A stretch of DNA of 64,000 nucleotides from positions 1-64,000 of the forward strand of contig CAVWFK010000036.1 in the NCBI GenBank assembly GCA_963754235.1, written 5' to 3'. The notes under the pieces are model-generated. The model worked only from the letters and a program-made list of their open reading frames with translations. It had not been told where the DNA came from and did no database searches. The stretch comes from an uncultured Alphaproteobacteria bacterium (GTDB lineage: Bacteria > Pseudomonadota > Alphaproteobacteria > Acetobacterales > Acetobacteraceae). How positions within the stretch are numbered: the first letter of the stretch is position 1; the number at the start of each line of letters is the position of its first letter. Below are positions 1 through 64,000 of this stretch, in pieces. A program made the translations under genes and the position numbers.

Positions 1-869
1 GAAAATGCGATCCCCCCTGGCGTGATCGTCGCCTTCGCGCGGCGGGCGGAGTGGCACTGGATGTTCACCGCCGCCGGGTTCATCGTGATGTGCGTCGCCG
101 CCACCTCGACATGCACCTCGAACGCGGTGCCGCGCCCGCCTAAACCCTGCGGCCCGATGCCGAGCTCGTTGACCGCGCGCGACAGCTCCGCCTCCATCTT
201 TGCTCCCTCGGCGTCGGTGCAGCGCGATCCGACCGGGCGCGTCGCTGCGATCTTGGCCAGGTGCATGCACAAATCCGACGTGCCGCCCACGCCGACGCCC
301 ACGATGGTCGGCGGGCAGACGCGGCCGCCCGCCTCGATCACGCGGTCGATCACGAAACGCTTCACCGCGGCCACTCCATCGGCGGGGATCAGCATCTGGA
401 GAAAGGAACCGTTCTCCGATCCCGACCCCTTCGGGATCATTTCAATTTCCACCGTCTCGGCACGCTCGTCGAAATCGATGTGAATCACGGGGATGTTTGC
501 ACCGCACGAGGTATGCTCGTTGGCGCGCGTGATCGGATGCACGACCGAGGATCGCAACGGGTGCTCTCGCGTCGCCCGCGCGCAGCCCTGCCGGATCGCC
601 TGCTTCAGGGCCGGGCCGTCGAATTGCACGTCGCGGCCGATCAGCAAATTGTAGATCGGAATCCCGGTGTCCTGGCAGAGCAGGTTCTTGGTGCGCTCGG
701 CGACCGTGACGTTCTGCACGATCGTGTCCAGCACCGCCTGGCCGGTGGCGTCGGTTTCCTCGCGCCGCAGCCGCGCCAGCCCGTCCTTCACGTCGTCGGG
801 CAGCAGCTTGAGCGCGCGGATATAGAGGGTCTTGCAGACCTCCTCGATTTCGGCCGGATCAAGCTGCAT
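1..869 (-). CDS. Fe-S hydro-lyase alpha subunit (class I fumarate hydratase / L(+)-tartrate dehydratase alpha-like), 3' end outside window
   Basis: Minus-strand ATG near 869 gives 'MQLDPAEIEEVCKTLYIRALKLLPDDVKDG..'. The conserved '..LLCQDTG..' region is present and the C-terminal '..AVNIQCHSARRAKATITPGG' runs off the window start. High GC3. Absent from the ORF track because there is no in-window stop. Confidence 0.7.
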   Translation of the reverse strand, partial: MQLDPAEIEEVCKTLYIRALKLLPDDVKDGLARLRREETDATGQAVLDTIVQNVTVAERTKNLLCQDTGIPIYNLLIGRDVQFDGPALKQAIRQGCARATREHPLRSSVVHPITRANEHTSCGANIPVIHIDFDERAETVEIEMIPKGSGSENGSFLQMLIPADGVAAVKRFVIDRVIEAGGRVCPPTIVGVGVGGTSDLCMHLAKIAATRPVGSRCTDAEGAKMEAELSRAVNELGIGPQGLGGRGTAFEVHVEVAATHITMNPAAVNIQCHSARRAKATITPGGIAF

Positions 870-937
870 CGGCGCACCCTCCTGCTAGAGAACCAGTCAA
901 GGCCGGATATAGTGACCACCACGCCGCCATCCGACCC

Positions 938-1068
938 ACCGTCATGGTCGGCGAAGGCCGACCATCCACGTCTTTGGTGCGGCCGCGAAGTCGTGGATGC
1001 TCGGCCGGAGCCTGTCCTCGAGCGGGCCTTCGGCCCGACCCGGGGGCCGAGCATGACGGGGTTGGTTC
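938..1068. repeat. MITE/REP-like triple-hairpin element, copy A (long form)
   Basis: 'CCGTCATGGTCGGCGAAGGCCGACCATCCACGTCTTTGGTGCGGCCGCGAAGTCGTGGATGCTCGGCC...GGCCGAGCATGACGGGG'. It consists of nested palindromes and is one of six copies in the window. Confidence 0.6.
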
Positions 1069-1082
1069 GACCCCGTTGATTG

Positions 1083-1442
1083 TCACCCCACACCCGCGCT
1101 CAGCAAAAACAACAGCCCGCAAGCGAGGGCCGCGCCAAAGCACGCCGCCACGCTTGCCGCGGTCCGCTCCTGCCAGCCGGCGAACTCGATCGCGAGAACG
1201 CGCAGGCCGCAGCAGAGATGCACCGCGAGCGAGACCACAAGCCCGAACTCCAGCGCCTTGCCGAGCGGGTTCGCGGTCAGCGCCAGGAAACGGTCGAGCG
1301 CCGGCGCACCGGCGATCGCGGTGCCGAGCGCCGCGAAGTGCAGCGGCAGGAAGATGCTGAGCGCGATACCGGAGACGCGATGCACGACCGACGCAACCAG
1401 TCCCGGCCGCCGGCGCAGGCGAATGGCGACCGTGCCGTTCAT
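1083..1442 (-). CDS. SQR/QFR-type hydrophobic membrane anchor subunit (about 119 aa)
   Basis: Internal start 'MNGTVAIRLRRRPGLVASVVHRVSGIALSIFLPLHF...' within ORF 1083..1817, found by codon counting. Three predicted TM helices. ATGA start/stop overlap with the upstream gene. Confidence 0.55.
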   Translation of the reverse strand: MNGTVAIRLRRRPGLVASVVHRVSGIALSIFLPLHFAALGTAIAGAPALDRFLALTANPLGKALEFGLVVSLAVHLCCGLRVLAIEFAGWQERTAASVAACFGAALACGLLFLLSAGVG

Positions 1443-1768
1443 ATCGCATAGAGCCCATACGCCGCCCGCAATCCAAGCACGGCGATGACGCACGCAACCG
1501 CGACGAGCGCCGCATCGACGCCGCGCCCCGACCAGCCCGCCCACTCGCGCAGCACCGTGCGCAGGCCGATCGGTGCATGAACCGAGGCCGCGAGCACAAA
1601 CAGCGCATAGAAGGCGAAGAAAAGAAAATTGCCGCGCGTGCGGCCGAGGATTGCGCCGGCGGTCAGGCCGTGCTGTGCGGCATAGAGGATGGTCGCCAGA
1701 TGCACGGCAACCGCGACCGCGAGCACGGCCGCGGTTGCGCGCTGGGCAAGGAACAGCGCCGGGTTCAT
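1439..1768 (-). CDS. SQR/QFR-type membrane anchor subunit (about 109 aa)
   Basis: 'MNPALFLAQRATAAVLAVAVAVHLATILYAAQHG...', hydrophobic. Its ATG overlaps the stop of the Fe-S subunit gene (ATGA). Confidence 0.55.
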   Translation of the reverse strand: MNPALFLAQRATAAVLAVAVAVHLATILYAAQHGLTAGAILGRTRGNFLFFAFYALFVLAASVHAPIGLRTVLREWAGWSGRGVDAALVAVACVIAVLGLRAAYGLYAI

Positions 1769-2472
1769 CGCCGCCACGCGGCCCGCACCATCGCACGCTT
1801 GAGGCCGGCGATCGCATAGGTCGGCGCCAGGTGCTTCGGGCAATGCTCGGTGCAGCTCATGTGCGTGTGGCAGCACTGGCAGCCGCCATCGGCCGAGATC
1901 GCTGCAAGCCGCGCCGCGTCACCCCGATCGCGCACATCGTTCACCAGGCTCCAGGCACGGTTGAGCGCCGCCGGGCCGAGATAATCGGCATCCCACGCCA
2001 CCACCTCGCAGGCAGCGTAGCAGACGCCGCAGCCGATGCACTCGATCGCCGCGTCGGCGGCCCGGCGCGCGGCGCTGTCGGGGCAAACGACGGCGAAGTC
2101 GCGCGCCGGCTCCGCCCCCGGCTCGAACGCCCCGCCCGCGCGTTGCCACCTGTCGAAGAACGGCGACATGTCGACGACAAGATCCTTCACGATCGGCAGA
2201 TTGCGCAGCGGCGCCAGCGTGATCGCTCCGTCGTCGAGGCTTGCCACGCGCGTGCGGCAGGTCCAGCGCGGCTCTCCGTTCACCATCATGGCGCACGACC
2301 CGCACATGCCGACGCGACAGGCAAAGCGATAGGCCAGCGAGGCGTCCTGCGTGCGCTGGATCGCGGTCACGACGTCGAGCACGGTCTGGCTCTCCTGCCG
2401 CGCGACCGCGAAGGACTGGAAGGCGCCGTCCTCGCCGCCGCGCCAGACGCGCACGTCGAGCATCGCACTCAT
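1765..2472 (-). CDS. succinate dehydrogenase/fumarate reductase iron-sulfur subunit (SdhB/FrdB-like)
   Basis: 'MSAMLDVRVW..' with a 2Fe-2S motif 'FACRVGMCGSCAMMVNGEPRWTC', a 4Fe-4S motif 'ECIGCGVCYAAC' and a 3Fe-4S motif 'GGCQCCHTHMSCTEHCP'. About 236 aa. The start overlaps the permease stop by 4 nt. Confidence 0.85.
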   Translation of the reverse strand: MSAMLDVRVWRGGEDGAFQSFAVARQESQTVLDVVTAIQRTQDASLAYRFACRVGMCGSCAMMVNGEPRWTCRTRVASLDDGAITLAPLRNLPIVKDLVVDMSPFFDRWQRAGGAFEPGAEPARDFAVVCPDSAARRAADAAIECIGCGVCYAACEVVAWDADYLGPAALNRAWSLVNDVRDRGDAARLAAISADGGCQCCHTHMSCTEHCPKHLAPTYAIAGLKRAMVRAAWRR

Positions 2473-3344
2473 CGCTGCATCCCCCAGCGCCGCACGGTGC
2501 GCACCTCGATCGCGCGGAAGATCACGCTCTCGACCAGCAGCCCGATCACGATCACCGTCAGCAGCCCGGCGAACACGCGCGCGGTCAGCAATTCCTCGCG
2601 CGCCTCGTAGATGTACCAGCCAAGCCCGCCCGAGCGCGCCGAGACGCCGAACACCAACTCCGCCGCGATCAGCGTGCGCCACGCGAACGCCCAGCCGATC
2701 TTCAAGCCCGCCAGGATCGAAGGAAACGCCGCCGGGATCAGGATATGGACGACGTAGCGCACTCCGGAGAGGCCGTAATTGCGCCCGCTCATCCGCAGCA
2801 CCTCGGGGACCGAGCGGAAGCCGGAATTGGTGTTGAGCGCGATCGCCCACAGCGTGCCGTGGATCAGCACGAACACCATCGAGGGGATGCCGAGGCCGAA
2901 CCAGATCAAAGCGAGCGGCAGCAGTGCGATCGCCGGCAGCGGATTGAACATCGCCGTCAGCGTCGCCAAAATGTCGCTGCCGAGCTGCGTCGAGACCGCG
3001 AGCGTCGTCAGCACCGCGGCGGTCGCGACCCCCGCCGCATAGCCGATCACCAGCACTTCGAGCGAGGTGGCGATGCGATTGAGCAGCTCGCCCGTGACCA
3101 GATCGCTCACCAGGACGCTCACGGTCTCGGTCAAAGTCGGGAACAGCAGCGGGTTTCCGAGCCACATCGCATAGAATTGCCAGAGCAGCGCGAGCGCCAG
3201 CAGGATAAGCCCGCGCCGCAGCGCCAGATTGTTCTGCAGCCGCTCGAATGTCGGCAACGGCCGCACGACCGCGCCGATGCCGCTCACGTCTCCCGGCACG
3301 CGCTCGAACTCCGGGCGCAGCGGTGCGATACCGTCCGCGTTCAC
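2469..3344 (-). CDS. ABC transporter permease (NitT/TauT/SsuC-like family)
   Basis: C-terminal 291 aa of ORF 2469..3986 with multiple TM segments ('..LIPAAFPSILAGLKIGWAFAWRTLIAAELV..'). The likely GTG start overlaps the ATPase stop (GTGA). Confidence 0.75.
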   Translation of the reverse strand: MNADGIAPLRPEFERVPGDVSGIGAVVRPLPTFERLQNNLALRRGLILLALALLWQFYAMWLGNPLLFPTLTETVSVLVSDLVTGELLNRIATSLEVLVIGYAAGVATAAVLTTLAVSTQLGSDILATLTAMFNPLPAIALLPLALIWFGLGIPSMVFVLIHGTLWAIALNTNSGFRSVPEVLRMSGRNYGLSGVRYVVHILIPAAFPSILAGLKIGWAFAWRTLIAAELVFGVSARSGGLGWYIYEAREELLTARVFAGLLTVIVIGLLVESVIFRAIEVRTVRRWGMQR

Positions 3345-4129
3345 GCCACGTCCTCCGCCAGCGGCAGATCGAACAGCAGGCCGTGGATGCGCCGCGCGAG
3401 CCGGCCGATTGTGGGATCGTCGGCGCCGCGATGGCGAAACCCGTCCGAGTTCAGCTCGGCGCGCACGCGCCCCGGATGCGGCGACAGCACCAGGATGCGC
3501 GAGCCGATCAGCACCGCCTCCTCGATCGAGTGGGTGACGAACATCACGGTGAAGCGGAGCTGGTCCCACAGACCCATCAGCTCTTCCTGCATGGTGCGGC
3601 GGGTGAGCGCGTCGAGCGCCGCGAAGGGTTCGTCCATCAGCAGGATGTCGGGTGCCATCGCCATCGCCCGCGCGATCGCGACCCGCATCTTCATCCCCCC
3701 CGAGAGCATGTGCGGATAGGCGTCCGCGAACTTGGCAAGCTGCACCTTCTCCAGGATTGCCATCGCGCGGTCGCTGGCGTCGCGGCCGCGGAAGCGCCCG
3801 CTCGCGCGCATCGGGAACAGCACGTTGCCGAGTACCGTCTTCCACGGCATCAGTTGCTCGAACTCCTGGAACACCATCATCCGGTCCGGGCCGGGGCGCA
3901 CGACCGGCCGGCCGCGCAGCGCGATGCTGCCCTCGGCGGGCGCCATGAAGCCGCCGATCGCCTTCAGCAGTGTCGATTTGCCGCACCCGGAGGGGCCGAG
4001 GATCACGAACCGATCACCCGCCTCGACGGTCAGATCGACGCGCCAGGTCGCGGTGACCAGATCGTTCGGGGTCTTGTATTGCAGCGTCAGGCCGCGAACT
4101 TCGAGCAGCGGACTAGCCTCGGGCTGCAT
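3341..4129 (-). CDS. ABC transporter ATP-binding protein (NitT/TauT family)
   Basis: Walker A 'GPSGCGKST', signature 'LSGGMKMRVAIARA', Walker B 'ILLMDEPFAALD'. Start chosen at the internal 'MQPEASPLLEVRGL'. Confidence 0.85.
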   Translation of the reverse strand: MQPEASPLLEVRGLTLQYKTPNDLVTATWRVDLTVEAGDRFVILGPSGCGKSTLLKAIGGFMAPAEGSIALRGRPVVRPGPDRMMVFQEFEQLMPWKTVLGNVLFPMRASGRFRGRDASDRAMAILEKVQLAKFADAYPHMLSGGMKMRVAIARAMAMAPDILLMDEPFAALDALTRRTMQEELMGLWDQLRFTVMFVTHSIEEAVLIGSRILVLSPHPGRVRAELNSDGFRHRGADDPTIGRLARRIHGLLFDLPLAEDVA

Positions 4130-4137
4130 CGCGCCGC

Positions 4138-5151
4138 TCAGTCGCCCTTCAGCTCGCTCGCGGTTGAAGAAAAAAACACGTCTCGCCATGATCCGGGCGC
4201 ATGCGGGATCAGGCCCTGCTTTGCCATGAACGCGGCGAAGACGCCGATCTTGTGCGGATCGAGCGTCCAATGGTTCTCGGAATCCTTGAGGATTTTCACT
4301 ACATCGGCCTCAGAGAGCGCGGATGCTTTCTGCGTCTTCAGGTAGATCTGCGCCGCCTCGTCGGGGTGCTCGCGAATGAACGCTTCCGCCTGCCGCAACG
4401 CGGCCATGAAGGCCGCCACGACCTTCGGGTTCTTCTCCACGAAGCGGTTCGTCGCCCAGATGCAGTTGAAGGTGTGCGGCCCGCCCAGCACGTCGTCGCT
4501 GCTGAGCACGCGATGCACGTTCGGATGCTGCAGCTCCTCGTACATGTACGGGGCCGAGGTGAAGTGCGCGGTGATCCCCGCCTTGCCGCTCAGCATCGCC
4601 GCCATTCCGTCCGGATGCGACATCGACACGGTGAGCCTGTCGAGCTTGTGCGCGTTCGCCTCTCCGAACGCCTTGGCCGCCGCCATTTGCAGGATGATCG
4701 CCTGGATCGACACGCGCGCCGCCGGCAGCGCGATGCGGTCCTTGTCGGTGAAGCCGGCGATCGTATGCACGTTCGGGTCGATGGTATTCAGGTAGAGCGG
4801 CATCGAATTGAGCGCGGAGAGGCCCTTGACGTCGAGATTGCCGTGCGTGCGCGCCCAGATCACCAGCATCGGCGCGACCCCGCCCGACGCGAAATCCAGA
4901 TTGCCGGAGATCAGCGCCTCGTTCATCGCGGCACCGCCGGTGAAGCGCAGCCAATGCGTGGTGATGGCGACACCGCGTTGCTTGCCTTGCGTTTCCAGCA
5001 GGTTCTGCGCGCGCATCACAGTCAGCGGCAGGTAGGAAAGCCCGTATTCCTGCGCGAGCCTTACATTGACCGCCCGCGCCGAGGGCACGCCCGCCGCCAG
5101 CGTCGCGAGTGCGATGCCGAGTGCGGACAAGACCTGGCCGAGACGTCCCAT
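4138..5151 (-). CDS. ABC transporter periplasmic substrate-binding protein (NMT1/SsuA/TauA-like)
   Basis: Signal peptide 'MGRLGQVLSALGIALATLAAGVPSARA', 337 aa, SsuA/NitT-type fold features. Confidence 0.8.
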   Translation of the reverse strand: MGRLGQVLSALGIALATLAAGVPSARAVNVRLAQEYGLSYLPLTVMRAQNLLETQGKQRGVAITTHWLRFTGGAAMNEALISGNLDFASGGVAPMLVIWARTHGNLDVKGLSALNSMPLYLNTIDPNVHTIAGFTDKDRIALPAARVSIQAIILQMAAAKAFGEANAHKLDRLTVSMSHPDGMAAMLSGKAGITAHFTSAPYMYEELQHPNVHRVLSSDDVLGGPHTFNCIWATNRFVEKNPKVVAAFMAALRQAEAFIREHPDEAAQIYLKTQKASALSEADVVKILKDSENHWTLDPHKIGVFAAFMAKQGLIPHAPGSWRDVFFSSTASELKGD

Positions 5152-5213
5152 GTGCCTCCCTCCGGCGCGTTCTTGATGAGCGGCCCGAAATTAGAGCGGC
5201 GCTGCGCGAGGGG

Positions 5214-5924
5214 TCAAACCGCCACCGCCATCGCCATCGCGATCGCCGCCGCGGCTGCGCCCGGATCGGCCGCACCCGTGATCGGCCTTCCGACCACCAC
5301 CAGGTCGGCCCCGCTCGCGACCGCCTGCGCAGGTGTCGCGACCCGCGCCTGATCGCCCGCCTCGCTGCCTATCGGTCGCACGCCCGGCACCACCAGCAGC
5401 GGCGCCGGGCCGAGTGCCGCGCGGAGTGCCGCCACCTCGTGCGCGCTGCACACCAGCCCGTCGGCGCCGGCCGCGATCGCGAGCCGGCCGAGCCGCAGCA
5501 CCTGCGCCGCCGGCTCGCCTTCTACTCCCGTCGCCGCGAGCGCCGCCGCATCGAGGCTGGTCAGCACCGTCACCGCCAGCAGAAGCGGCGGATCGGCGGC
5601 CGCCGCACCCGCCTCGTGGGCCGCGGCGATCATCGCGGCGCCACCCGCCGCGTGCACCGTCAGCATCGCCGGGCGCAGCGCCAGCACCGCACGCACTGCC
5701 CCCGCAACCGTATTCGGGATGTCGTGCAGCTTGAGGTCCAGGAACAGCGGCACGCCGCTTCGCCCGGCCACCTCCCGCACGCCCGCCGGCCCGTTCGCCG
5801 CGAAAAACTCAAGGCCGAGCTTCACGCCGGCGCAATGCGGCGCGACCGCTTCGGCCCAGGCGCGCGCCTGTCGTGGATCGGCGGTGTCGAGCGCCGCGAT
5901 CAGCCGCGAGCGGCGCTCAGGCAT
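5214..5924 (-). CDS. pyrF: orotidine 5'-phosphate decarboxylase
   Basis: '..[27 protein letters not shown]..', 236 aa. Confidence 0.9.
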
Positions 5925-5962
5925 CCGACCTCAGGCATCCGACCTCAGGCATCCGGCGGCGG
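5920..5962. repeat. 14-bp tandem repeat x3 ('GGTCGGATGCCTGA') spanning the lapA stop and the pyrF start codon
   Basis: 'ctcaggcatccgacctcaggcatccgacctcaggcatccgg' read directly from the sequence. Confidence 0.6.
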
Positions 5963-6256
5963 CAGCGGCGCGGGACGGGGCGAGAGCCGCGCCTGAAAGT
6001 CCTGCAATTCGGCCTCCAGAAGCCGCACCCGCCGCTCGGCCAGGTGCGCGCGCCGGCGCTGCACGAGGGCACTGCCCCAGACCACCAGCGCGCCCAGCAG
6101 CAGGCCGATCGCCAACCCCGCCAGCACCGCGAACGAGAGCGGCGCCTGCATCGCGAAATCGGTCGGCCAGAAGCCGAGCTGCACCGGCTGCGGGTTCGAC
6201 AGCGCGAACACGACCAGGATCAGCAGCACCGGAAACAGCACGATCATGCGCAACAC
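5945..6256 (-). CDS. LapA/DUF1049-family inner-membrane protein
   Basis: Two-TM small protein 'MLRMIVLFPVLLILVVFALS..'. Sits in the conserved position between ihfB and pyrF. Confidence 0.65.
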   Translation of the reverse strand: MLRMIVLFPVLLILVVFALSNPQPVQLGFWPTDFAMQAPLSFAVLAGLAIGLLLGALVVWGSALVQRRRAHLAERRVRLLEAELQDFQARLSPRPAPLPPPDA

Positions 6257-6271
6257 GATGGATAGCCCCGA

Positions 6272-6598
6272 TCAGGCGCTCGCGCGCTCCAGCCGTGCCG
6301 CGCCGCGCGGCTTGCCGCGATTGACCCGCTCGCGCAGTTCCTTGCCGGCCTTGAAGAACGGCACCATCTTCTCGTCAACCGGCACCGCCTCGCCGGTGCG
6401 CGGATTGCGCCCGGTGCGGGCGCCGCGACGCTTGACGGTGAAGGCGCCGAAGCCGCGCAACTCGACACGGTCGCCGCGCGAGAGGGCGGCGCCGATCTCG
6501 CTGAACACGGTGGCGACGATGGTCTCGACATCGGCCCCGCGCAGATGCGGGTTGGCGGCGGCGAGTTCCGCGATCAACTCGGACCTGGTCATCGTCAT
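6272..6598 (-). CDS. ihfB: integration host factor subunit beta
   Basis: '[44 protein letters not shown]..'. Confidence 0.85.
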
Positions 6599-7536
6599 TC
6601 TGCCCCCGGCCCCGAAGGCTGCCAAAGCGCCAGCGGCAAGTCAAGCATAAGTGATTGCAGCGCAACACTTTTGTCAAGGGCGCTGCCGAGCAGGGCGGGC
6701 AGGAGACTGGCCCGGACCGAGGCGAGCCAGCCTCGCTTCGGCGCCACCTTGCGCATCGGCAGCGCGGCCGGGACCGCCTTCGTGCGCGCGAGCCACGCCC
6801 GCGCCGACGGCTCGCCCCCGATCGCATCGACCAGCCCCAGCGCCAGTGCCTGCCGGCCGGTATAGGCGCGCCCGTCCGCGAGCCGCCGCACCCGGGCCGG
6901 ATCCATGTGCCGGCCGGTCGCGACCATGACCACGAACTGGTCGTAGAGATCGTCCACGATGCCTTGCAGCACCTTCTGCCCCGCCGGGCTGGTCGGGTGC
7001 AGGGGGCTCGGCTGGTCCTTGAGCGGCCCGGAGACCAGCGTGTCGGTGGTGATGCCGAGCTTGCCCAGCAGGCCCGAGACCTCGCCGGTTGCCATCAGCA
7101 CGCCGATCGAGCCGGTGAGCGTGCCTTCGCGGGCGAAGATGCGCGCCGCCGGCACCGCGACCATGTAGCCGGCCGAGGCGGCGAGCCCGCCCATCACCGC
7201 GACCACCGGCTTGACCTTCGCCACGCTCGCGATCGCGTCGTGCAACGCCTGCCCGCCGGCGACACTGCCGCCAGGACTGTCGATCGCCACGATCAGCGCC
7301 ACCGCATGGCGGTCGGTCGCGAGGGCGCCCACGCGGGCGTCGAGTGCGTCGTCCTCGGTGATGAGACCGTTGACCGCGAGCCGCGCGACGTAGCGCCCCT
7401 CCCCGGCGGCGCCGCCCAGCCGCACGAACGCGACCAGCAGCGCCGCGGCCACCGCCAGCACGGCGACGATCTGCCATGCGGCGAGACGGCGCTTGAGGCG
7501 CTGCCGCTCGCTCAGCAGATCGGCCGTGAACGGCAT
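6595..7536 (-). CDS. sppA: signal peptide peptidase SppA (36K type)
   Basis: 313 aa, N-terminal TM segment, '[11 protein letters not shown]' serine-protease motif. Confidence 0.85.
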
Positions 7537-7585
7537 TGTCGCGGCCCCCGCCCTCCTTTTTTTGTCGCGGCCCTCGCCGTCGGGC

Positions 7586-9349
<1,764 letters not shown>

Positions 9350-9637
9350 GTGCGTGGGTTTGTCCTATGGGCAGGGCCCGGCGGGGCCGGACCGTGTGGG
9401 CTGGCGCATCCGGCCGCGAGCGGGCTGGACACGGCTTGTCGGCGCGCTTGGCGCGGACCGGGTTGCAGCAAGAGGGCCCACGCCGGAGCCGGCGGAGCCT
9501 GCCTTGAAGAAGTATCGCGCGCGTGAGCAAAGTCAAGACGATGGCGGCGGATCAATTCCGCCGAGGCGATTCGGACGCGCGCCTCGGGCAGAAGCACGGA
9601 AGCTTGCGGTACATATCTTTGCTTGATATATTTTGCC

Positions 9638-10042
9638 ATGCCCGATGAGGCGATGCACCGCCTTCTGGACTATGATCGCCGGCGATATTGGCTGGTAAAC
9701 GGTTGGTGCATCCGCTTCCGGGTCGCCGAGGTCGCGGCCACCGCGGCGAGGCCGCACGGCATCAAGTACGCCCTTACGCTGCATGACATAGACGGAACAC
9801 GACTGCTGGGACTCGACAACGCGCACGGCGTCCCGCGTGCGCAGGCCTATGACCACCGGCATCGTTTCCGGCGGGCGGCGGAACCGATCCCTTACGATTT
9901 CCGAGGCGCGGACGAGTTGATCTGCGACTTCTTCGCCGCTGTCGAGCAAGCCTGCAAGCAGGAAGGCGTGCCATTCGAGTTTGAAGCGGAAGACGCTGAG
10001 TTGGAGATGGAGGGCAACGATGACGCGAACGTCCCTGACTGA
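9638..10042 (+). CDS. hypothetical protein, possible toxin component (DUF6516/TumE-like?) of a two-gene cassette
   Basis: ATG preceded by an AT-rich patch 'acatatctttgcttgatatattttgcc'. 'MPDEAMHRLLDYDRRRYWLVNGWCIRFRV..' has mixed composition. Overlaps the next gene by 23 nt. Confidence 0.45.
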   Translation: MPDEAMHRLLDYDRRRYWLVNGWCIRFRVAEVAATAARPHGIKYALTLHDIDGTRLLGLDNAHGVPRAQAYDHRHRFRRAAEPIPYDFRGADELICDFFAAVEQACKQEGVPFEFEAEDAELEMEGNDDANVPD

Positions 10043-10376
10043 GTTGCGGGAGGAGATGCGGGGTGTGACGCGTGGCGAGCGGCAGGCTTCGTCGCTCCCT
10101 GCGGCGCCGCTGCTCGCTGCGCTGTCTCGGGACGCGCTCGACTTGTTGGGCGTCCTGCTGCGGGAACGGCCTGCGAGCGTGACCGAGCTGGTGGCGCTGA
10201 CAGGGCGGGCGCAGCCAAATGTATCCCGGTCGCTGCAATTGCTCGCGAGGCACCGCCTGATCCGATTGGTGCGGGAAGGGCGCGAAGTCAGGCCGGAGCC
10301 GATCGCAAGCGCGGTACGGGTGGACTTGGCGACCGGCACCTATGAGACAACGCCGGCATCGGCAGCGGCGGCCTGA
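10020..10376 (+). CDS. winged-helix (MarR-like) DNA-binding protein, possible antitoxin or regulator
   Basis: '..VTELVALTGRAQPNVSRSLQLLARHRLIRLVREGREV..' HTH. Confidence 0.5.
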   Translation: MTRTSLTELREEMRGVTRGERQASSLPAAPLLAALSRDALDLLGVLLRERPASVTELVALTGRAQPNVSRSLQLLARHRLIRLVREGREVRPEPIASAVRVDLATGTYETTPASAAAA

Positions 10377-10393
10377 CTACCGGGCGCGGCGGC

Positions 10394-10624
10394 TCAGTCG
10401 CCCGCCGAGGCGATCCGGACCCGCGGCTCGGGCCGCACCGCATCCCGCACGGCTTCCTGCCAGTCCTTCGCCAGCGCCGGGTCGGCCGGTGATCCGTCAT
10501 CGAGCAGCGCCATGCCACCGAGCAGCGCGCCGAGCTGGTCGGACCCAGCCAGCGCGTACTGCCGTTCGAGGAACAGCACCATCGCCCGGTAGGCCTGCTC
10601 GGCGGTCAAAGTGGTCTTGCTCAT
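10394..10624 (-). CDS. hypothetical small protein (76 aa), possible immunity or antitoxin partner
   Basis: 'MSKTTLTAEQAYRAMVLFLERQYALAG..'. ATGA overlap with the upstream 103-aa gene. Confidence 0.4.
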   Translation of the reverse strand: MSKTTLTAEQAYRAMVLFLERQYALAGSDQLGALLGGMALLDDGSPADPALAKDWQEAVRDAVRPEPRVRIASAGD

Positions 10625-10932
10625 CGGTCCTCCCGGCGTGGCCGCAGCAGAGCGAGACCACTGCTCGGCGCAAAGTTTCGCGGCTGCGCGTTGACCCCGC
10701 CATTCACGATCTGGCCCGCCCTCGTCTTAACCCAGATTTGGGAGCCGTCGGACCGGTTGCGACCATACCACGCGTTGCCGTACCTGTCCGTGCCTCGAAA
10801 GACGGCGGCATCATTCGCCACCTCCACCAGCAACGCGCGGTTCTCCGGCGTGTCCGGGAGATGTCCCAGATCGGCGCGAAAGATGCGCCGCAACCGACCG
10901 GCGCTCTCGCTCGGCAGCGCGATGGCCGGCAT
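10621..10932 (-). CDS. hypothetical protein (103 aa), possible toxin-like
   Basis: '..FRGTDRYGNAWYGRNRSDGSQIWVKTRAGQIVNGGVN..', globular composition. No family recognised confidently. Confidence 0.4.
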   Translation of the reverse strand: MPAIALPSESAGRLRRIFRADLGHLPDTPENRALLVEVANDAAVFRGTDRYGNAWYGRNRSDGSQIWVKTRAGQIVNGGVNAQPRNFAPSSGLALLRPRREDR

Positions 10933-10955
10933 GGCAGATCGCTCAGCCGGCAGGG

Positions 10956-11612
10956 CTAGCGCCCCACCCCGCCCAGCCGCTCCCGCACAATCGCGAGCGC
11001 CGCGGCGTACGCGGCCTCCGGGTCGAGCGCCGTCGTGTCCAGCGTCACCGCGTCCGGCGCCGGCCGCAAAGGAGCCGCGGTGCGGGTGCGGTCCTGCTCG
11101 TCGCGCAGCGCGATCTCCGCCTCCACCTCCGCGAGCGGCACCGCGATCCCGCGCGCGGCAAGCTCGCGCCAGCGGCGCCGGGCGCGCACGGCGGCGCTCG
11201 CGGTCACGAACAGCTTCACCGCGGCGTCGGGAAACACGACCGTTCCAACGTCGCGCCCGTCCAGCACGGCGCCCCGCCCGGCCCCGAAGCCGCGCTGAAA
11301 TTCGAGCAGGGCCGCGCGCACCGCCGGCATCGCCGCGACCAGGCTCGACGCGCGATCGGCCTCGGGCCCGCGCAAGTCGGACCGTTCGAGATCGGCGGGA
11401 TCGAGCGCACGCGCCGCCGCCGCGGCCGCCGCCGCATCGGCCGGATCGCCGCCCGCGTCCAGCACCCGCCGTCCGACCGCCCGATACAACAGCCCGGTAT
11501 CGAGATGCGGCAGCCCGAGCTCGGCCGCGAGCCGCCGCGCCAGCGTGCCCTTCCCGGACGCGGCCGGCCCGTCGATCGCGATCATCGGCGCGATCACCGG
11601 CGGGCGGGTCAC
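10956..11612 (-). CDS. cmk: cytidylate kinase
   Basis: '[13 protein letters not shown]..' P-loop, 218 aa. 4-nt overlap with aroA. Confidence 0.9.
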
Positions 11613-12946
11613 GCGAACGCCGCCCCCAGACCCTCCATCAGTGCCAGGAAGCCCGGAAAGCTGGTGTCGATGAAGCCGGTGTCGTCCACGCGCACCGCCG
11701 CGCGCGACGCGAGCCCCAGCACCAGCGCACTCATCGCGAGCCGATGATCCATTTGCGTCGCGACCAGGCCGCCGCCGGGCGGGGCGCCGTCGCAGCCCTC
11801 GATCACGAGATCGTCGCCCTCGATTGCGACCCGCACCCCGTTTGCCGCGAGCATCGCGGCCGTCGCGGCGAGCCGGTCGCTCTCCTTCACGCGCAGCTCG
11901 CGCAGGCCCCGCAGCCGCGTCGTCCCCCGCGCGCAGGCGGCGGCGACGGCCAGGATCGGGTATTCGTCGATCATGCTCGGCGCCCGCTCCCAGGGCACGT
12001 CGATCGCGCGCAAGCCGCTATGGCTCACCACCAGATCGCCCACCGTCTCGCCGCCTTCGAGGCGCGCGCCCGAGACCGTGATTGCCGCCCCCATCTCCCG
12101 TAGGCAATCCAGCAGCCCGGTCCGCAGCGGATTGAGGCCGATGCCCTCCAGTGTCACCCGCGACCCCTCCACCAGCAGCCCCGCCACCAACGGGAACGCC
12201 GCAGAAGACGGATCGCCCGGCACGATCACGTCGCGCGCGCGCAACTCGGGCTGGCCGCGCAGCCGGATCACCCGGCCCCGCTCGCCGACCGTCTCCACCG
12301 CGATCTCGGCGCCGAAATGGCGCAGCATGTTCTCGCTGTGATCGCGCGTCGCCTCCGGCTCTTCGACGCGGGTTTCGCCGGGCGCGTTCAGCCCGGCCAG
12401 CAGCACCGCCGACTTCACCTGCGCCGAGGGCACCGGCACACGATAATCAAACGGCAGCGCCTCGCGCGCGCCCTCGATCGCGAGCGGCAGGCGCCCGCCA
12501 TCGCGGCCGGCGAAGCGGGCGCCGCAGGCAGCGAGCGGGTCGGTCACGCGGCGCATCGGCCGCCGTCGCAGGCTCGCGTCGCCGGTCATCACCGCGAACA
12601 GGTCGTGGCTCGCCAGGATGCCGCAGAGCAGCCGCGCGGCGGTGCCGGAATTGCCCATGTCCAGCACGTCTTTGGGCTCCGCCAGCCCCCCGATGCCGCG
12701 CCCGGCCACCAGCCAGTCGCCGCCCGGCCGGCACGCGACCTCGGCGCCGAGCGCACGCATGGCGGCCGCCGTGCGCAGCACGTCCTCGCCCTCCAGCAGC
12801 CCGGTGATGCGCGTCTCTCCGACCGCGAGTGCCCCGATCATCAGCGCGCGATGGCTGATCGACTTGTCGCCCGGCACGCGGATGCGCCCGGCGAGCGGCC
12901 GGGCCGGGCGGGAGGCGGCGAGCGGACGGGCGGGCATCGCGGACAT
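11609..12946 (-). CDS. aroA: 3-phosphoshikimate 1-carboxyvinyltransferase
   Basis: '..[22 protein letters not shown]..'. Start ambiguous because of in-frame ATGs inside the upstream tandem repeat. Confidence 0.9.
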
Positions 12947-12997
12947 GGACGGGTCAGGGCGCATGGACGGGTCAGGGCGCATGGACGGGTCAGGGCG
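12944..12997. repeat. 18-bp tandem repeat x3 encoding (RPDPSM)3 at the aroA 5' end
   Basis: 'catggacgggtcagggcg' x3. Each unit carries an in-frame ATG. Confidence 0.7.
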
Positions 12998-13119
12998 CTT
13001 AGCATCCCTCGCGGCGGTTTGACAGGCGAGCAGGCTGCGACGTTTGACAGTCACGCAGGCCGGTGGCATGGCCGCGCCCTCCGCCGGCCCGGCCGGCGTT
13101 GCGCGAAAGATCCCGCCCG

Positions 13120-13449
13120 ATGGTCAAGCCCGAACTCGGCACCAAGCGCGTCTGCGTCGCCTGCGGCACCCGCTTCTACGACCTGACCAGGACGCCCGCG
13201 ATCTGCCCGAAATGCGGCACCGAGCAGCCCGTCGAGCAGCCGCGGCTGCGCCGTCCGCCGAGTGCCGCCGCCGAGGACCGCCGGGCACGCAAGGCGCCGG
13301 TGCCGGAGGAGGCTGACGTCGAGCCCGTCGCCGCCGCCGACGAAGCGGAGGAGGATGTGCTGGAGGACACCTCCGACCTCGAGGACGACGCCGACGCGAT
13401 CGGCCCCGACATCGAGGTGGAACCCGAGGGCGACGAGACCGAGCGCTAG
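13120..13449 (+). CDS. TIGR02300 (FYDLN_acid) family protein
   Basis: '[36 protein letters not shown]' followed by an acidic tail. Confidence 0.8.
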
Positions 13450-13490
13450 GGACGAACGCCCGATCGCCGACATGATTTGGACACGCTGAT

Positions 13491-13904
13491 ATGCCCAAGC
13501 TGAATCGCATCGTCGAAACCGCCCTCTATGTTGATGACCTGGAACATGCGGCGCATTTCTACGAATCGAAGCTGGGGCTGGAGCCGCTGCGGAAGGCGGA
13601 GACGCTGTTCGCGTACGACGTCGGCGGGTCGAGCGTTCTGCTGCTTTTCAAACGGGGGGGATCACGGCGAACGCAGACGCTGCCGGGCGGCACAATCCCG
13701 CCGCACGACGGCTCCGGCCCGATCCATATGTGCTTCGCCATCGACGCTGAAGAACTGCCGCGATGGGAAGCCCGCCTTGAAGAACAAGGTATGGAGATTG
13801 AAGGCCGCACGACATGGGATCGCGGCGGGAAGAGCATCTATTTTCGTGATCCGGACGGTCACCTGCTCGAAATGATGACGCCGGGGACGTGGCGGATCTA
13901 CTGA
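13491..13904 (+). CDS. VOC family protein (glyoxalase/bleomycin-resistance/dioxygenase fold)
   Basis: 137 aa, 'ALYVDDLEHAAHFYESKLG..YFRDPDGHLLE'. Confidence 0.75.
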   Translation: MPKLNRIVETALYVDDLEHAAHFYESKLGLEPLRKAETLFAYDVGGSSVLLLFKRGGSRRTQTLPGGTIPPHDGSGPIHMCFAIDAEELPRWEARLEEQGMEIEGRTTWDRGGKSIYFRDPDGHLLEMMTPGTWRIY

Positions 13905-13917
13905 GGGCGCGGCTTCG

Positions 13918-15342
13918 ATGGCGAATTTCGCATTCGAGGGGCAGACCTGGAGCTCTCCAGTCATTACCTGGAGCTTCGAGGACCAGACGTATCCCACCGA
14001 TGCGCGCACGCCGTTCTCGGAGCCAATCTCCAGTCCCTATCAGGCGACTGTGCTCGCCGCGCTGGCGCGCTGGCAGGGGGTCTCCGGCATCGCCTTCGAA
14101 CAGGTGGCGGACAGCCCCAACCCGTCGCAGGCGGCCGACATCCGGATCGGCTTCGCCGCGTTGCCCGGCAGCACTGAGATCGGCGAGACCGATCTGACGC
14201 GGGCACCCGACGGCACCAATTTCCTGCCCGACGTGCTGGTCCGGCTGGAGGATCCGGCATTCGATCCGCTGTTCTCCGACTCCAGCGGCGCGCTCACCTA
14301 CCAGGGCACCGCGACCACGCTCTACCAGGTGGCGCTGCACGAGATCGGCCACGCGCTCGGCCTCAACCATTCCACCGACCCGCACGCCGTGATGTTTCCC
14401 ACCGTCGGGCCGGACAATCCCGACCTCGACGGCTCCGACATCGCCGGCATCGACGTCCTCTATCCGCCGACGGCTCCGCCACCGCCGCCGCCGCCCGTAG
14501 TCGCGGCGGGCAGCCTCTATACCGATGGCGGCCAGAGTGCGGCGATCACCACCGGAACTGGCGCCAATACCGTGGTCGGCTCGGTCGGCAACGACACCAT
14601 CACCACCGGCACCGGCACCAACCTGATCGGCCCCGGCAGCGGCAACGATCTGATCGTCTCGAACGGCGCCGACACGATCTTCCCCGGCGGCGGCTCGAAC
14701 ACCGTGTTCGCGGCCGGGCACGTGCTGGCGGCGGTCGGCGCCAGCACGCTCTTCTTCATCAACGGCAGCCAGAGCAGCACCGTGCTCGGCGGCGGCGCCG
14801 GCAATGCGGTGATCAACGGCGGCGTGGGCGGCGGATTGTTCGCAGCCGGCGCGGGCGGCGGCAGCGTGATCTTCGCCGGTGCCGGCGCGAGCACCATCTT
14901 CGGCGCGGCCAGTGGCGACGTGCTGTTCGCCGGCGGTAGCGCCCCCGACCTGCTGCTCGCCGGCGCCGGCAACGAGACCCTCTCCGGCCTCGGCTCCAGC
15001 GGCGCCAACCAGCTTTACGGCGGCAGCGGCAACGATCTGATCGGCGGCGGGGCGGGGCCCGAAAGCTTCTTCGCCGGCACCGGCAACGACACCTTCATCG
15101 CCGGCAGCGGCGCCGATCTCTATGCATTCAGCAACGGCGCCGCGGGCGGGCAGGATCTGATCGAGGGGTTCAACCAGGGCAAGGGCGATCTGGTGAGCCT
15201 GCAAGGCTACGCCGCGGGTGCCGCCGCGGCGGCGGTCGCCGGGCAGGCCGCCTCGGCTGCCGGCACTACGCTCACGCTCGCCGACAACACCACGATCACC
15301 TTCGCCGGTGTCGGACACCTCTCCACGTCCGCCTTCGCCTGA
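13918..15342 (+). CDS. secreted zinc metalloprotease, matrixin/serralysin-like (M10) domain plus C-terminal RTX repeats
   Basis: 'HEIGHALGLNH' with Met-turn 'AVMFP'. Poly-Pro linker. Gly-rich 'GGSGNDLIGGGAG', 'AGTGNDTFIAGSGAD' beta-roll repeats. The uncleaved hydrophobic C-terminus is typical of T1SS cargo. Confidence 0.8.
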   Translation: MANFAFEGQTWSSPVITWSFEDQTYPTDARTPFSEPISSPYQATVLAALARWQGVSGIAFEQVADSPNPSQAADIRIGFAALPGSTEIGETDLTRAPDGTNFLPDVLVRLEDPAFDPLFSDSSGALTYQGTATTLYQVALHEIGHALGLNHSTDPHAVMFPTVGPDNPDLDGSDIAGIDVLYPPTAPPPPPPPVVAAGSLYTDGGQSAAITTGTGANTVVGSVGNDTITTGTGTNLIGPGSGNDLIVSNGADTIFPGGGSNTVFAAGHVLAAVGASTLFFINGSQSSTVLGGGAGNAVINGGVGGGLFAAGAGGGSVIFAGAGASTIFGAASGDVLFAGGSAPDLLLAGAGNETLSGLGSSGANQLYGGSGNDLIGGGAGPESFFAGTGNDTFIAGSGADLYAFSNGAAGGQDLIEGFNQGKGDLVSLQGYAAGAAAAAVAGQAASAAGTTLTLADNTTITFAGVGHLSTSAFA

Positions 15343-15369
15343 CCGACAAGGCCGGCAGGAGGTAAAGAC

Positions 15370-15771
15370 ATGCGTGCGATTCCGCTGGGAGTGAAGGGAA
15401 GCTTCACGCTCGCCGTCGCGCCCGCGCACTTGGCCAACCAGTTCAAGGATGCCACGCTGCCGCCGGTGCTGGCGACTCCCATGATGATCCTGGCGATGGA
15501 GAATGCGGCGCTCAACGCCATTCGCGACTATCTGGAACCCGGCGAGAGTGCCGTCGGCACGGCGGTCGATATCCGCCACCTCGCGGCGACGCCGGTCGGG
15601 CAGCGCGTGACGGCAGAGGCGGAAGTCATCAAGGTCGAAGGCCGACGGATCGTCTTCGCAGTAACCGCACGTGACGAGGTCGAGGACATCGGCAGGGGCA
15701 TCCATGAACGGATGGTGGTCGACGTCCACCGCGTAACACAGCGCCTGAACGCTAAGAGCAATCGGGGATAG
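15370..15771 (+). CDS. hotdog-fold thioesterase family protein
   Basis: 133 aa, 4HBT/FlK-like '..RRIVFAVTARDEVEDIGRGIHERMVV..'. Confidence 0.7.
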   Translation: MRAIPLGVKGSFTLAVAPAHLANQFKDATLPPVLATPMMILAMENAALNAIRDYLEPGESAVGTAVDIRHLAATPVGQRVTAEAEVIKVEGRRIVFAVTARDEVEDIGRGIHERMVVDVHRVTQRLNAKSNRG

Positions 15772-16085
15772 ACGAATTCGTCGATGCCGGTCCCGAACTT
15801 CAGGTCCTCATACAGACGCTCCGCGCCCCGGAGATGCCGCTCATTGCACGGCCAGCGCACAGCCCCCATTTGCAGGATCAACTCGTAGGTCAAGCCCGAA
15901 TAGTCGCACGGCCGGCCCTTCGACACCTTGCGCCATTCCTCGAACGCATCCCTGGGCTCCGTGAAGGGGATCAGCGGGGCTCCGTCGCGATCCTTGAAGT
16001 CCAACTTATTGGCCACCTCTACCTTCTCGATCGCATCGTACCGTGACCATTCGAGTCCGTTCCCCTCGCGTTCAGAAACCCAGAC
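15772..16085 (-). pseudogene. relic of a molybdopterin (Mo-bisPGD) oxidoreductase C-terminal domain (assimilatory nitrate reductase/formate dehydrogenase-like)
   Basis: Minus frame 'RDAFEEWRKVSKGRPCDYSGLTYELILQMGAVRWPCNERHLRGAERLYEDLKFGTGIDEFVYP' with GC3 about 85%. No start or stop; both flanks run into the antisense of neighbouring genes. Confidence 0.5.
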
Positions 16086-16089
16086 CCGC

Positions 16090-16095
16090 AAGGAG
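16090..16095 (+). promoter_or_regulatory. Shine-Dalgarno AAGGAG upstream of the DyP GTG start
   Basis: 'gcAAGGAGcgacgcGTG'. Confidence 0.5.
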
Positions 16096-16101
16096 CGACG
16101 C

Positions 16102-17148
16102 GTGCCATCCACAATTCCGCAACCGGTCGTCGCGCAGCTCACCCGCGCCGCTATTTTTCTCGTCGTGACGGTGAACTCCGGGCCGGGACATGATGTCACC
16201 GTGCGGACCTTGTGTGGTGATGTGGCTGCTCTTTTGCGCGCCGTGGGCTTCCGTGCCCTCGACGGTCGGCTGTCATGTGTCATGGGGCTTGGCTCCGACG
16301 CATGGGACCGGCTCTTCGGTGTGCCGAAGCCGAAAGAATTGCATCCGTTCCGTGAAATCCGCGGCCGGCATCACGCCGTCGCTACGCCGGGCGACATCCT
16401 CTTTCATATCCGCGCCACGCGTATGGATCTGTGCTTCGAACTGGCGACACAGATCATGTCGCGGCTGAGCGGCGCAGTCTCCACGGTGGACGAAGTGCAT
16501 GGCTTCAACTACTTCGATGATCGTGACCTGATCGGTTTCGTGGACGGGACGGAGAACCCCGTGGAGCAGGCGGCGATTGACGCCACCATCATCGGCGAGG
16601 AGGATGCGGCGTTTGCCGGTGGGAGTTACGCGATCGTACAAAAGTACGTTCATGACCTAAAGGGATGGAACGCGCTGCCCGTTGAGGAGCAAGAGAGAAT
16701 TATCGGCAGACTCAAGCTGTCCGACATCGAACTGGACGATAGCGTGAAGCCAACCTCCGCGCACAATGCCTTGACGACGATTATTGAAGACGGAAAACAG
16801 CTGGAGATCGTGCGCGACAACATGCCGTTCGGCGACGTGGGGAAGGGGGAGTTCGGTACCTATTTCATCGGTTATGCCCGCTCCCCGCGGCGGATCGAGC
16901 AGATGCTCGTGAACATGTTTGTCGGCCGGCCAGCCGGCAACTATGACCGGCTTTTGGATTTCAGCCGCGCCGTCACTGGCACGCTGTTTTTTGTGCCGTC
17001 CGCGACGTTTCTGGAGAATGTGGTGGCCGCCGGGGGCGCGGCTCCAGCGATGACCGGCCCGCCTGCGAACGGAGGTGAGGCGGAGGCCAAATCCGTCCCC
17101 GGATGGTTCACTCGGAATCGGCTCGCTGAAGAACAGAGGCAAGACATG
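16102..17148 (+). CDS. DyP-type peroxidase (DypB-like encapsulin cargo), C-terminal cargo-loading peptide out of frame
   Basis: GTG start. Strong similarity along the DyP domain ('..FVDGTENP..GGSYAIVQKYVHDL..DNMPFGDVG..GTYFIGYA..GTLFFVPS'). The targeting peptide 'DGSLGIGSLKNRGKT*' is encoded in the +1 frame at about 17102-17148, with TGA overlapping the encapsulin ATG. As written, the frame reads through into the encapsulin. Confidence 0.8.
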
Positions 17149-17952
17149 AACAATCTCCATCGGGAACTCGCCCCGATCTCCGATAAGGCATGGGAGCAGA
17201 TCGAAGAGGAGGCGTCGCGCACCCTCAAGCGCCACTTGGCGGCGCGGCGTGTCGTGGACGTGCTGGGCCCGAAGGGTCCCGAATTGTCGGCGGTCGGCAC
17301 CGGCCACCTCCGGCAGATCACGACGCCGGGCGATGGAATCCAAGCTGCGGCACGCGAGGCGAGGGCGCTCGTGGAATTGCGCGTTCCGTTCGATCTGACG
17401 CGCCAGGCGATTGACGATGTAGAGCGCGGCGCACTGGATTCAGACTGGTCGCCACTGAAGGTCGCGGCACGCAAAATTGCCTTCGCCGAAGACCACGCTG
17501 TCTTCGAAGGCTATGCCCCTGGGCAGATTCAGGGTTTCCGTCAAGGCACCAGCAACCCGACTTTGATGCTCCCGGCGGATGCGTGGAACTATCCGGATAC
17601 GGTCGCGCAGGCGGTAAGCCAATTACGCCTCGCCGGCGTCGATGGTCCCTATGTGCTCGTGCTGGGCGCCAATCCGTACACTGCAATCAGCGGAGCCAGT
17701 GCTGAGGGCTATCCGGTTCTGGAGCACATCCGGCGTCTCGTGGAGGGAGAGATCGTTTGGGCCCCAGCCATCGAGGGAGGTTTGGTACTGACCACCCGCG
17801 GCGGTGATTTTGAGTTGCACATCGGTCAGGACATCTCTATCGGTTACCTGAACCATTCTGAAGCCCTTGTTCAACTGTACCTGCAGGAAACCTTCGCGTT
17901 CCTGCTGCTGACAGCGGAAGCGTCCGTAATGCTCGCACCCCCGGAAAAATGA
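17146..17952 (+). CDS. family 1 encapsulin nanocompartment shell protein
   Basis: 'MNNLHRELAPISDKAWEQIEEEASRTLK..' 268 aa, HK97-fold encapsulin. Confidence 0.9.
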   Translation: MNNLHRELAPISDKAWEQIEEEASRTLKRHLAARRVVDVLGPKGPELSAVGTGHLRQITTPGDGIQAAAREARALVELRVPFDLTRQAIDDVERGALDSDWSPLKVAARKIAFAEDHAVFEGYAPGQIQGFRQGTSNPTLMLPADAWNYPDTVAQAVSQLRLAGVDGPYVLVLGANPYTAISGASAEGYPVLEHIRRLVEGEIVWAPAIEGGLVLTTRGGDFELHIGQDISIGYLNHSEALVQLYLQETFAFLLLTAEASVMLAPPEK

Positions 17953-18006
17953 ACGGTCGGAGCATTTGCCTGACACCACAACGATGACCTTGTTCGCGGC
18001 AGCCCC

Positions 18007-18765
18007 TCACGCTCCTTGGCGCTTGACCGTGAGCGGGCCGGACGCCTGGCAGGTGGGCATCACCTCCAGCCGGTTGACGTTCACCCGCGCCGGCAGCGAA
18101 ATGACCCAGGCGACCGTCTCGGCGATGTCCTCGGGCGTCAGCGGGTCGGCCCCGGCGTAGAAGGCGCGCGCCCGTTCAAGGTCGCCGCCGAAGCGGACGG
18201 CGCTGAACTCGGTGCCGCCGACCAGCCCCGGTTCCAGATCGGTCACGCGCACGCCGGTCCCCACCAAATCGGCGCGCAGGTTGAGGCTGAACTGCCGCAC
18301 GAACGCCTTCGACGCGCCGTACACGTGCCCGCCCGGATACGGGTAGGTGCCGGCCGTGCTGCCGATGTTCACCACGTGCCCGCGATCGCGCGCGACCATG
18401 CCGGGCAGCAGCGCGCGCGTGACGTGCAGCAGGCCCAGCACATTGACCTCCACCATCCGGTCCCAATCCGCGAGCTTGGCCACCGGGGCCGGATCGAGGC
18501 CGAGGCCAAGGCCCGCGTTGTTGACCAGCACATCGACCTCGCGCCAACCCTCGGGCAGGCTTTCGGGCAGCGCCGCGACGGCGTCGTGCTCGGTCACGTC
18601 GAGCGCGAACGGGAGGAAACGCACGCCCAGCTCGCGGCCGAGCGCTTCCAGCCGGTCCAGCCGCCGGGCGGCGCCGATCACGCGCTGCCCGTCGGCCACG
18701 AGACGGCGCGCGATCGCTGTGCCGAACCCGGCGCTGGCGCCGGTGACCAGGATGGTGCGGGTCAC
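18007..18765 (-). CDS. SDR family NAD(P)-dependent oxidoreductase (YdfG-like)
   Basis: 'ILVTGASAGFGTAIARRL', 'YGASKAF'. GTG start overlaps the ohr stop. Confidence 0.8.
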   Translation of the reverse strand: MTRTILVTGASAGFGTAIARRLVADGQRVIGAARRLDRLEALGRELGVRFLPFALDVTEHDAVAALPESLPEGWREVDVLVNNAGLGLGLDPAPVAKLADWDRMVEVNVLGLLHVTRALLPGMVARDRGHVVNIGSTAGTYPYPGGHVYGASKAFVRQFSLNLRADLVGTGVRVTDLEPGLVGGTEFSAVRFGGDLERARAFYAGADPLTPEDIAETVAWVISLPARVNVNRLEVMPTCQASGPLTVKRQGA

Positions 18766-19172
18766 GCGACTTCGAGCTTGACGTCGATGTTGCCGCGCGT
18801 CGCCTTCGAATACGGGCAGACCTGGTGCGCCTCTTGCATCAGCTTCTCGGCGGTCGCGCGATCGATCCCGGGCAGCGAGCCGCGCAGCTTGACCGCGAGG
18901 AAGAAGCCGCTGTCGTTCTTGTCGATGGTGACGTCGGCGGTGACGCGGATCTCCTTCGGTTGCACCTTCGCCTGGCTCGCGACCAGACCCAGCGCGCCGC
19001 CGAAGCAGGCGGAGTAGCCGGCGGCGAACAGATCCTCGGGGTTGCCGGCGCCGGGCTTGCCGGAGCCGCCCAGCTCCTTCGGCATGGCGAGGTCGAGCTT
19101 CACCACGCCGTCGCTGCTCTCGACATGGCCGTTGCGGCCGGCGACCGAGGTGGCGCTTGCGGTATAGGCCAT
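18762..19172 (-). CDS. ohr: organic hydroperoxide resistance protein (Ohr/OsmC family)
   Basis: 136 aa '..FAAGYSACFGGALG..VCPYSKATRGNIDV'. Confidence 0.9.
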   Translation of the reverse strand: MAYTASATSVAGRNGHVESSDGVVKLDLAMPKELGGSGKPGAGNPEDLFAAGYSACFGGALGLVASQAKVQPKEIRVTADVTIDKNDSGFFLAVKLRGSLPGIDRATAEKLMQEAHQVCPYSKATRGNIDVKLEVA

Positions 19173-19238
19173 GCGTTCGCTCCTGTTGTTGCGTGCGGTT
19201 GTTGCGTGCAGGGGGGAGGTGGGGTTCCTCTGCCGCGT

Positions 19239-20201
19239 GTGAAACCCGTCGCATTCTTCCACGGCGCGCATCCCGGTGCCAATGCGGCGCTGCTGCTTGG
19301 GCCCCGGCCGGTGCTGGTGGATAGCGGCTTCGGCAGCCAGACGGACGCGCTCGCCGCCTGGCTGCGCGGGCAGGGTGCGGCACCCGAACGGCTGGCGCTG
19401 GTGGTCAACACCCACCACCACAGCGATCACGTCGGCGGCAATGTTCTGTTCCACCGCCTCGGCGTGCCGATCGCGGCGCACGAAGCCGATGCCGCGCTTG
19501 TGAACGCGCGTGACCCGGACGCGTGCAGTGCCGCGTGGCTGCGCCAGCCGGTGCCGCCCTATGCGGTGGCGCGGCCGCTGGCGGAGGGCGACGAGATCGA
19601 CACCGGCGCCGCGGTCTGGCGGGTGCTGCACACGCCCGGCCACACGTTCGGCCATATCAGCCTGTGGTGCGCGCGGGCGCGAATGTTGATCGCGGGCGAC
19701 ACGGTGCATGCCGAGGATGTCGGCTGGCTCGCGCCCTGCCGCGACGGGCCGCGGACGCTCGCGTGGATGCGCGCAAGCGTGGCGCGCCTCGCGGCACTGG
19801 ACGTGAGCGTGTCGCTGTCCGGCCACGGTCCGCCCTGCCGCGACTTCGCCGCCGCCTGCGCCGTTGCCGAGATGCGGCTGGCGCGCTGGGAACGCGAGCC
19901 GGAGCGAATGGCGCGGCACGCCTGCAAGCGCGTGTTCGCCTCGGCGCTGATGATTGCGGGCGGGATGACGGAGGCGGGATTGCGCGCGCATTTGCTCGGC
20001 GCGCCGTGGTTTTGCGATCACGCGCGGGCGGCGTTCGGCGTCGAGCCGGCGGAGTTCGTGGCGCCGATGATCGCCGAGATGCTGCGCTCCGGCGCGGCCG
20101 AGTGGCGTGCGGGCCGGCTGGTGGCGACGGCACCGCACGACGTGGTGCCGGCGGGCTGGGCCGCTTCGGTGCCGATGCCGGCGGATTGGCCGCCGCAATG
20201 A
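19239..20201 (+). CDS. MBL-fold metallo-hydrolase
   Basis: 'NTHHHSDHVGGN' motif. GTG start, about 321 aa. Confidence 0.7.
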   Translation: MKPVAFFHGAHPGANAALLLGPRPVLVDSGFGSQTDALAAWLRGQGAAPERLALVVNTHHHSDHVGGNVLFHRLGVPIAAHEADAALVNARDPDACSAAWLRQPVPPYAVARPLAEGDEIDTGAAVWRVLHTPGHTFGHISLWCARARMLIAGDTVHAEDVGWLAPCRDGPRTLAWMRASVARLAALDVSVSLSGHGPPCRDFAAACAVAEMRLARWEREPERMARHACKRVFASALMIAGGMTEAGLRAHLLGAPWFCDHARAAFGVEPAEFVAPMIAEMLRSGAAEWRAGRLVATAPHDVVPAGWAASVPMPADWPPQ

Positions 20202-20202
20202 A

Positions 20203-21024
20203 TTAGGGATTCGATTCTTTGTTATACCGCTCGAACATCGCGGCGGCGATTTCCGGGCTGCTCGGCCACTGGCCGCGCCGTTGCCCGGCATGGGTCTGAT
20301 AAGTGTCCAGCCGGTCGGGGTCGGGCTGCACCACCTTGCCCGCTTGCAGGAACAGCAAACCCGCCTTGTCGGTCGGCATCCGCGCAACAAAGGCGTCGGC
20401 GTCGTCAAGAACCTGCCGCAAGCGCGTCATGGTCGCGGCAGGGTCAACGGGCGGGTCGCTCGCCACGCGCCGGAAATCCGCTTCCGTGTAGCGGCCAAGG
20501 CGGCGAACCTCGTTGATAAGCCCCTCCGGCGTAAAGCCGAGCGACTTGCCGACGGCGGCCCACACCACGGCCCCAAGCGGCAGAACGCGGTCATGGATCG
20601 TCAGCAAGTCCACCACGTCGCGCGGCTCCCGCCGTCCGGCCGCGGCCATCACCTTGTTGGTGGCGAGGTCAACCGGATGCAGCACATAGCCGAATGCCTC
20701 GTCCGGCATCGTCGGGAAAAACCGGTAGTCGGCGTCAACCGCCCATTCCAGCTTCGTCGTCTCGCCGCCTTTTCGGGCAACGACCGCATACATCGCCGGC
20801 TCGCGCCGCAGCCATTGCAGTTCGAAGCCGTCGGCCTGCAATGTGGCGCCATCTTCCTGCACCGCGCGCGCCACCCGTTCCTCGCGGTCGTGGAAAACGT
20901 CGATGTCGCCGGAATAACGCGGCGCGTCCCGGTTCAAAGGAGTGCTGCCCGCGACATAGCTTTCCGGGTCGCGGTGCGCGGCGAGCAAGCGCAGGATATC
21001 CGATTGAATTCTAGTGAGGGGCAC
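20203..21024 (-). CDS. AbiEii/AbiGii-type (DUF1814) nucleotidyltransferase toxin-family protein
   Basis: '..YVAGSTPLNRDAPRYSGDIDVFHD..' NTase signature. GTG start overlapping the upstream small ORF. Confidence 0.6.
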   Translation of the reverse strand: MPLTRIQSDILRLLAAHRDPESYVAGSTPLNRDAPRYSGDIDVFHDREERVARAVQEDGATLQADGFELQWLRREPAMYAVVARKGGETTKLEWAVDADYRFFPTMPDEAFGYVLHPVDLATNKVMAAAGRREPRDVVDLLTIHDRVLPLGAVVWAAVGKSLGFTPEGLINEVRRLGRYTEADFRRVASDPPVDPAATMTRLRQVLDDADAFVARMPTDKAGLLFLQAGKVVQPDPDRLDTYQTHAGQRRGQWPSSPEIAAAMFERYNKESNP

Positions 21025-21226
21025 GGCACGCGTTCTCGATCTGCTCCGCCAGCCGCCGCGCCCGCAGGTCGCCTTCTACCCGCAGGCTGCGGGTAATCGC
21101 GAGCGCATCTGCGGGTGTCGGCTCGGGCACCGGACGGCTGCTCCATAAGGCGGTTGCCCCGAAATCCGCAAACGCCTGCCGGTAGAGCGTCGCAAAATCC
21201 TCCGCCTGTCCTGGTTCCTTGCTCAT
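21011..21226 (-). CDS. small hypothetical protein (71 aa), possible cognate antitoxin
   Basis: ATG with SD 'taAGGAcgccATG' behind an AT-rich promoter-like patch (21227-21300). 14-nt overlap with the NTase gene. Confidence 0.4.
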   Translation of the reverse strand: MSKEPGQAEDFATLYRQAFADFGATALWSSRPVPEPTPADALAITRSLRVEGDLRARRLAEQIENACRAPH

Positions 21227-21375
21227 GGCGTCCTTAATACCAACTCGCTGATGGAGCTGAAATAAATGGCTGTTCTTGCTTATCATGCAAGGGACGTCGG
21301 CGCTTCCGCCGTCAGGCCGGGAACGGTCGCGAGTCTGTGCCGCGCCTCGCGGATGCGCTTCCGCCGCGGCTCCCC

Positions 21376-21449
21376 GAGCGTCCTTCCCCACCCCTCGGCA
21401 CCCAGCCACGCTACCCGCCCGGCCGCGATCGTGGCGGCCACGCGCGGCG
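21376..21449. repeat. about 75-bp direct repeat, copy 1 (duplicate of the phnM-like 3' end)
   Basis: About 92% identical to 22226-22300. Still encodes '..PRVAATIAAGRVAWLGAEGWGRTL' out of any gene context. Confidence 0.6.
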
Positions 21450-21505
21450 CGTTCCAGCGAACACTGTCCAGGGACGAAGGCCACGCGCCTTTCCTTCTGC
21501 CCATG

Positions 21506-21913
21506 TCAGCTCGCCGCACGAAACGGATTGACGATGCGCAGCCGGCCATCGAGCGCCATCCCGTGCTGCATGTCTTCCGACCACAACGTGTCACAATCGG
21601 CATGGAGAGCGGAGGCCGCGATCATGGCGTCATAGACTGAGAGATTGTAGCGCTCGGCCAGCGCCAAGCCAGTTTCGTGCATCTCGACCGTAAGGGGGTG
21701 AACGGTCAGCAAGCCGCGCAAGATGGACAGCAACGAATGGGTATCCTGCCATGACATTCGCATCTTACGGCGGGCGACCTTGGCAAGCTCGTTCAACACC
21801 TGAACGCTGATCGCGCCGCCGCGGCCGATGATCGCCTCTGCCTGGTCCGCCTTCACCGCATCCCCGGACGCAATATAGATGAGGACATTGGTGTCGAAGA
21901 AGCTAGCGGGCAT
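21506..21913 (-). CDS. vapC: type II toxin VapC (PIN-domain ribonuclease)
   Basis: 'MPASFFDTNVLIYIASGD..' PIN motifs. Confidence 0.85.
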   Translation of the reverse strand: MPASFFDTNVLIYIASGDAVKADQAEAIIGRGGAISVQVLNELAKVARRKMRMSWQDTHSLLSILRGLLTVHPLTVEMHETGLALAERYNLSVYDAMIAASALHADCDTLWSEDMQHGMALDGRLRIVNPFRAAS

Positions 21914-22133
21914 TCGCCTCGTCCCGGTCGAACTTGAAATCGGGAGGAAGGCGGCCGCGGAACGCGCGTAGCCGTCTCAGCAATTCCGCACGGCCAGGTT
22001 TGCGCGCAACGGCCAGTTCCCGCGCGTCGGCGACGTGGATTTCGATCTCATCACCTTCCTTGAGTTCGAGCGCCTCGACCACGGCCGCAGGGAGGCGGAC
22101 GGCGAGGCTGTTACCCCATTTGGCGACCAGCAT
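21903..22133 (-). CDS. vapB: type II antitoxin VapB (AbrB/MazE/SpoVT fold)
   Basis: 'MLVAKWGNSLAVRLPAAVVEALELKEGDEIEI..'. 11-nt overlap with vapC. Confidence 0.8.
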   Translation of the reverse strand: MLVAKWGNSLAVRLPAAVVEALELKEGDEIEIHVADARELAVARKPGRAELLRRLRAFRGRLPPDFKFDRDEANAR

Positions 22134-22191
22134 CTTGATCTCCCGGTATGGATATACATGCGAAGAAATGTGTATCCAAGGGCGCGGCAAA

Positions 22192-23380
22192 TCAACGGAA
22201 AGGTGCTGCATTGCAGGCGGACCCGGCGAGCGTCCTTCCCCACCCCTCGGCGCCCAGCCACGCCACCCGCCCGGCCGCGATCGTGGCGACGAGGCGCGGC
22301 GTGGCCCCCCGCATCGGCGACCAGCAGCAGATCGGCGCGCTTGCCGGCCGCGATCGTGCCGCGATCGGCGAGCCCGCAGGCTGCCGCCGGATTGGCCGAA
22401 ACGAGCCGCCACGCCGCCGCCAGATCGCGCACGCCACGCGACGCCAGCACGAACGCCGCGCGCAGCATCGCCGGATAGAAATAGTCGCTGGAGAGCACGG
22501 TGCAGAGTCCGGCCTCGGCGAGCCGCGCCGCCGACGCCCAGCCGAGATGCGAGCGCCCGCGCACCACGTTGGGGCTGCCCATCACCACCCAGTCGCCCGC
22601 TTCGCGCGCGGCCTCGGCGACCGCCTCCGCCATCGGGAACTCGCAGATGCGCGCGCCGCGGGCGCGGAAGGCGGCGCGCGTCGCGATGCTTTCGTCGTCG
22701 TGGCTCGCCATCGGCAGCCCGGCCGCTCGCGCCGCCGCCGCGATCGCGTCGAGCCCGGCCGGAACGGCACCGGCACCCCTCTCCACCCTGGCCGCGAGCG
22801 CGCGGAACGCCTCAAGCGTCATGCCGGCGCGCTCGCCGTATTTCGCGCCCAACACCGGGTCGGCGATCCGGCGCAGGATCGTCGGCGTGTGGTCGTTGAA
22901 CGCCAGCAGATGCACGCGGCCGCCGGCAATGTCGGCGCGCGCCATGTCGAGTGCCGCGACGTTGAACGCCTCCCAGCGCAGATGGATGCGCATGTCGCAC
23001 ACGGCGCGTGCGCGGTGCGCCTCCATCGCGTCGAGCAGCGCGCGCCACGTCTCGGCACCACGCAGCCCGGGCTCCCAGGAGAGCGTGACACCGTGATAGG
23101 CGGTGGTGATGCCGTTCGCCAGCAGCTGCGCTTCGGTATCGGCCAGCGCGACGGACGGCGGAAAATCCACGCCCGGCCGCGGCTGCAATTGCCGCTCGAA
23201 CGCATCGCCGTGGATATCGACGATGCCGGGCAGCACCAGCAGGCCGCGCGCATCGATCGCGCAACCGGCCTCGGCACACCCGATGGCCGCGATCCGACCC
23301 TCGGCCAGCAGCAGATCGGCCGTTTCCCAATTCCCCTCGCCGAGCAGCAGGCGGCCGCCGATGACACCGAGCGGCGTCAC
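22192..23380 (-). CDS. phnM: PhnM-like amidohydrolase (second phnM copy), apparent -1 frameshift near a C6 run at about 22305-22310
   Basis: '..PGIVDIHGDAFERQ..GKRADLLLVADAGG' in one frame. The expected C-terminus '..PRLVATIAAGRVAWLGAEGW..*' is in another frame (ORF 22192..22437). GTG start overlaps the phnF stop. Confidence 0.7.
22226..22300. repeat. about 75-bp direct repeat, copy 2 (native phnM-like 3' end)
   Basis: See copy 1. The two copies bracket vapBC. Confidence 0.6.
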
Positions 23381-24120
23381 GGCTCGCACACGATCTGCAC
23401 GCGCGGCGTCGGATAGCGGGCCAGGCAGAACTCGATCACGCGCCCGTCGCGATCGACGTTGACGTTCTCGCACACCAGCAGCGGCCGCGAGCGCGGCATC
23501 CTCAGCAGCCGTACCTCCTCCGCATTCGGCAGCCGCGCGGTCACGCGCGTCACCTGGCGCAGATAGTCGGCAACTCCGACCCGCCGCAGGGCGGCGGTGA
23601 TCGAAGGCGTCTCGTGCAGCGCCGCCAGCAGCCCGGGCAGGCGGGCGGCGGGGAAATGGTGCGAACCGAGGCTGACCGGCCGCGCATCGGCAAAGCCGAG
23701 GCGCTCCATCAACACGACCCGCCCGCGCGCGCGCAGGCCGAGGGCGGACGCGACCTCGCGCTCGGCCGGCACTTCGGCAAGCCGCAGCACCTGGCCCGAG
23801 GGTTCCTTGTTGTGGCGGCGGATCCATTCCGAGAAGCGCGTGCGGGGCGAGACGTTGTACTCGAGCACGTCTTCGGCCACGAAAGCGCCGCGGCCCTGCT
23901 CGACCCGCACCAGGCCGCCGCGCGACAGCTCTTCCATCGCCCGGCGCACGGTATGGCGATTGACGCCGAAGCGAGAAGCGAGCTGCGCCTCGGTGGGCAG
24001 CCGCGCGCCGGGCGCCGCGCCGCCCGTGATCTCGCGCCCCAGCGTCTCGGTAATGCGCCGCCACACGGCGACCCCGCGCGCCGTGCCGAGCGCCGGTTCG
24101 GGGATTGGAATGTCACTCAA
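23377..24120 (-). CDS. phnF: phosphonate metabolism transcriptional regulator PhnF (GntR/UTRA)
   Basis: '..EAQLASRFGVNRHTVRRAMEEL..' HTH plus UTRA domain. TTG start. Confidence 0.85.
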   Translation of the reverse strand: MSDIPIPEPALGTARGVAVWRRITETLGREITGGAAPGARLPTEAQLASRFGVNRHTVRRAMEELSRGGLVRVEQGRGAFVAEDVLEYNVSPRTRFSEWIRRHNKEPSGQVLRLAEVPAEREVASALGLRARGRVVLMERLGFADARPVSLGSHHFPAARLPGLLAALHETPSITAALRRVGVADYLRQVTRVTARLPNAEEVRLLRMPRSRPLLVCENVNVDRDGRVIEFCLARYPTPRVQIVCEP

Positions 24121-24154
24121 GGAACGTGGCCATTATTGGCATTGCAGCAATACC

Positions 24155-24283
24155 GTCATGGTCGGCGAAGGCCGACCATCCACGTCTTTCGTGACGCGGC
24201 AAAGTCGTGGATGCTCGGCCGGAGCCTGTCCTCGGGCGGGCCTTCGGCCCGACCCGGGGGCCGAGCATGACGGGCTGGTTAGA
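24155..24283. repeat. MITE/REP-like element copy B (long form) in the phnF/phnG divergent region
   Basis: Near-identical to copy A. Confidence 0.6.
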
Positions 24284-24342
24284 GCGATCGCTCCGGGCAT
24301 TGCGACTTGACGCTTAACGGAGAGGCGTCTAGCTGTCTAGAC

Positions 24343-24810
24343 ATGTCGGACGAGCCCGCAACGACAAACGAAATCGCCGCGCGGCAGCGCTGGATGGCGG
24401 TGCTGGCCCGCGCTTCCGCCGCCGAGATCGAGCGATTGCTGGCCGGCGCCCCTGCCCTCTCCGCGCACACCCGCCTGCGCGGGCCGGAAACCGGGCTCGT
24501 GATGCTGCGCGGCCGCGCCGGCGGCAGCGGGGCCGCGTTCAATCTGGGCGAGACGACCGTCACGCGATGCAGCGTGCGCAACGCCGAGGGCCGCGTCGGC
24601 CATGCCACGATCGCCGGCCGCGACCTGCGCGCCGCCGAGCTCGCGGCGGCGCTGGACGCGGCGCTGCAAGATGCCGCGCGGCGAGCGGTGCTGGAGGCGG
24701 CGGTGCTCGCACCCCTCGCGGCGGCGCAGGCAGCGCGGCGCGCGGCGCAGGCACGGCGCGCGGCGGCGACGCGGGTGCAGTTCTTCACGCTCGCGACGAT
24801 GCGCGCATGA
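24343..24810 (+). CDS. phnG: C-P lyase subunit PhnG
   Basis: 'MSDEPATTNEIAARQRWMAVLA..'. Confidence 0.85.
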   Translation: MSDEPATTNEIAARQRWMAVLARASAAEIERLLAGAPALSAHTRLRGPETGLVMLRGRAGGSGAAFNLGETTVTRCSVRNAEGRVGHATIAGRDLRAAELAAALDAALQDAARRAVLEAAVLAPLAAAQAARRAAQARRAAATRVQFFTLATMRA

Positions 24811-25382
24811 GCCTCGAACAGCCGGGCTTCGCCGATCCGGTCGCGGGCGCGCAATCCTGCTTCCGCGCGGTGCTCGACGCGATGGCGCGTCCGGGCCGCG
24901 TGCAGGCGGCGGGCGCCGGCCTTACCCCGCCCGCGCCGCTCGATCCGGCGACCGCCGCGGTGCTGCTGACGCTCGTGGACCCCGAGACGCCGCTCTCTCT
25001 GCCCGCCGCGGCGGCACCGGCGGCCGAGTGGATTGCTTTCCACTGCGGGGCGCCGGTCGTGCCGCGCATCGCCGAGGCGAGCTTCGTGCTCCGCTTCGAT
25101 CTGCCTGATTTCGCAACCTTGCAGGTAGGCACTCACGAGATGCCGGAACGCGGCGCCACGCTGATCCTGCAACTGCCGGCCCTCGGCAGCGGCGCCGCGC
25201 TCCACCTCGCCGGTCCCGGCCTCGCCGCCCCGGCACTCCTGCGCGCGACCGGCCTGCCCGGGGATTTCGCGGCGCGCTGGGCCGCCAACCACGCGCGGTT
25301 TCCGTGCGGCGTCGATCTCATCTTGTGCAGCGGCACCATGCTTGCCGCCCTGCCGCGCAGCGTCACGGTGGCGGCGGTCTGA
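24807..25382 (+). CDS. phnH: C-P lyase subunit PhnH
   Basis: 'MSLEQPGFADPVAGAQSCFRAVLDAMARPG..'. ATGA overlap. Confidence 0.85.
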   Translation: MSLEQPGFADPVAGAQSCFRAVLDAMARPGRVQAAGAGLTPPAPLDPATAAVLLTLVDPETPLSLPAAAAPAAEWIAFHCGAPVVPRIAEASFVLRFDLPDFATLQVGTHEMPERGATLILQLPALGSGAALHLAGPGLAAPALLRATGLPGDFAARWAANHARFPCGVDLILCSGTMLAALPRSVTVAAV

Positions 25383-26485
25383 TGGCCTATGTCGCGGTCA
25401 AGGGCGGCGAGCGCGCGATCGAGGCCGCCCACGCCTGGCTCGCCGAGGAGCGGCGCGGCGATCCCGAATTGCCGGATGTGTCCACCGGGCAGATCGCCGA
25501 GCAGCTTGGCCGCGCGGTTGATCGGGTGATGGCGGAGGGATCGCTGTACGATCCCGGCCTCGCGGCACTCGCGATCAAGCAGGCGCAGGGCGATCTGATC
25601 GAGGCCGCGTTCCTGCTGCGCGCCTACCGCACCACGCTGCCGCGCTTCGGCGCCTCCGAGCCGGTGCGCACCGAGGCGATGGCGGTGCGCCGGCGCATCT
25701 CGGCGGTGTTCAAGGACCTGCCCGGCGGCCAGGTGCTCGGACCGACGACCGACTACACGCACCGGCTGCTCGATTTCGCGCTCGCGGCCGGCTCGACGCC
25801 GCCTGCCCCGCCTCAAGCTGTCGCGCCTCAAGCAATCGCCGAGGATGCACCGGCGCCGCGCGTCACCGACATCCTGGGCGGCGAAGGGCTGATCGAAGCG
25901 GACCCGGCAGGCGACGACATGCCCCCCGGCGACCTCACCCGCGACCCGCTGGCCTTCCCCGCGTCGCGCGATCTGCGCTTGCAGGCGCTCGCGCGCGGCG
26001 ACGAGGGATTCCTGCTCGGCCTCGGCTATTCGACTCAGCGCGGCTATGGCAACGCGCACCCGTTCGCGGGCGAGATCCGGATGGGCGAGGTAGCGGTCGA
26101 GATCGTGCCGCCCGAGCTCGGATTTCCGGTGGAGATCGGCACCGTTACGATCACGGAATGCCAGGTGGTGAACCAGTTTCGCGGCTCGAAAACTGTGCCG
26201 CCGCAATTCACCCGCGGCTACGGCCTCGCCTTCGGCCATGCCGACCGGCGCGCGATGGCGATGGCGCTGGTGGATCGCGCGCTGCGCGCCGCGGAGCTGG
26301 GCGAGGACGTGACGGCACCCGCGCAGAGGCAGGAATTCGTGCTGTCGCACTGCGATAACGTAGAAGCGACCGGCTTCGTCGAGCATCTCAAGCTGCCGCA
26401 CTACGTCGATTTCCAGAGCGAGCTGGAGACGATCCGGCGGCTGCGCCGTGACGCCGAGACCGCGATGCCGAAGGCCGCCGAATGA
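25382..26485 (+). CDS. phnI: C-P lyase subunit PhnI
   Basis: 'MAYVAVKGGERAIEAAH..'. Confidence 0.9.
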   Translation: MAYVAVKGGERAIEAAHAWLAEERRGDPELPDVSTGQIAEQLGRAVDRVMAEGSLYDPGLAALAIKQAQGDLIEAAFLLRAYRTTLPRFGASEPVRTEAMAVRRRISAVFKDLPGGQVLGPTTDYTHRLLDFALAAGSTPPAPPQAVAPQAIAEDAPAPRVTDILGGEGLIEADPAGDDMPPGDLTRDPLAFPASRDLRLQALARGDEGFLLGLGYSTQRGYGNAHPFAGEIRMGEVAVEIVPPELGFPVEIGTVTITECQVVNQFRGSKTVPPQFTRGYGLAFGHADRRAMAMALVDRALRAAELGEDVTAPAQRQEFVLSHCDNVEATGFVEHLKLPHYVDFQSELETIRRLRRDAETAMPKAAE

Positions 26486-27321
26486 TGCAGGGCTACAACT
26501 TCGCCTATCTCGACGAGCAGACGAAACGCATGGTGCGCCGCGCGATCCTCAAGGCGGTCGCGGTGCCGGGGCATCAGGTGCCGTTCGGCTCACGCGAGAT
26601 GCCGCTGCCCTATGGCTGGGGAACCGGGGGGATCCAGGTGACGGCCGCGATCCTGGGTGCCTCGGACGTGCTCAAGGTGATCGACCAGGGTGCCGACGAC
26701 ACCACCAACGCGGTCTCGATCCGCCGCTTCTTCGCCCGCACCGCGGGCATCGCCACCACCACGCACACGGCCGATGCGAGCATCATCCAGACCCGCCACC
26801 GCATCCCGGAGGCTAGGCTGCGCGAGGATCAGATCATCGTCTATCAGGTGCCGCAGCCCGAGCCGCTGTACCGGCTCGAGCCGCGCCGCGCCGAAGCCAC
26901 GCGGATGCACGCGCTCGCCGATTACGGCCTGATGCACGTCAAGCTGTACGAGGATGTGTCCCGACTGGGCCAGGTCTCGATCAGCTACGATTATCCGGTG
27001 ATGGTCGCGGGACGCTATCTGGCGTCGCCCTCGCCGATCCCGGCCTTCGACAATCCGAAGATGCACAGGATGCCGGCGGTGCAATTGTTCGGCGCCGGGC
27101 GGGAGAAGCGCATCTATGCGATCCCGCCCTATACCGAGGTCCGCTCGCTCGATTTCGAGGACCATCCGTTCCGGCCCACCCGCGCGCCGCACGCCTGCGC
27201 GTTGTGCGGAGCGGCCGACAGCTATCTCGACGAGGTGGTGACGGATGATCGCGGCGGACGGATGTTCGTCTGCTCCGACACCGATCATTGCGAGCAGCGG
27301 CGCGGGGCGGCGGCGGCGTGA
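26482..27321 (+). CDS. phnJ: C-P lyase catalytic subunit PhnJ
   Basis: 'MMQGYNFAYLDEQTKRM..' with a Cys cluster 'CALCGAADSYLDEV..CSDTDHC'. Confidence 0.9.
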   Translation: MMQGYNFAYLDEQTKRMVRRAILKAVAVPGHQVPFGSREMPLPYGWGTGGIQVTAAILGASDVLKVIDQGADDTTNAVSIRRFFARTAGIATTTHTADASIIQTRHRIPEARLREDQIIVYQVPQPEPLYRLEPRRAEATRMHALADYGLMHVKLYEDVSRLGQVSISYDYPVMVAGRYLASPSPIPAFDNPKMHRMPAVQLFGAGREKRIYAIPPYTEVRSLDFEDHPFRPTRAPHACALCGAADSYLDEVVTDDRGGRMFVCSDTDHCEQRRGAAAA

Positions 27322-28091
27322 CCGCGCCCCTGCTCGAAGCCGAGCACCTCTCGCTCGCATTCGGCGCGGTGCAGGCGCTCGCTTGCGTCGATGCCGCGCT
27401 GTGGCCGGGCGAGGTGCTGGCGATCGTGGGCGAATCCGGCTCCGGCAAGACCACGCTGCTCAACGTGCTGTCCGGCCACCTCGCACCCGATCAGGGCCGG
27501 GTGTGGTATCGCGATCCCGCCGGGCTGCGGCACGACGTCCATGCGATGCCGGCCCCTGCGCTGCGCACGCTGCACCGCTCCGACTGGGGGTTCGTGCAGC
27601 AGGACCCGAAGCTGAGTTTGCGCATGGGCGTCTCCGCCGGCGGTAATGTCGGCGAGCGGCTGATGGCGCAGGGTGCCCGCCACTACGGCCGGATTCGCGA
27701 AGCGGCACTCGACTGGCTGCGGCAGGTGGAGATCGACGCCGATCGCATCGACGACCTGCCGCGCACCTTCTCGGGTGGAATGCTGCAACGCTTGCAGATC
27801 GCGCGCACCCTGGTCACGCATCCGCGGCTGGTGTTCATGGACGAACCGACCGGCGGCCTGGACGTGTCGGTGCAGGCGCGGCTGCTCGACCTGATCCGCA
27901 CCTTGGTGGCGCGATTGCAGGTCGCGGTGATGCTGGTGACGCACGATGTCGCCGTCGCCCGCCTGCTCGCCGGGCGGATCATGGTGATGCAGCGCGGCCG
28001 AGTGGTCGAAACCGGGCTCACCGACCAGGTGCTCGACGACCCGCAGCACGAATACACGCAACTGCTGGTAAGCTCGGTGCTGGCGGCATGA
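27318..28091 (+). CDS. phnK: phosphonate C-P lyase ATP-binding protein PhnK
   Basis: Walker A 'GESGSGKTT'. GTGA overlap. Confidence 0.9.
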   Translation: MTAPLLEAEHLSLAFGAVQALACVDAALWPGEVLAIVGESGSGKTTLLNVLSGHLAPDQGRVWYRDPAGLRHDVHAMPAPALRTLHRSDWGFVQQDPKLSLRMGVSAGGNVGERLMAQGARHYGRIREAALDWLRQVEIDADRIDDLPRTFSGGMLQRLQIARTLVTHPRLVFMDEPTGGLDVSVQARLLDLIRTLVARLQVAVMLVTHDVAVARLLAGRIMVMQRGRVVETGLTDQVLDDPQHEYTQLLVSSVLAA

Positions 28092-28117
28092 CCACGCACC
28101 CCTCATGGCCGGCGAAT

Positions 28118-28278
28118 GCCGGATCGTCGTCATGCTCGGCGAAGGCCGCACACTCGTCATGCTCGGCGGAGGCCGAGCATCCACGACTTTGCGGGCCCAC
28201 GAAAGGCGTGGATGGTCGGCCGGAGCCTGTCCTCGGGCGGGCCTTCGGCCCGACCCGGGGGCCGACCATGACGGTGAG
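28118..28278. repeat. MITE/REP-like element copy C (expanded form) between phnK and phnL
   Basis: 'GTCATGCTCGGCGAAGGCCG..' with an internal duplication. Sits in the only sizeable intergenic gap of the phnG-M operon. Confidence 0.6.
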
Positions 28279-28287
28279 AATTGCGGC

Positions 28288-28989
28288 ATGACCACGCTGA
28301 TGCTGCGCGCCGAGGCGCTGGAGAAAACCTTCACCCTGCACCTGCGCGGCGGCCTCCGCCTGCCGGTGCTGCGCGACCTCGCACTCGACGTCCGTGCCGG
28401 CGAATGCGTCGCCCTGGCCGGGCCGTCGGGCGCGGGCAAGACCACGCTGCTGCGCAGCCTCTATGGCAATTACCGCGCCGGCGGCGGCCGCATCCTGGTG
28501 CGCCATCGCGGCGAGATGGTCGATATCGCGCGCGCCGATCCGCGCACCGTGCTCGCGGTCCGCGCCGAGACGCTCGGCCATGTCAGCCAGTTCCTGCGCG
28601 TGGTGCCGCGCGTGGCCGCCCTCGACATCGTGGCCGAGGCGGCGTTGGCGCGCGGTGCCGCACCGGAAGCGGCGCGGGAGCAGGCACGGGCGCTGCTCGC
28701 GCGCCTCGGCATCCCGCCGCGTCTGCACGCCCTGCCGCCCGCGACCTTCTCCGGCGGCGAGCAGCAGCGCATCAACCTCGCCCGCGCCTTCATCGCCCGC
28801 CATCCGGTGCTGCTGATCGACGAGCCGACCGCCTCGCTCGACGACGCCCGCCGCGACGTCGCGGTGGCGATGATGCGCGAGGCCAAGGCGGCAGGTGCCG
28901 CGATCGTGCTGATCGCGCACGACGTTGCGGTGCGCGACGCGATCGCCGATCGTCTGCTGACGCTGACGCCGTTGCAGGATGCCGCATGA
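28288..28989 (+). CDS. phnL: phosphonate C-P lyase ATP-binding protein PhnL
   Basis: 'MTTLMLRAEAL..GPSGAGKTTLL'. Confidence 0.9.
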   Translation: MTTLMLRAEALEKTFTLHLRGGLRLPVLRDLALDVRAGECVALAGPSGAGKTTLLRSLYGNYRAGGGRILVRHRGEMVDIARADPRTVLAVRAETLGHVSQFLRVVPRVAALDIVAEAALARGAAPEAAREQARALLARLGIPPRLHALPPATFSGGEQQRINLARAFIARHPVLLIDEPTASLDDARRDVAVAMMREAKAAGAAIVLIAHDVAVRDAIADRLLTLTPLQDAA

Positions 28990-30125
28990 CCGTCGAGACC
29001 GTGCTGACCAACGCAATCCTGGTGCTGCCGCAGGAGACCATGCCCGGCACGCTGAAACTGTGCCGCGGCCGTATCGCCGCCGTCGATGCCGGGCGCAGCG
29101 CCGTCCCCGCCGCCATCGACCTCGAAGGCGACATGCTGATCCCCGGCGCGGTCGATCTGCATTCCGACAACCTCGAACGCCAGGTGCATCCGCGCAGCAG
29201 CGCGCGCTGGCCCTCGCGCGAGGCGATGATCGCGCACGACGCGCAATGCGCGGCCGCCGGCGTGACCACCGTGCTGGACGCGCTCTGCGTCGGCGACCTC
29301 GGCTACGAGAAGGATCGCAACCGCACCTTCCAGGAAGGTGTCGCCGATCTCGACGCGCTCGAGGGCACCGGCCTGCTGCGCATCGAGCACTTTTTGCACC
29401 TGCGCTGCGAGATCCCCGCCCCCGACACGCTCGACCTCCTTGAGCCCGCGTCCGGCCATGCGCGCGTGCGGATGGCCAGCCTGATGGACCACAGCCCGGG
29501 CGTGGGGCAGAACGCCGACCTCGACCGCTATCGCGCGCTGCGCCGGCGCGATGGCGAGGACGATTCCAGGATCGAGCGCCGCATTGTCGAGATGCTCGAT
29601 CGCCGCGCCGTGCTGCGCGATCCCAATCGCCGCGCGCTCTTGGATCGGCTGCGGCGCGTGGGCGTGGCACTTGCCAGCCACGACGACCGCACCGAGGCGG
29701 AGGTGGAGGAGAATTATCGCGACGGCATCGCGATCAGCGAGTTCCCGGTGACGATCGCGGCCGCGCGCGCGGCGCGGGCACGCGGCATGGCGGTGATCGC
29801 GGGCGCGCCCAATCTGGTGCGCGGCGGCTCGCATTCCGGCAACGTCGCGGTCGTCGATCTGCTGCGCGCGGGGCTGGTTGATGCGCTCGCCTCGGACTAC
29901 GTGCCGGGCAGCCTGATCTCGGCCGCCTTCCGCGCCGCCGCCCTCGGCCTGCTGCCGCTGCCGCAGGCGGTGGCCCTGGTCAGCCTGCGTCCCGCGCGCC
30001 TCGCCGGCCTCGCCGACCGTGGTGCGATCGCACCCGGTCTCGCCGCCGATCTGGTGCGGCTCCGGGTCCATGACGGCATCCCGGTCGCGCGAGAGACCTG
30101 GCGGGCGGGCGCGCGCGTCGCGTGA
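28986..30125 (+). CDS. phnM: alpha-D-ribose 1-methylphosphonate 5-triphosphate diphosphatase PhnM
   Basis: '..PGAVDLHSDNLERQ..ASHDD..' amidohydrolase. ATGA overlap with phnL. Confidence 0.9.
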   Translation: MTVETVLTNAILVLPQETMPGTLKLCRGRIAAVDAGRSAVPAAIDLEGDMLIPGAVDLHSDNLERQVHPRSSARWPSREAMIAHDAQCAAAGVTTVLDALCVGDLGYEKDRNRTFQEGVADLDALEGTGLLRIEHFLHLRCEIPAPDTLDLLEPASGHARVRMASLMDHSPGVGQNADLDRYRALRRRDGEDDSRIERRIVEMLDRRAVLRDPNRRALLDRLRRVGVALASHDDRTEAEVEENYRDGIAISEFPVTIAAARAARARGMAVIAGAPNLVRGGSHSGNVAVVDLLRAGLVDALASDYVPGSLISAAFRAAALGLLPLPQAVALVSLRPARLAGLADRGAIAPGLAADLVRLRVHDGIPVARETWRAGARVA

Positions 30126-30399
30126 TAAAACCCGTGGGCAACTCCGTTGCAATATGCATCGTCATGTATGGACGGCCCCCGTCTGGCAAGGAGGTTTTGG
30201 CGGCGCTGGCGATTGGTCTGGAGCGGTCATGTATTCGGCCTGTTGCTGCGGTCGAATGCTGACCGCTGGCCCCGATGGGTTACGCGGGCCGGGTTCCAAG
30301 CATCGCGGCGCGCTGTGGGGCGCGATGACGAGACGGAGTGTCCCGGTCCAGGTCCTGACCATTTTGCCGTCGCTGCCTTCTGCTCCTTGCTGGGTCACT

Positions 30400-31760
30400 G
30401 GCTGCTCTTCAGGCGAGCGGCCAGAAAGGGGAAGGTTTCTTGGTTTGGCTGCTGCGGGGCGTTCCTTCGTCCCGGCCTTCGTCCCGGCCTGTGTGGTTGC
30501 GGGCGCCGCGCGCAGCGGCGGTCAAGGGGGGCCGGAGGCCCCCGCCGCAGGCGGCGCGCAGCGCCCTTGACGGCCGCGAGCACGGCACCACGCTGGAGTG
30601 GGCCGCAGCTGCGGCCATCATTGCGCCACCTGTGCCGCGGGGCGGCGATAGGTCTCACCGGAGATCAGCATCGCCCAGGCGATGCGGGCGGTTTTCGCCG
30701 CCTGCGCCAAGACCACGACCTTCACCGGCCGGCGAGCCAGGATGCCGCGCTGCCAGGCGGTGGCGCGATCGGTGCGGCTGCGGGCATAGCGCATGATCGT
30801 GCTGGCGCCGAGGGCCAACAGCTTGCGCAGCCGGATGTCGCCCTGGCGGCTGATGCCGCTCGCGCGCCGCTTGCCCGCACTCGAATGCTCAAGCGGTGTC
30901 AGGCCGCACCAGGCGGCGAAGTCGCGGGCGCTGCGGAACTGCCGACCGTCGCCGATTGCGGTGACGATGGCGTGGGCGGTGATCGGGCCAACGCCGGGGA
31001 TGGTGGCCAGCCGGCGCATCACCGGGTGCTCGCGGGCGGCCGCGACGATGCGTTCCTCCAGCGCCGCAATGTCGCGCTGCAACCTCTCGATGGTCTTCAC
31101 CATGATGCGCAGCGGCACCCGAAGCGGCTCCGGGATCGCAACCTCCGCCGTGTCGTCGACCCGCCGCGCCAGCTCGGCAAAGCCCCGCCGGCCCTGGGCG
31201 GCGATGATGCCGAACTCGGCCAGCAGGCTGCGCGCGCAGTTCGTCAGCTGGGTCTGCTGCTTCAGCAGCAGATCGCGCGCGCGTTCCAGGCCACGCGCGG
31301 CCTGCTGCTCGATGCTCTTGATCGGCACGAAGCGCATGTTCGGCCGGCACACCGCCGCGCAGATGGCTTCGGCATCACGCGCGTCGTTCTTGTTGCGCCT
31401 GACGAAGGGCTTCACATAGGCGGCCGGGATCAGCCGCACCTCATGGCCGAGCGCCCGCAGCTGGCGCGCCCAGTAATGCGCGCTGCCGCAGGCCTCGATC
31501 CCCACCAGGGCGGGCGACTGCTTGGTGAAGAACGGCTCGACCTGGGTCCGGCGCAGCTTCTTCTGCTCGATCACCTTGCCGGTGCTGTCGGCCACATGCA
31601 CCTGGAACACAGACTTGGCGATATCCAGGCCGATTATGGTAGCGTTCATGACGGACGGTCTCCGTTGCTGGTTGGTCAAACCCCAGCTTGGCACATAGAT
31701 GCCGTCAGGGGGCCGTCCACCCAGCATCGCGAGGCGCGCTGCGCCGTGGCGATCCAGGCG
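30400..31760 (-). mobile_element. IS110-family insertion sequence (boundaries approximate)
   Basis: Contains the IS110 transposase gene. Inserted in the phnM / DUF1045-gene spacer. No obvious terminal inverted repeats, as is typical of IS110. Confidence 0.6.
30618..31649 (-). CDS. IS110 family transposase
   Basis: 'MNATIIGLDIAKSVFQVHV..' DEDD N-domain, C-terminal '..CGLTPLEHSSAGKRR..'. Confidence 0.85.
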   Translation of the reverse strand: MNATIIGLDIAKSVFQVHVADSTGKVIEQKKLRRTQVEPFFTKQSPALVGIEACGSAHYWARQLRALGHEVRLIPAAYVKPFVRRNKNDARDAEAICAAVCRPNMRFVPIKSIEQQAARGLERARDLLLKQQTQLTNCARSLLAEFGIIAAQGRRGFAELARRVDDTAEVAIPEPLRVPLRIMVKTIERLQRDIAALEERIVAAAREHPVMRRLATIPGVGPITAHAIVTAIGDGRQFRSARDFAAWCGLTPLEHSSAGKRRASGISRQGDIRLRKLLALGASTIMRYARSRTDRATAWQRGILARRPVKVVVLAQAAKTARIAWAMLISGETYRRPAAQVAQ

Positions 31761-31813
31761 GGCCGCTCCGTGCCTCCCGCCTGGATCGCCACGCCGCCCA
31801 GCGGCGGCTCGCG

Positions 31814-32512
31814 ATGACGGCTGCGCCAGGTCCCGTTCTGTCTAGGGTCGCGCTCTACTGGGCGCCGGCGGCCGACGATCCGCTGTGGCGTGCGGGCAAT
31901 ACATGGCTCGGCCGCGACCCCGAGACCGCCGATCGCCTGCTTCCTCCCGACCTGCCCGGCATCGCGGGCCTGACCGAAGCGCCGCGGCGCTATGGCTTCC
32001 ACGCGACGCTGAAGCCGCCGATGCGCCTCGCCGGATCGTGGCAGGCGTTCCGCCGCGACGCGGCGATGCTCGCCGCGCGCACCGCCGCCTTCCCGATGCC
32101 GCCGCTCGCGGTCGCCGACCTCGCCGGCTTCCTGGCGTTGCGCGAGGCGGCACCCTGCCCGGCGCTGCACGCCTTCGCCGATGCCTGCGTCGCAGCACTC
32201 GACGCGCACCGCGCGCCGCTTGACCCTGCCGAGCAGGCAGACCGGCGCGCGGCCGGCCTGTCGGCGGCGGAGGAGGCAAATCTGCTGCGCTGGGGCTATC
32301 CTTACGTATTCGATACGTTCCGCTTCCACGCGACACTCACCCGCCGGCTGAGTGCGGAAGAGCAGGCGTGGGTCGCCCCCGCCGCCCGCGCGCATTTCGC
32401 CGCCGCGCTCGCTGCCGATCGCCGGGTCACCGAACTCTGCCTGTTCACCGAGGCGGCCCCCGGTGCGCCGTTCATGCTGGCAGAGCGGCTGCCGCTAGCC
32501 GGTTCAGGATAG
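31814..32512 (+). CDS. DUF1045 (2H-phosphoesterase-like) putative phosphonate metabolism protein
   Basis: '..YWAPAADDPLWRAGNTWLGRD..FHATLKPP..FHATLTRR' two H-x-T-x motifs. Confidence 0.75.
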   Translation: MTAAPGPVLSRVALYWAPAADDPLWRAGNTWLGRDPETADRLLPPDLPGIAGLTEAPRRYGFHATLKPPMRLAGSWQAFRRDAAMLAARTAAFPMPPLAVADLAGFLALREAAPCPALHAFADACVAALDAHRAPLDPAEQADRRAAGLSAAEEANLLRWGYPYVFDTFRFHATLTRRLSAEEQAWVAPAARAHFAAALAADRRVTELCLFTEAAPGAPFMLAERLPLAGSG

Positions 32513-33020
32513 CGACCAGCCTGCGCCCGCCCTGCTCGATCGTGCCGTCGTTCATGATCGTGTCGCGCGGCAGGCCCTCGGGCAGCTTGACGGTGCGCGC
32601 CAGACGCGCGGCGACCGCAACCGCCTCGTCGCGCCCGCGCGCGGCCATGCGGCGTGCCAGCACGTCCGGCGGCGCGGTGACCTCCACCACGTGCAGCGGA
32701 TAGCGCGAGCCGGCCTCGGCCAGCACGGTGCGCGACACGCTGGCGACGACGATCTTCCCCTCCGCCAGCCGCAGCCCGATCTCGGCGGGCACGCCGTACA
32801 TCAGCCCGTGCGCACGCCAGGAGAGGGCGAAGGCGCCGGCATTCTGCCGCGTCACGAACGTCTTCTCGTCGATCGTCTCGTGGTCCTCGCCCTCCAGCGG
32901 CGGGCGGGTCACGGCGCGGCGGACGAAATAGAACCGCTCCTGCGCGCCAAGCGCCGTCCGGGCGGCATTGATCAGCGTGTCCTTGCCCGAGCCGGAAGGC
33001 CCGACCACCGCCACCAGCAT
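32472..33020 (-). CDS. phnN: ribose 1,5-bisphosphokinase PhnN
   Basis: 'MLVAVVGPSGSGKDTLI..'. Confidence 0.85.
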   Translation of the reverse strand: MLVAVVGPSGSGKDTLINAARTALGAQERFYFVRRAVTRPPLEGEDHETIDEKTFVTRQNAGAFALSWRAHGLMYGVPAEIGLRLAEGKIVVASVSRTVLAEAGSRYPLHVVEVTAPPDVLARRMAARGRDEAVAVAARLARTVKLPEGLPRDTIMNDGTIEQGGRRLVAILNRLAAAALPA

Positions 33021-33089
33021 CCCGCCTCCTCTTATTGACGCGGCGAAGCTTGCGCGTAGCCTGTTGCTCGCGCAACGGGAGCACACGCG

Positions 33090-34868
33090 ATGTTCACTAC
33101 CCGTCCGGAAATTGCCGGCACCTTCGGCGTCGTCGCCAGCACGCACTGGATCGCGAGCCAGACCGGCATGGCGGTGCTGGAACGCGGCGGCAACGCATTC
33201 GACGCCGCGGTGGCGACGGCGTTCGTGCTGCAGGTCGCCGAGCCGCACCTGAACGGGCCGGGCGGCGACGCGCCGATCATCATCCACGACGCCCGCGCGG
33301 GCGAGCAGCGGGTGATCTGCGGCCAGGGCGTCGCCCCGGAGGCGGCGACGATCAGGCACTTCGAGGAACTCGGCCTCGACCTCGTGCCCGGCACCGGACT
33401 GCTGCCGGCCGTGGTGCCCGGCGCGTTCGACGCCTGGTGCCTGCTGCTGCGCGACTGGGGCAGTTGGGAACTGGCCGACGTGCTGGCGTACGCGATCGGC
33501 TACGCGCGGCGGGGCATTCACATCGTCGCGCGCATCTCCGCCACCATCGAGGGCGTGCGCCCGCTGTTCGAGGCGGAATGGAAGTCGAGCCGCGACGTGT
33601 TTCTTCCCGGCGGCGCGGTGCCCGCACCGGGGAGCCTGTTCGCGCGCCCGGCGCTGGCCGACACCTGGGAACGCCTCTGCCGCGAGGCCGTGGGCGGCTC
33701 GCGCGAGGCCCGGATCGATGCGGCGCGCGACGCCTGGAATCGCGGCTTCGTCGCCGAGGCGATCGGGCGCTTCTACCAGGGCACCGAAGTGCTCGACACC
33801 TCGGGCCGCCGCCATCGCGGGCTGCTCGCGGCCGACGACCTCGCGCGCTGGCACGCGACGGTGGAAGCGCCGCTGGCGTACCAATACGGCGCGCACACGG
33901 TGCTGAAATGCGGGCCGTGGAGCCAGGGGCCGGTGTTCTTGCAGCAACTGGCGCTGCTGCGCGGCTGCGATCTGGGCGGCATGGACCCGGTCGGCGCCGA
34001 GTTCGTCCACACCATCGTCGAATGCGCCAAGCTCGCCTATGCCGATCGCGAGGCCTATTACGGCGACCCCGATTTCGTGCGCGTGCCGATGGAGGCGCTG
34101 CTGTCGGCGGAATACAACGACACGCGGCGTGCGCTTGTTGGCGCGAAGGCATCGCTGGCGCTGCGCCCCGGCAAGCTTCCCGGCTTCGATCCCTGGGTCG
34201 ATCACGAAGCGGCGTCGCGCGCCGACTACGCGACGCGCGCGGCCGGAGCGGGCGAGCCGACCATTGCGCGCCTGGGCTTGATGGGCGCTGATACCTGCCA
34301 CCTCGACGTGATCGACCGGCACGGCAACATGGTGAGTGCGACACCCTCGGGCGGGTGGCTGCATTCCTCGCCGGTGGTGCCGGAGCTTGGTTTCTGCATC
34401 ACCACGCGCGGGCAGATGTTCTGGCTGCGCGACGGCGTGCCGAGCAGCCTCGCGCCGCGCAAGCGGCCGCGCACCACGCTCACGCCCAGCATGGCGCTGC
34501 GCGACGGCGTGCCGTGGATGGCGTTCGGCACGCCGGGCGGCGACCAGCAGGATCAGTGGTCGCTCGTTTTCTTTGCCCGCATGGTGCATCACAATATGAC
34601 GATCCAGCAGGCGATCGACGCGCCGAGCTTCCATTCCGAGCACTGGCCGAGCAGTTTTTGGCCGCGCGCCGCCTATCCCGGCAAGCTGGTGCTGGAAGCG
34701 CGCTTTCCGCGCACCGTGGTCGAGGAGTTGCGCGCGCGCGGCCATCGCGCCGAGCTGGGTGAGGAGTGGTCCGAAGGGCGCCTGTCGGCCGCGCGCACCG
34801 AGCCGGACGGCCAGATGTTCGCCGGCGCCAACGCCCGCGGGATGCAGGGCTACGCGGTGGGGCGGTGA
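33090..34868 (+). CDS. gamma-glutamyltransferase family protein
   Basis: 592 aa '..TTHWIASQTGMAVLERGGNAFDAAVA..' Ntn-hydrolase GGT. Confidence 0.85.
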   Translation: MFTTRPEIAGTFGVVASTHWIASQTGMAVLERGGNAFDAAVATAFVLQVAEPHLNGPGGDAPIIIHDARAGEQRVICGQGVAPEAATIRHFEELGLDLVPGTGLLPAVVPGAFDAWCLLLRDWGSWELADVLAYAIGYARRGIHIVARISATIEGVRPLFEAEWKSSRDVFLPGGAVPAPGSLFARPALADTWERLCREAVGGSREARIDAARDAWNRGFVAEAIGRFYQGTEVLDTSGRRHRGLLAADDLARWHATVEAPLAYQYGAHTVLKCGPWSQGPVFLQQLALLRGCDLGGMDPVGAEFVHTIVECAKLAYADREAYYGDPDFVRVPMEALLSAEYNDTRRALVGAKASLALRPGKLPGFDPWVDHEAASRADYATRAAGAGEPTIARLGLMGADTCHLDVIDRHGNMVSATPSGGWLHSSPVVPELGFCITTRGQMFWLRDGVPSSLAPRKRPRTTLTPSMALRDGVPWMAFGTPGGDQQDQWSLVFFARMVHHNMTIQQAIDAPSFHSEHWPSSFWPRAAYPGKLVLEARFPRTVVEELRARGHRAELGEEWSEGRLSAARTEPDGQMFAGANARGMQGYAVGR

Positions 34869-34904
34869 TGGGCCTCGTGCCTCGGATGGCAGCAATGCGG
34901 CGTT

Positions 34905-35214
34905 TTGGCATGGGAAAAGATCGTGAAGCCCTCAGCCGCCCTTGACCTCAAGCGAGTCGCCGTACGCGAAGCTGCGAGCCGGTTTCGTGTCGCGAATCCG
35001 CGCGTATTCGGCTCGGGTACTGCACGGAACCGACACGGACGGTGGCGATCTCGATCTGTTGGTGGATGCGTTGCCGGGAGCGACCCTGTTCGATCTTGGT
35101 GGCCTGCAAGTCGAGCTCGAAGAATTGCTGGGCGTTTCCGTCGATCTGGTGACGCCGGGGGATTTGCCGGTCAAATTCCGCGATCAAGTTCTTGCGGAGG
35201 CGAGGCCGGTGTGA
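34905..35214 (+). pseudogene. MNT (minimal nucleotidyltransferase, MntA-like) antitoxin, frameshifted
   Basis: '..RVFGSGTAR' (ORF 34905..) and 'GTDTDGGDLDLLVD..LGVSVDLV..' (ORF 34942..) lie in adjacent frames. Together they would give the NTase signature hGS..D.D. Confidence 0.5.
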
Positions 35215-35217
35215 AGC

Positions 35218-35592
35218 ATGAACCGCCTGCCCGACTACCTCGCCCACATCCAGCAAGCGGCGTCGGACGCGTGCAGCTTTGTCGAGGGACTGCATAAGGA
35301 AGAGTTCTTCGCCGACAAGCGCACGCAAAAGGCTGTCGTCATGAGCCTGGTCATTGTGGGCGAGGCCGCGACGAAGGTAATGGCTCGTTATCCCGAATTC
35401 GTAGCGAGGCACTCCGAAGTACCATGGCGTAGCATGCGCGGGATGCGCAACCGCGTTGCGCACGGCTACTTCGACATCGACCTCGAGGTGGTTTGGGACA
35501 CGGTGCAGACCGCTGCGCCCGAGCTGCTCGATCGTCTGGCTGCCATTCGTCATGACGCCGAGTCCCATATTGAAAGTAGGGGCTACGAGTGA
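35218..35592 (+). CDS. hepT: HepT-like (DUF86/HEPN) ribonuclease toxin
   Basis: '..MRGMRNRVAHGYFDIDLEVVW..' Rx4HxY motif. Confidence 0.8.
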   Translation: MNRLPDYLAHIQQAASDACSFVEGLHKEEFFADKRTQKAVVMSLVIVGEAATKVMARYPEFVARHSEVPWRSMRGMRNRVAHGYFDIDLEVVWDTVQTAAPELLDRLAAIRHDAESHIESRGYE

Positions 35593-35644
35593 GCACGCGC
35601 CCCACCCTGCCGTTGTGGCTGCACCCGAACCGGCTGGTCGCGCG

Positions 35645-37420
35645 CTACCGCTTCGGCTTCTCCGCCGCGATCCGCCCTGGCAGCGGATGCCCGGGCGGCG
35701 GCATCCGCCTCGGCTTGGGCGCAGGCCGCGCCGGCGCCTTGCCGGCACGCAACTGCGCGATCGTGATCCGCGACGTGATCTGCTCGGGATCCGTCGCCAG
35801 CTCGATCACCGCCGGCCGGCCGCTCGCGACCGCGCGGGCGAAGGCAGGCGCAAACTCCGCCGTCTCGGTCACGCTCTCGCCGTGGCCCCCGAACGCCTCG
35901 ATGAGCCGGCCAAAATCGGGGTTGGTGAGCGAGGTGCCGGAGACGCGGCCGGGATAGTCGCGCTCCTGGTGCATCCGGATCGTGCCGTACATCTGGTTGT
36001 TGAACACCAGCACGATCGGCGCCACGCCGTGATGAAAGGCGGTTGCGATCTCCTGCCCGGTCATCAGGAAGCCGCCGTCGCCGACGAAGCAGACCACCTG
36101 CCGGTGCGGATACGCGATCTTCGCTCCTACCGCCGCCGGCACGCCGTAGCCCATCGCCCCGTTGCACGGCCCGATGTAGCGCTGATGCTCGGAGAAGTGC
36201 ATGAACCGCGTCGCCCAGGTGGCGAAATTGCCCGCATCCGTCGTAAAGATCGCATCCGGTGCCGCCATCTCCTCGAGCGTGCGCAAGCATCGCGCCACGT
36301 TCAGCTTGCCCTCGTACTCCGGCACCGCATGTTCGGCCTCGCGCAGCGCCCGCAGATCGGCGGTCCACTCCGCCCACACTGGCGGCGCGTCGGGTGCCCA
36401 GTCGCGCACCGCCGCCGCAAACGCATCGAGATCGGTCGGGATGCCGAGCGCCACGCGGAACACGCGCCCGATCTCGGCACCATCCGGATAGACATGAATG
36501 ATCGGGGTTTCGCCCGCGAGATCGAACAGCGTGTAGCCCTGCGTCACCGCCTCCGGCAGCCGCGAGCCGATCGCGAGCACCAGATCGGCCTCGCGCACGC
36601 GCTCGACCAGCGCGGGGTCGCAACCGACACCGAGATCGCCCACGAAATTCTCGGCGGTGCCGTCATAGAGCGCCTGGCGCCGGAAGCCGACCGCGACCGG
36701 CAACTGCCAGGCGCGCAGGAACGCGGCGATACCGGCGCGCGCCGCCGCACTCCACACCGATCCGCCGAGCATCGCGAGCGGCCGTTGCGCGCGGCCCAGC
36801 ATCGCGCGCATCCGCGCCAGCGCCGCCGGATCGGGATGCGGGCGGGCGACGTCGCAGGGACGCAAATCCGGCACCTCGACCACGTCGCGCTGCATTTCCT
36901 CCGACAACGCAATCACCACCGGGCCGGGCCGTCCGGTGGTCGCGACGTCGGCCGCGTGGGCCACCATCTCGGGGATGCGGCGCGCGTCATCGATCTGTGT
37001 GACCCACTTCGCGAGCGGGCCGAACATCCGGCGGTAGTCGATCTCCTGGAAGCTGTCGCGGTCGGTCTCCTCGAACGGGATCTGGCCCACGAACAGCAGC
37101 AGCGGCGTTGAATCCTGGGCCGCGATGTGCACGCCGATCGCGCCGTGGCAGGCGCCGGGTCCGCGCGTGACCATCGCCGCGGCGGGCCGGCCCGAGAGCT
37201 TGCCGAACGCTTCTGCCATGTTCACGGCACCCGCCTCGAAACGGCACGTCACCAGCTTCAGCCGGTCGCGCACCGCGTAGAGGCCGTCGAGCACGTCGAG
37301 ATAGCTCTCGCCCGGCACCGCGAACACGTGGTCGATCCCTTGCGCCACCAGCGCATCGGCCAAAGCGCGTCCGCCGGTGCGCGGCTGCGTGCGCAGCTTG
37401 CGGGCCTGCGCGAGTTCCAT
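35645..37420 (-). CDS. thiamine-pyrophosphate enzyme (acetolactate synthase large-subunit-like)
   Basis: 591 aa, 'GDGGF' TPP motif. Confidence 0.8.
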   Translation of the reverse strand: MELAQARKLRTQPRTGGRALADALVAQGIDHVFAVPGESYLDVLDGLYAVRDRLKLVTCRFEAGAVNMAEAFGKLSGRPAAAMVTRGPGACHGAIGVHIAAQDSTPLLLFVGQIPFEETDRDSFQEIDYRRMFGPLAKWVTQIDDARRIPEMVAHAADVATTGRPGPVVIALSEEMQRDVVEVPDLRPCDVARPHPDPAALARMRAMLGRAQRPLAMLGGSVWSAAARAGIAAFLRAWQLPVAVGFRRQALYDGTAENFVGDLGVGCDPALVERVREADLVLAIGSRLPEAVTQGYTLFDLAGETPIIHVYPDGAEIGRVFRVALGIPTDLDAFAAAVRDWAPDAPPVWAEWTADLRALREAEHAVPEYEGKLNVARCLRTLEEMAAPDAIFTTDAGNFATWATRFMHFSEHQRYIGPCNGAMGYGVPAAVGAKIAYPHRQVVCFVGDGGFLMTGQEIATAFHHGVAPIVLVFNNQMYGTIRMHQERDYPGRVSGTSLTNPDFGRLIEAFGGHGESVTETAEFAPAFARAVASGRPAVIELATDPEQITSRITIAQLRAGKAPARPAPKPRRMPPPGHPLPGRIAAEKPKR

Positions 37421-37485
37421 GTCTGTCTCCCCGATCGCGCGCGCAGCTTACGCAGCGATGGGCGAGACCGAAAGGGCGGGTGGCC

Positions 37486-38358
37486 TCAGGCCTGCGCGGG
37501 CGTGGCTCGGAATGCGCCCGCCATCTCGGCAAGAAACCGGTTCATCGTGATCGGCTTGCGGCCGAGCAGTCGCTCGAGCAGGTCGTCAACCTCGCCCCCC
37601 TTGCCGCCCGTGTAGTACTCCTGCAGTTCGAGCAGTGCGGCAACCAGCCACTCCGGCATTCCCTGATCGCGCATCGCCTGCCGCTGCGCTTCCTCGGGGA
37701 TGTCCACATAGCGGGCCGCGACCCCCGTCTGGCGGGTGATTTTCTCCGCAATTTCCGTGCAGGTCAGTGCCTCCGGCCCGTTCAGTTCATAGGTCTCGCC
37801 GTAATGTCCGCTGCCGCGCAGCGCGTCCGCCGCCACCTTGGCGATGTCGCGCACGTCCAGATAGCTGATCCGCGCATTCCCCATCGCGACGTAGAACGCA
37901 CCCTGCGCGCGGACGCTCGGCGCATAGTAGGCGACGACATTCTGCATGAAGCTGTTGGGCCGCAGGATGCAATGCGCCATCGACCGCGCGGCCCTCAGCC
38001 TGTCCTCGACCTGCCGGTGCCAGCTCGGGAACGACTTGCCGTAATCTCCCGCGCCCAGGGCCGAATTGAGCACGATCCGCTGCACGCCGGCCGCTTCACT
38101 CGCGCTGATCACGTTGCTTTCCAGTGCCACCAGCTCCGGGACTGGCGAGCACACCAGATAGACGCTCACGATGCCGCGCAGCGCGGCCGCAAGGCTGGCC
38201 GGGTCCGCGAAATCGGCGATGACCGTCTCCGTCCCGCTCGGTGCCTTCGCCGCCTCCGCGGCGGAGCGGTACAGGGCGCGATGTGGCGCGCCGCTCTGTG
38301 CTACTTCCGCCAGCACCGCGCCGCCCACGGTGCCACTCGCTCCGGTGACCAGAATCAT
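37486..38358 (-). CDS. NmrA-family NAD(P)-binding protein
   Basis: 'MILVTGASGTVGGAV..'. Confidence 0.7.
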   Translation of the reverse strand: MILVTGASGTVGGAVLAEVAQSGAPHRALYRSAAEAAKAPSGTETVIADFADPASLAAALRGIVSVYLVCSPVPELVALESNVISASEAAGVQRIVLNSALGAGDYGKSFPSWHRQVEDRLRAARSMAHCILRPNSFMQNVVAYYAPSVRAQGAFYVAMGNARISYLDVRDIAKVAADALRGSGHYGETYELNGPEALTCTEIAEKITRQTGVAARYVDIPEEAQRQAMRDQGMPEWLVAALLELQEYYTGGKGGEVDDLLERLLGRKPITMNRFLAEMAGAFRATPAQA

Positions 38359-38557
38359 GGTGACTGTCCCCGCAATCGGCGCCCGGCGGACCCCGCCGAA
38401 CGGCCTGATGTCCCCCTGCGCCGGATGCTCTCTCGCGCCGACCGGAAGAACGTACAACTTGACGACCGGCGGTAGCCAGCCGGCCGTTTGCCCGGCGGCG
38501 GCTTGCGCGCACGCACCGGCTGGGCTTCCCTCGGCGTGCGGCGAAGCGGAAGGGCGG

Positions 38558-39295
38558 ATGGGGCTGATCTTTCTCGGCGATGACCGGATCGCGATCGGCG
38601 ATATGACGCTGCGCTACACCCCCTCCGGCGCGGGCGGCACGCCGGATGCGCCGGTGCTGGTCAAGGATCGCGCCTTCATCGAGACCTATCAGGAGCTGCT
38701 CGCACCGCACGCGCCGCGGCGGATGCTCGAATTCGGCATCGGCGAGGGCGGCAGCGCGCTGTTCCACACCGAGCTCTTTGGCCTCGATCGGTTCGTGGGC
38801 GTGGATATATCCGAACCCTCCCCCGGCTTCGAGGAGCTGCTGGCGCGACGGCACCTGCGCGCGCGCATCCGCCCGTACTGGACCACATCGCAGGACGATG
38901 CCGCGCGGCTGCGCATGATCGTCATGCGCGAGTTCCCCGACGGGTTGCCGGACGTGGTGATCGACGACGCCTCGCATCTCTACGGCCCGTCCCGCCGCAG
39001 CTTCGAGATCGCGTTTCCGTTCCTGCGCAAGGGCGGCCTCTACATCATCGAGGACTGGGCCTGGGCGCACTGGGTGCACACGCAGAGCCCGGACAGCGGC
39101 TGGGACCGCGAGCTGGCGCTGACCAACCTCATTTTCGAGCTGGTGATGCTGCTGCCCTCGACCGATCTGGTGCGGCGGGTCGAAGTGCGGCAAGGTCTGG
39201 TGCTGATCGAGAAGTCGGACGCGGATTTCGACTGGGCGCGATTCCGGCTGGATGATCTGATCCGCAGCCGGGGAAGGCGGCCGAGCCCGATATGA
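38558..39295 (+). CDS. class I SAM-dependent methyltransferase-like protein
   Basis: '..MLEFGIGEGGSALFH..VGVDISE..LYIIEDW'. Confidence 0.65.
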   Translation: MGLIFLGDDRIAIGDMTLRYTPSGAGGTPDAPVLVKDRAFIETYQELLAPHAPRRMLEFGIGEGGSALFHTELFGLDRFVGVDISEPSPGFEELLARRHLRARIRPYWTTSQDDAARLRMIVMREFPDGLPDVVIDDASHLYGPSRRSFEIAFPFLRKGGLYIIEDWAWAHWVHTQSPDSGWDRELALTNLIFELVMLLPSTDLVRRVEVRQGLVLIEKSDADFDWARFRLDDLIRSRGRRPSPI

Positions 39296-39339
39296 CATCA
39301 ACGGCCCTTGATCCCTTGGCAGTGCCGCGGTTGCCCCCA

Positions 39340-39428
39340 TCGTCATGCTCGGAAGGCCGAGCATCCACGACTTTGCGGCCGCGCGAAAGACGTGGATGGT
39401 CGGCCTTCGCCGACCATGACGGGTTGGT
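39340..39428. repeat. MITE/REP-like element copy D (short form, inverted orientation)
   Basis: 'GTCATGCTCGGAAGGCCGAGCATCCACGACTTTGCGGCCGCGCGAAAGACGTGGATGGTCGGCCTTCGCCGACCATGACGG'. Confidence 0.6.
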
Positions 39429-39454
39429 AACGGTCATCACCTAAGGCAGCCGCT

Positions 39455-39709
39455 ATGAGAGCGATCTTCATTCAAATCAAATGCGAAATGGGTCACGCGT
39501 ATCGCGTGGCCACCCTCGCGCGCGACACGATCGAGGAACTCTCCGAGATCTACTCGACCTCGGGCCAGTACGACCTGCTCGGCAAGTTCTATCTCGAACC
39601 CGAGCAGGACACCGGGCTGTTCGTCACCGAGAAGGTGCAGACGCTGCCGGGCGTGAAGGACACCTACACGCTGATCACCTTCAACGCCTTCACCGCCCCG
39701 GCGGGCTAG
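39455..39709 (+). CDS. stand-alone Lrp/AsnC-type ligand-binding (RAM) domain protein
   Basis: 84 aa. Confidence 0.65.
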   Translation: MRAIFIQIKCEMGHAYRVATLARDTIEELSEIYSTSGQYDLLGKFYLEPEQDTGLFVTEKVQTLPGVKDTYTLITFNAFTAPAG

Positions 39710-39732
39710 TATCCCGTTTCCGAAATTCCCCG

Positions 39733-39826
39733 TCATTGCGAGGAGCGGAGCGACGAAGCAATCCAGTGCGGTGCCGCGCGCAAGGCCCTGGATTGCTTCG
39801 CTTCGCTCGCAATGACGGGAATTGTC
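39733..39826. terminator. long near-perfect inverted repeat / hairpin
   Basis: 'CCGTCATTGCGAGGAGCGGAGCGACGAAGCAATCCAG' ... 'CTGGATTGCTTCGCTTCGCTCGCAATGACGG'. Confidence 0.4.
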
Positions 39827-39958
39827 ACGTCAACGAATTTCTGAACCAGGACACCAGCCGCCTCTCTCGCTCCTCGCGGTGATCCTTGACCGGACGCAGC
39901 GGTGGTGTTAGAGTTCCTAACGGAAACCGCACCCGCGGTCACGTTCAAGGAGCGACAC

Positions 39959-40642
39959 ATGAGAAGCGAGGATGGGCAATTCGTGGCCGGCGCCAGCGGC
40001 AACCCTGGCGGGCGGCCGCGGGCGGTGCAGCAGGCGCGCGACCTGATCGAGGCGCTGGCCCCGGAACTGGTGATGACGCTGATGGAGATCGTGCGGGACC
40101 GCAAAGTGCCGGCCCGGGCGCGCGTCGCGGCGGCGATGGGGCTGCTCGACCGCCGCTACGGGCGACCGAAACAGCAGGTGAAGTGGGCGGACGGACTGAT
40201 CCTGCCGCTGCCCGACGACCAAGAGCGGGACGACGAAGAGCGGGGCGACGAAGAACCGGAGGAGCCCTGCCCGCCGGAGCCGCCCGCCGAGCCGGCCGCC
40301 GATGACGCTGCCCATGTCGACGCGGCGCCGGATGGCGATGAGCCTGCGGCCGAGCCGGTCGCGGCAGCCGCGGCCGAGCCGGACCCGGCCGTGACAAGCG
40401 ACGCGGCGGTGAAGCAGCCGGGCCGGCCGGACGAGGCGCCGCCGCGACCGTCCGACGAGCCGGCACCATCTCACCTCGCAGGTGGCGGATCATGGCGGTT
40501 CGGGATGGACCACGGAGCACGGTCCCCCCACGCCGGCCCCAACCCTGTTCTGAGGCGCCGCTTTCCCCACCCGGCGGTGGGGTCGCCAACTCCTGTTCTG
40601 AGGTGCGGCTTGATCCACCCCTGTCCTGAGGTGCGGCCCTGA
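39959..40642 (+). CDS. phage-related DUF5681-like protein with acidic low-complexity tail
   Basis: '..ASGNPGGRPRAVQQARDLIEALAPEL..' followed by a D/E/P-rich tail. Confidence 0.45.
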   Translation: MRSEDGQFVAGASGNPGGRPRAVQQARDLIEALAPELVMTLMEIVRDRKVPARARVAAAMGLLDRRYGRPKQQVKWADGLILPLPDDQERDDEERGDEEPEEPCPPEPPAEPAADDAAHVDAAPDGDEPAAEPVAAAAAEPDPAVTSDAAVKQPGRPDEAPPRPSDEPAPSHLAGGGSWRFGMDHGARSPHAGPNPVLRRRFPHPAVGSPTPVLRCGLIHPCPEVRP

Positions 40643-40666
40643 TCCGCCCCTGTTCTGAGGCGCGGA
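40544..40666. repeat. four direct repeats of 'CCTGTTCTGAGG(C/T)GCGG' at about 30-45-bp spacing
   Basis: Read directly from the sequence. Confidence 0.5.
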
Positions 40667-40689
40667 GCAGCGCGATGAGGGCCGGCGGA

Positions 40690-42006
40690 TCAGGCCGCCG
40701 CCGCCTCCCGTCCCACCTGCACCCGGGCGACGCGCCGCCCGTCCATCTCCAGCACCTCGAACCGCCAGCCGCCGAACACGATCCGGTCGCCCGAGCGCGG
40801 CACCCGCCGCAGCAGCGCCAGCAGCAGGCCGGCGAGCGTGTGATAGCTGCCCTCGCCCGGCAGGTCGGGCAGCAGCAGCCGCGCCTTGACCTCATCGACC
40901 GGCATCATCCCGTCCATCACCAGCGTCCCCTCCGGCGCCCCCTCCCCCACTGCCGGTGCCGGCCCGCCATCCTCGGGATCGCCGACGATCGCCTCCAGCA
41001 CATCGGTCGCCGTCACCACGCCCTCGAAGCTGCCGTATTCGTCCATCACCAGCGCCAGCCCCACCGGGTCCGATTTCAGCCGCTCCAGCGCATCGAGCGC
41101 GGTGACGGTATCGGGCACCACGATCGGGGTGCGCAGCGCCGCCGAGACCGACAGATCGCCGCCGTCGAGCAGCCGGTCCAGCATGTCCTTGGCCTGGACC
41201 ACGCCGACCACGTTATCGACCGAGCCATCGCACACGACGAAGCGGCTGTGGGGCGCGCCTTTCAGCGCTGCGATGATGTCGCGCTTCGGGTCGCCGCGGT
41301 CGACCCAGGCGAGTTCGGTGCGCGGCGTCATGATCGCGCGCACCGGCTTGTCGGCCAGCCGCAGCACGCGCTCGATGATGTCGCGCTCCTCGGCCTCCAG
41401 CACGCCTTCCTGCGCGCCCTCGGCGAGCAGCGCCCGCAGCTCCTCCTCGGTGACCCCCGCCCGCGCCGCGCGCGCCGGGCCGAACAGGCGCAGCACCAGC
41501 GCCGAGGAGACGCTCAGCAGCCACACGACCGGGCCGGTGATCCGCGAGAGCAGCGCGAGCGGGCGGGCGATGCGGGCCGCGATCGCCTCCGGCCGGCGGA
41601 GTGCCAACTGCTTGGGCACCAGCTCGCCGACCACCAGCGTCAGGTACGTGATCAGCAGCACCACCAGCACCAGCGACAGGCCGCCCGCGAATGGCCGCAG
41701 CCAGGTGACGCGGGACAGCGCGCCGCTCAGCGTCTCCGCCAGACGCGCGCCGCCGAACACCCCGGCCACCATCCCCACCAGCGTGATGCCCACCTGCACC
41801 GTCGGCAGGAAGCGCTGCGGCTCCTCGGTGAGCTGGCGCGCCGCCTGGGCCCCCGCCACGCCCTTGCGCTCCAGCACCAGCAGCCGCGCCCGCCGCGCCG
41901 AAACCAGCGCCAGCTCGCTCATCGCGAACACGCCGTTCAGCACGATCAGCAGCAGCACGACCACGATCTCGATCGCCAGCATCATGGCGTCCAGCATAGC
42001 CGGCAA
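40690..42006 (-). CDS. HlyC/CorC (CNNM) family transporter (DUF21-CBS-CorC domains)
   Basis: 438 aa. Confidence 0.85.
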   Translation of the reverse strand: MPAMLDAMMLAIEIVVVLLLIVLNGVFAMSELALVSARRARLLVLERKGVAGAQAARQLTEEPQRFLPTVQVGITLVGMVAGVFGGARLAETLSGALSRVTWLRPFAGGLSLVLVVLLITYLTLVVGELVPKQLALRRPEAIAARIARPLALLSRITGPVVWLLSVSSALVLRLFGPARAARAGVTEEELRALLAEGAQEGVLEAEERDIIERVLRLADKPVRAIMTPRTELAWVDRGDPKRDIIAALKGAPHSRFVVCDGSVDNVVGVVQAKDMLDRLLDGGDLSVSAALRTPIVVPDTVTALDALERLKSDPVGLALVMDEYGSFEGVVTATDVLEAIVGDPEDGGPAPAVGEGAPEGTLVMDGMMPVDEVKARLLLPDLPGEGSYHTLAGLLLALLRRVPRSGDRIVFGGWRFEVLEMDGRRVARVQVGREAAAA

Positions 42007-42089
42007 TGCGGTGCCAGCGCGAAATGGCGAGGGCGACGCGGCGCGGCGGCGGGGTTACAAGGGGCGGCGTCGCAATCGGAGAGGCCCGC

Positions 42090-42566
42090 ATGAACCGCCG
42101 CCTGCCCGCGCTCGCGATCCTGCTCGGCATCCTGGGCCTGATCCCCTTCATCGTCTGCGGCCTTGGCGGCGTCACCCTCCGCTGGCAGGAGAGCGCGCCG
42201 CAGCTTCTGGCGGCGCTGACGGCTTACGGGGCGGTGATCCTGGGCTTCCTGGGCGGGGTTCATTGGGGGTTCGCGCTCGGCGATGAGGCCGGGCGCGGCG
42301 AGCGGCCGCGGCTGGTGCTCGGCGTGGTGCCGCCGCTGATCGGCTGGGTGGCACTGCTGGTCCAGCTTGTGGCCCCGATCGAGGCGGGGATTGCCGTGTT
42401 GATCGCGGGCTACATCGGCGCGGGTGTGCTCGACGCCTCGTTGCGCCGGCAGGGCTTCGTGCCGTCCGGCTATCTGGCACTGCGCTGGGGCCTCACCGCC
42501 GCCGTTGTCGCGTTGCTGGCGACCGTCCTGGTGCTGCGGCTGGCCAGCGCGCATATCGTGCTCTGA
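42090..42566 (+). CDS. DUF3429-like membrane protein
   Basis: 'MNRRLPALAILLGILGLIPF..', four TM helices. SD 'GGAGAGG'. Confidence 0.55.
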   Translation: MNRRLPALAILLGILGLIPFIVCGLGGVTLRWQESAPQLLAALTAYGAVILGFLGGVHWGFALGDEAGRGERPRLVLGVVPPLIGWVALLVQLVAPIEAGIAVLIAGYIGAGVLDASLRRQGFVPSGYLALRWGLTAAVVALLATVLVLRLASAHIVL

Positions 42567-42616
42567 GGTTTGGAGCCGCGGGATTCAGACATCTCTCCGT
42601 AATGGCGCAGGCTCAA

Positions 42617-42770
42617 GCCCTCTCCGCCCCTCGGGGCGGAGAGGGTTGGGTGAGGTGGGGGCCGGCCGCGCGATGACCGATGCGGCGCGAGCGGCTAAGA
42701 GTATTCTCGCGGCGTCGGCGTTTCCCCCACCTCACCCCGACCCTCCCGCCCCGAGGGGCGGAGAGGGAGT
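42617..42770. repeat. large inverted repeat (arms about 45 bp, each with its own core palindrome 'CTCCGCCCCTCGGGGCGGAG')
   Basis: A second MITE/REP-like family. Confidence 0.5.
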
Positions 42771-42816
42771 TGAACGTCGTTGAAGGGCCGCCTGAGATGC
42801 GTCAATACCGCGGGAT

Positions 42817-43449
42817 GTGGAGGATGCGCGAATGGCCGAGCACGCGCTGATCGCAACGCTGCGCGCGGCCCGGGTGGTGCCGGTGATCCGCACTCGATCG
42901 GCGGCCAATGCCCGGACCGTCGTGGGTTGGCTGCGCGACGCCGGCCTGCGCGTCTTCGAGATCACCCTGACCGTGCCCGACGCACCGGCGCTGATCGCGG
43001 AACTCGCCGCCGACCCGGCCCTGCTGGTCGGCGCCGGAACGGTGCCGGACGCCGCCCGAGCGCGCGCGTGCCTTGACGCCGGCGCGCGGTTCATCGTCGC
43101 ACCCTGGGTCGATCCGTCCCTCGCCGCCCCGTGCCGGGACGCGGAAGCGGTGCTGATGCTGGGCGCGCTGACACCCACCGAGGTGCGCGCGGCCCTCGCC
43201 GCCGGGGCGGATGTGATAAAACTGTTCCCCGCCGCCTCCGCCGGCGGGCCCGGGCATGTCGCGGCGCTCGCGAGCGTGTTCCCCGGCGTTGCGTTCTGCC
43301 CCACGGGCGGGATCGCGCCGGCGCAGACGCCGGACTACCTCGCGGCGGGGGCCGCGTTCGTGGGCATCGGCGGCGCGCTCGTGGACGAGCGCCGGATCGC
43401 CGCCGGCGACCGCGCCGCGATCGAGGCCGCCGCGCGCGCGGTGCGGTGA
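42817..43449 (+). CDS. eda: KDPG / KHG aldolase
   Basis: '..VVPVIRT..EITLTVP..GAGTV..FCPTGGI..'. Confidence 0.8.
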   Translation: MEDARMAEHALIATLRAARVVPVIRTRSAANARTVVGWLRDAGLRVFEITLTVPDAPALIAELAADPALLVGAGTVPDAARARACLDAGARFIVAPWVDPSLAAPCRDAEAVLMLGALTPTEVRAALAAGADVIKLFPAASAGGPGHVAALASVFPGVAFCPTGGIAPAQTPDYLAAGAAFVGIGGALVDERRIAAGDRAAIEAAARAVR

Positions 43450-44423
43450 GCAGGGTGGGCTTCGACATCATCGCGATGGGCGAGCCGATGCTGGAGTTCA
43501 ACCAGCAGCCGGCCGGGCCGGACGGGCGGCGCCTCTATCTCGAAGGCCACGGCGGCGACACCTCCAACGCCGCGATCGCGGCGGCGCGGCAGGGGGCGCG
43601 GGCCGCCTACGCAACCTCGGTCGGTGCCGATGCGCCCGGCGACAGCTTCATCGCGCTCTGGCAGCGCGAGGGGGTGGACACCTCGCTGGTGCGGCGCGAT
43701 CCGGGGCGACCCACGGCGGTCTATTTCGTCACTCACGGGACCCACGGGCACGCGTTCACCTTCTATCGCACCGGCTCGGCCGCCAGCGCCTACGGCCCCG
43801 AAGACGTGCCCGTGGACGCGATCGCCGGCGCACGCTTCTTGTATGCCTCGGGGATCAGCCTCGGCATTTCGGCATCCGCCGCCGATGCGGTGTTCCGCGC
43901 GATCGAAGTCGCCCGCGCCGCCGGCGTCGCGGTGGCACTCGACACCAATTATCGCGCGCGGCTGTGGCCGGCAGCACGAGCCGCGGCGGTGATCCACGCC
44001 GCCGCGGCCGCGAGCGAGATCGTGCTGCCGACGATGGAGGATGCGCGCACGCTCACCGGCCTCACGGCGACCGACGCCGTGCTCGATTTCTATCTCCGCC
44101 TGGGTGCGAGACTGGTGGCACTCAAGATGGGGGAAGCGGGCGCGTGGCTCGCAACCCCCGAGCGGCGGGTCGCGATCGGCGCCCATCCGTGCCGCCCGGT
44201 CGATGCCACCGGCGCCGGCGATACGTTCGGCGGCAGCCTGCTCGCCCGCCTCGCCGCCGGCGACGCGCCCGAGGACGCCGCCCGCTACGCCGCCTGCGCC
44301 GCGGCGCTGGCAACCGAGGGCTACGGCGCGGTGGCACCGATCCCGCACGCTGCGGCGGTGCACGAGGCGCTGGCAGCCGGAGCGGTCACAGCAGCTCCCC
44401 GAGATGCCCTGCCCTCTCACTGA
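43446..44423 (+). CDS. PfkB-family sugar kinase (2-dehydro-3-deoxygluconokinase-like)
   Basis: '..DTNYRARLW..', 'GAGDTFGGSLLARL'. GTGA overlap with eda. Confidence 0.8.
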   Translation: MSRVGFDIIAMGEPMLEFNQQPAGPDGRRLYLEGHGGDTSNAAIAAARQGARAAYATSVGADAPGDSFIALWQREGVDTSLVRRDPGRPTAVYFVTHGTHGHAFTFYRTGSAASAYGPEDVPVDAIAGARFLYASGISLGISASAADAVFRAIEVARAAGVAVALDTNYRARLWPAARAAAVIHAAAAASEIVLPTMEDARTLTGLTATDAVLDFYLRLGARLVALKMGEAGAWLATPERRVAIGAHPCRPVDATGAGDTFGGSLLARLAAGDAPEDAARYAACAAALATEGYGAVAPIPHAAAVHEALAAGAVTAAPRDALPSH

Positions 44424-45577
44424 CCCGGCGCATACTTCGTTCCGGTGACCAGAGCAGCGGCCGCAAGGGCCGCGATAACGACGGCAAATACGATGTGGGC
44501 GGCGATCGAACTGGCGAGCGCCGACAATAGGCCAATCCCGATCACCGGCAGGGAATTGCCGGCATAGACGGCGACGAGATAGCCCGAGACCACCTCGCCA
44601 CGCATCTGCCCGGGTGCGATGCGGTTCACCACCTCCAGGCTGCCGCGGTAGCCGAGCGCGGCCGAGACGCCGCCGAGCACCGTGGCGAAGAGCAGGATCG
44701 GCATGGACAGGGCGACCTCCGCGACGACGAGGAGGCCCAGGCTGGGAAGCAGCACGGCCAAGCCGCTCAGCATGGCGGTTCGGCTGCTGAACTTGCCAGT
44801 CGCGATAACGGCCAGTGTGGAGACGGCAAACAGCTCGAACACGACAACGCCGGACATGGCCGGCGCGGTCTGATGCAATGTTTCCGCGAGCAGGTTCGGG
44901 ATGAGTGCCGCGTAGAAGCCAAGCAGGGCGAAGATCACGAACGCGGTGACAGCGGGGGACAGGAACTGGAGTCGGATTTGCTTTGGAACGCCAAGCCGGG
45001 GCCGCAGCGACAAGTCCCCGAACCGACGCACCGGGTCCTTCACCGTCTCCGGCGTGAACAGAATGGCGATACCGACTGCGAATAGCACAACCAAATAGAC
45101 GACGAAGGAGAGCCGCAACGGCCACGACGCGAACTGCGCCAGCAATCCCGCGAGCAGCGGCCCCACCGCGAGACCCACGAAGTTCGCCGCGGAAGCGATC
45201 CGCGCGGCGACTGCCTTGTCTCCTCGCGGCTGCAATTCCGCGATCCAGGCGGTCGCGGCGCCGGCGGCAAGCCCGGTGGCGAACCCGCTCAATACCCGCG
45301 CCACGAACAGCCACACTGTTCCGCCCGCGAGCGCGAACACCACGGTGCTGGCGAGACCGAATCCGATTGCCGGCAGGGTGGCGCTCCGACGGCCTATCTG
45401 GTCGGACAGGCGGCCGAACACAAACAGTGCAGCGAGATTGCCAAGCACATAAGTCGCATAGACCAGGGTCAGCGTAATCTCGGAAAACCCGAAGGCCCGG
45501 CGATAGAGCGGATACAAGGGTGTAGGAAGTGTCGCACCCACGAACATGATCGCAAGCTCGACCGCGACGATCGTCAT
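44417..45577 (-). CDS. MFS transporter
   Basis: 12 TM helices. Confidence 0.8.
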   Translation of the reverse strand: MTIVAVELAIMFVGATLPTPLYPLYRRAFGFSEITLTLVYATYVLGNLAALFVFGRLSDQIGRRSATLPAIGFGLASTVVFALAGGTVWLFVARVLSGFATGLAAGAATAWIAELQPRGDKAVAARIASAANFVGLAVGPLLAGLLAQFASWPLRLSFVVYLVVLFAVGIAILFTPETVKDPVRRFGDLSLRPRLGVPKQIRLQFLSPAVTAFVIFALLGFYAALIPNLLAETLHQTAPAMSGVVVFELFAVSTLAVIATGKFSSRTAMLSGLAVLLPSLGLLVVAEVALSMPILLFATVLGGVSAALGYRGSLEVVNRIAPGQMRGEVVSGYLVAVYAGNSLPVIGIGLLSALASSIAAHIVFAVVIAALAAAALVTGTKYAPGQ

Positions 45578-45749
45578 GCCGAAAGAGCCGCCTGGCCTCC
45601 GGTGCAGCTCGGTTTTCTCCAATGCAGAGGCCTTCCGGCATAGGGAAGTCTATGTTACTGGTCACTCTACTTGATCATTGCGGCCGGATGCCTCGGTCGG
45701 GACCGAAGCATTCGTGATTGTGATCCGCGGTCGGGCACGGCCGGGGCGG

Positions 45750-46445
45750 TCACAGCAGCTCTTCGAAGCGGCAGTTGACCAAAAGCTCGCCGATCGTGGC
45801 GTTGGACGGCAGCAGCAGCATGGTCTCGGTGAGGCGTGCCAGGTCGGCGGGCTGGATCATCTCGCGCGGCGGGATCGTCTTGACCCATCCGGTCATGTCG
45901 GTCGCGACGAAGCCGGGGCAGATCGCGGTCGCCCGCAGGCCGGCGTCCCAGCCTTCCCGCCGGATCGCCTGATTGAGCGCCAGCACGGCGAACTTGCTGA
46001 TCGCATAACCGACGTTTTCGTTCTTCACCCGCTTGCCCGAGAGCGAGGCGAAGGTTGCGACGCGGCCTTCCCCGCACGCCCGCAGATGCGGCACGGCAAG
46101 CCGCGTGAGGCGGAGCGGGCCTTTCACGTTGACCTCCCACATCCGGTCGAGCGGCCCTTCGTCGGCATCCTCGAGCCGCGCCACCGGGTTGATCCCGGCC
46201 GCGTTCACCAGCGCCTGGATGCGCCCGAAGCGCGCGACGGTCGCGGCGACCCACTCTTGCGCTGAGGCCACGCTCTCCGCGTCGTAGCGGTGCAGCATGA
46301 GACGGTCGCTCTCGCAGAGGCCGCGCGGCTCGCGCACCCCGGCCGAGACCAGGAAGCCGGACGCCAGCAGCCGCTCCGCGACCGCGCGGCCGATGCCGCG
46401 CGCCGCACCCGAGATCATCGCGACGCGGTCCTTGGGGTCGAGCAT
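45750..46445 (-). CDS. SDR family oxidoreductase
   Basis: 'MISGAARGIGRAVAERL'. Confidence 0.8.
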   Translation of the reverse strand: MLDPKDRVAMISGAARGIGRAVAERLLASGFLVSAGVREPRGLCESDRLMLHRYDAESVASAQEWVAATVARFGRIQALVNAAGINPVARLEDADEGPLDRMWEVNVKGPLRLTRLAVPHLRACGEGRVATFASLSGKRVKNENVGYAISKFAVLALNQAIRREGWDAGLRATAICPGFVATDMTGWVKTIPPREMIQPADLARLTETMLLLPSNATIGELLVNCRFEELL

Positions 46446-46536
46446 CCGCCTTCTCCATCAAAGTTGAGTGCCGAGTGTGCAACACCTCGCTGCTCTCCCG
46501 TTAGGCTGCGCGTTGACACTTCGGCACACAAAGGGG

Positions 46537-47532
46537 ATGGCCATGCGGAAGATCGCCGTGATTACCGGCGCCGGAGCGGGCGTCGGCCGCGCCACTGCGA
46601 CGGAGTTCGCACGCAACGGTTGCGACGTGGCGCTGCTGTCGCGCGATCCCGACCGGCTCGAACACGCGGCGGCCGAATTGCGGCGCTTCGGCGTGCGCAC
46701 CCTGCCGATACCGACCGATGTGGCGGATGCCGCGGCCGTGGAAGCTGCGGCCGAGCAAGTGGAGCGCGAGCTTGGCCCGATCGACGTCTGGGTGAACGTG
46801 GCGATGGCGACGGTGTTCGCGCCGGTGCACAAGCTGACCGCCGAAGAATTCCAGCGCGGCACCACGGTCACCTATCTCGGCCAGGTGCATGGCACGATGG
46901 CGGCGCTGAAGCGCATGCGCAGCCGCAATCGCGGCTCGATCGTCTGCGTCGGCTCCGCCCTCGCCTATCGGGCGGTGCCGCTGCAATCGGTCTATTGCGG
47001 TGCCAAGTTTGCCATCCGCGGCTTCCTCGGTGCGCTGCGGTCGGAGCTGTACCACGACAAGCTTGACATCAGCGTGACCGAAGTGGATTTGCCGGCGGTC
47101 AACACGCCGCAATTCGACTGGGCGCGGAACAAGATGGACCGCAAGCCGCAACCCGTGCCGCCGATCTTCCAGCCAGAGGTGCCGGCACGGGCGATCTATT
47201 TCGGCGCCTTCCATCCGCGGCGCCAGATCTGGGTGGGTTTCCCCACGGTGCGGGCAATTCTTGCCAACCGGATCGCGCCGGGGCTGATCGACCGCTATCT
47301 CGCCAAAGCCGGCTACACCGGCCAGCTCACCGATCAGCGGTCGGACCCCGATGCCCCCGGCAATCTGTTCGAGCCGGTGCCCGGCGCGTATGGCGCCCAC
47401 GGCCGCTTCGACGGGCGGGCGCGGACAAGAAGCTGGGAGGTGTTCACCAGCCGCCACCGCAATGCCGCCTGGGCGGCGGTGCTGGCAGGGCTGGTCGGCC
47501 TGCATCTGCTGGCCAGGCGGCTCAACATCTGA
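46537..47532 (+). CDS. SDR family oxidoreductase with C-terminal membrane anchor
   Basis: 'VITGAGAGVGRATA..YCGAKFA'. Confidence 0.8.
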   Translation: MAMRKIAVITGAGAGVGRATATEFARNGCDVALLSRDPDRLEHAAAELRRFGVRTLPIPTDVADAAAVEAAAEQVERELGPIDVWVNVAMATVFAPVHKLTAEEFQRGTTVTYLGQVHGTMAALKRMRSRNRGSIVCVGSALAYRAVPLQSVYCGAKFAIRGFLGALRSELYHDKLDISVTEVDLPAVNTPQFDWARNKMDRKPQPVPPIFQPEVPARAIYFGAFHPRRQIWVGFPTVRAILANRIAPGLIDRYLAKAGYTGQLTDQRSDPDAPGNLFEPVPGAYGAHGRFDGRARTRSWEVFTSRHRNAAWAAVLAGLVGLHLLARRLNI

Positions 47533-47541
47533 TGGCGGCGG

Positions 47542-47991
47542 CTACTTCAGATGGCACGGCTTGCGCGTTGGCGGAACGTGCAACTGAACCGTCATCAGCA
47601 CCGCCGGCACGTCGCCGATCGTGCCGGAGCGGTGGCCCTTGCGCCCGTCGCGCGGCGTGCAGCCCTGGTCCTCCCCGAACGAGAACTCGCCGGGTCCCTG
47701 CTCGATGCGCGTGCCGTCCATGGATTCGATCCACCAACGGCCGGAGAGCACGACGATCCATTGCGGCGCCGGGTTCTCGTGCCAGTCTCCGACCCAGCCG
47801 ACCGGCTGCACGGTGACGACAACCGTCGACGGGCAGCGGTCCTGCTTGTTGTTCCACTGGGGAGCGGCGCCGCCCACGCCCTTCAATTCGAACTCCGTCA
47901 GGGCGCACCGGGCCTGATGACTGACCCCGTCGGCGTCAACCCACAGGTGCCAATAGGGGATCTCCGGCCGCGGTCCCGTGTTCTCGGTCAT
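47542..47991 (-). CDS. cupin domain protein
   Basis: Start at the internal 'MTENTGPRPEIPYWHLWVD..'. Confidence 0.55.
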   Translation of the reverse strand: MTENTGPRPEIPYWHLWVDADGVSHQARCALTEFELKGVGGAAPQWNNKQDRCPSTVVVTVQPVGWVGDWHENPAPQWIVVLSGRWWIESMDGTRIEQGPGEFSFGEDQGCTPRDGRKGHRSGTIGDVPAVLMTVQLHVPPTRKPCHLK

Positions 47992-48103
47992 TCGCTCCTC
48001 CCCTCGACAGTGGCCGGGTATCTGCCTGAACTTTCCGCCCCGCGCGCCGTTCCGTCGGTCGCGCTCAGATGACGAACGCCGCGGAGACGGGAGGACGATC
48101 AGG

Positions 48104-48625
48104 ATGGGACCGAGCACCGTTATCGAGGCTGCGATCCGCTATCTCCTCGTAAGCCTGTTTTTCCCGTTCAGCGCTCTCGACAAGATCCTCAACTTCCAGG
48201 GAGCGGTGGATCAGGCGAAGGAGCTGATCCCCGCGGAAAAGCCCGCCAAGGCACTAATACTGGCGGGGCTCGGTGTCGAGATCCTGGGGCCTTTGGGGAT
48301 TTTAACGGGCGTCCTGGACCGCTCCGCCGCATTCGTCATGGCCGGGTATTGCGGCGTGACGGCACTGCTGTGGAAACGATTCTGGGAGCATGACGATCTG
48401 TTGCGCCCGGGCAAGAGCCAAGGACGTGACCTATTTTGGGACTTCCTGAAGAATTTCGGGTTGGCTGGCGGATTCCTGCTGATTACCTTTGGCACGCGAG
48501 CAGGGGCGACGCGCGGCTTTTTCGACAATCCCCTGTCCTCATCTCACCCCTATGTCAAACCAGGATCAGAAGATGGCCGTCGGGGTCACGCGCGACGCGT
48601 GGCGCGTCGCGCGGTGGGGCGGTGA
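48104..48625 (+). CDS. DoxX family membrane protein
   Basis: 'MGPSTVIEAAIRYLLVSLFFPFSALDKI..'. Confidence 0.6.
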   Translation: MGPSTVIEAAIRYLLVSLFFPFSALDKILNFQGAVDQAKELIPAEKPAKALILAGLGVEILGPLGILTGVLDRSAAFVMAGYCGVTALLWKRFWEHDDLLRPGKSQGRDLFWDFLKNFGLAGGFLLITFGTRAGATRGFFDNPLSSSHPYVKPGSEDGRRGHARRVARRAVGR

Positions 48626-49487
48626 GCGCCACCGTCACCCAATCCGTCGCCACATCGCGCGGGTCGGTAATTCCGGCCGGCCGGCCCGGCGGGCGATAGC
48701 CGAGCAGTTCCAGCCCGGGTCCGTTGTCCGAGGCAGGCCGCAGGCCCGTCACCCGTGCCCGCGCGCCGGCCAGCCCGTCCAGCCGAGCCTGAGCGGGGCC
48801 GCGGTTCCGTGTTTGGTCGCTCACCCGCAGCCCGAGCGCGCGATAGAAGCCGAGGCTGCGCCGGGTCGAGGCGATCGAGAGCGCGCTGTGGTCGATGCCC
48901 AGGAACAGGGCACCGGATAACTGGGCACCGGATGCGTCCTGGTGCCAGACAGCGCGGCCCTGGCCGGGCGGAAACCAGATCAGCTCCAGCGGGTGGCCAT
49001 CCGGATCGTGGAACTTGAACGCCCGCACGGCGCCATTCGCCGGCGGCAGCAATTGTGGCCCATTCTCGCTGATCGCTCGCCAGCCCGTGCACGCGCCAAG
49101 ATGCGCGTAGGCAGCATCGATGTCGCTCACCACGATCGCCATATGCTGGAACCACAGATCGTTGCTCCGGCTGTCGGGCGGGTATGGCCGGCCAAGCGTT
49201 GCCGGTCGCACCAGCGCAATGGTCTGCGCGCCCAGCCGCATCACCACCTCGCTCGTGCCGTCATCGCTGAGGCCGAGTGCTGCCAGCGTCGCGCGGTCGC
49301 TCGGTCCTCGCGCGATCGCGCAAAACCCGAGCGCGTCGCGATAGAACGCCTCCGCCCGGTCGAGGTCGGATACCACGCGGCTGATGCGCAGGATGTGCTC
49401 TGCCTGAAACCGGCGGTGCCGCGACCGGCCGGCGGCCCACAGCAGAGCGGCCGCCGCGAGGAGCATGGCCGCGCGGGCGATCGTCAC
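48555..49487 (-). CDS. VOC family protein (two glyoxalase-like domains)
   Basis: 310 aa, N-terminal TM helix. Confidence 0.7.
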   Translation of the reverse strand: MTIARAAMLLAAAALLWAAGRSRHRRFQAEHILRISRVVSDLDRAEAFYRDALGFCAIARGPSDRATLAALGLSDDGTSEVVMRLGAQTIALVRPATLGRPYPPDSRSNDLWFQHMAIVVSDIDAAYAHLGACTGWRAISENGPQLLPPANGAVRAFKFHDPDGHPLELIWFPPGQGRAVWHQDASGAQLSGALFLGIDHSALSIASTRRSLGFYRALGLRVSDQTRNRGPAQARLDGLAGARARVTGLRPASDNGPGLELLGYRPPGRPAGITDPRDVATDWVTVALTAPPRDAPRVARDPDGHLLILV

Positions 49488-51061
49488 CCGGCCAGCCGCT
49501 CCTTGATGCGGTCGGCTACCCGAAGCGCATTGGCGATGATCGTCAGCGTCGGGTTCACTGCGCCGATCGAGGGGAAGAAACTCGCATCCGTGATATAGAG
49601 GTTATCCAGCTCGTGCGCCTTGCAGTCGAGGTCCAGCACCGAGCTGGCCGGGTCGGTGCCGAAACGGCAGGTGCCGGCTTGGTGCGCAGTCCCCGCGATC
49701 GGGATGTCCTTGCCCAGATAGAGGCGGCGGTCGATCAGATGCGGCCACGCCCCCAAAGGTATCAGCAGCCCCTCTAGCTTGCTCCGGAGCCGCTTTGCCG
49801 CCTCCTCGTTGCCTTCGTGGATGTCCAGCACCACGCGATCGCCGTCGTAGCGGATGCGGTTCTCCGGCCGCGGCAGATCCTCGCTCTGCAACCAGAAATC
49901 AATGGAGTGCTCGGCCATCTTCTCGAACGGCATCTCCGGCAGCCAGGATAGATACCCGGGCAACGCCTCGCCCCGAATCTGCTCGCCGTGCGAGGTCGCG
50001 CACATCTGGATCAGGCCCAGCGGATACTCCCAGTCGGGGGCACCGAAGTAGAAGTCGCTGAATGCCAGCGTCTTCTGGAACACCGTGTGGTTCGGCCGCT
50101 TCAGCAGCGCCATCACCACGGACATGTTATGCCGCACGTAGTTGCGCCCGACCTGATCGGAGCCATTGGCAAGCCCGTTCGGATGCGCCTCGCTGGCCGA
50201 GCGCAGCAGCAGCAGCGCGGAACTCAAGGCGCCGCAGGCGGCCACCACGATGTCGGCCGAATACTGCTCGAACTGATTGTCGCGGATCACGTGCACACGG
50301 CTGACGCTGCGGCCGGCGGCGTCGGTTTCCAGCCGGGTCGCGTAGGCGTTGGTCAGCAGCGTGAAGTTAGGATACGCCGCACGGGTGGGGTCCACGCAGA
50401 TCACCTGCGCGTCGGCCTTCGCGTTGATCGCGCAGGGGAAGCCGTCGAACGCGTCGCAGCGGATGCAAGGGCTATAGGTGGCGGCGCTGCCGTCCGGGTT
50501 CTGGTCCAGCTTGATGCCGAGCGGCAGATGGAACGGGTGCAGCCCCTCGCCTTGCAGGATGCCATTCAGTTCCTGGATGCGCGGCTCGTGTTGCACCGGC
50601 GGATAGGCGTAGGGGGCGCTGGACCAGGGCTCGGTAGGGTCTTCTCCGCGCTGCCCGTGTACGTGATACAGCGCCTCGGCTTGCGTATAGTACGGCTCGA
50701 ACACGTCGTAGCCGAGTGGCCAGGCCGGAGAGATGCCGTCCTTGTGTTGCAGCTCGCCGAAATCGCGCTCGCGGAGGCGGAACAGGGCGGCGCCGTAAAC
50801 CTTGGAGTTGCCGCCCACATAGTAGTGCAGCCCGGGATGAAAGCTGCGTCCGTCCGCACCGTACCAGGTGTCGGGCGCCTGATAGACGGCATCCACAAAA
50901 ACGGTCTTGGAATCCCAGTTGCGCCGCGAGCGCGGTAGGTAGTCGCCGCGCTCCAGCATCAGAATGCGTTTGCCCGTGGCGGCCAGGCGTTGCGCGAGCG
51001 AGGCGCCGCCGGGACCGCTGCCGATGACGATCACATCGTAATGGTCGCTGGTCGCCGCCAC
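49484..51061 (-). CDS. GMC family FAD-dependent oxidoreductase
   Basis: 'DVIVIGSGPGGASLA..' and the C-terminal GMC motif. Confidence 0.85.
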   Translation of the reverse strand: MAATSDHYDVIVIGSGPGGASLAQRLAATGKRILMLERGDYLPRSRRNWDSKTVFVDAVYQAPDTWYGADGRSFHPGLHYYVGGNSKVYGAALFRLRERDFGELQHKDGISPAWPLGYDVFEPYYTQAEALYHVHGQRGEDPTEPWSSAPYAYPPVQHEPRIQELNGILQGEGLHPFHLPLGIKLDQNPDGSAATYSPCIRCDAFDGFPCAINAKADAQVICVDPTRAAYPNFTLLTNAYATRLETDAAGRSVSRVHVIRDNQFEQYSADIVVAACGALSSALLLLRSASEAHPNGLANGSDQVGRNYVRHNMSVVMALLKRPNHTVFQKTLAFSDFYFGAPDWEYPLGLIQMCATSHGEQIRGEALPGYLSWLPEMPFEKMAEHSIDFWLQSEDLPRPENRIRYDGDRVVLDIHEGNEEAAKRLRSKLEGLLIPLGAWPHLIDRRLYLGKDIPIAGTAHQAGTCRFGTDPASSVLDLDCKAHELDNLYITDASFFPSIGAVNPTLTIIANALRVADRIKERLAG

Positions 51062-51078
51062 GCCTCAGCCCTTGCCGC

Positions 51079-52866
51079 TCAATCCTTGCCGCCTGGCAAC
51101 ACGCCGGCCAGGACTTGCCTCGCACTTTCCTTCAGCACGCTGCCCAGTTCCGGCTCGCTGCCCATCATGGTCATGAAGTTCTTCGCATCCTTCAACGTGA
51201 TATGCGGCGGCAAGGGGGGCACGTTCGGGTCCGTGTAGCACTCGAGAATAACCGGGCGGTCGGCCGCCAGCGCCTCGTCCCACGCAGCACCCAGCTTCTC
51301 CGGATCATCGACGAAGATGCCCTTCAGACCCAACAGTCCGGCATATTTGTGGTACGGGAAGTCGGGGATGGTCTGCGTCGCCGGCGTCTTGCCGTCGCCG
51401 AGCTGAATGCGTTCCTCCCACGTCACCTGGTTGAGGTCGCGGTTGTTCAACACCATCACGATCAAGCGCGGGTCGGACCACTCCTTCCAGTATTTGCTAA
51501 TGGTGATCATCACGTTCAGTCCGTTCATCTGCATCGCACCGTCGCCGATGAAGGCGATGACGACACGATCCGGGAACGCCATCTTCGCCGCCATCGCGTA
51601 GGGCGTGGCCGCACCCAGAGACGCCAATCCCCCCGAGAGCGACCCCATCATGCCGCGACGAATCCGGATGTCGCGCGCGTACCAATTGGCGACCGAGCCG
51701 GAATCGCCGGTCATGATGCAGTTCTCCGGCAGCCGCTTCGACAGCTCCCAGAACACGCGTTGCGGGTTGATCGGATCGGCCGGCTCCATCGCCCGCTCTT
51801 CCAGCGTCTTCCACCACTTGGCGACGCCGGTCTCGATCCCCCGCCGCCAATGACCCGCCGGCTTCTTATCCAACATCGGCAGCAGGGCGCGCAGGGTTAC
51901 GGCGCTGTCGCCCACCATGTTCACCTCCATGGGATAGCGCAGGCTCAGCCTGGTGCCGTCGATGTCGATCTGCACGCCGCGCGCCTCGCCCGGCTTGGGC
52001 AGGAACTCGCTGTAGGGGAAGCAGGAGCCGATCATGAAGAAGGTGTCGCAGCCCTTCATCAGATCCCAGCTCGGCTTGGTCCCGAGCAGGCCGATCGAAC
52101 CCGTGACCCAGGGCAGCTCGTCGGGAAGGGCGGCCTTGCCCAGCAGCGCCTTGGCGGCCCCCGCCTGCAGCCGGTCGGCAACCTCGATCACCTCGTCGGT
52201 GGCCCCCAAAGCGCCCGCGCCGACCAGGATGCCGACCTTCTTGCCGGCGTTGAGCACATCGGCCGCCCGCCGCAGGAGCGCCTCGTCCGGCAGTTGCGCC
52301 GGACCGGCGTAGCCGACGCCGGTATGGGTGGTGCCGTGGACCACCGGCGGGTCTTCGTAAGTCATCTCCTGGAGGTCATTCGGGATGATGACGCAGGTGA
52401 CGGTGCGGCGGTTGGATGCGGTCCGCACCGCCCGATCAATCAACTGGCGCACCTGCCCCGGCAAAATGGCCATCGCGACGAAGTCCGCGGCCACGTCCTT
52501 GAACAGCGACTGCAGATCGACTTCCTGCTGATAGCCGGCACCGATGGACGTGCGCGCCTGCTGGCCCACGATCGCCACCACGGGCACGTGATCCATCTTC
52601 GCGTCATAGAGGCCGTTCAGCAGGTGGATCGCACCCGGTCCTGAGGTCGCGTAGCAGAGCCCGACCTCGCCGGTAAACTTGGCGTGGGCCGACGCCATGA
52701 AGGCCGCCATCTCCTCATGCCGGACCTGGATGTATTTCAGGCTGTCCTGAACCTTTTGCAGCGCCACGTCGAGGCCGCCGACACCGTCCCCAGGGTAGCC
52801 ATAGACGCGCTTGAGCCCCCATTCCTGCAACCGGTGCCACACGTATTCGCTGACATTCATGCTCAT
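51079..52866 (-). CDS. TPP-dependent pyruvate oxidase / pyruvate dehydrogenase (quinone)-like enzyme
   Basis: 595 aa. 'IGDGAMQMNG' TPP motif. Locally lower GC (about 56-60%). Confidence 0.85.
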   Translation of the reverse strand: MSMNVSEYVWHRLQEWGLKRVYGYPGDGVGGLDVALQKVQDSLKYIQVRHEEMAAFMASAHAKFTGEVGLCYATSGPGAIHLLNGLYDAKMDHVPVVAIVGQQARTSIGAGYQQEVDLQSLFKDVAADFVAMAILPGQVRQLIDRAVRTASNRRTVTCVIIPNDLQEMTYEDPPVVHGTTHTGVGYAGPAQLPDEALLRRAADVLNAGKKVGILVGAGALGATDEVIEVADRLQAGAAKALLGKAALPDELPWVTGSIGLLGTKPSWDLMKGCDTFFMIGSCFPYSEFLPKPGEARGVQIDIDGTRLSLRYPMEVNMVGDSAVTLRALLPMLDKKPAGHWRRGIETGVAKWWKTLEERAMEPADPINPQRVFWELSKRLPENCIMTGDSGSVANWYARDIRIRRGMMGSLSGGLASLGAATPYAMAAKMAFPDRVVIAFIGDGAMQMNGLNVMITISKYWKEWSDPRLIVMVLNNRDLNQVTWEERIQLGDGKTPATQTIPDFPYHKYAGLLGLKGIFVDDPEKLGAAWDEALAADRPVILECYTDPNVPPLPPHITLKDAKNFMTMMGSEPELGSVLKESARQVLAGVLPGGKD

Positions 52867-53027
52867 GGGAGGCGCTCCAACCCTGCAACCGAACGGAGCA
52901 CGCCAACCGATGGACGCGCGTTCGCGATGCCGCAGCGGTTACGCGCCACCCTCCCCCGCGTTCCCGCGTTTGCGGTCAAATCGTGGCAGCGGGGCAGGGC
53001 GATCGCATTTGGACACGATGTTACCGT

Positions 53028-53113
53028 CATGGTCGGTGGAGGCCGACCATCCACGTCTTTCGTGCGGCCGCATCGTCGTGGATGCTCGGCATTCGCCGAG
53101 CATGACGGGGTTG
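53028..53113. repeat. MITE/REP-like element copy E (short form)
   Basis: 'CCGTCATGGTCGGTGGAGGCCGACCATCCACGTCTTTCGTGCGGCCGCATCGTCGTGGATGCTCGGCATTCGCCGAGCATGACGGGG'. Confidence 0.6.
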
Positions 53114-53139
53114 GGGCCCCCTCGGGTCAGGAGCGGTCG

Positions 53140-54026
53140 ATGCAGATCGAAGTGGTCGTGGACGCGGATGCGACGATCGGGGAGTCGCCGACCTGGGTGC
53201 CCGGCGAGAACGCGCTCTACTGGATCGACGTCAAAAGGCCCGCGCTCTATCGCTTCGATATCGCAAGCAATGTCCAGCACACCTGGCCGATGCCGAGCGA
53301 TATCGGTGCCTTCGCCCTGGCCGCGGACCCGCCGGGAGCAGTGGTGGCACTGCGGACCGGGATGTTCCGGCTCGACTTCGCATCCGGGTCACTCGACCTC
53401 CCTCGCCCCGCCGCCCTTCGACCCGGCGCTGTTCCGCTTCAATGAAGGTGCGTGCGACAGGTACCGGCCGCTTCTGGGTGGGCGTCATGTTCGACCCGCT
53501 TGATGGTACGCCGCCACCGCAGAAATCATCCCTGCACAGCTTGACCCTGCGCGGCGGCCTGCGCCCCGAACCGGACGCCGCCGAACTGCATAACGGCATG
53601 GCGTGGAGCCCCGACGGGCGCGAGTTCTACCTGTCGCATAGCCAGCATCAGGAGGTGTTCGCCTTCGCGTTCGACGCGGCGGCCGGCCGGCTCGGCGCGC
53701 GCCGCCTTTTCGTGCGCACCCCGAAGGCGCTTGGCCTGCCCGATGGCGCTGCCATCGACAGCGAAGGCGGCTACTGGTGCGCGCTGCACGGCGGCAGCCG
53801 GTTGCGGCGCTACACGGTGGCGGGTGAAATGGACCGCGACATCGCGCTCCCGGTGAGCCAGCCGACCATGTGCGCCTTTGCAGGCCCCGCCCTCGACGTG
53901 CTCTACGTGACCAGCGCCACCGACAAGCTCACGCCGGAGCAGCGCCGAGCCGAGCCGCTGGCCGGCGCGCTGCTGCGGCTGCGGCCCGGCGAGAGGGGCA
54001 TCCCCCGGCCCTGCATGGTGCGCTGA
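53140..54026 (+). pseudogene. SMP-30/gluconolactonase/LRE-family protein disrupted by two +1 frameshifts
   Basis: N-part 'MQIEVVVDADATIGESPTWVPGENALYWIDV..' (to 53445). The conserved 'FRFNEGACDR' lies in a third frame. The C-part 'GRFWVGVMFDPLDG..' starts at 53442. Confidence 0.7.
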
Positions 54027-54073
54027 TTTCCGATCCAGGATCGGTGCCGTCACAGCGAAAGGGATGCCGCGTG

Positions 54074-55279
54074 ATGGCCGTGCAGAACAGGGTGCCGGGA
54101 CGGGCCGCGACACCGCGCGAGTTCACGCTGGCCCTGGTGCTGCTCTGGCTCTCGGGCGCCGCGCTCAGGGTGACCATCCTGGCGGTGCCGCCGCTGCTGC
54201 CGCGCATCACCGCCGAGCTCGGCCTGAGTGCGACCGACATCGGCCTGCTGACCGGTCTGCCGCCGCTGCTCTTCGCGCTCGCGGCAGTGCCGGGCGCGGT
54301 GCTGATCGCCCGCTTCGGCGCGGTCTCGACACTGGTGGCGGGGCTGTTGCTGAACGCGCTCGGCACGGTTGCGCGCGGCTTCGCCGGCAGCGCGCTCGGC
54401 CTCGACGCGACGACCGGACTGATGTGCCTGGGCATCGCGGTGATGCAGCCGGCGCTGCCGCCGCTGGTGCGGGCCTGGGCGCCGGCACGCATCGGCTTCG
54501 CCACCGCAGTCTTTACCAACGGCTTGCTGGTGGGCGAGCTGGTCCCGGTCGCCTGGGTGCCGCAACCGGTGCTGCCCCTGCTCGGCGACGGCTGGCGTGC
54601 CTCGCTGTCGATCTGGGCGCTGCCGGTGCTGGCGACGGCGCTGCTGGTGGCGGCACTGGGCCGCCGGCCGGAGGCCAGGCTGGACGCCGCTCCACCACGC
54701 TGGTGGCCGGACTGGCGGGACGCGCGGGTCTGGCGGCTGGGCCTGATGCTGGGCGGCGTGAACGCCACCTATTTCGGCGTGAACGGTTTCCTGCCGGGAT
54801 GGCTGACCGCCGCCGGGGCGCCGGATCTGGTGCGGCCGGCGCTGACCGCTCTCAATCTGGCGCAGATCCCGGCTTCGCTGCTGATGCTCGGCTTGGCCGG
54901 GCGGCTGGTGCGGCGACCGGCGGCTTATGGCGGCGCGGGCGTGCTGCTGCTGGCAGGGGTGCTGGGGTGCGTCGCGATGCCCGGCCCCGCCGCGGTGGCA
55001 TGGGCAGGGCTGGCGGGCTTCGCCGGCGCGATGCTGCTGACCCTGGCGCTCGCTCTCCCCTCGCTGCTGGGCGCGGCTGAGGATGTGCCGCGCCTCGCCG
55101 CCGCCATGTTCACCGTCAGCTACAGCGTGTCCGTGGCGGCGGCGCTGTTGGCGGGGTGGTTGTGGGACGCGAGCGGCGCCGCGGCGACGGCGTTCCTGCC
55201 GTTCGCGCTGGCGGCGCTGGCGGTGACGTTGTTGGGCGCCACGCTACGGCTGCGGCCGGCGTCTGCGAGCGGCCGCTGA
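54074..55279 (+). CDS. MFS transporter
   Basis: About 400 aa, 12 TM helices. Confidence 0.8.
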   Translation: MAVQNRVPGRAATPREFTLALVLLWLSGAALRVTILAVPPLLPRITAELGLSATDIGLLTGLPPLLFALAAVPGAVLIARFGAVSTLVAGLLLNALGTVARGFAGSALGLDATTGLMCLGIAVMQPALPPLVRAWAPARIGFATAVFTNGLLVGELVPVAWVPQPVLPLLGDGWRASLSIWALPVLATALLVAALGRRPEARLDAAPPRWWPDWRDARVWRLGLMLGGVNATYFGVNGFLPGWLTAAGAPDLVRPALTALNLAQIPASLLMLGLAGRLVRRPAAYGGAGVLLLAGVLGCVAMPGPAAVAWAGLAGFAGAMLLTLALALPSLLGAAEDVPRLAAAMFTVSYSVSVAAALLAGWLWDASGAAATAFLPFALAALAVTLLGATLRLRPASASGR

Positions 55280-55646
55280 GGCACGTGTTAGTTAGTGTTA
55301 TTGACAATTGGGTAGCAATGATGTTAGAGTTTGTCCAGAGACAACGCACCGCAATCGAGGTTATGGCATCCCGGACGCCAACTGCCTGAACGTGCTCGAC
55401 CGCACCGCGACGCGGGAGGCCGCCGCCGGGGAGAGAGCAGGCCCTGTTCCGACCCTGCTCAGGCCCTGTTCCGAGCCTGTTTCCGAGGCCGGTCCTGGCT
55501 CGCCACGGGCCGAACTTTTCCTCCAATCTCAGGCGGTTCTGTGCAATCTCTGCCCCGCCACGAGAACCGAGCGATTTTTTCGCGGCCGTCCACCTCGCCG
55601 CCGCCGCCATTTGGCTCAATCGACGACAGGCCCTAGCTTCGCGCTT

Positions 55647-55922
55647 ATGACGAGCCGCGAGGAGACGCTGCAAGCCGCGCTGCTGGCCGTTGCGTTCCGT
55701 CAGCGGGTGCGGGCAGCCAACGCGGAGGAGGGCCGGCAGCGCATCGAGGCACTGCTAGACCGGACGCTGGACGAGGCGGCGTTCGCCGACACGATCGCGC
55801 GCTGTCTCGCCGCGCGGCTGATCCGCGATCCGGTGCGGCTCGCGGCGGGCGACCTGCAATGCCATTGGGAGCTGGAGCTGACAGCGGCGGGGGTGGAGCA
55901 CGCAAGATCAGGCAGGGCGTGA
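55647..55922 (+). CDS. hypothetical small protein (91 aa)
   Basis: High GC3. 'MTSREETLQAALLAVAFRQRV..'. Confidence 0.35.
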   Translation: MTSREETLQAALLAVAFRQRVRAANAEEGRQRIEALLDRTLDEAAFADTIARCLAARLIRDPVRLAAGDLQCHWELELTAAGVEHARSGRA

Positions 55923-55923
55923 T

Positions 55924-56883
55924 TCACTCGACCAAGGCCCCGATCACCCGCCTTGCATCGGCCGCCAGCGCCGCGTCGAAGGGCCGATGCCCGAGCAGGT
56001 CGGCCCATGCGAACAGGTCCACGATCCGCGCGATGCGCTGCCAATCCGCCGGCAGCACCCCGCCGCCGCGGCGGTACCCGCGCGCAAGACCGCCCGCGAA
56101 GCCGGCGCGCGTCCCGAGCGGCGGGCGAAGCAGGTTGCCGAAGTCGAGGCCGGGTGTGGCACTCAGCGCGAACTCCCAGTCCAGCACCGCCGCCACGCCG
56201 CCGTCGCGCACCAGAATGTTCGAGGGATTGAAGTCGCCGTGCACCAGTCGCGGCTGGTCGAGCCACGCATCCAGCCGCCAGCCTTCGCGCGCGGCGAAGT
56301 CGAGCACCCGCTTCGTCAGCGCGACGCCGAGCCGGGCGCGGCCCGGTCCCCGCACCAGGCACTCGTGCAGGAAATCGAGCAGGGCGGCGCGGTCGAAGCC
56401 GATCGCGACGGGCACGCGCAGGTCGGGCGTCAGGAAGCCGTAGCGCGCGAAGTGGAAGGCATGGACCCGCGCGAGCGCGGCCCCGACTGCCTCCCCCAGC
56501 CCGTCGAGCGTCACCGCGTCGGCCCTGGCGGCGGCCCGGTCGAGCCGCTCGCCCTCGATCCATTCCAGCACGGCGTACGGGCCGCGCGTGATGGGGTTCG
56601 TCTCCGCGAGATGGAGGAACCGCGCGATCGGCACCCGACCCGCCAGAAGCCGGGCGAGCGCCGCCTCCTTGCGCCCTTGCGGCGGCTCGCGGGTGATGAG
56701 CCGCAGCAGCACCGTGCCCGCCGGCCGATCGAGCGTTACCCGCAGATTGGTGTTGACCAGCCCGCCGGCGATCGGCCGGATGTCGCGTACGAGGACATCC
56801 CCCAACGCCGGCCGCAGTAACGCCGCCGCCTGCTCGACGCTGACCGAAACCGGTTCCGCGTGCCGCACCCAGCCTTCCCGCAT
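55924..56883 (-). CDS. aminoglycoside/choline-kinase-type phosphotransferase family protein
   Basis: 'VHGDFNPSNILV', 'DWEFA'. Confidence 0.8.
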   Translation of the reverse strand: MREGWVRHAEPVSVSVEQAAALLRPALGDVLVRDIRPIAGGLVNTNLRVTLDRPAGTVLLRLITREPPQGRKEAALARLLAGRVPIARFLHLAETNPITRGPYAVLEWIEGERLDRAAARADAVTLDGLGEAVGAALARVHAFHFARYGFLTPDLRVPVAIGFDRAALLDFLHECLVRGPGRARLGVALTKRVLDFAAREGWRLDAWLDQPRLVHGDFNPSNILVRDGGVAAVLDWEFALSATPGLDFGNLLRPPLGTRAGFAGGLARGYRRGGGVLPADWQRIARIVDLFAWADLLGHRPFDAALAADARRVIGALVE

Positions 56884-57132
56884 CCGCCGCCTCCCGGCAC
56901 CGCCGGCCATCCTGCCTCAGCCGTCATCGCGAGCCGGCCGCTTGGCCGGCGTGGCGATCCAGGCCCGCGGCACCGTGCGGCGCGCCTGGACTGCTTCGTC
57001 GCATTGCTCCTCGCAGTGACGGGGCGCGATGGGTCACGCGTTCAGAAAACCGCCACCGCCTGGTGACTGCGGCGATCGGTGCTACCCTACGGCACTGCCG
57101 CGCGGAAGCCGGGCGGCTGCGAAGGACCACCG

Positions 57133-58560
57133 ATGCTCGCTACCTCGCCCGCTTTCAAGCAGAACGCCCGCGCGGCGCTTGCCGATGCCGGCTTGCAAAA
57201 AGCACTCGCCCGCAGCAACCCGCAATTGGCGGCACGGCGCGCCGCCGCCGTCGCCGCCCTGCCGGAGTTCGAGCGCCTGCGCGAGATCGGCCGCGACATC
57301 AAGAACCACACGCTCGCAAATCTCGACTTCTATCTCGAGACCTTCGCCGCCAACGTCGAGCGCGCCGGCGGCCAGGTGCATTGGTGCGCCGACGCCGACG
57401 CGGCGCGGGCCGCCGTGCTCGCGATCTGCCGCAATGCCGGCGCCCGCACGGTGACGAAGGGAAAAAGCATGATCTCCGAGGAGATCGCGCTGAACGAGCA
57501 CCTGGAGAAGAACGGCATCGAGCCGGTCGAGACCGATCTCGGCGAATACATCGTCCAGCTCCGCCACGAGACGCCGAGCCACTTGATCGGCCCGGCCTTC
57601 CATCTCAACCGCGAGGACTGGGAGGAGACCTTCCGCAAATCCCACACCGACCTTCCCGCCGATCGCGTGTTCCATGAGCGGCGCGACATCATGAACGAAG
57701 CACGCAGCCACCTGCGCCAGCGCTTCCTCGGCGCCGATGTCGGCATCACCGGTGCCAATTTCCTGATCGCCGAGACCGGCAGCAGCGTCATCGTCACCAA
57801 CGAGGGCAACGGCGACCTGACGCAGACGCTGCCGCGCGTGCATATCGCCCTCGCCAGCATCGAGAAGGCGGTGCCGACGCTGGAGGATGCGTGCAGCCTG
57901 CTGCGCCTGCTCGCGCGCTCGGCGACCGGGCAGGACATCACGGTCTATACGACGTTCTCGACCGGGCCGCGCCGCGGCGGCGATCTCGATGGGCCAAGCG
58001 AGTATCACGTCGTGCTGCTGGATAACGGCCGCTCGGCGATGCTCGGCACCGAGTTCCAGGATATGCTGCGCTGCATCCGCTGTGCGGCGTGCATGAACCA
58101 CTGCCCGGTCTATGGCGCGGTCGGCGGCCACGCCTATGGCTGGGTCTATCCCGGACCGATGGGGGCGGTGCTGACGCCGAGCCTGATCGGCGTCGATCGC
58201 GCCGGCCTTTTGCCCAATGCCTCCACCTTCTGCGGCCGCTGCGAGAGCGTCTGTCCGGTGATGATCCCGCTGCCCGGCATGATGCGCCACTGGCGCGAGC
58301 GCGAGTTCGAGCGCCACCTCTCGCCGCAAGCGGTGCGCAGCAATCTCGCCTTGTGGGGCTGGTTCGCGCGCCGCCCCGCTGCGTATCGCGCCGCGACCCG
58401 GCTGGCGGCCGCTTGCCTCGGCCTGATGGGGCGGCGGCGCGGCCGGTTCGCCTGGCTCCCCTTCGCCGGCGGGTGGACGGCGGGGCGCGACCTGCCGGCG
58501 CCGGAGGGCGACACCTTCTTCGCCCGCTACGCCCGCGAGCAGCGAAGGCGCCGCGTCTGA
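57133..58560 (+). CDS. lutB: lactate utilization protein B (LutB/YkgF Fe-S protein)
   Basis: 'CIRCAACMNHCPVY', 'CGRCESVCPV' ferredoxin motifs. Confidence 0.85.
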   Translation: MLATSPAFKQNARAALADAGLQKALARSNPQLAARRAAAVAALPEFERLREIGRDIKNHTLANLDFYLETFAANVERAGGQVHWCADADAARAAVLAICRNAGARTVTKGKSMISEEIALNEHLEKNGIEPVETDLGEYIVQLRHETPSHLIGPAFHLNREDWEETFRKSHTDLPADRVFHERRDIMNEARSHLRQRFLGADVGITGANFLIAETGSSVIVTNEGNGDLTQTLPRVHIALASIEKAVPTLEDACSLLRLLARSATGQDITVYTTFSTGPRRGGDLDGPSEYHVVLLDNGRSAMLGTEFQDMLRCIRCAACMNHCPVYGAVGGHAYGWVYPGPMGAVLTPSLIGVDRAGLLPNASTFCGRCESVCPVMIPLPGMMRHWREREFERHLSPQAVRSNLALWGWFARRPAAYRAATRLAAACLGLMGRRRGRFAWLPFAGGWTAGRDLPAPEGDTFFARYAREQRRRRV

Positions 58561-59225
58561 TGTCGCGCGAGGCCGTGCTGGGCGCGATCCGCCGGGGCCT
58601 GCGCCGCGGGCCGTTGCCCGAGGACCAGGCGGCGATGCTGCGCGCCCGGCTGGCAGCACACCCTCGCCACCTGATCCCCGCACGGGCGCAGCGCGAGGGC
58701 GCGGAGCGGATCGCGTCGTTCGTGAGCTGCGTGGAAAAGGAATTCGGCACCGTCGGTCGCGTGGCCGCTCTCGACGCGGTGCCGGAGGCGGTCGCGACCT
58801 ACCTCGCCCGCCAGAACCTGCCGCCCGAGCTGGTGGTCGCCCCGCATCCCGAGCTGCGGGCGATCCCGTGGGCCGATCGGCCGCTGCTGCGTTTGCGCGA
58901 GGGGCGGGCGGAAGCGTCCGACGTGGTCTCGGTGCAGCACGGGTTTGCCGGCATCGCCGAGACCGGCACGCTGATGCTGCCCTCGGCGCCCGAGCGGCCG
59001 ACCACGCTCAACCTGCTGCCCGAGACCGCGATCGTGGTGCTGCGCGCGGGCCGCGTCGTGGCCGGGATGGAGGATGCGTGGGACCTGCTGCGTGCGGAGT
59101 TTTCGGGGATGCCGCGCAACGTGATGCTGGTGACGGGGCCATCCCGCTCGGCCGATATCGAGAGCACGCTGGAGCTGGGCGCGCACGGCCCCCGCCGGCT
59201 GCACGTCGTGCTTGGTGGAGGATGA
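58560..59225 (+). CDS. lutC: lactate utilization protein C (LutC/YkgG)
   Basis: TGATG overlap with lutB. Confidence 0.8.
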   Translation: MSREAVLGAIRRGLRRGPLPEDQAAMLRARLAAHPRHLIPARAQREGAERIASFVSCVEKEFGTVGRVAALDAVPEAVATYLARQNLPPELVVAPHPELRAIPWADRPLLRLREGRAEASDVVSVQHGFAGIAETGTLMLPSAPERPTTLNLLPETAIVVLRAGRVVAGMEDAWDLLRAEFSGMPRNVMLVTGPSRSADIESTLELGAHGPRRLHVVLGGG

Positions 59226-59740
59226 TGCCGCCTGAGAAGGCCGATCGCGCGGTATGGGCCGACTACGTGCGCAGCGTCAGGCCGCTGTCGGGACGGGAGC
59301 ACCCCGAGGCCGTCGCACCGCCCCCTCCCCCCGTCCCCCTCCCGCAAGGGGAGGGGGAGAAACGAACTGCGCGTCCCCGTCGCCCCGCCGCGGCCGCCCC
59401 GCTCGTCGTCGGCGACGCGCCCGCCGGTGTCGATGCCGCGTCGTGGAACCGGCTGCGCACCGGCCGGCTCGCGCCGGAGCGCACGCTCGACCTGCACGGC
59501 CGCACCGCGCACGCGGCCTACGACGCGCTCACCGCCTTCCTGCACCGGGCGCAGGCCGACCGGGTGCGCTGCGTCGAGATCATCACCGGGCGCGGCGAGG
59601 GTGCCGGCGGCGGCGTGATCCGCCGCGAGCTGCCGCTCTGGCTCAATCTCGACGCGCTGCGACCGCTGGTGCTCGGCGCCGCCTATCCGCATCCGGCCAA
59701 TTCGGGCGCGGTGCGGCTGCTGCTGCGGCGGCCGCGATGA
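59222..59740 (+). CDS. Smr-domain protein
   Basis: 'TLDLHGRTAHAAYDALTAFL..ITGRG'. Pro-rich linker. Confidence 0.8.
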   Translation: MMPPEKADRAVWADYVRSVRPLSGREHPEAVAPPPPPVPLPQGEGEKRTARPRRPAAAAPLVVGDAPAGVDAASWNRLRTGRLAPERTLDLHGRTAHAAYDALTAFLHRAQADRVRCVEIITGRGEGAGGGVIRRELPLWLNLDALRPLVLGAAYPHPANSGAVRLLLRRPR

Positions 59741-60138
59741 CGCCGTTCGGCGCCCGGGTCCGCGCGCTCCGCGCCGAGCGCCGCACCACGCAGAAGGCGC
59801 TCGCCGCCGAACTCGGCGTCTCGGCCGCCTATCTCTCGGCGCTGGAGCACGGCAGGCGCGGCGCGCCGGCCAGCGGATTGGTGCATCAGGTATGCGAGAT
59901 TTTCGGCCTGATCTGGGACGAGGCGGACGAGCTCGCGCGCCTCGCCCGCCTCTCGCGCCCGCGCGTGCGGGTCAACACCGGCGGGCTGACGCCGGAGCAG
60001 ACGGCGTTGGCGAACCGGCTGTCGCAGACGATCCGGCGGCTGCCGCCGGAGACCGTCGCCGCGATGCACGCACTCCTGGATCAGACCTCGCCGCAGCCCA
60101 AGCCGCGCTTGCGCCGGGCCGCGGGTCGAGGGCGGTAG
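59737..60138 (+). CDS. XRE-family helix-turn-helix regulator
   Basis: '..TQKALAAELGVSAAYLSALEHG..'. ATGA overlap with the Smr gene. Confidence 0.65.
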   Translation: MTPFGARVRALRAERRTTQKALAAELGVSAAYLSALEHGRRGAPASGLVHQVCEIFGLIWDEADELARLARLSRPRVRVNTGGLTPEQTALANRLSQTIRRLPPETVAAMHALLDQTSPQPKPRLRRAAGRGR

Positions 60139-60163
60139 GAGAATTGGAAGCGCGGTCGATCCT

Positions 60164-60544
60164 TCACTTTGCGACCAGCATCGGCCCCAGCGCCCGGCCG
60201 CCGAAGATGTGCACGTGGAAGTGCGGCACGTCCTGGTGGCTGTCCGGCCCCATATTGGCGAGCACCCGATACCCCGGCGCCTCCAGCCCGAGCTGCTTCG
60301 CGACCGCCGCGACCGCGCGCCAGAAGCCGACGATCTCCGCCTCGCCGGCGCCGGTCGCGAAATCAGTGAGCGAGACGAACTTCCCGCGCGGGATCACCAG
60401 CACATGCACCGGCGCCTGCGGATTGATGTCGTGAAAGGCGACCGCCCACTCATCCTCGAACACCCGCCGCGACGGGATCTCGCCGCGCAGAATCTTGGCG
60501 AAGATGTTCTGGTCGTCGTACGGACCAAGCCCGCTCACCGGCAT
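60164..60544 (-). CDS. HIT-family (HinT-like) hydrolase
   Basis: '..HFHVHIFGG'. Confidence 0.85.
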   Translation of the reverse strand: MPVSGLGPYDDQNIFAKILRGEIPSRRVFEDEWAVAFHDINPQAPVHVLVIPRGKFVSLTDFATGAGEAEIVGFWRAVAAVAKQLGLEAPGYRVLANMGPDSHQDVPHFHVHIFGGRALGPMLVAK

Positions 60545-60561
60545 CGCATCCACCCCGATCG

Positions 60562-61044
60562 TCAGGGAATCTTCGTCGTCTGCAGCCCGAAGGCAAGCGG
60601 CAGGGCGCGGGCGCGCGACGCCTTCTCGGCGATGCCGCTGATGCCTTCGCGGCGTTGCAGCTCGGCCCAGACCTCGTCGGCCCGCACCCCCGCATCCACC
60701 CACAGCACGATCAGATGATAGAGCACGTCGGCGCTCTCGCCGATCAGGGCGTCGCGGTTGCCGGAGAGCGCCTCGATCAGGCACTCGACCGCCTCCTCGC
60801 CGAATTTCTGCGCGACCTTCGGCGTGCCGCGCGAGAGCAGCCGGGCGGAGTGGCTGACCGAGGGATCGGCCGACCGGCGCTCCATCACCACCGCCCACAG
60901 CCGGTCGAGCACCGCAGGGCTGGCGCCGAGCGCCAGCGGCGGCGGTGGCGGGGCGGCACTCTCCGGCGCGGCGGCGCGTCGCTTGCGCGGCTTTGCCCGT
61001 TTGTTCCGCGGCTTCGCCGGCTTCTTCTTGGTGGCCTTCGCCAT
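60562..61044 (-). CDS. hisE: phosphoribosyl-ATP pyrophosphatase HisE with about 50-aa Lys/Pro-rich N-terminal extension
   Basis: '..[32 protein letters not shown]..' preceded by '[36 protein letters not shown]'. ATG lies 7 nt after the hisF stop. Confidence 0.75.
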
Positions 61045-61053
61045 CGCCCGGGC

Positions 61054-61827
61054 TCAGGCCGCCAGGCGCGGAGGCGGCCGCACCGGTAGCCCGGCTTCCG
61101 CGAGCGCTGCTTTCGCGTCCGCGATCGAGAACGTGCCGAAATGGAATACGCTCGCGGCCAGCAGCCCCGTCGCCCCCGCGCGCGCGCCCTCGACGAAATG
61201 TGCGAGCGACCCGACGCCGCCCGAGGCCACCACCGGCAGCCGCACCGCGCCGCACACCGCGCGCAGCAGGTCGAGATCGAATCCCGCCCCGGTGCCGTCC
61301 CGATCCATGCTGGTGAGCAGAATCTCGCCGGCGCCGCACGCCGCGACCTGCCGGCACCAGGCGACCGCGTCGATCCCGGTGCCGCGCCGGCCGCCGTGGG
61401 TGAACACCTCCCAACGGGCCTCGCCGGCTTGGCGCGCATCGACCGCGACCACGACGCACTGGCTGCCGAATTTCTCCGCCGCCTCGCGCACCAGATCGGG
61501 GCGGGCGACTGCGGCCGAATTGATGCTGCACTTGTCCGCACCCGCCAGCAGCAGGCGGCGCATGTCCTCGGTGGTACGGATGCCGCCGCCCACGGTCAGC
61601 GGCAGGAAGATGCGCGCCGCCGTCCGTGCCGCCACGTCGCGGATGGTGTCGCGATTCTCGTGGCTCGCGGTAATGTCGAGGAAGGTGAGTTCGTCGGCGC
61701 CCGCCGCGTCATAGATGGCGGCCTGCTCCACCGGATCGCCGGCATCGCGCAGGCTGACGAAGTTGACGCCCTTGACGACGCGCCCGTCCTTCACGTCCAG
61801 GCAGGGAATGACGCGCAGCTTCAACAA
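61054..61827 (-). CDS. hisF: imidazole glycerol phosphate synthase cyclase subunit
   Basis: '[20 protein letters not shown]..'. Confidence 0.95.
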
Positions 61828-61851
61828 CGGAACAACGCCTTTCAGCCGCCC

Positions 61852-62613
61852 CTAGACCATCGCGCCCGATTCGGTGGCAAGCGCGGCCATCGCCGCCGCG
61901 ATATCGATGCGCCCGTCATAGAGCGCGCGGCCGACGATCACGCCCTCGATCCGGCCGCGCGGCAGCGCCGCCGCGGCCTCCGCCACCGCGCGCAGATCAT
62001 CGAGGCTGCCGATCCCGCCGCTCGCGATCACCGGGGTCGAGAGCGCCGCCGCGAGCGCCGCCGTCGCCGCGACATTGGCGCCGGTCAGCATCCCGTCGCG
62101 CGCGATGTCGGTGTGGATGATCGCCGCCGCCCCCCACTCCTCGCAGCGGCGCGCGAGGTCGAGTGCGGTGATCGCGGAGGGCTCGATCCAGCCCTCGGTC
62201 GCGACCATCCCATCACGCGCGTCGATCCCGATGGCGATCCGGCCGGGAAAGGTTCGACACGCCTCGGCGACCAGCGCCGGATGCTTCACCGCCGCACTGC
62301 CCAGGATGGCCCGAGCCACGCCGACGTCGAGCCAACGCCCGATCGTGGCAAGGTCCCGCAAGCCGCCGCCGAGCTGCACCGGGACCGTTGCCGCCGCCAG
62401 GATCGCTGTGATCGCGGGCGCGTTGACGCTGCGACCCAGGGTCGCGCCGTCGAGATCGACGACGTGCAGCCAGCGGCAGCCGGCCTGGGCCCACGCCCGC
62501 GCCTGCGCCGCGGGGTCGGCGGAATAGATCGTGGCAAGATCCATGTCGCCCTGGCGCAACCGCACGCAGGCCCCGCCCTTGAGGTCGATCGCGGGATAAA
62601 GGGTCAGGTTCAT
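61852..62613 (-). CDS. hisA: ProFAR isomerase
   Basis: 'MNLTLYPAIDLKGGACVRL..'. Confidence 0.9.
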   Translation of the reverse strand: MNLTLYPAIDLKGGACVRLRQGDMDLATIYSADPAAQARAWAQAGCRWLHVVDLDGATLGRSVNAPAITAILAAATVPVQLGGGLRDLATIGRWLDVGVARAILGSAAVKHPALVAEACRTFPGRIAIGIDARDGMVATEGWIEPSAITALDLARRCEEWGAAAIIHTDIARDGMLTGANVAATAALAAALSTPVIASGGIGSLDDLRAVAEAAAALPRGRIEGVIVGRALYDGRIDIAAAMAALATESGAMV

Positions 62614-62616
62614 CTC

Positions 62617-62705
62617 CCCGTCATGGTCGGCGGAGGCCGACCATCCACGTCTTTCTGCCGCGCGGGATAGTGAAGTCGTGGATGGTCGGCCTTCGCCGAC
62701 CATGA
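62617..62705. repeat. MITE/REP-like element copy F, abutting the hisA start codon
   Basis: 'CCGTCATGGTCGGCGGAGGCCGACCATCCACG..GACCATGACGGGG'. Its terminal 'GACGGGGAG' supplies the SD 3-4 nt before the hisA ATG. Confidence 0.6.
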
Positions 62706-62738
62706 CGGGGGGACACGTCAATCCTTTCGCAACCGGCC

Positions 62739-63299
62739 TCACACCTTCCCCTCCGGCTTCAGCCGCTTGCAGTAGAACAACCCGCGCAGCGTGCGGCCGC
62801 GGACACGGGCGTAAGCGGGATGCTCGCCCCAGCGCTCGTAGCCCATGCTCTCGTAGAGACGGATCGCCGCCTCCTGTGTCTCGCGCACATCGAGGTTGAG
62901 GACATGATAGCCGAGCGCGCGCGCACCTTCCTCGACACGGGCGGTCATCATCCGGGCGAGACCCAGGCCGCGCGCATAGGGGGCGATGTAGGCGTGCATC
63001 ATCGTCGCCGCAAAAGCCTGCGCCTCGTTGTTGCGCGGCGGCCGGACGAGCTGGGCGGAGCCGACGATCACGCCATCGAGCCGGCCCACGAACAGCTCGC
63101 GCTCCGGCACCAGAAGCAGGCCGCGGAAATACCGCTCCAGCGCCGCGCGGCCGGGGGGATTGACCCAGCCGAAGCCGCCGCCCTCGATGATCGCGGCGTC
63201 AGTCGCCTCGCACAGCGCCTGAAGGTCGTCATCGTCGAAACCCGTGACGCGTTCGACGGACAGCACGGGTGCCGCATTCGGGTGGTCTCGATCGGCCAT
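62739..63299 (-). CDS. GNAT family N-acetyltransferase
   Basis: Start at the internal 'MADRDHPNAAPVLSVERVTGFDDDD..'. Sits between hisH and hisA. Confidence 0.65.
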   Translation of the reverse strand: MADRDHPNAAPVLSVERVTGFDDDDLQALCEATDAAIIEGGGFGWVNPPGRAALERYFRGLLLVPERELFVGRLDGVIVGSAQLVRPPRNNEAQAFAATMMHAYIAPYARGLGLARMMTARVEEGARALGYHVLNLDVRETQEAAIRLYESMGYERWGEHPAYARVRGRTLRGLFYCKRLKPEGKV

Positions 63300-63300
63300 C

Positions 63301-63936
63301 TCAGGGTGCCCAGCGTAGGAAATTGCCGAGGATGGTGAGGCCGACCGCCTGGCTCTTCTCGACATGGAACTGCGTGCCGGCCCGATTGCCGCTTGCGACC
63401 ATTGCCACGACCGGGCCGCCATACTCGGCCGTGGCGAGCGTCTCGGCAGGGTCGGCGCCGCGCAGCGCATAGCTGTGGACGAAATAGACGTGATCGCCGG
63501 GGGCCAGCCGATCGAGCAGCGGATGCGCGCCGGGCGCGAAGTCGAGCGCGTTCCAGCCCATCTGCGGCAGCCGCAGGCCGGGTGCCTCCATCTCCGCGAT
63601 CTCGCCTGCGATCCAGCCGAAGCCCGGCGTGCTGCGGTGTTCCAGCCCGCGCTCGGCCATCAATTGCATCCCGACACAGATGCCGAGGAACGGGGCGCCG
63701 CGCGCGGTCGCGTGCGCGATCGCCTCGGTCATGCCGGTGACGGCGGCGAGGCCCGAGGCGCAGTCGGCGAACGCGCCCTGGCCGGGCAGCACGATGCGGT
63801 CGGCGCCGGCAACCGCGTCCGGATCGGCGGTGATGGCGACCTCGGCCGCGATGCCGTCGCGCGCGGCGGCTTCCGCCAGCGCGCGCGAGGCGGAGGCGAG
63901 ATTGCCGCTCCCGTAATCGATTACCGCGACCTTCAT
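63301..63936 (-). CDS. hisH: imidazole glycerol phosphate synthase glutaminase subunit
   Basis: 'MKVAVIDYGSGNL..GICVGMQL..HSY'. Confidence 0.9.
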   Translation of the reverse strand: MKVAVIDYGSGNLASASRALAEAAARDGIAAEVAITADPDAVAGADRIVLPGQGAFADCASGLAAVTGMTEAIAHATARGAPFLGICVGMQLMAERGLEHRSTPGFGWIAGEIAEMEAPGLRLPQMGWNALDFAPGAHPLLDRLAPGDHVYFVHSYALRGADPAETLATAEYGGPVVAMVASGNRAGTQFHVEKSQAVGLTILGNFLRWAP

Positions 63937-64000
63937 GGGCGCAGCCGTGCCGCCAGCTCCGGCCGTCCGGCCAGCAGCCGCGCCCAGGCGCCGTCTATGC
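63933..64000 (-). CDS. 3' end of an unidentified upstream gene (partial)
   Basis: Open frame '..IDGAWARLLAGRPELAARLRP*' with ATGA overlap onto hisH. Too short to assign. Confidence 0.3.
   Translation of the reverse strand, partial: IDGAWARLLAGRPELAARLRP

Follow-up and report, generated by a model that had tools for sequence, protein, structure and literature searches.

The closest described counterparts of the locus considered here are the family 1 DyP encapsulins of Klebsiella pneumoniae, E. coli and Mycobacterium (PDB 8u4z/8u50, 9e5e; PMC10960027, PMC11623594), with a loading capacity averaging 12 DyP per 60-mer (about 6-18), as one to three hexamers (PMC10960027), and with enterobacterial operons that are transposon-borne (PMC11623594). 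A different type of arrangement is that of natural fusion encapsulins, of which the literature lists the Flp and cytochrome c types only (PMC8346489); an N-terminal cargo fusion in one polypeptide would put its cargo in the lumen.

In the window (the whole 64,000-nucleotide stretch analysed, which is Acetobacteraceae chromosome), a DyP peroxidase is joined to a family-1 encapsulin in a single 616-codon open frame (16102..17952, + strand; ORF list and translation), with GTG at 16102 as the DyP start and AAGGAG at 16090-16095. Dyp_perox_N, Dyp_perox_C and Linocin_M18 all fall in the one protein (Pfam), which scores 285.8 bits with TIGR01413 and 341.5 bits with NF041155 (cut-off 100 for the latter). 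Separate PDB chains match the DyP part (residues 4-316, E 7.7e-144) and the encapsulin part (residues 349-615, E 1e-112), and none spans the two. The shell-protein coding part (17146..17952, +, 268 aa) has its own ATG intact, with a Shine-Dalgarno-like AGAGG ahead of it at 17135-17139. What a sequence-only reading had taken for a pair of separate genes is one open frame, and the canonical DyP targeting peptide, DGSLGIGSLKNRGKT followed by a stop, lies at 17102..17149 (+) in another (it emerges on frame-2 translation), so that its motif DGSLGIGSLK-stop is not in the frame of the DyP body; its TGA stop overlaps the encapsulin ATG. It is in another frame because 14 nt are absent from the DyP linker. 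The closest relative, L001, which is 93.4% identical in nucleotides and 92% in encapsulin amino acids, and is the sole close comparator, on a flawed contig (chimeric at 9543, with an in-frame stop in encapsulin), has these 14 nt: alignment A1 sets its GCCAAA-GCCAATTCGCAATTG-CCGTCCCC against GCCAAAT-CCGTCCCC in the window, a net loss placed at 17089..17101 (+) with the gap between 17092 and 17093, and with AAA and CCCC runs of equal length in the two. A CCC-G follows the loss site (17098-17101). DyP, peptide and stop share a common frame in 76 of 79 relatives.

We infer that the 14-nt indel is real in the organism. A net loss of that size in the disordered linker would shift the frame, and ribosomes from the DyP GTG would miss the targeting peptide with its stop and continue into encapsulin, to give a DyP::encapsulin chimera. 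Normal DyP loading relies on docking of the peptide within the shell, and so peptide-mediated loading would be lost. The most to be expected is the co-assembly of a few chimeric subunits with shell protein translated on its own from the internal start, which is retained. Most likely, the frame reflects a lesion of recent date, in an operon that was acquired and is decaying. DyP-encapsulin fusions do not form a family: about 26 fused ORFs are among the matches listed from a 5.8-billion-protein collection, all of them singletons and several containing garbled stretches, and no full-length fusion is among the best 150 of 1.84 billion cluster representatives. No damage is seen in the codons of the targeting peptide, in the encapsulin gene or in the catalytic motifs of DyP, and therefore the lesion is very recent, not real, or tolerated. 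From dN/dS no relaxed selection on encapsulin is detectable (0.31 for the window against L001, 0.26 for an intact control pair).

The frame is part of a 6.7-kb block (13491-20201) that is probably a mosaic, its imported DyP-encapsulin operon decaying after the recent frame lesion; the block would lie where two conserved Acetobacteraceae chromosome segments meet. Its native share would be the M10/RTX protease gene adjoining FYDLN-aroA, and the ohr-SDR operon with a divergent MBL gene, and its imported share VOC, possibly FlK, an AbiEii-like pair and the DyP-encapsulin patch. That patch, about 2.2 kb of low GC from 15772 to about 18000, is imported. GC3 is low in VOC (0.72), DyP (0.73), encapsulin (0.70) and the AbiEii-like gene (0.79) against 0.88-0.92 in neighbouring genes, and at the matching places relatives lack the patch, VOC and the AbiEii-like pair alike. 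No flanking repeats were found around the patch, and no tRNA or integrase within the 64-kb window.

At the left end of the patch is an internal fragment of a molybdopterin oxidoreductase (Fdh-alpha/NasC-like, the naming being from NCBIfam; 15777..16094, - strand, by tblastn), about residues 470-577 of 778. The 'molybdoenzyme relic' of the earlier reading is thus real: 15777-16022 (-) has 85% protein identity to residues 496-577 of the 778-aa enzyme of L003 (gene 11063-13399; tblastn, E 2e-41), and the matches of L007 and L019 extend to about 16094. An intact molybdoenzyme gene is downstream of encapsulin, and convergent on it, in L002, L003, L007, L011 and L019. The circularly permuted position of the fragment counts against a recent lesion in a mosaic as the explanation. 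The patch would have been cut from a widely transferred DyP-encapsulin-molybdoenzyme module, with the native DyP promoter region gone and the molybdoenzyme fragment in its place. Copies of the module are found in Alphaproteobacteria, in Acidobacteriota and in further phyla; the window encapsulin is 76-80% identical to copies from at least four phyla, and the companion molybdoenzyme 88-94% identical across Alphaproteobacteria and Acidobacteriota. At the other end, the convergent spacer (17953..18006) is a synteny breakpoint, homology to L001 ending at 17965 and homology to L127 beginning at 18002. Its length of 54 bp had been read exactly, but not so the terminator ascribed to it, as its folding is not more stable than that of shuffled sequence (z +1.24 and -0.20) and it has no terminator-like hairpin.

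Beyond the spacer come the native genes that have the clearest stress role in the block, the ohr-SDR operon with the MBL gene next to it. The YdfG-like short-chain dehydrogenase (18007..18765, -, 252 aa; NF007829 344 bits, below the cut-off of 411) is encoded with a 4-nt overlap with ohr, whose product (18762..19172, -, 136 aa; TIGR03561 172.8 bits, cut-off 88.85) is an organic hydroperoxide reductase with Arg, Glu and both Cys motifs conserved (alignment to 1usp). The pair, overlap included, recurs in more distant Acetobacteraceae, an OsmC-SDR pair is also in L125 and L126, and the SDR gene is 97% identical in nucleotides to that of L124 and 92% to that of L127. L127 matches 18002-20194 at 92.2% nucleotide identity with ohr-SDR-MBL in the same order, its homology ending 5 nt beyond the SDR stop (L124 diverges about 6 nt past that stop) and its sequence continuing, past the match end at 20194, into an IS5-type transposase. 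The ohr 5' leader has a perfect 13-nt tandem duplication (19185..19209; TRF 1.9 copies, 100% identity) in the window only, L127 having a single copy. Divergent from ohr is the MBL-fold hydrolase gene (19239..20201, +, 320 aa, HHHSDH motif; PF00753 E 1.1e-24); its protein is below all NCBIfam cut-offs, and no link was found to the peroxide defence assigned to it.

All the genes originally named at 13491-20201 (VOC, M10/RTX, hotdog thioesterase, DyP, encapsulin, ohr, SDR, MBL) are present. The VOC/glyoxalase-fold gene (13491..13904, +, 137 aa; PF00903 E 3.8e-15; below all Fos-family cut-offs) is probably an insertion; its neighbours have a GC3 of 0.89-0.92, and in L128 the M10 gene follows FYDLN without a VOC gene in between. 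The protease (13918..15342, +, 474 aa), with an M10 catalytic domain (matrixin-type HEIGHALGLNHS; PF00413 E 3.4e-18) and RTX-like repeats (PF00353 E 1.3e-13), scores 43 bits with the serralysin model against a cut-off of 500; its gene has a GC3 of 0.89 and a product orthologous (64% aa identity) in L128, directly after FYDLN (FYDLN-aroA), and by these comparisons is native. The FlK-type hotdog thioesterase gene (15370..15771, +, 133 aa; PF22636 E 7.8e-37) is possibly imported; its GC3 is 0.80, and a FlK homologue of 66% identity is directly upstream of DyP in L015. Toxin-antitoxin genes do lie beside the block, as claimed from the letters, and on both sides of it: TumE to the left, and to the right an AbiEii-like nucleotidyltransferase with an upstream 157-aa partner ORF (20203..21484, -), a PIN (VapC) gene with an AbrB/MazE-type antitoxin ORF and, further right, MNT/HepT. 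The AbiEii-like match is weak (PF08843 20.7 bits, below the cut-off of 22.5; PADLOC AbiEii E 0.0017), and the pair is an insertion relative to L127, in which window 20195-21500 has no counterpart.

The main rival to a recent lesion is an error of sequencing or assembly, with the shift being present in the assembly only and the organism having a canonical two-gene operon and in-frame targeting peptide, which is unlikely without being negligible. It would accommodate the undamaged peptide codons, the mostly singleton and in several cases garbled database fusions, the restriction of the three exceptions among the 79 relatives (a fused ORF, or a peptide in another frame) to MFD-series MAGs, and a second split gene in the window (SGL, 53140-54026), whose split is compatible with real pseudogenes or occasional assembly errors alike. 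However, the 14 nt differ from L001 in non-homopolymer sequence, with the adjacent AAA and CCCC of the same length, and are therefore not a typical platform error; genes such as GGT and the TPP enzyme are whole in the window but broken up in L127, a related long-read MAG, which points to a high-quality assembly. Small perfect slippage-type indels are present elsewhere in the window, and perfect 13-nt and 18-nt tandem duplications show real slippage indels to be a feature of this genome. A working covalent-fusion nanocompartment is a long shot. A linker of about 40 residues would tie DyP to some of the shell subunits at their N-terminus, which faces the lumen, with the internal ATG (AGAGG, 6-nt spacer) giving free encapsulin for the remaining shell, and no peptide would be needed. 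Both domains are intact and in frame, encapsulin keeps its own start and Shine-Dalgarno-like motif, and the natural encapsulins with an Flp or cytochrome fusion carry their N-terminal cargo inside the shell (PMC8346489), but the architecture is conserved in no relative, a 1:1 ratio would call for 60 DyP in each T=1 shell where 6-18 are observed (PMC10960027), the active form of DyP is a hexamer, and a gene fragment is in place of the upstream promoter region. Least credible of all is recoding, in which a +1 slip at the CCC-G, Pro CCC re-pairing as CCG, would give ...KSVP-DGSLGIGSLKNRGKT and its stop, a canonical cargo, with the fusion made by non-shifted ribosomes. CCC-N sites are prone to +1 slippage (tRNA-Pro, EF-P), and the slip would restore peptide and stop exactly; yet L001, which is in frame, carries the identical CCCCGG string, which is therefore not a derived signal, and neither a stop codon, a rare codon nor a Shine-Dalgarno element is present as a stimulator, nor is the frameshift conserved in any relative.

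For the block as a whole, the sequence-only reading was of a stress island assembled horizontally, in which Ohr, encapsulated DyP and MBL cluster for peroxide defence; taken as a co-regulated unit, such an island is very improbable. Peroxide reduction is common to Ohr and DyP, IS elements and toxin-antitoxin genes are close by, and some genes are of atypical composition; horizontal acquisition does stand for parts of the stretch (low GC3, absences in relatives), but not for a single coherent island, as ohr-SDR-MBL is native and the comparison of synteny finds it in the same order without DyP-encapsulin in the close relative L127. No Ohr or MBL homologue is within 10 kb of the relatives' DyP-encapsulin loci (79 with adjacent DyP), and therefore the Ohr/DyP neighbourhood is a one-off juxtaposition at the synteny breakpoint (window 18002). 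The DyP-encapsulin and ohr-SDR units are convergent, with no common promoter possible, and the tag for loading DyP lies in another frame. Nor is there an OhrR/MarR or an OxyR/LysR gene within the window and, as to the OhrR/OxyR operators suggested, a reading by eye shows no inverted repeat of the AT-rich OhrR type ahead of ohr.

As in serralysin-type (M10B) RTX metalloproteases, the protease has the HEXXHXXGXXH zinc motif and Met-turn, glycine-rich RTX repeats C-terminal to the catalytic domain and no N-terminal signal peptide in its translation; unlike them, its catalytic domain matches the matrixin model PF00413 and there is no Peptidase_M10_C match. Also in contrast to T1SS-secreted serralysins, it has no ABC, MFP or OMP secretion genes within the window. 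Ohr shares its Arg, Glu and two catalytic Cys with Ohr of Xanthomonas, Pseudomonas and Deinococcus (PDB 1n2f, 1usp), but its gene, in contrast to Ohr/OhrR loci, adjoins no OhrR/MarR gene and is translationally coupled to a YdfG-like SDR, a pairing conserved in Acetobacteraceae.

With family 1 DyP-encapsulin operons the locus has in common a DyP gene that directly precedes a family-1 shell gene of 268 aa, the ATGA overlap of DyP stop and encapsulin start, an encoded ...DGSLGIGSLK targeting motif and the character of a horizontally mobile module. It differs from them in that the peptide is out of frame, DyP and shell are one ORF and no transposase flanks the patch. The companion gene in the soil clade is a molybdopterin oxidoreductase, where the enterobacterial operon has NAD-dependent FDH and RpoH; in the window, unlike in soil-clade relatives, the oxidoreductase is a fragment only and on the other side. 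Like the Flp fusions (Pyrococcus furiosus, Sulfolobus) and the diheme cytochrome c fusions (anammox bacteria), the window frame has its cargo N-terminal to a family-1 shell (PMC8346489). Those fusions are clade-conserved, with T=3 shells and small cargo domains, whereas the cargo here is a 36-kDa hexamer-forming enzyme with a T=1-type shell, in a fusion that is unique to this sequence and in which a vestigial targeting peptide is still encoded.

Where the sequence-only reading had described a DyP-encapsulin pair, both domains are present and intact on the forward strand but not as separate genes. They lie in one ORF (16102-17952), cargo N-terminal, a single frame of 616 codons that runs from the DyP start, a GTG at 16102 with AAGGAG six bases upstream, to the encapsulin stop. 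The DyP-type peroxidase domain directly upstream of the shell scores 285.8 bits with TIGR01413 (cut-off 100.5), is matched by both Dyp_perox_N and Dyp_perox_C, and its translation shows the GXXDG motif, the proximal His and the distal Arg. The shell half fits the family-1 encapsulin model (HK97-fold, Linocin_M18) at 341.5 bits with NF041155 (cut-off 100), and matches PF04454 with E 1.3e-93. PDB chains match the halves apart, DyP at residues 4-316 and shell at residues 349-615, with solved structures covering the whole folded length of each, and no PDB chain spans the two. The canonical targeting peptide, DGSLGIGSLKNRGKT followed by a stop, is still encoded at 17102-17149, in a frame that differs from that of the DyP body. 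Its TGA overlaps the encapsulin ATG, which is kept, with a Shine-Dalgarno-like AGAGG six bases upstream.

In the closest relative found, the contig L001 (93.4% nucleotide identity over window 16702-17965), the linker has 14 more bases just upstream of the targeting peptide (GCCAAA-GCCAATTCGCAATTG-CCGTCCCC), and DyP, targeting peptide and stop share one frame. As the flanking AAA and CCCC runs are of equal length in the window and L001, the 14-nt gap is not a homopolymer miscount. Among 79 related loci with DyP alongside, 76 have body, peptide and stop in one frame; the other three come from MFD-series MAGs, and the single fused ORF among the 79 is from such a MAG. Care is needed with L001 as a reference, its encapsulin carrying an in-frame stop (10385-10390) and its contig being chimeric (1-9543), with a poly-A run and DNA of 29-47% GC abutting DyP at 9543; for the latter reason its truncated DyP was rejected as evidence of decay. 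The AroA match P0177 is not on this contig. As a test for relaxed selection, the dN/dS of window versus L001, 0.31, set beside 0.26 for an intact control pair, does not discriminate between the readings considered below.

With the fused sequence as query against 5.8 billion proteins, the matches listed include about 26 two-domain ORFs, all of them singletons, each on a single contig and several with garbled internal stretches; the junctions of most run through the targeting peptide in the wrong frame. When 1.84 billion cluster representatives were searched exhaustively with HMMER, the best 150 hits included no full-length fusion, the top one being an ordinary 357-aa DyP, and the exact sequences of the encapsulin, the fused ORF, Ohr and the M10 protein were absent from the contig collection. 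DyP-encapsulin fusion is, on these comparisons, a sporadic outcome. With the shell start and cargo stop overlapping, and few out-of-frame stops in the GC-rich linker, most linker frameshifts give a fused ORF.

The imported patch that holds the fused frame, ~2.2 kb from 15772 to about 18000, has a GC of 0.61 and a GC3 of 0.70-0.73, with 0.88-0.92 in adjoining native genes. Copies that share 76-80% identity with its encapsulin occur in Reyranella, other Acetobacteraceae, Tepidisphaeraceae, Acidobacteriota and Binataceae. In five such loci (L002, L003, L007, L011 and L019), which occur in Reyranella, Acetobacteraceae, Roseiarcus and Acidobacteriota, a molybdopterin oxidoreductase gene is downstream of the encapsulin and convergent with it (e.g. 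L003 8950-13399), and this companion is 88-94% identical across phyla. DyP, encapsulin and convergent oxidoreductase look like a transferable three-gene module, apparently distinct from the enterobacterial FDH-DyP-Enc-RpoH operon. The window keeps just an internal oxidoreductase fragment, on the opposite side and abutting the DyP ribosome-binding site. This molybdoenzyme relic, as it had been called, is genuine: 15777-16022 (-) is 85% identical to residues 496-577 of the 778-aa L003 enzyme (E 2e-41), and the match extends to about 16094 in two further relatives. Similarity to the relatives' DyP upstream regions starts only 10-21 nt before the start codon, and therefore the native DyP promoter is gone. 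Around the patch the direct and inverted repeats are at chance level, with no terminal repeats, and the window gave no tRNA genes, Rfam hits or integrase. A FlK-type thioesterase is directly upstream of DyP in the window (15370-17952) and in a Casimicrobiaceae MAG (L015, 2538-4820), at 66% amino acid identity, an adjacency that may be fortuitous or may belong to an older module.

All the genes earlier named within 13491-20201 were recovered by Pfam and NCBIfam after gene calling by codon bias, which was used because the window is ~70% GC. Upstream of the relic are a VOC/glyoxalase-fold protein (13491-13904, +; PF00903), an M10 (matrixin-model) domain followed by RTX repeats (13918-15342, +; PF00413, PF00353) and the FlK-type hotdog thioesterase (15370-15771, +; PF22636). 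Beyond the fused frame are a YdfG-like SDR (18007-18765, -; NF007829 344 bits, below the cut-off of 411), Ohr (18762-19172, -) and an MBL-fold protein (19239-20201, +; PF00753, short of all specific NCBIfam cut-offs). At 54 bp the convergent gap has the length described, but no terminator-like structure was found in what had been taken for a terminator region.

The host is placed in the Acetobacteraceae by AroA, whose best match has 84% identity and whose named hits are from Acetobacteraceae and Rhodopila. Core genes make up the left flank (pyrF, LapA, HU, sppA, rpsA, cmk, aroA, FYDLN) in an order common to the related contigs L081, L082, L128 and L130. Within it the cmk-rpsA gap, which holds a TumE toxin and two small ORFs in the window (9638-10932), PhdYeFM-PIN in L081/L082 (12067-12724) and DUF6726 in L128 (3896-4060), has the look of a site where toxin-antitoxin modules insert repeatedly. 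Past FYDLN there is an RND pump in L081/L082 and MFS plus ABC genes in L130. In L128, whose AroA is the closest among the relatives, FYDLN is followed directly, with no VOC between, by an M10 protease that shares 64% identity with that of the window, from which the window protease is deduced to be native; the VOC gene (GC3 0.72) is probably an insertion.

On the other side, the relative L127 matches window 18002-20194 (SDR, Ohr, MBL) at 92.2% nucleotide identity. Its homology ends 5 nt past the SDR stop, where an IS5-type transposase takes the place of encapsulin, and L124 (97% nucleotide identity) breaks off at the same point. The ohr-SDR-MBL segment is native, with the same order in a close relative that lacks DyP-encapsulin, and the ohr-SDR pair with its 4-nt overlap is kept in more distant relatives among other neighbours. 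Matching to L127 continues rightward, with gaps at an AbiEii-like pair (20195-21500), at 22183-28950, which holds an amidohydrolase and phnF to phnL (C-P lyase genes from phnG on) and where L127 joins a VapBC module almost directly to a phnM-like gene, and at an IS110 element (30126-31843; transposase 30618-31649, -). The last, an IS110-family element between the phnM-like amidohydrolase and a DUF1045 gene, is missing from L127 exactly there. An MNT/HepT nucleotidyltransferase-ribonuclease toxin-antitoxin pair (34942-35592, +), whose MNT part is PADLOC PDC-S09, is also absent from L127, and the toxin-antitoxin surroundings proposed for the block are borne out. Intergenic repeats of ~70-100 nt recur in the window at 935-1006, 24152-24220, 28154-28221, 39324-39452, 53023-53108 and 62607-62713, and in L127, a related MAG, at 587-690; as their matches run in both orientations they are palindromic, REP-/MITE-like.

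Ohr is well above its family cut-off (TIGR03561, 172.8 vs 88.85 bits), and alignment to PDB 1usp pairs its catalytic Arg and Glu and its two Cys and shows the GR, NPE..AGYSACF and VCPYS motifs conserved. Translational coupling of ohr, by the 4-nt overlap, to the YdfG-like 3-hydroxy-acid dehydrogenase gene is seen in the window (18007-19172), L124, L125, L126 and L127, and in these Acetobacteraceae replaces the usual ohr-ohrR pairing. Rich in GC, the ohr leader is conserved in L127 apart from a perfect 13-nt tandem duplication (GTTGTTGCGTGCG, 19185-19209), of which L127 has one copy, and which has a conserved promoter-like site (19282-19253, minus strand) on one side and the ribosome-binding site on the other. 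As for the M10/RTX protein, its description as a T1SS-type protease holds for architecture (RTX repeats, no signal peptide) but not for the serralysin (M10B) model NF035945, with which it reaches 43.1 bits (cut-off 500); it matches PF00413 (matrixin) and PF00353 only, without Peptidase_M10_C. Across the 64-kb window, Pfam scans took in most called genes and, the phn cluster aside, every short or medium ORF; they showed no ABC, MFP or OMP genes of a T1SS. Between protease domain and RTX repeats a CCG run (14464-14495, 10.7 copies) encodes a poly-proline hinge. The M10/RTX relatives in a metagenome scan were distant or fragmentary, none adjoining another gene of the block.

Given the frame structure, the lost promoter and the adjoining gene fragment, the simplest reading, and the most likely, is a recently damaged, decaying acquired operon, and the lesion in it is probably real. 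Ribosomes entering at the DyP GTG would yield a chimera of ~66 kDa in which ~40 disordered residues would separate the DyP and shell domains; peptide-mediated docking of DyP would be lost, and any function would require free shell protein from the internal start. A working covalent fusion, with the 14-nt deletion real and tolerated, would have DyP::encapsulin co-assemble with just such internally initiated shell protein. A T=1 shell carries 12 DyP on average, as one to three hexamers (PMC10960027), and shells composed wholly of chimera are therefore implausible; with the architecture also not conserved in relatives, the working fusion is improbable. Recoding has in its favor that a CCC-G is present at which a +1 slip would bring the targeting peptide back in frame. 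The same string occurs in frame in L001, and no relative needs a shift; of the readings, recoding is the least probable.

That the lesion is an assembly artefact is a tentative alternative, unlikely but of some weight. An SGL (SMP-30/gluconolactonase) gene (53140-54026, +) is split in two ORFs, covering profile positions 1-72 and 93-246, by a frameshift in non-homopolymer sequence at ~53445-53470, just past the first ORF's stop; the split fits a second pseudogene as well as an assembly error. Genuine slippage-type indels do occur in the genome, since the window holds perfect tandem duplications of 13 nt, in the ohr leader, and of 18 nt; the latter, in 3.1 copies (12944-12998), is at or just upstream of the aroA start and, if translated, reads MRPDPS three times. 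A co-regulated peroxide stress island, as the sequence-only reading had it, is very doubtful. The ohr-SDR and DyP-Enc units converge, and no Ohr or MBL homologue is within 10 kb of related DyP-encapsulin loci. The Pfam scans of most called genes in the 64-kb window showed neither an OhrR/MarR nor an OxyR/LysR gene, and the ohr leader, read by eye, no AT-rich inverted-repeat operator. What stands of that proposal is horizontal acquisition of parts, not a coherent peroxide-defence island. Atypical composition does not extend across the block, GC3 being 0.70-0.80 for VOC, FlK, relic, DyP, Enc and the AbiEii-like gene, and 0.88-0.92 for M10, SDR, Ohr and MBL. Sub-blocks are conserved separately in L127 and L128, and with no integrase, tRNA or terminal repeats found, a genomic-island unit is not supported. 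Known gene families make up the block, an ordinary mosaic at a synteny breakpoint; its one noteworthy defect, or curiosity, is the frameshifted DyP-encapsulin operon, which reads as a cargo-shell fusion. The apparent theme is a chance neighbourhood arising from insertions at that breakpoint beside a native ohr operon.

More broadly, the copy in the window shows DyP-encapsulin operons passing between soil phyla in company with a molybdoenzyme gene. Enterobacterial DyP-encapsulin operons are transposon-borne (PMC11623594). That of E. coli, in 36 of 5426 genomes, occupies 25 places on plasmids and 17 on chromosomes, IS-flanked. Their companions, an NAD-dependent FDH and RpoH, differ from the gene in the window's module, and a link of the molybdoenzyme to that FDH was rejected, the E. 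coli gene being on the same strand, upstream and of another family. With the cargo stop overlapping the shell start, a single indel in the disordered linker is enough to merge the two genes into one cargo-shell fusion ORF. Should the lesion be real, annotation pipelines would call a fusion encapsulin what is probably a defect. Were the fusion true it would be the first natural peroxidase-fusion encapsulin, and, if working, would show a simple one-step route from overlapping cargo and shell genes to fusion encapsulins, e.g. the archaeal Flp-fusions. The census of Andreas and Giessen has as natural N-terminal fusions only Flp (Archaea) and diheme cytochrome (anammox bacteria), and describes DyP as peptide-loaded (PMC8346489). 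The window differs from the Flp- and cytochrome-fusion encapsulins in an architecture that its relatives do not conserve, and resembles them in having N-terminal cargo and shell in one ORF.

Follow-up and report, generated by a model that had tools for sequence, protein, structure and literature searches.

A probable internal fragment of a NapA/NasC-like molybdenum oxidoreductase gene within a putatively imported DyP-encapsulin block

An oxidoreductase partner conserved beside DyP-encapsulin operons is described on enterobacterial mobile elements, where such operons carry a formate dehydrogenase (FDH) gene upstream of that for the DyP-type peroxidase, together with RpoH (Jones et al. 2024, PMC10960027); this FDH is without a targeting peptide, and so is not cargo (PMC10960027). 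A large encapsulin survey gives SDRs, cupins, DUF1345, 6-PGD and DAPDC as the accessories of DyP operons, with Flp and cytochrome fusions as the only fusions (PMC8346489). No link between a molybdopterin enzyme and DyP-encapsulin was found in the literature that we searched. Here, we consider a locus in a 64-kb stretch of DNA (the whole of which was analysed, and is referred to below as the window), where a piece of a Mo-bisPGD oxidoreductase gene lies directly upstream of a DyP gene. We also consider the wider neighbourhood to which it points, in which an intact version of the same gene sits beside DyP, and which appears to be undescribed within the limits of the encapsulin literature searched.

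The reading that we prefer, and hold to be very likely, is that the piece represents a non-coding internal fragment of a cytoplasmic NapA/NasC-like Mo gene: the truncated partner within a horizontally acquired block. The features of the block are collected in Table 1. The M10/RTX protease, thioesterase, DyP and encapsulin genes all lie on the plus strand, and it is the minus strand of the gap between the thioesterase and DyP genes that translates to ...SRYDAIEKVEVANKLDFKDRDGAPLIPFTEPRDAFEEWRKVSKGRPCDYSGLTYELILQMGAVRWPCNERHLRGAERLYEDLKFGTGIDEF..., exactly the peptide quoted in an earlier, sequence-only reading of this DNA.

Table 1. Features of the thioesterase to encapsulin block (positions in the window)
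Feature	Position	Strand	Remarks
FlK-type (hotdog) thioesterase, intact	15370..15771	plus	Pfam PF22636, E 8e-37; stop abuts the 3' end of the relic
Relic core	15774..16022	minus	83 codons, VEVANKLDF...KFGTGIDE; corresponds to residues ~458-540 in an intact Mo-bisPGD oxidoreductase of 778 aa
Possible degenerate 5' continuation of the relic	16023..16046	minus	SRYDAIEK against consensus ARSDFDIV
DyP upstream spacer	16023..16101	plus	Shine-Dalgarno AAGGAG at 16090-16095
DyP-type peroxidase frame	16102..17145	plus	Pfam Dyp_perox_N, Dyp_perox_C; C-terminal linker frameshift ~17070-17100, through which the frame continues into the encapsulin gene
Encapsulin-targeting peptide (DGSLGIGSLKNRGKT, then stop)	17102..17149	plus	+1 frame relative to the DyP body; three-frame translation
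Family 1 encapsulin shell gene (MNNLHRELAPIS...)	17146..17952	plus	Pfam Linocin_M18 (PF04454), E 1e-93

When ten intact homologues were searched against the window with tblastn, a single match was returned (E 1e-39 to 2e-44); no other piece of the Mo gene was found in the 64 kb, with everything else at E > 0.04. A GC-rich open frame might give such a match by chance or through its composition, or the frame might merely shadow an overlapping gene; this has to be considered, as long spurious ORFs are common in a window of ~70% GC and as Pfam returned no match, but it is a possibility that we regard as vanishingly small: tblastn E values reach ~1e-44, amino-acid identity is 80-89% over 82 residues to dozens of intact oxidoreductases of ~780 aa, nucleotide identity to the homologues is ~80%, and on neither strand does 15774-16022 overlap a gene, annotated or predicted. 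The want of a Pfam match for the enclosing 251-codon (251-aa) minus-strand ORF arises because the relic sits in the interval that separates PF00384 from PF01568. The sequence-only reading, which saw here the footprint of a nitrate-reductase-like gene that has been destroyed, is in that respect upheld by the tblastn comparison and by alignment to intact genes, with both ends of the gene missing. Shortened at both ends relative to its intact homologues, and with no complementary fragments in 64 kb, the relic is an ordinary gene remnant, or pseudogene fragment.

Relatives were drawn from a scan of one genome per species, which yielded 386, and the best 39 of these (62-89% identity over the fragment) were analysed. 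These best 39 are MAGs of Alphaproteobacteria (Acetobacteraceae, Reyranella, Roseiarcus, Pseudolabrys and Bradyrhizobium), Acidobacteriota, Nitrospira, Verrucomicrobiales and Mycetohabitans; the match almost always falls inside an open frame of ~780-850 codons, with ~500 codons before it and ~200 after. A word-indexed protein search with the fragment also returned 11 short proteins, raising the suspicion of many relics sharing one breakpoint. This was rejected: of the short-protein matches, one stems from a palindrome created in assembly where a contig ends (L082), one is on a contig that holds several pieces of a split Mo gene, and others are partial genes at contig ends. In the first of these (ERZ27258874 k141_190574) the segment coding for ERLYEDLRF is repeated in inverted form at the 3' end, an assembly artefact by which protein P0003 had seemed to share the 3' breakpoint of the window.

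In a representative intact protein (L002, 778 aa), Molybdop_Fe4S4 occupies residues 17-65, Molybdopterin (PF00384) 75-501 and Molydop_binding (PF01568) 625-732. Judged by alignment, the relic covers the closing part of the Molybdopterin domain and the stretch that links it to Molydop_binding, and not the C-terminal domain; the earlier assignment to a 'conserved C-terminal region' and PF01568 cannot be sustained, since residues ~453-540 lie well short of 625-732. In agreement, a phmmer search of the PDB matched the relic to residues 500-558 of Desulfovibrio desulfuricans NapA (E 2e-5), and NCBIfam matched it to positions 510-566 of 708 in NasC (E 9e-12), followed by NasA and Fdh-alpha. As to the remainder of the enzyme, no sequence matching the 4Fe-4S cysteine motif (PF04879; residues 17-65 in the intact homologue) was found by tblastn anywhere in the window, and the same search shows the Mo-ligand cysteine region (as aligned to D. 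desulfuricans NapA) to be absent from it. Pfam finds no PF00384 in the relic ORF, where only the last ~45 residues of the domain could overlap, and for PF01568 there is neither a Pfam match nor a tblastn piece, the relic stopping at around residue 540. Deprived of the Fe-S cluster motif, of the cysteine that ligates Mo and of both pterin-binding domains, the relic is unable to make an enzyme.

Both ends of the fragment are sharply defined. In a column-wise nucleotide comparison with 23 homologues, identity across 15774-16022 runs from 0.57 to 0.94, and is mostly at least 0.74 (sliding 15-nt windows), then drops abruptly on either side. At the 3' end, homology halts 3-6 nt past the thioesterase stop codon (15769-15771), and at the 5' end it falls ~55-80 nt short of the DyP GTG start (16102). 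The relic is strictly intergenic, and its ends are not overprinted by the neighbouring genes, as had been supposed. The extent of 15772-16085 first given to it does contain the homology, but overshoots at the right by ~40-60 nt, the core ending at 16022 or perhaps at 16046; the eight residues encoded by 16023-16046 are included in some tblastn matches, with a nucleotide identity of only 0.3-0.5.

The spacer between the relic core and the DyP start has no nucleotide similarity to the Mo gene over 16023-16101 (shuffle p 0.68-0.97), and bears a weak resemblance to the sequence ahead of DyP in loci L009 and L018 (p 0.01-0.02). Its Shine-Dalgarno and start region align with those of DyP relatives, as do the N-terminal codons of the gene at the nucleotide level, and the spacer is probably what remains of DyP's own 5' region. 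A further extension of the relic into the start of DyP, to 16127 by tblastn, was rejected, as it consists of conserved PQPVV codons of DyP and the Shine-Dalgarno region. Elsewhere, an upstream element of ~120 nt is conserved ahead of DyP in L009 (~12966-13090), L007 and L018; it contains the inverted repeat TGAGC-N7-GCTCA, a possible operator, and is largely missing from the window, where a weak match of ~28 nt is seen at ~16028-16055. A perfect 12-nt palindrome, GACGAATTCGTC, with an EcoRI site within it, lies at 15771-15782, exactly at the junction of the thioesterase stop and the relic, its right half forming the last two relic codons; this may reflect fold-back repair, or may be chance.

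Within its limits the fragment is undamaged. The 82-codon core has a GC3 of 0.83, close to the 'about 85%' previously noted as coding-like, and an overall GC of 0.62, and when aligned with the intact genes over 82 codons it shows no stops and no indels. From its nearest neighbour it differs by ~29.5 synonymous and 12.5 non-synonymous changes, giving a pN/pS of 0.123 as against 0.016-0.41 for nearest-neighbour pairs of intact genes, and it has four private amino-acid states (K6, D8, L44 and L64) where intact genes have between zero and seven. By these measures (pN/pS, stops and indels) no relaxation of constraint is detectable, relative to a nearest sampled relative that is only 83% identical in DNA, a distance at which a short neutral period would be invisible. 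As the coding signature is undamaged, the truncation would be recent relative to the divergence from every sampled homologue; we suggest that the Mo gene was probably truncated recently, and that nearly all of the divergence now seen in the relic would have accumulated during the functional life of the gene. When metagenomes were scanned for another copy of the relic or of its junction, no match exceeded 89% identity and the top matches were all intact genes, and in plasmids no near-identical DNA was seen, only a stand-alone Mesorhizobium DyP at 79%.

An absence of detectable relaxation would be equally expected if the piece were still under selection, which we think unlikely. It could have been kept as a promoter or regulatory region for DyP-encapsulin, as a processing or spacer element, or for a small protein encoded by the 251-codon minus-strand ORF (15528-16283); its coding signature is whole (pN/pS 0.12, four private substitutions), it fills the entire gap between two intact genes, and the near-loss of the native upstream element would leave DyP in need of a replacement promoter unless it is served by read-through. 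However, scans for sigma-70-like promoters and terminators and against Rfam, over 15300-16400 or 15000-18500, gave no match, and no promoter- or terminator-like site was found between the thioesterase and DyP. The ORF, moreover, starts antisense inside DyP and ends 244 nt inside the thioesterase, again antisense, an architecture for which no homologue was found, and conservation of amino-acid coding is the wrong signature for regulation at the level of DNA, for which a recent truncation is the simpler explanation. On these grounds we give a retained function perhaps one chance among many, and return to the relic as a remnant: today it is only a 330-nt spacer separating two genes on the opposite strand, and a transcript running from the thioesterase to DyP probably includes it in antisense, to judge from the orientation of the genes and the lack of consensus signals between them.

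The parent of the relic is predicted to belong to an uncharacterised NapA/NasC-like Mo-bisPGD subfamily, and not to be a bona fide NasA, NapA or Fdh. An intact homologue aligns end-to-end with D. desulfuricans NapA (E 2e-117), but scores far under every NCBIfam equivalog cut-off: 400 bits against 1100 for NasC, 369 against 1000 for NasA, 311 against 904 for NapA, and 462 against 666 for Fdh-alpha (TIGR01591). The Mo-ligand cysteine is kept in the intact homologues, in the motif N-x-D-G-N-x-R-L-C, followed by a residue other than His (Thr), and on plasmids the nearest relatives with an annotation, which share 46-50% identity, carry the name 'nitrate reductase'. It is these observations that lead us to the designation NapA/NasC-like; of the original label, NasA/NapA/Fdh-type, the Mo-bisPGD homology stands, and membership of the named enzymes does not.

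Intact copies of the gene, which are 80-89% identical across phyla in the segment represented by the relic, frequently neighbour DyP. Of 39 genome loci and 16 metagenome loci (L002-L040, L083-L098), 15 and 5, respectively, have a DyP gene within ~2 kb of the intact Mo gene, with or without an encapsulin gene. These 20 of the 55 loci are independent of each other, represent several phyla and show at least four gene orders; many of the loci without this adjacency are short contigs. It was found in soil Alphaproteobacteria, Acidobacteriota and Nitrospira. The order Mo-> <-Enc<-DyP occurs in L007, L009, L011, L012, L084 and L086, and Mo-> <-DyP without encapsulin in L008, L021, L027-29 and L088, while in L002 and L083 the contig ends within the DyP of a Mo-> <-DyP pair. 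Mo->DyP->Enc-> is seen in L020 and L025, DyP->Enc->...Mo-> in L022 and L087, and Enc<-DyP<- ->Hsp20->Mo->thioesterase in an Acidobacteriaceae MAG (L003). The thioesterase of the window likewise has homologues, 74-77% identical, that adjoin an intact Mo gene in two loci, L003 and L086, the latter arranged as <-thioesterase Mo-> <-encapsulin<-DyP. Near more distant Mo homologues (~50% identity, from Actinobacteria and Bacteroidota) no DyP was found, nor is DyP adjacent to a Mo homologue on a Klebsiella plasmid (H23). The Mo-DyP adjacency itself is solid.

The block also stands apart in composition. From thioesterase to encapsulin (15370-17952) its GC content is 61.8%, the minimum among 308 equally long windows (median 69.6%), and the flanking M10/RTX protease and SDR genes are at 70-72.5%; the relic, at 61.5%, is like the module, and its homologues range from 0.53 to 0.66. 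The thioesterase is full length; its DNA is 77% identical to that of the homologue in L003 over a stretch that opens 2 nt ahead of the ATG and closes with the TAG, and an exact-protein look-up returned no record of it. Further upstream, a glyoxalase-family gene (13491-13904) is also low, at 61.1% GC, and the M10/RTX protease gene that intervenes is host-like at 70.1%. The upstream part of the aroA ORF (~12900-13000, minus strand) holds a hexapeptide repeat, (RPDPSM)x3, encoded by an 18-nt tandem repeat that is probably upstream of the true aroA start.

These two sets of observations bear on the proposal of an insertion scar, in which the DyP-encapsulin module would have landed at the site of the relic and, by its arrival, destroyed a resident nitrate-reductase gene. 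Such an event would suit a relic that directly adjoins the 5' region of DyP, and a module that is compositionally foreign. It also predicts the remainder of the gene beyond the insert, and none is present after 17952, to the left of the thioesterase or elsewhere in the 64 kb; the GC content of the relic is that of the island and not of the host (~70%), and the 20 independent loci, in several phyla, show its intact homologues adjoining DyP and encapsulin. We consider an insertion scar very improbable. Given that the intact homologues are habitual neighbours of DyP and encapsulin, and that the GC content of the relic is island-like, the relic would have arrived with the module, and we read it as debris of that imported module. 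With homologues of the thioesterase also adjoining the Mo gene in L003 and L086, the four elements would move as one set, of which the relic is a decayed member.

Building on this, we propose a sequence of events for the locus. A low-GC block comprising thioesterase, Mo gene, DyP and encapsulin would have entered a high-GC genome by horizontal transfer, with the Mo gene of the ancestor most likely divergent from DyP, as in L003; a deletion or rearrangement may then have taken the first ~450 codons of the Mo gene, along with most of the DyP upstream region; and a second event may have taken the last ~240 codons of the Mo gene, right up to the thioesterase stop. No relative with more than 89% amino-acid identity and the ancestral arrangement was found in the genome and metagenome scans, so the order and number of rearrangements are guesswork. 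The orientation of the thioesterase relative to the Mo gene differs from that in L003, and in L086 the thioesterase lies at the opposite end of the Mo gene, so that either an extra event (e.g. an inversion) or an unsampled ancestral arrangement is required. A model of a single inversion from an L003-like order does generate the junction of thioesterase stop and relic, but was rejected, since the 3' fragment of the Mo gene that it predicts upstream of the thioesterase is absent by tblastn.

A second, independent decay of the module was observed in the MAG GCA_963849305.1 (contig CAWKGV010000023.1, locus 9683-13117; L001/L018), where a split katG and an 85-codon N-terminal stump of DyP come after a Mo fragment of 210 codons. 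An IS66 element lies nearby, and upstream there is a xanthine-dehydrogenase-like gene that is disrupted; some of the splitting here may be due to long-read indel errors. In a Nitrospira MAG (L022, ~6167-6969) the encapsulin gene is split, with residues 1-110 and 69-268 in different frames, which is either another frameshifted module or an assembly error.

The DyP and encapsulin genes of the window are themselves irregular. The HK97-fold shell gene (PF04454) lies directly downstream of DyP, and the two form a single ORF of 616 codons (16102-17952), the shift having brought DyP into the frame of encapsulin. Six relatives have LENV and DGSL separated by 72-102 nt, always a multiple of three, with DGSLGIGSLK in frame with DyP; in the window this distance is 91 nt and the GSLxIGSLK motif (17102-17131) is out of frame. 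There is, in addition, a 1-nt insertion after the targeting peptide that is specific to the window. The linker frameshift could be either a real mutation or a sequencing error; if real, cargo targeting would be lost, or a direct fusion formed with an internal restart at the encapsulin ATG. Around 30 other DyP-encapsulin 'fusions' of 600-640 aa (450-1000 aa on a wider count) are present in the protein database (matches P0012-P0037), and among the matches listed all but one are single-sequence clusters. All ten of the junctions inspected look frameshift-derived, with the peptide codons out of frame (e.g. RVRSASDLSKETY-MNNL) or the stop lost after an intact peptide. These 'fusions' are best read as sporadic frameshift products, whether by recurrent mutation or recurrent sequencing error, and not as a conserved fusion lineage.

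The stump of the gene matters little in itself, and should be annotated as a pseudogene fragment, not taken as evidence of nitrate assimilation in this organism. Its value lies more in what it points to, namely a Mo-bisPGD/DyP/encapsulin neighbourhood that crosses phyla and could help in finding the physiological substrate of encapsulated DyP peroxidases; it would also indicate that the module has been acquired by horizontal transfer, and that it decays piecemeal in some hosts, this genome included. By analogy with the enterobacterial operons, we tentatively raise the possibility, which we hold to be rather less than even, that the NapA/NasC-like enzyme is a functional accessory of DyP(-encapsulin) in soil bacteria, a Mo-dependent counterpart of the NAD-dependent FDH. 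Were this so, loss of the Mo gene together with loss of the targeting peptide would describe a whole module in the course of being taken apart, or of being rewired so that DyP is fused directly to encapsulin.

Set against known systems, the intact homologues share their Fe4S4, Molybdopterin and Molydop_binding domains with D. desulfuricans NapA (PDB 2NAP/2JIM) and with assimilatory NasC/NasA, and have a non-His residue after the ligand cysteine, as nitrate reductases do, whereas formate dehydrogenase, as represented by the aligned FdhF, has Cys-His (Cys/Sec-His) at the Mo site in place of their Cys-Thr. Beside the monomeric nitrate reductases of the Mo-bisPGD (DMSO reductase) superfamily, whether cytoplasmic or periplasmic, the copy in the window is an 83-codon stump devoid of any catalytic element. 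It resembles ordinary bacterial pseudogene fragments in being an internal piece without start codon, cofactor parts or partner fragments, lying between intact genes in a horizontally acquired, rearranged region; it differs from them in being unusually clean, with no frameshifts or stops and a substitution pattern indistinguishable from that of intact genes. In the enterobacterial set the partner belongs to the NAD-dependent formate dehydrogenases, those of 2-hydroxyacid dehydrogenase type (as in ORF 4074-4850 of a Klebsiella plasmid copy, L131), and is unrelated to the Mo-bisPGD enzyme, and that set includes RpoH, for which no gene was seen in the window. The likeness between the two is that of an oxidoreductase gene adjoining DyP and encapsulin, here that of a Mo oxidoreductase, and across phyla.

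Follow-up and report, generated by a model that had tools for sequence, protein, structure and literature searches.

A DyP peroxidase joined to its encapsulin shell in a single reading frame: a probable recent linker deletion in an alphaproteobacterial operon

In the window, by which is meant the whole 64,000-nt stretch of DNA analysed here, an intact DyP peroxidase is joined to an intact family-1 encapsulin by a single frame of 616 codons, which runs on the forward strand from a GTG at 16102 to a TGA at 17950-17952. An earlier note on this DNA had read the DyP gene (GTG 16102) and the shell gene (ATG 17146) as one open frame, and full-length matches to the domain models within the 616-aa product bear this out. 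The peroxidase occupies residues 1-303 and a linker residues 304-348, while the shell starts at residue 349, its ATG sharing the frame of the GTG. The calculated masses are 66.9 kDa for the fusion, 29.0 kDa for the shell alone and 37.4 kDa for a repaired DyP. The features of the locus are collected in Table 1.

Table 1. Coordinates of the features at the DyP-encapsulin locus, in positions of the window
Feature	Position	Strand	Basis or remark
Shine-Dalgarno AAGGAG	16090..16095	+	6 nt 5' of the DyP GTG; direct sequence reading
DyP catalytic core (B-type, encapsulin-associated), about aa 1-303, intact	16102..17010	+	Pfam, TIGR01413, closest solved chain 8U4Z
Leftover 5' part of the Pro/Ala/Gly-rich cargo linker (FLENVVAAGGAAPAMTGPPANGGEAEAKS), DyP frame kept	17011..17094	+	Base-for-base L001 alignment up to GAGGCCAAA
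TGA closing the +1 (peptide) frame upstream	17051..17053	+	Frame reading
Deletion junction, 14 nt (AATTCGCAATTGCC) absent relative to L001 and the L081-L087 clade	17094..17095	+	Pairwise and multiple DNA alignments
Old linker end and loading-peptide DNA read out of frame (VPGWFTRNRLAEEQRQD), now the 3' part of the fusion linker	17095..17145	+	Stop-free frame
CCCC run, ancestral	17097..17100	+	Identical CCGTCCCCGGATGG in frame in L001
Stranded cargo-loading peptide DGSLGIGSLKNRGKT*, +1 frame	17102..17149	+	TGA overlaps the shell ATG as ATGA
Shine-Dalgarno-like AGAGG	17135..17139	+	6 nt 5' of the shell ATG; function presumed
Family-1 encapsulin shell gene, 268 aa, 29.0 kDa, intact	17146..17952	+	NF041155, PF04454, closest solved chain 8U50

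By domain content and motifs, the first part of the frame is an encapsulin-associated B-type DyP peroxidase. Within residues 7-302, Pfam reports Dyp_perox_N (PF04261, model positions 2-146 of 146, E 1.5e-32) and Dyp_perox_C (PF20628, positions 1-165 of 166, E 1.5e-59), and the NCBIfam model TIGR01413 also matches this part. The GXXDG motif, present as GFVDG, lies at residue 145, the histidine of SAHNAL at residue 221 and the arginine of IVRDNMPFG at residue 238; the latter two are presumably the proximal and the distal catalytic residue, respectively. A sequence search of the PDB gave as the closest solved chain 8U4Z, described as 'Family 1 encapsulin-associated DyP peroxidase' (E 7e-145), and the N-terminus, VPSTIPQPVVAQLTRAAIFLVV, agrees with those of 353-aa homologues such as P0027.

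The second part belongs to the family 1 encapsulin proteins. Residues 352-611 match the family-1 equivalog model NF041155 over its full length (1-261 of 261, E 3e-101) with 338 bits, above the cut-off of 100 bits, and Pfam matches Linocin_M18 (PF04454) over positions 1-253 of 253 at residues 349-599, with 313.6 bits. The closest solved chain is the Klebsiella pneumoniae family 1 shell 8U50 (E 6e-114), and 7BOJ and 6I9G are among the further solved shells matched. On the basis of this similarity to solved shells (E 6e-114), the protein is predicted to self-assemble into an icosahedral shell of the HK97 fold. According to Pfam and NCBIfam, neither domain of the fusion gene carries any other lesion.

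The DNA between the two domains can be read in two ways. The earlier note had placed a cargo-loading peptide in the +1 frame, with its TGA overlapping the shell ATG as ATGA, and this is the arrangement found: the +1 frame translates as RRRPNPSP-DGSLGIGSLKNRGKT*, and its stop codon (17147-17149) lies over the shell ATG within the retained ATGA of 17146-17149, the cargo gene being the immediate 5' neighbour of the shell gene. The upstream TGA that closes the peptide frame and the run of four Cs were also located correctly. The peptide is not translated in frame with the cargo, the DyP frame giving GWFTRNRLAEEQRQD instead, and the locus as written does encode a covalent cargo-shell chain with no in-frame loading peptide, as had been claimed. 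Removal of one base anywhere in 17054-17101 would formally reconnect DyP and peptide.

Shell-protein scans yielded 80 genome loci and 80 metagenome loci, hence 160 related loci for comparison. The GSLGIGSLK motif is common to nearly all of them, and the cargo stop and the shell start of these relatives overlap either through the same ATGA or by 8 nt. The closest relative, L001, is an alphaproteobacterial MAG whose shell shares 92% amino acid identity with that of the window and whose DNA is 93.4% identical over window positions 16702-17965. In L001, linker and peptide are read in one frame (…GGEAEAKANSQLPSPDGSLGIGSLKKRGQT*), followed by the ATGA overlap. The window follows L001 base for base through GGAGGTGAGGCGGAGGCCAAA and again from GTCCCCGGATGGTTCACTCGG on, and in both the pairwise and the multiple alignments it lacks 14 nt between the two matching blocks. 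Between the end of the DyP core and the peptide lie 94 nt in the window, as against 108 nt in L001; the linker measures 105 nt in 10 close relatives (L081-L085, L089-L091, L004 and L008) and ranges from 48 to 180 nt among relatives. GCC forms the end of the missing block, and the three bases ahead of the block are TCC in the window and GCC in L001; this amounts to a direct repeat of 2-3 nt (CC/GCC microhomology). A short direct repeat at the edge of a deletion is the usual mark of slippage. The loss of 14 nt changes the frame in the same manner as a +1 shift.

A surplus C in the CCCC run, a homopolymer error which the earlier note had put forward as a possible cause of the frame change, was rejected. 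L001 carries the identical run and reads it in frame, as P-S-P-D-G, so that the run is ancestral, and the change of frame coincides with the 14-nt gap at 17094|17095, just 5' of it. That note had also suggested examining orthologous loci for the same four-C fusion arrangement; on comparison, the four Cs of L001 proved to be in frame and no relative was found to share the fusion (0/71 metagenome loci). Of the options it had left side by side, a real lesion or pseudogenisation fits best, while the homopolymer error did not hold. To read the locus as an unusual fusion is too generous, since it is shared by no relative and comparable fusions in public data are isolated.

A real, recent 14-bp deletion in the linker of an ordinary, horizontally acquired DyP-encapsulin operon, giving rise to an accidental read-through fusion, is in our judgement the probable history of this locus. 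The starting point would have been a standard two-gene family-1 operon, with a DyP cargo ending in a C-terminal loading peptide and a shell gene starting at the ATGA overlap. One 14-bp deletion, flanked by microhomology, would then have removed part of the unconstrained Pro/Ala/Gly stretch that links the peptide to the DyP core, and would have moved translation from the cargo frame to that of the shell gene, open by chance across the old peptide DNA. An open shell frame across the peptide DNA is also present in L001 (f+0, …VPGWFTRYRLAEEERPDM). Because that frame is open over the old peptide DNA, the DyP stop codon is bypassed. Ribosomes starting at GTG 16102 would thus encounter neither the loading peptide nor the ATGA stop, and would produce a 66.9-kDa DyP-linker-encapsulin chain. 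The removal of peptide-mediated loading by the deletion is the best reading of this arrangement.

The shell may nevertheless have retained a supply of its own. GAGG or a near variant occupies the position of the shell Shine-Dalgarno sequence in most aligned relatives (…AAGAGGCAGGACATG…), variants being found in L002, L089 and L090, and since the window keeps both this element and the shell ATG, translation from this separate ribosome-binding site probably continues to yield free shell protein of 29 kDa. The interior of a 24-nm T=1 shell measures about 3,600-4,200 nm3, against which 60 copies of a 37-kDa domain would take up about 2,700 nm3 by our own arithmetic. DyP encapsulins are reported to hold one or two hexamers per shell (PMC8346489), and overloading distorts shells, even those of T=3 (PMC10402063). 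It is unlikely that a pure 1:1 fusion would close a small shell, and a mixed assembly with a few tethered DyP chains is conceivable.

The lower GC content of the cassette, its absent flank synteny and the neighbouring gene remnant fit dispensable, horizontally acquired DNA, and the operon was probably acquired horizontally. The cassette has a GC content of 61%, against about 70% in its flanks, and homology to L001 ends 13 nt past the shell stop, beyond which the flanks are unrelated and show no synteny. Immediately upstream, a coding-like remnant on the minus strand (15768-16040) matches residues 500-558 of the periplasmic nitrate reductase 2JIM in a PDB sequence search (E 1.6e-5); in the minus-strand ORF 15528-16283, Pfam gave no match. 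A promoter and terminator scan of 15700-18300 returned nothing exceeding shuffled expectation.

Signs of decay are also present in L001, where the DyP gene is truncated at its 5' end and starts at about residue 200, beside a poly(A) run of about 40 nt and AT-rich DNA, and where the shell gene has undergone a nonsense change from CAG to TAG at the equivalent of window position 17530. If the lesion of the window is accidental, as it appears to be, decay of a horizontally acquired encapsulin cassette is in this way documented in two related Alphaproteobacteria. For the shell gene, dN/dS (Nei-Gojobori) is 0.31 between the window and L001 and 0.17-0.26 in intact pairs; with L081 as outgroup, the branch values are about 0.14 for the window and about 0.78 for L001, both resting on small counts. 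Purifying selection has thus acted on the shell copy of the window through most of its past, and the deletion is therefore either recent or tolerated. A branch dN/dS of about 0.14 and perfect domains would fit a still-functional fusion equally well.

The fusion is not conserved among related genomes, no close relative among the 150 assessable loci sharing the arrangement. In the JGI short-read metagenome loci, the frames of DyP core and peptide were discordant in none of the 71 assessable cases. Discordance was found at 3 of the 79 assessable genome loci (L032, L040 and L063), all of them MFD MAGs, and L032 and L040 contain additional frame changes within DyP. A search with the whole fusion across 5.8 billion proteins recovered at least 27 proteins with both DyP and Linocin domains, at 60-84% identity to the query. 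These form single-sequence clusters, with the exception of P0012 (three sequences), come from one contig each and are mutually unrelated. Their junctions consist of peptide DNA read out of frame (e.g. …HRCARVRSASDLSKETYHMNNLHRELAP), and extra frameshift scars are visible in P0007, P0008, P0010, P0011, P0014, P0015, P0019 and P0021-P0023. Three of the fusions (L161-L163) were traced to ENA assemblies whose contigs are named in Flye style, one of them bearing the polishing suffix '_np1212'. The two that were aligned at the junction, L161 and L162, each have a 1-nt insertion in the linker, and in L163 an adjacent gene is also split in two. In a census covering 1,505 DyP systems, the natural Family-1 fusions are only those with Flp (Archaea, T=3) and with diheme cytochrome c (anammox bacteria, T=3) (PMC8346489; bioRxiv 10.1101/085266). 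The fusion of the window thus appears to have arisen by accident from a recent lesion, which would be the onset of pseudogenisation or else a mutation that is tolerated, and not to be a selected design.

As to whether the lesion exists in the organism, the evidence leans towards a biological deletion rather than an assembly error. In the frameshift scan, which combined codon-usage maximal segments with Pfam coverage in place of a GC3 sliding window that proved too blurred, the coding segments of the window reach their stops and have starts nearby, and all of the 15 other window genes tested are covered by Pfam end to end in one frame, including ribosomal protein S1 with its six S1 domains, GGT (2-510 of 512), two TPP enzymes, PhnI (1-347 of 348) and EPSP synthase, so that the window as a whole is not rich in indels. 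An assembly or consensus artefact would mean that the organism has an in-frame linker and that the 14-nt gap, or a real indel of 15 nt together with a 1-nt error, was introduced by sequencing, assembly or polishing, the surplus-C version being included here; we regard it as unlikely. Similar linker frameshifts do recur in long-read-style assemblies (L161-L163; L032, L040 and L063) and are absent from the 71 short-read metagenome loci, the linker is of low complexity and GC-rich, and the 48-180 nt spread of the relatives' linkers makes an in-frame indel plus a 1-nt error arithmetically possible. Against this, the lesion is one clean 14-nt block with perfectly matching flanks and microhomology, unlike the 1-nt insertions of the aligned error-type cases L161 and L162; L001 has the same CCCC run and reads it in frame; and the 15 other genes tested, as well as the two domains of the fusion apart from this lesion, are intact. 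Same-species sequence was found neither in the genome scan (best 92% amino acid identity) nor in the metagenome scan (best 85%). The protein collection holds four other proteins from the same contig but neither the fusion nor a separate shell, an absence which is consistent with annotation as a frameshifted pseudogene.

If the deletion is real, it could also have been tolerated or even favoured because it works: internally started free shell protein would co-assemble with a minority of DyP::shell chains, placing DyP inside with a tether in place of peptide docking. The N-terminal fusion geometry and the linker of about 45 aa, the first part of which is rich in Pro/Ala/Gly, resemble what is seen in known natural fusion encapsulins, the domains and catalytic motifs are intact, the Shine-Dalgarno sequence and ATG of the shell are retained, and the shell branch has a dN/dS of about 0.14. 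Such functional covalent loading is nonetheless quite improbable, given that the arrangement occurs once and in none of the relatives at 150 assessable loci, that the 5.8 billion proteins hold no multi-member cluster of DyP::encapsulin fusions apart from the three sequences of P0012, that the DNA of the stranded peptide has stayed free of damage, which points to a recent event, and that the sister copy in L001 is a pseudogene. Moreover, the fusion encapsulins known so far form T=3 shells around small cargo domains, reported DyP encapsulins take only one or two hexamers, and overloading distorts shells. Were it true, the natural fusion encapsulins would for the first time extend beyond the Flp and cytochrome c types, with a hexameric 37-kDa enzyme tethered in a small shell without a loading peptide, and the locus would be a snapshot of how a fusion originates from an ATGA-overlapped operon and a single indel. 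Far less probable still is a programmed +1 frameshift, in which some ribosomes would slip from CCC (17098-17100) to CCG (17099-17101) to give …AKSVP-DGSLGIGSLKNRGKT*, so that both tagged cargo and fusion were made. CCC-N sites are prone to +1 shifts, and a slip on the CCC-G of 17098-17101 would recreate the peptide exactly (…SVPDGSLGIGSLKNRGKT*), with SVPDGSLGIGSLK as the trans-frame peptide. Yet the shifted arrangement is conserved in no relative, and the CCCC of L001 is in frame. The nearest Shine-Dalgarno-like element, GGAGG (17082-17086), precedes the CCC codon by 11 nt, as against about 3 nt in prfB-type +1 sites, and the site is followed by no slow, rare or stop codon. Programmed frameshifting was rejected on these grounds, there being neither conservation nor a stimulator at the right place.

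Set beside known systems, the locus looks like a one-off mutation in an ordinary system and not a new kind of system. DyP lies immediately 5' of the shell gene, as in the family 1 DyP operons of Klebsiella pneumoniae (8U50/8U4Z), Mycobacterium smegmatis and M. tuberculosis (Cfp29-DyP), Brevibacterium linens and Rhodococcus jostii (DypB). It also shares with the classical DyP operons the ATGA overlap, a cargo gene whose 3' end encodes a GSLGIGSLK-type peptide and, situated within the peptide DNA, a Shine-Dalgarno sequence for the shell, and differs from them in that the 14-nt deletion has put the peptide out of frame, the cargo stop is bypassed and cargo and shell form one ORF. With the Flp fusions of Archaea (Pyrococcus furiosus, Sulfolobus) and the diheme cytochrome c fusions of anammox Planctomycetes, it has in common a cargo N-terminal to the shell, which would face the lumen, and a flexible, Pro/Ala/Gly-rich linker about 35-45 aa long. 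However, those fusions are conserved across genomes, form sequence clusters of their own, are T=3 and carry small domains, whereas the window represents a single case with no conservation. Its cargo, unlike theirs, is a 37-kDa enzyme working as a hexamer, the closest solved relatives of its shell come from DyP systems, and the ancestral peptide DNA is still visible. If the fusion were expressed and assembled, a tether could replace peptide loading in one mutational step; an assembled fusion would bear on the origin of the archaeal Flp- and anammox cytochrome-fusion encapsulins, as well as on engineered cargo loading.

The closest parallel is with sporadic DyP::encapsulin calls in MAGs (P0001-P0026 and P0034; L161-L163 and L040), in which a linker frameshift likewise puts DyP into the shell frame (e.g. 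…RWFARYRFSERKRQDMNNLHRELAP in P0022). Those calls involve 1-nt indels (in the two that were aligned), several have extra shifts in DyP or shell and three were traced to long-read-style contigs, whereas the window has one 14-nt deletion in a clean 64-kb context. Where cargo and shell overlap by 4-8 nt and an alternative frame is open over the peptide DNA, a single indel in the linker is sufficient to make the two genes look like a cargo::shell fusion. Public protein sets already contain at least 27 gene calls of this kind, and censuses of 'fusion encapsulins' should filter them.

GC content falls to 61% in the DyP-encapsulin cassette (window 16001-18000, compared with its flanks) against approximately 70% for the contig, and the close relatives of the cassette are spread over Alphaproteobacteria, Acidobacteriota, Binataceae, Nitrospira, Dyella and other taxa. 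Moreover, no synteny was found between the flanks of the window cassette and those of L001, the closest relative's locus. Taken together, the low GC, the scattered taxonomy and the absence of shared flanks are consistent with a horizontal acquisition of the cassette.

Directly 5' of the DyP start, a coding-like segment on the opposite strand (Table) matches residues 500-558 of the periplasmic nitrate reductase 2JIM (E 1.6e-5) as well as formate dehydrogenase alpha subunits, and lacks N- and C-terminal parts. No Pfam match to the segment was recorded. It looks like the remnant of a molybdopterin oxidoreductase gene, which suggests that the cassette was inserted in or next to a decaying gene. 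Downstream, the cassette is followed by a short-chain dehydrogenase and an OsmC-like gene of the peroxiredoxin family; short-chain oxidoreductases have been reported as accessory genes in the vicinity of mycobacterial DyP operons (PMC8346489).

Table. Coordinates of the features flanking the cassette and of the lesions in L001
Feature	Location	Strand	Remarks
Coding-like segment, ~90 codons	window 15768-16040, within ORF 15528-16283	minus	directly 5' of DyP start
Short-chain dehydrogenase	window 18007-18768	minus	immediately downstream of cassette, opposite strand
OsmC-like peroxiredoxin-family gene	window 18762-19199	minus	immediately downstream of cassette, opposite strand
Lesion sites of L001	L001 2380-2545 and 3385-3390

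The cassette of L001 is a pseudogene: its DyP begins only at about residue 200, right after a poly(A) run of about 40 nt, and its encapsulin carries a nonsense substitution (CAG to TAG). The poly(A) run sits in AT-rich DNA, unlike the remainder of the L001 contig; candidate origins of this segment are a chimeric assembly and a mobile element.

Among the other related loci (L002-L160), the commonest cargo-shell junction is not the ATGA overlap, which is found in a minority, but an 8-nt overlap, ATGAATAA, in which DyP terminates (…HE*) 5 nt inside the shell gene. In six loci (L012, L014, L018, L093, L096 and L097) shell and cargo share one frame, with only TGA-CCC between them (…SLKKG*PM); here, read-through of the stop codon would by itself be enough to yield a fusion retaining the loading peptide.

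In public protein sets, at least 27 gene calls of a DyP::encapsulin fusion look spurious (P0001-P0026, P0034; loci L161-L163), and such calls could contaminate surveys of fusion encapsulins. In the cases traced or aligned, the fusion stems from 1-nt indels in the linker, and the assemblies have long-read-style contig names. P0003 and P0008 are fused exactly at the ATG, with the loading peptide still in frame.

Besides the fusion locus, the sole further lesion candidates seen in the window are ORFs 39899-40642 (+) and 21977-22295 (-), where the codon-usage signal ends 67 and 105 codons ahead of the stop, respectively; low-complexity tails could explain this, as could frame changes that went undetected.

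Follow-up and report, generated by a model that had tools for sequence, protein, structure and literature searches.

Four otherwise intact genes in the 64,000-nucleotide, Acetobacteraceae-like stretch of DNA analysed here (the window), encoding a DyP-type peroxidase, a PhnM-like amidohydrolase, an MNT antitoxin and an SMP-30 lactonase, each carry one or two single surplus bases, and all five resulting breaks are mended by one operation, the deletion of one base. These breaks are quite probably long-read consensus artefacts and not biology, since, in public assemblies of related organisms, lesions of this type are found almost solely in Nanopore-only genome bins. A first-pass annotation had placed five frameshifts in conserved genes at, or next to, the positions listed in Table 1, and all of them are present. 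It left the choice between long-read homopolymer error and active pseudogenisation; sequencing or consensus error is favoured by a control in related genomes and by the lack of decay, while the homopolymer part of that proposal found no support.

According to the preferred explanation, the consensus would have been derived from long reads prone to error and would have kept residual single-base insertions at five sites; its likeliest source is an assembly or metagenome bin made from Nanopore reads only and polished lightly. In the organism itself, PhnM, the MNT antitoxin, the SMP-30 lactonase and DyP, including the targeting peptide, would then be intact. We infer that the window originates in a Nanopore-type assembly and that the DNA itself lacks the surplus bases.

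Table 1. Affected genes, their partners and the five breaks (window coordinates)
Feature	Position	Strand	Basis
Body of the DyP-type peroxidase (frame 0; starts with GTG 16102)	16102..17100	+	Pfam
DyP break (frame 0 to frame +1), obligatory interval	17054..17100	+	Three-frame translation, homologue C-termini
Encapsulin targeting peptide ...PDGSLGIGSLKNRGKT*, frame +1	~17087..17149	+	Three-frame translation
Family 1 encapsulin shell gene, intact	17146..17952	+	Pfam Linocin_M18 1-253/253
phnM-like amidohydrolase gene (C-P lyase operon)	~22192..23389	-	Pfam, orthologues
phnM break, a coding-strand G6 run (C6 on the plus strand)	22305..22310	-	Orthologue DNA alignment
Antitoxin MNT (MntA-type nucleotidyltransferase), interrupted after codon 31	34920..35214	+	Pfam, homologues
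MNT break, one surplus G in GGG	35015..35017	+	GG in closest relative
HepT toxin partner, intact	35218..35592	+	Pfam HepT-like 1-119/120
SMP-30/gluconolactonase/LRE-like lactonase, three frames	53140..54026	+	Pfam SGL 1-246/246 after repair
SMP-30 break 1, one surplus C in CACT[C]GACC, no run	53394	+	Alignment to relative
SMP-30 break 2, one surplus base (A or G) in GAC[AG]GTACC	53459..53461	+	Alignment to relative

The five breaks and their repair

The nearest sequences, found by protein searches, reach 87-89% identity at best. A comparison with orthologues, which the first-pass annotation had proposed as a check, reveals exactly one extra base in the DNA of phnM, of the MNT gene and at both SMP-30 sites. 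After repair, Pfam matches are full length and continuous over every break, and no in-frame stops remain. Reversal of a single nucleotide thus restores full-length, family-typical products, as expected of long-read indel artefacts; the DyP site is ambiguous in this respect. The repaired SMP-30 (294 aa) and MNT (96 aa) proteins are as long as almost every homologue listed, with a coverage of 100%.

The SMP-30 gene is indeed spread over three frames, as first annotated, and contains two breaks. The repaired gene of 885 nt aligns without gaps to the closest relative, and nearly all of the 120 homologues listed have the length of its product. Removal of the C at 53394 yields SLTSLAPPPF, identical to the closest homologue, with 3 mismatches compared with 6 for the alternative, in which one C of CCC at 53400-53402 is removed. 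At the second break, removal of the G yields CDSTGRFW, which is found in several homologues. A test of whether the SMP-30 breaks lie in unusually divergent patches was only suggestive (about 0.2 x 0.06).

The MNT gene is split over two frames, as had been reported for 34905-35214; its start, however, is the GTG in Table 1 and not 34905. In the closest relative (L085), the alignment has a gap at window position 35015, and the GGG of the window is followed immediately by GTAC. With the surplus G removed, the result is NPRVFGSVLHGTD, which agrees with most homologues examined; these are up to 89% identical and, save for N-terminal extensions, all 96 aa long. HepT-MntA modules consist of an MNT protein with a GSx(n)DxD motif adjoining a HEPN toxin with Rx4-6H. 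After the 1-nt repair, the window contains an MNT protein with FGSVLHGTDTDGGDLDLLVD and an adjoining HepT with the motif RNRVAH (Rx4H).

The phnM gene is broken 27 codons ahead of its repaired end. With G5 in place of G6, it encodes ...ADAGATPRLVATIAAGRVAWLG... and becomes colinear with its orthologues; compared with three orthologue DNAs, it has exactly one extra base across the site. In a genome-contig scan, 510 PhnM orthologues were found, the best with 78% amino acid identity. The first-pass annotation described a -1 frameshift at the C6 run; the site is confirmed by the orthologue DNA alignment, and the label -1 is debatable because the lesion is an insertion. Because a repeated copy of 75 nt from the 3' end of phnM begins 4 nt from the break, a recombination junction was considered at this place. 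It was rejected because the gene is colinear with the three orthologue DNAs bar one base.

The DyP break is the least clear of the five cases. Both Pfam domains, Dyp_perox_N and Dyp_perox_C, are full length, and the homologues, about 85% identical and mostly 353 aa long, end in ...PDGSLGIGSLKKEAGHE. The targeting peptide is out of frame, as had been noted; the C4 run at 17097-17100, to which the shift had been assigned, is only one of the candidates, alongside TCCG at 17092-17095 and AAA at 17089-17091. Removal of a base in TCCG yields KSSPDGSLG, which is closer to the homologues. The peptide, of the GSLxIGSLK type, is present beside full-length shell and DyP domains, out of frame as assembled, and its stop overlaps the encapsulin ATG (ATGA). 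Frame 0 of DyP has no stop and continues straight into that ATG at 17146; the shell gene shares its frame with the DyP body, so that one ORF of 617 codons extends from 16102 to 17952 as assembled. Alignment to three homologue DNAs shows a linker shorter by 14 nt, a further +1 nt difference after SLK, and CAA in place of the ancestral TAA stop. The C-terminal tail is the shortest among 86 homologues, with 46 aa compared with 51 aa in 77 of them. An observation against an artefact at this site is that a single real 14-nt linker deletion would account for the break with no sequencing error at all.

Sequence context, control genomes and selection

The breaks are not concentrated in the longest homopolymers. 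The window contains 18 G/C runs of at least six bases, only one of which coincides with a break (phnM), and none of its 74 runs of five has a break assigned to it; two or three of the breaks lie in runs of 1-3 bases. With 17 of the long runs spared, "systematic homopolymer error", one of the two options first offered for the lesions, is too narrow. The accompanying statement that at least two breaks lie at C homopolymers is solid for the C6 run in phnM and unproven for the C4 run in DyP, and it does not apply to the others, which are in runs of 1-3 bases. The rare tetramer GTAC is found directly 3' of two breaks (MNT and SMP-30 break 2). At tightly localised breaks of Nanopore MAGs it was observed 3 times compared with about 0.25 expected; the pattern was found post hoc, and the association of GTAC with breaks is no more than a lead. 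A separate observation, which speaks against an artefact, is that the run extensions G5 to G6 and GG to GGG are also expected from polymerase slippage in vivo.

As a control, the orthologous phn operon was compared in 80 related genomes. The 27 loci from Nanopore-only Microflora Danica (MFD) MAGs contain 54 frameshifts (2.36 per 10 kb), 43 of them of the extra-base type, and the 44 short-read or isolate loci contain a single one (0.03 per 10 kb). Within the same clade and operon, the extra-base lesion is therefore about 80-fold commoner in Nanopore-only MAGs than in short-read or isolate assemblies. The breaks of these control MAGs, like those of the window, are mostly outside homopolymers. 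The MFD MAGs are Nanopore-only, were assembled with Flye and received one round of Medaka polishing (PMC12313526). The closest relative of the window, at 87-92% nucleotide identity, appears to be such a MAG itself, judging by an accession prefix in the series of named MFD MAGs. Its coding sequence contains about 16 single surplus bases at places where the window is unbroken, and the genes called at these places are fragments. The window has about 0.8 breaks per 10 kb (5 per 64 kb), compared with 2.4 for the MFD loci and about 5 for the closest relative; this rate, three to five times lower than in the controls, counts against an artefact.

Established pseudogenes usually carry extra lesions and show relaxed constraint. 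Past the breaks, neither secondary lesions nor relaxed selection were seen in the repaired frames, the Pfam matches or dN/dS. Compared with a congener, dN/dS is 0.10 in the shifted part of the MNT gene and 0.30 in that of SMP-30, with 0.24 in the unshifted part of SMP-30 and 0.09-0.25 in ten neighbouring genes. Codon-usage segmentation, Pfam searches of 30 more ORFs and DNA alignment to the relative revealed no further broken genes in the window. The alignment spanned about 31.8-64 kb where alignable, and the search was weaker over 1-22 kb and 39.7-40.7 kb, where no relative could be aligned. Neither the Rfam scan nor the tRNA scan had a match in the window. The housekeeping genes rpsA, aroA, cmk, pyrF, HU and the his genes are intact, as is an IS110 transposase gene; several toxin-antitoxin cassettes are present too. 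It counts against an artefact that the breaks are found solely in genes that are accessory and dispensable, four of four, as real pseudogenes would be; the chance probability of this is about 0.4.

Alternative explanations

All five breaks might be real and very recent frameshifts marking early pseudogenisation, in which DyP targeting, PhnM and C-P lyase, the MNT antitoxin and the lactonase are being lost. The restriction to accessory genes with housekeeping genes spared, the fluid genome suggested by the IS110 transposase and the toxin-antitoxin cassettes, and the lengthening of a G run at no fewer than two breaks, as by slippage, all agree with this. Nevertheless, it is unlikely. The suggestion of active pseudogenisation found no positive support, as there are no secondary lesions and no relaxation of dN/dS, and the antitoxin is broken beside an intact toxin. 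Real loss of the antitoxin next to a HepT toxin that looks functional from its sequence would be expected to harm the cell. Moreover, SMP-30 would have had to acquire two uncompensated +1 events 65 nt apart while otherwise sound; five of five events are in the insertion direction, with at least one apparently non-duplicative (53394), and the very same signature is, within this clade, nearly specific to Nanopore-only MAGs. The breaks would be functional if the proteins were restored by a programmed +1 ribosomal frameshift or by slippage during transcription. The same +1 correction serves all five, and transcriptional slippage is conceivable at the G6 run; however, the orthologues and homologues examined are single ORFs, none with a shift, the five contexts share no slippery motif, and no Rfam element is present. 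As the shift is not conserved, this mechanism is effectively refuted.

The DyP locus allows readings of its own. The phnM, MNT and SMP-30 breaks could be consensus errors and the DyP lesion a real 14-nt linker deletion, which would disconnect the targeting peptide and, with the +1 difference of the tail, join the DyP body in frame to encapsulin. The shortened linker, the extra nucleotide after SLK and the change of TAA to CAA jointly produce the 617-codon ORF, and the extreme shortness of the tail fits as well. Such a mixture is nonetheless improbable. Linker length ranges naturally from 47 to 52 aa, so that the locus may just as well combine an in-frame difference of 15 nt with one erroneous base. 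The +1 frame retains a perfect targeting peptide, whose stop codon overlaps the ATG of the encapsulin gene, and 60 fused DyP subunits would, by our own estimate, be too much for a T=1 shell. It is very improbable that the deletion and the +1 change in the tail mark a natural cargo-shell fusion that has just arisen with loss of the targeting peptide and has the peroxidase joined in frame to the N-terminus of its encapsulin, the other breaks being real early pseudogenes or unrelated errors. If the fusion were real, unfused shell subunits could be made beside it by translation starting within the ORF at the encapsulin ATG.

Consequences and comparison with known systems

The main value of the finding lies in quality control. 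If the breaks are consensus errors, any annotation of the genome will wrongly list DyP as lacking its targeting peptide, the C-P lyase operon as dead, HepT as an orphan toxin and the lactonase as lost, and about 6% of genes would be affected at the break density of the window. For this high-GC clade, the control yields a practical rule: most breaks in the Nanopore-only MAGs compared here consist of one surplus base away from long homopolymers, which homopolymer-aware filters will therefore miss. If the breaks are real, the DyP-encapsulin fusion and the broken antitoxin beside a live toxin merit a closer look.

The breaks of the window resemble those of Nanopore-only MFD MAGs in the single surplus base, the insertion direction, the clade and the position mostly outside long homopolymers; unlike these MAGs, the window has a lower break density, and its platform is one that we infer. 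With the frameshifted pseudogenes of annotation pipelines, the window genes share conserved segments in adjacent frames of one gene, whereas the extra lesions or relaxed constraint usual there are seen in none of them. As in HepT-MntA (HEPN/MNT) modules, a 96-aa MNT protein is followed by a 124-aa HepT with Rx4H; in contrast to such modules, the MNT gene as assembled is interrupted ahead of its GS...DxD catalytic region. Similarly, the DyP gene lies immediately 5' of a Linocin_M18 gene, as in family 1 encapsulins with DyP cargo of the Brevibacterium, Mycobacterium and Rhodococcus type, and shares with them the C-terminal GSLGIGSLK peptide and the stop/start overlap; unlike there, the assembled window has the peptide in another frame than the DyP body, which instead shares the frame of the shell gene.

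Frame breaks and their repair

Raw translation of the window, whose GC content is about 70%, bore out the five frame breaks that the first-pass annotation had reported. Conserved segments lie in adjacent frames in all four affected genes (4 of about 70 in the window), with MNT split across two frames and SMP-30 across three. The same correction applies at every break, namely the removal of one surplus base. After these deletions, Pfam matches are continuous and full-length (SGL 1-246/246, NTP_transf_2 6-89/93, Dyp_perox N and C), and Amidohydro_3 runs continuously to position 470/472 in the repaired phnM product. Comparison with orthologous genes, proposed earlier as a check, was run by DNA alignment and located the surplus base at phnM, at MNT, and at both SMP-30 sites.

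Positions of the frame breaks and neighboring features in the window
Feature	Position	Strand	Detail
DyP body	GTG start 16102	+	frame 0, without a stop until the encapsulin ATG at 17146
DyP break	17054-17100		anywhere within this interval
phnM break	22305-22310	-	G6 run (C6 on the plus strand)
MNT	GTG start 34920	+	...NPRVFGS in one frame, VLHGTDTDGGDLDLLVD... in the next
MNT break	35015		GGG, vs GG in the closest relative
SMP-30, first break	53394		CT[C]GAC, surplus base vs the closest relative
SMP-30, second break	53459		GAC[A]GG, surplus base vs the closest relative
phnM 3'-end direct repeat	21375-21449 and 22227-22301		75 nt, 93% identical
PIN gene	21509-21913	-	vapBC-like cassette
MazE/AbrB-type gene	21906-22130	-	vapBC-like cassette
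IS110-family transposase	30621-31649		intact
Toxin-antitoxin-like pair	9638-10373		TumE-family toxin, HTH (HVO_A0114/MarR-like) partner
Toxin-antitoxin-like pair	20206-21250		weak AbiEii-like nucleotidyltransferase, small upstream ORF
DUF5681-like ORF	39890-40642		weak match only

In phnM, the frame A segment closes with ...LLLVADAGG, and TPRLVATIAAGRVAWLG... continues it in frame B, as in orthologue C-termini. The orthologues (510 matches, the best at 78% amino acid identity, many from MAGs) place the window in Acetobacteraceae or near relatives. The C6 run had been correctly named as the site; the change is exactly one extra base relative to three orthologue DNAs, which makes the -1 label given earlier debatable. 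Repaired MNT comprises 96 aa, and its FGSVLHGTD segment is shared by most of the homologues inspected. The repaired SMP-30 gene (885 nt) aligns without gaps to the closest relative, and its 294-aa product has the length of nearly all 120 listed homologues; it reads SLTSLAPPPF at the first break, identical to the best match, and CDSTGRFW or CDGTGRFW at the second.

Further broken genes were sought by combining codon-usage segmentation, Pfam searches on 30 further ORFs, and base-level alignment to the closest relative (about 31.8-64 kb, where alignable). These checks, weaker at 1-22 kb and 39.7-40.7 kb where an alignable relative is lacking, found no other window-specific coding frameshift; the alignment likewise found no window-specific coding indels in the his-gene region. 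Full-length domain matches were obtained for rpsA, aroA, cmk, pyrF, HU, sppA, phnF, and the IS110 transposase, and the phn genes are continuous ORFs alignable with orthologues. The DUF5681-like ORF has a Pro/Asp/Glu-rich tail, and its coding signal ends 68 codons short of the stop codon; the closest relative carries a LysE-family gene there, and the DNA is not alignable.

The DyP and phnM 3' ends

Of the break sites, the one at the DyP 3' end is the most complex. The canonical targeting peptide PDGSLGIGSLKNRGKT* is found in frame +1. The frame break placed earlier at a C4 run near 17097 is present, and that run is one candidate position; removing a base in TCCG (17092-95) yields KSSPDGSLG, which is closer to homologues. 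Alignment to the DNA of three homologues shows a linker shortened by 14 nt and a change of the ancestral stop TAA to CAA; a second +1 difference, one extra nt after SLK, gives the tail NRGKT* instead of KEAGHE*. A similar frameshift-like tail (KRGRI*) occurs in 2 of 86 homologues. Together, the shorter linker, the extra nt, and the lost TAA place the DyP body in frame with encapsulin, so that 16102-17952 as assembled is one 617-codon ORF. Two accounts of the linker are equally economical: one real 14-nt deletion, or natural length variation of 15 nt together with a single wrong base.

The surrounding region (about 16000-21400) has a lower GC content (0.61-0.66), matches none of the related loci fetched, and carries DyP-encapsulin, SDR, OsmC, a metallo-beta-lactamase-fold gene, and an AbiEii-like gene. 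This DyP shares about 85% identity with proteins from MAGs that bear the labels Nitrospira, Methylocella, and Acetobacteraceae, which suggests that the cassette has spread horizontally. Beside the closest DyP homologue, encapsulin is called as fragments of 139 and 129 aa (JGI 3300082201 contig, locus L082, 2555-3360), an apparent frameshift in another public metagenome contig.

The phnM 3'-end repeat flanks the vapBC-like cassette, which suggests that the cassette inserted at the phnM 3' end with a duplication. The repeat boundary was considered as a cause of the phnM break; it lies 4 nt away, yet does not explain it. The closest relative lacks the IS110 transposase and the whole phnM-phnF-phnGHIJKL block (window 22184-28882 and 30126-31843; its locus L085, 5702-5725 and 6967-6978), and its vapBC directly adjoins the second amidohydrolase.

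Origin of the surplus bases

The five breaks are best explained, with good probability, as long-read consensus insertion errors. Relative to the closest relative, dN/dS is 0.10 in the shifted MNT part and 0.30 in the shifted SMP-30 part, compared with 0.24 in the unshifted SMP-30 part and 0.09-0.25 in ten neighboring genes; the shifted parts show no decay, and the breaks are therefore either very recent or not real. As a control, the window phn-operon proteins were searched against 80 related loci. The 27 loci from Microflora Danica (MFD) MAGs contained 54 frameshifts (2.36 per 10 kb), 43 of them of the extra-base type, the direction of all five window breaks; 44 short-read or isolate loci contained one (0.03 per 10 kb), and nine other long-contig assemblies none. 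The MFD MAGs are Nanopore-only Flye assemblies with one round of Medaka polishing (PMC12313526). The earlier proposal of systematic homopolymer errors finds support as to long-read error and none as to homopolymers: one break coincides with a long homopolymer and another with G3, two or three fall within runs of 1-3 bases, and 17 other G/C runs of at least six in the window lie away from any break. Likewise, of the two or more C-homopolymer sites claimed, C6 at phnM stands and C4 at DyP is one option among several. The errors are not specifically homopolymer errors. In a post hoc comparison, GTAC directly follows the extra base at two of the five breaks (35015-35019, 53459-53465), with only 51 copies in the 64-kb window, and, also post hoc, occurs at three of about 20 tightly localised Nanopore MAG break intervals (loci L065 8532, L019 5896, L079 5205; about 0.25 expected). 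This association may reflect a methylation- or context-linked consensus error.

Real pseudogenisation, the other origin offered earlier, is improbable. In its favor, only accessory genes are affected, though chance alone gives this pattern about 40% of the time, and polymerase slippage in vivo also produces run extensions. Against it, established knowledge of HepT-MntA modules predicts harm to the cell from a real break in the MNT antitoxin next to HepT, which is intact and carries the Rx4H motif. A mixed origin, with a real DyP lesion among errors, draws on the linker, SLK, and stop-codon differences from the three homologue DNAs and is given the same low probability. Programmed frameshifting was rejected: the shifts are absent from the orthologues examined, and no slippery motif is common to the five break sites.

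The closest relative

Contig CAVZPY010000014.1 of GCA_963777265.1 is 87-92% identical to the window at the nucleotide level and syntenic at 21.5-22.2 kb and, where alignable, about 29-64 kb. We infer that it is itself an MFD MAG, because its accession prefix falls in the series of named MFD MAGs. Within about 30 kb where the window ORFs are intact, it carries about 16 single extra coding bases (loci L081 and L085), mostly outside homopolymers, and its gene calls are fragmented at them; this adds indirect evidence for consensus error in the window. The split genes include KDPG aldolase, PfkB, a TPP enzyme, LutB/LutC, CNNM, DUF3429, and HIT. The annotation of GCA_963777265.1 is unreliable in this region.
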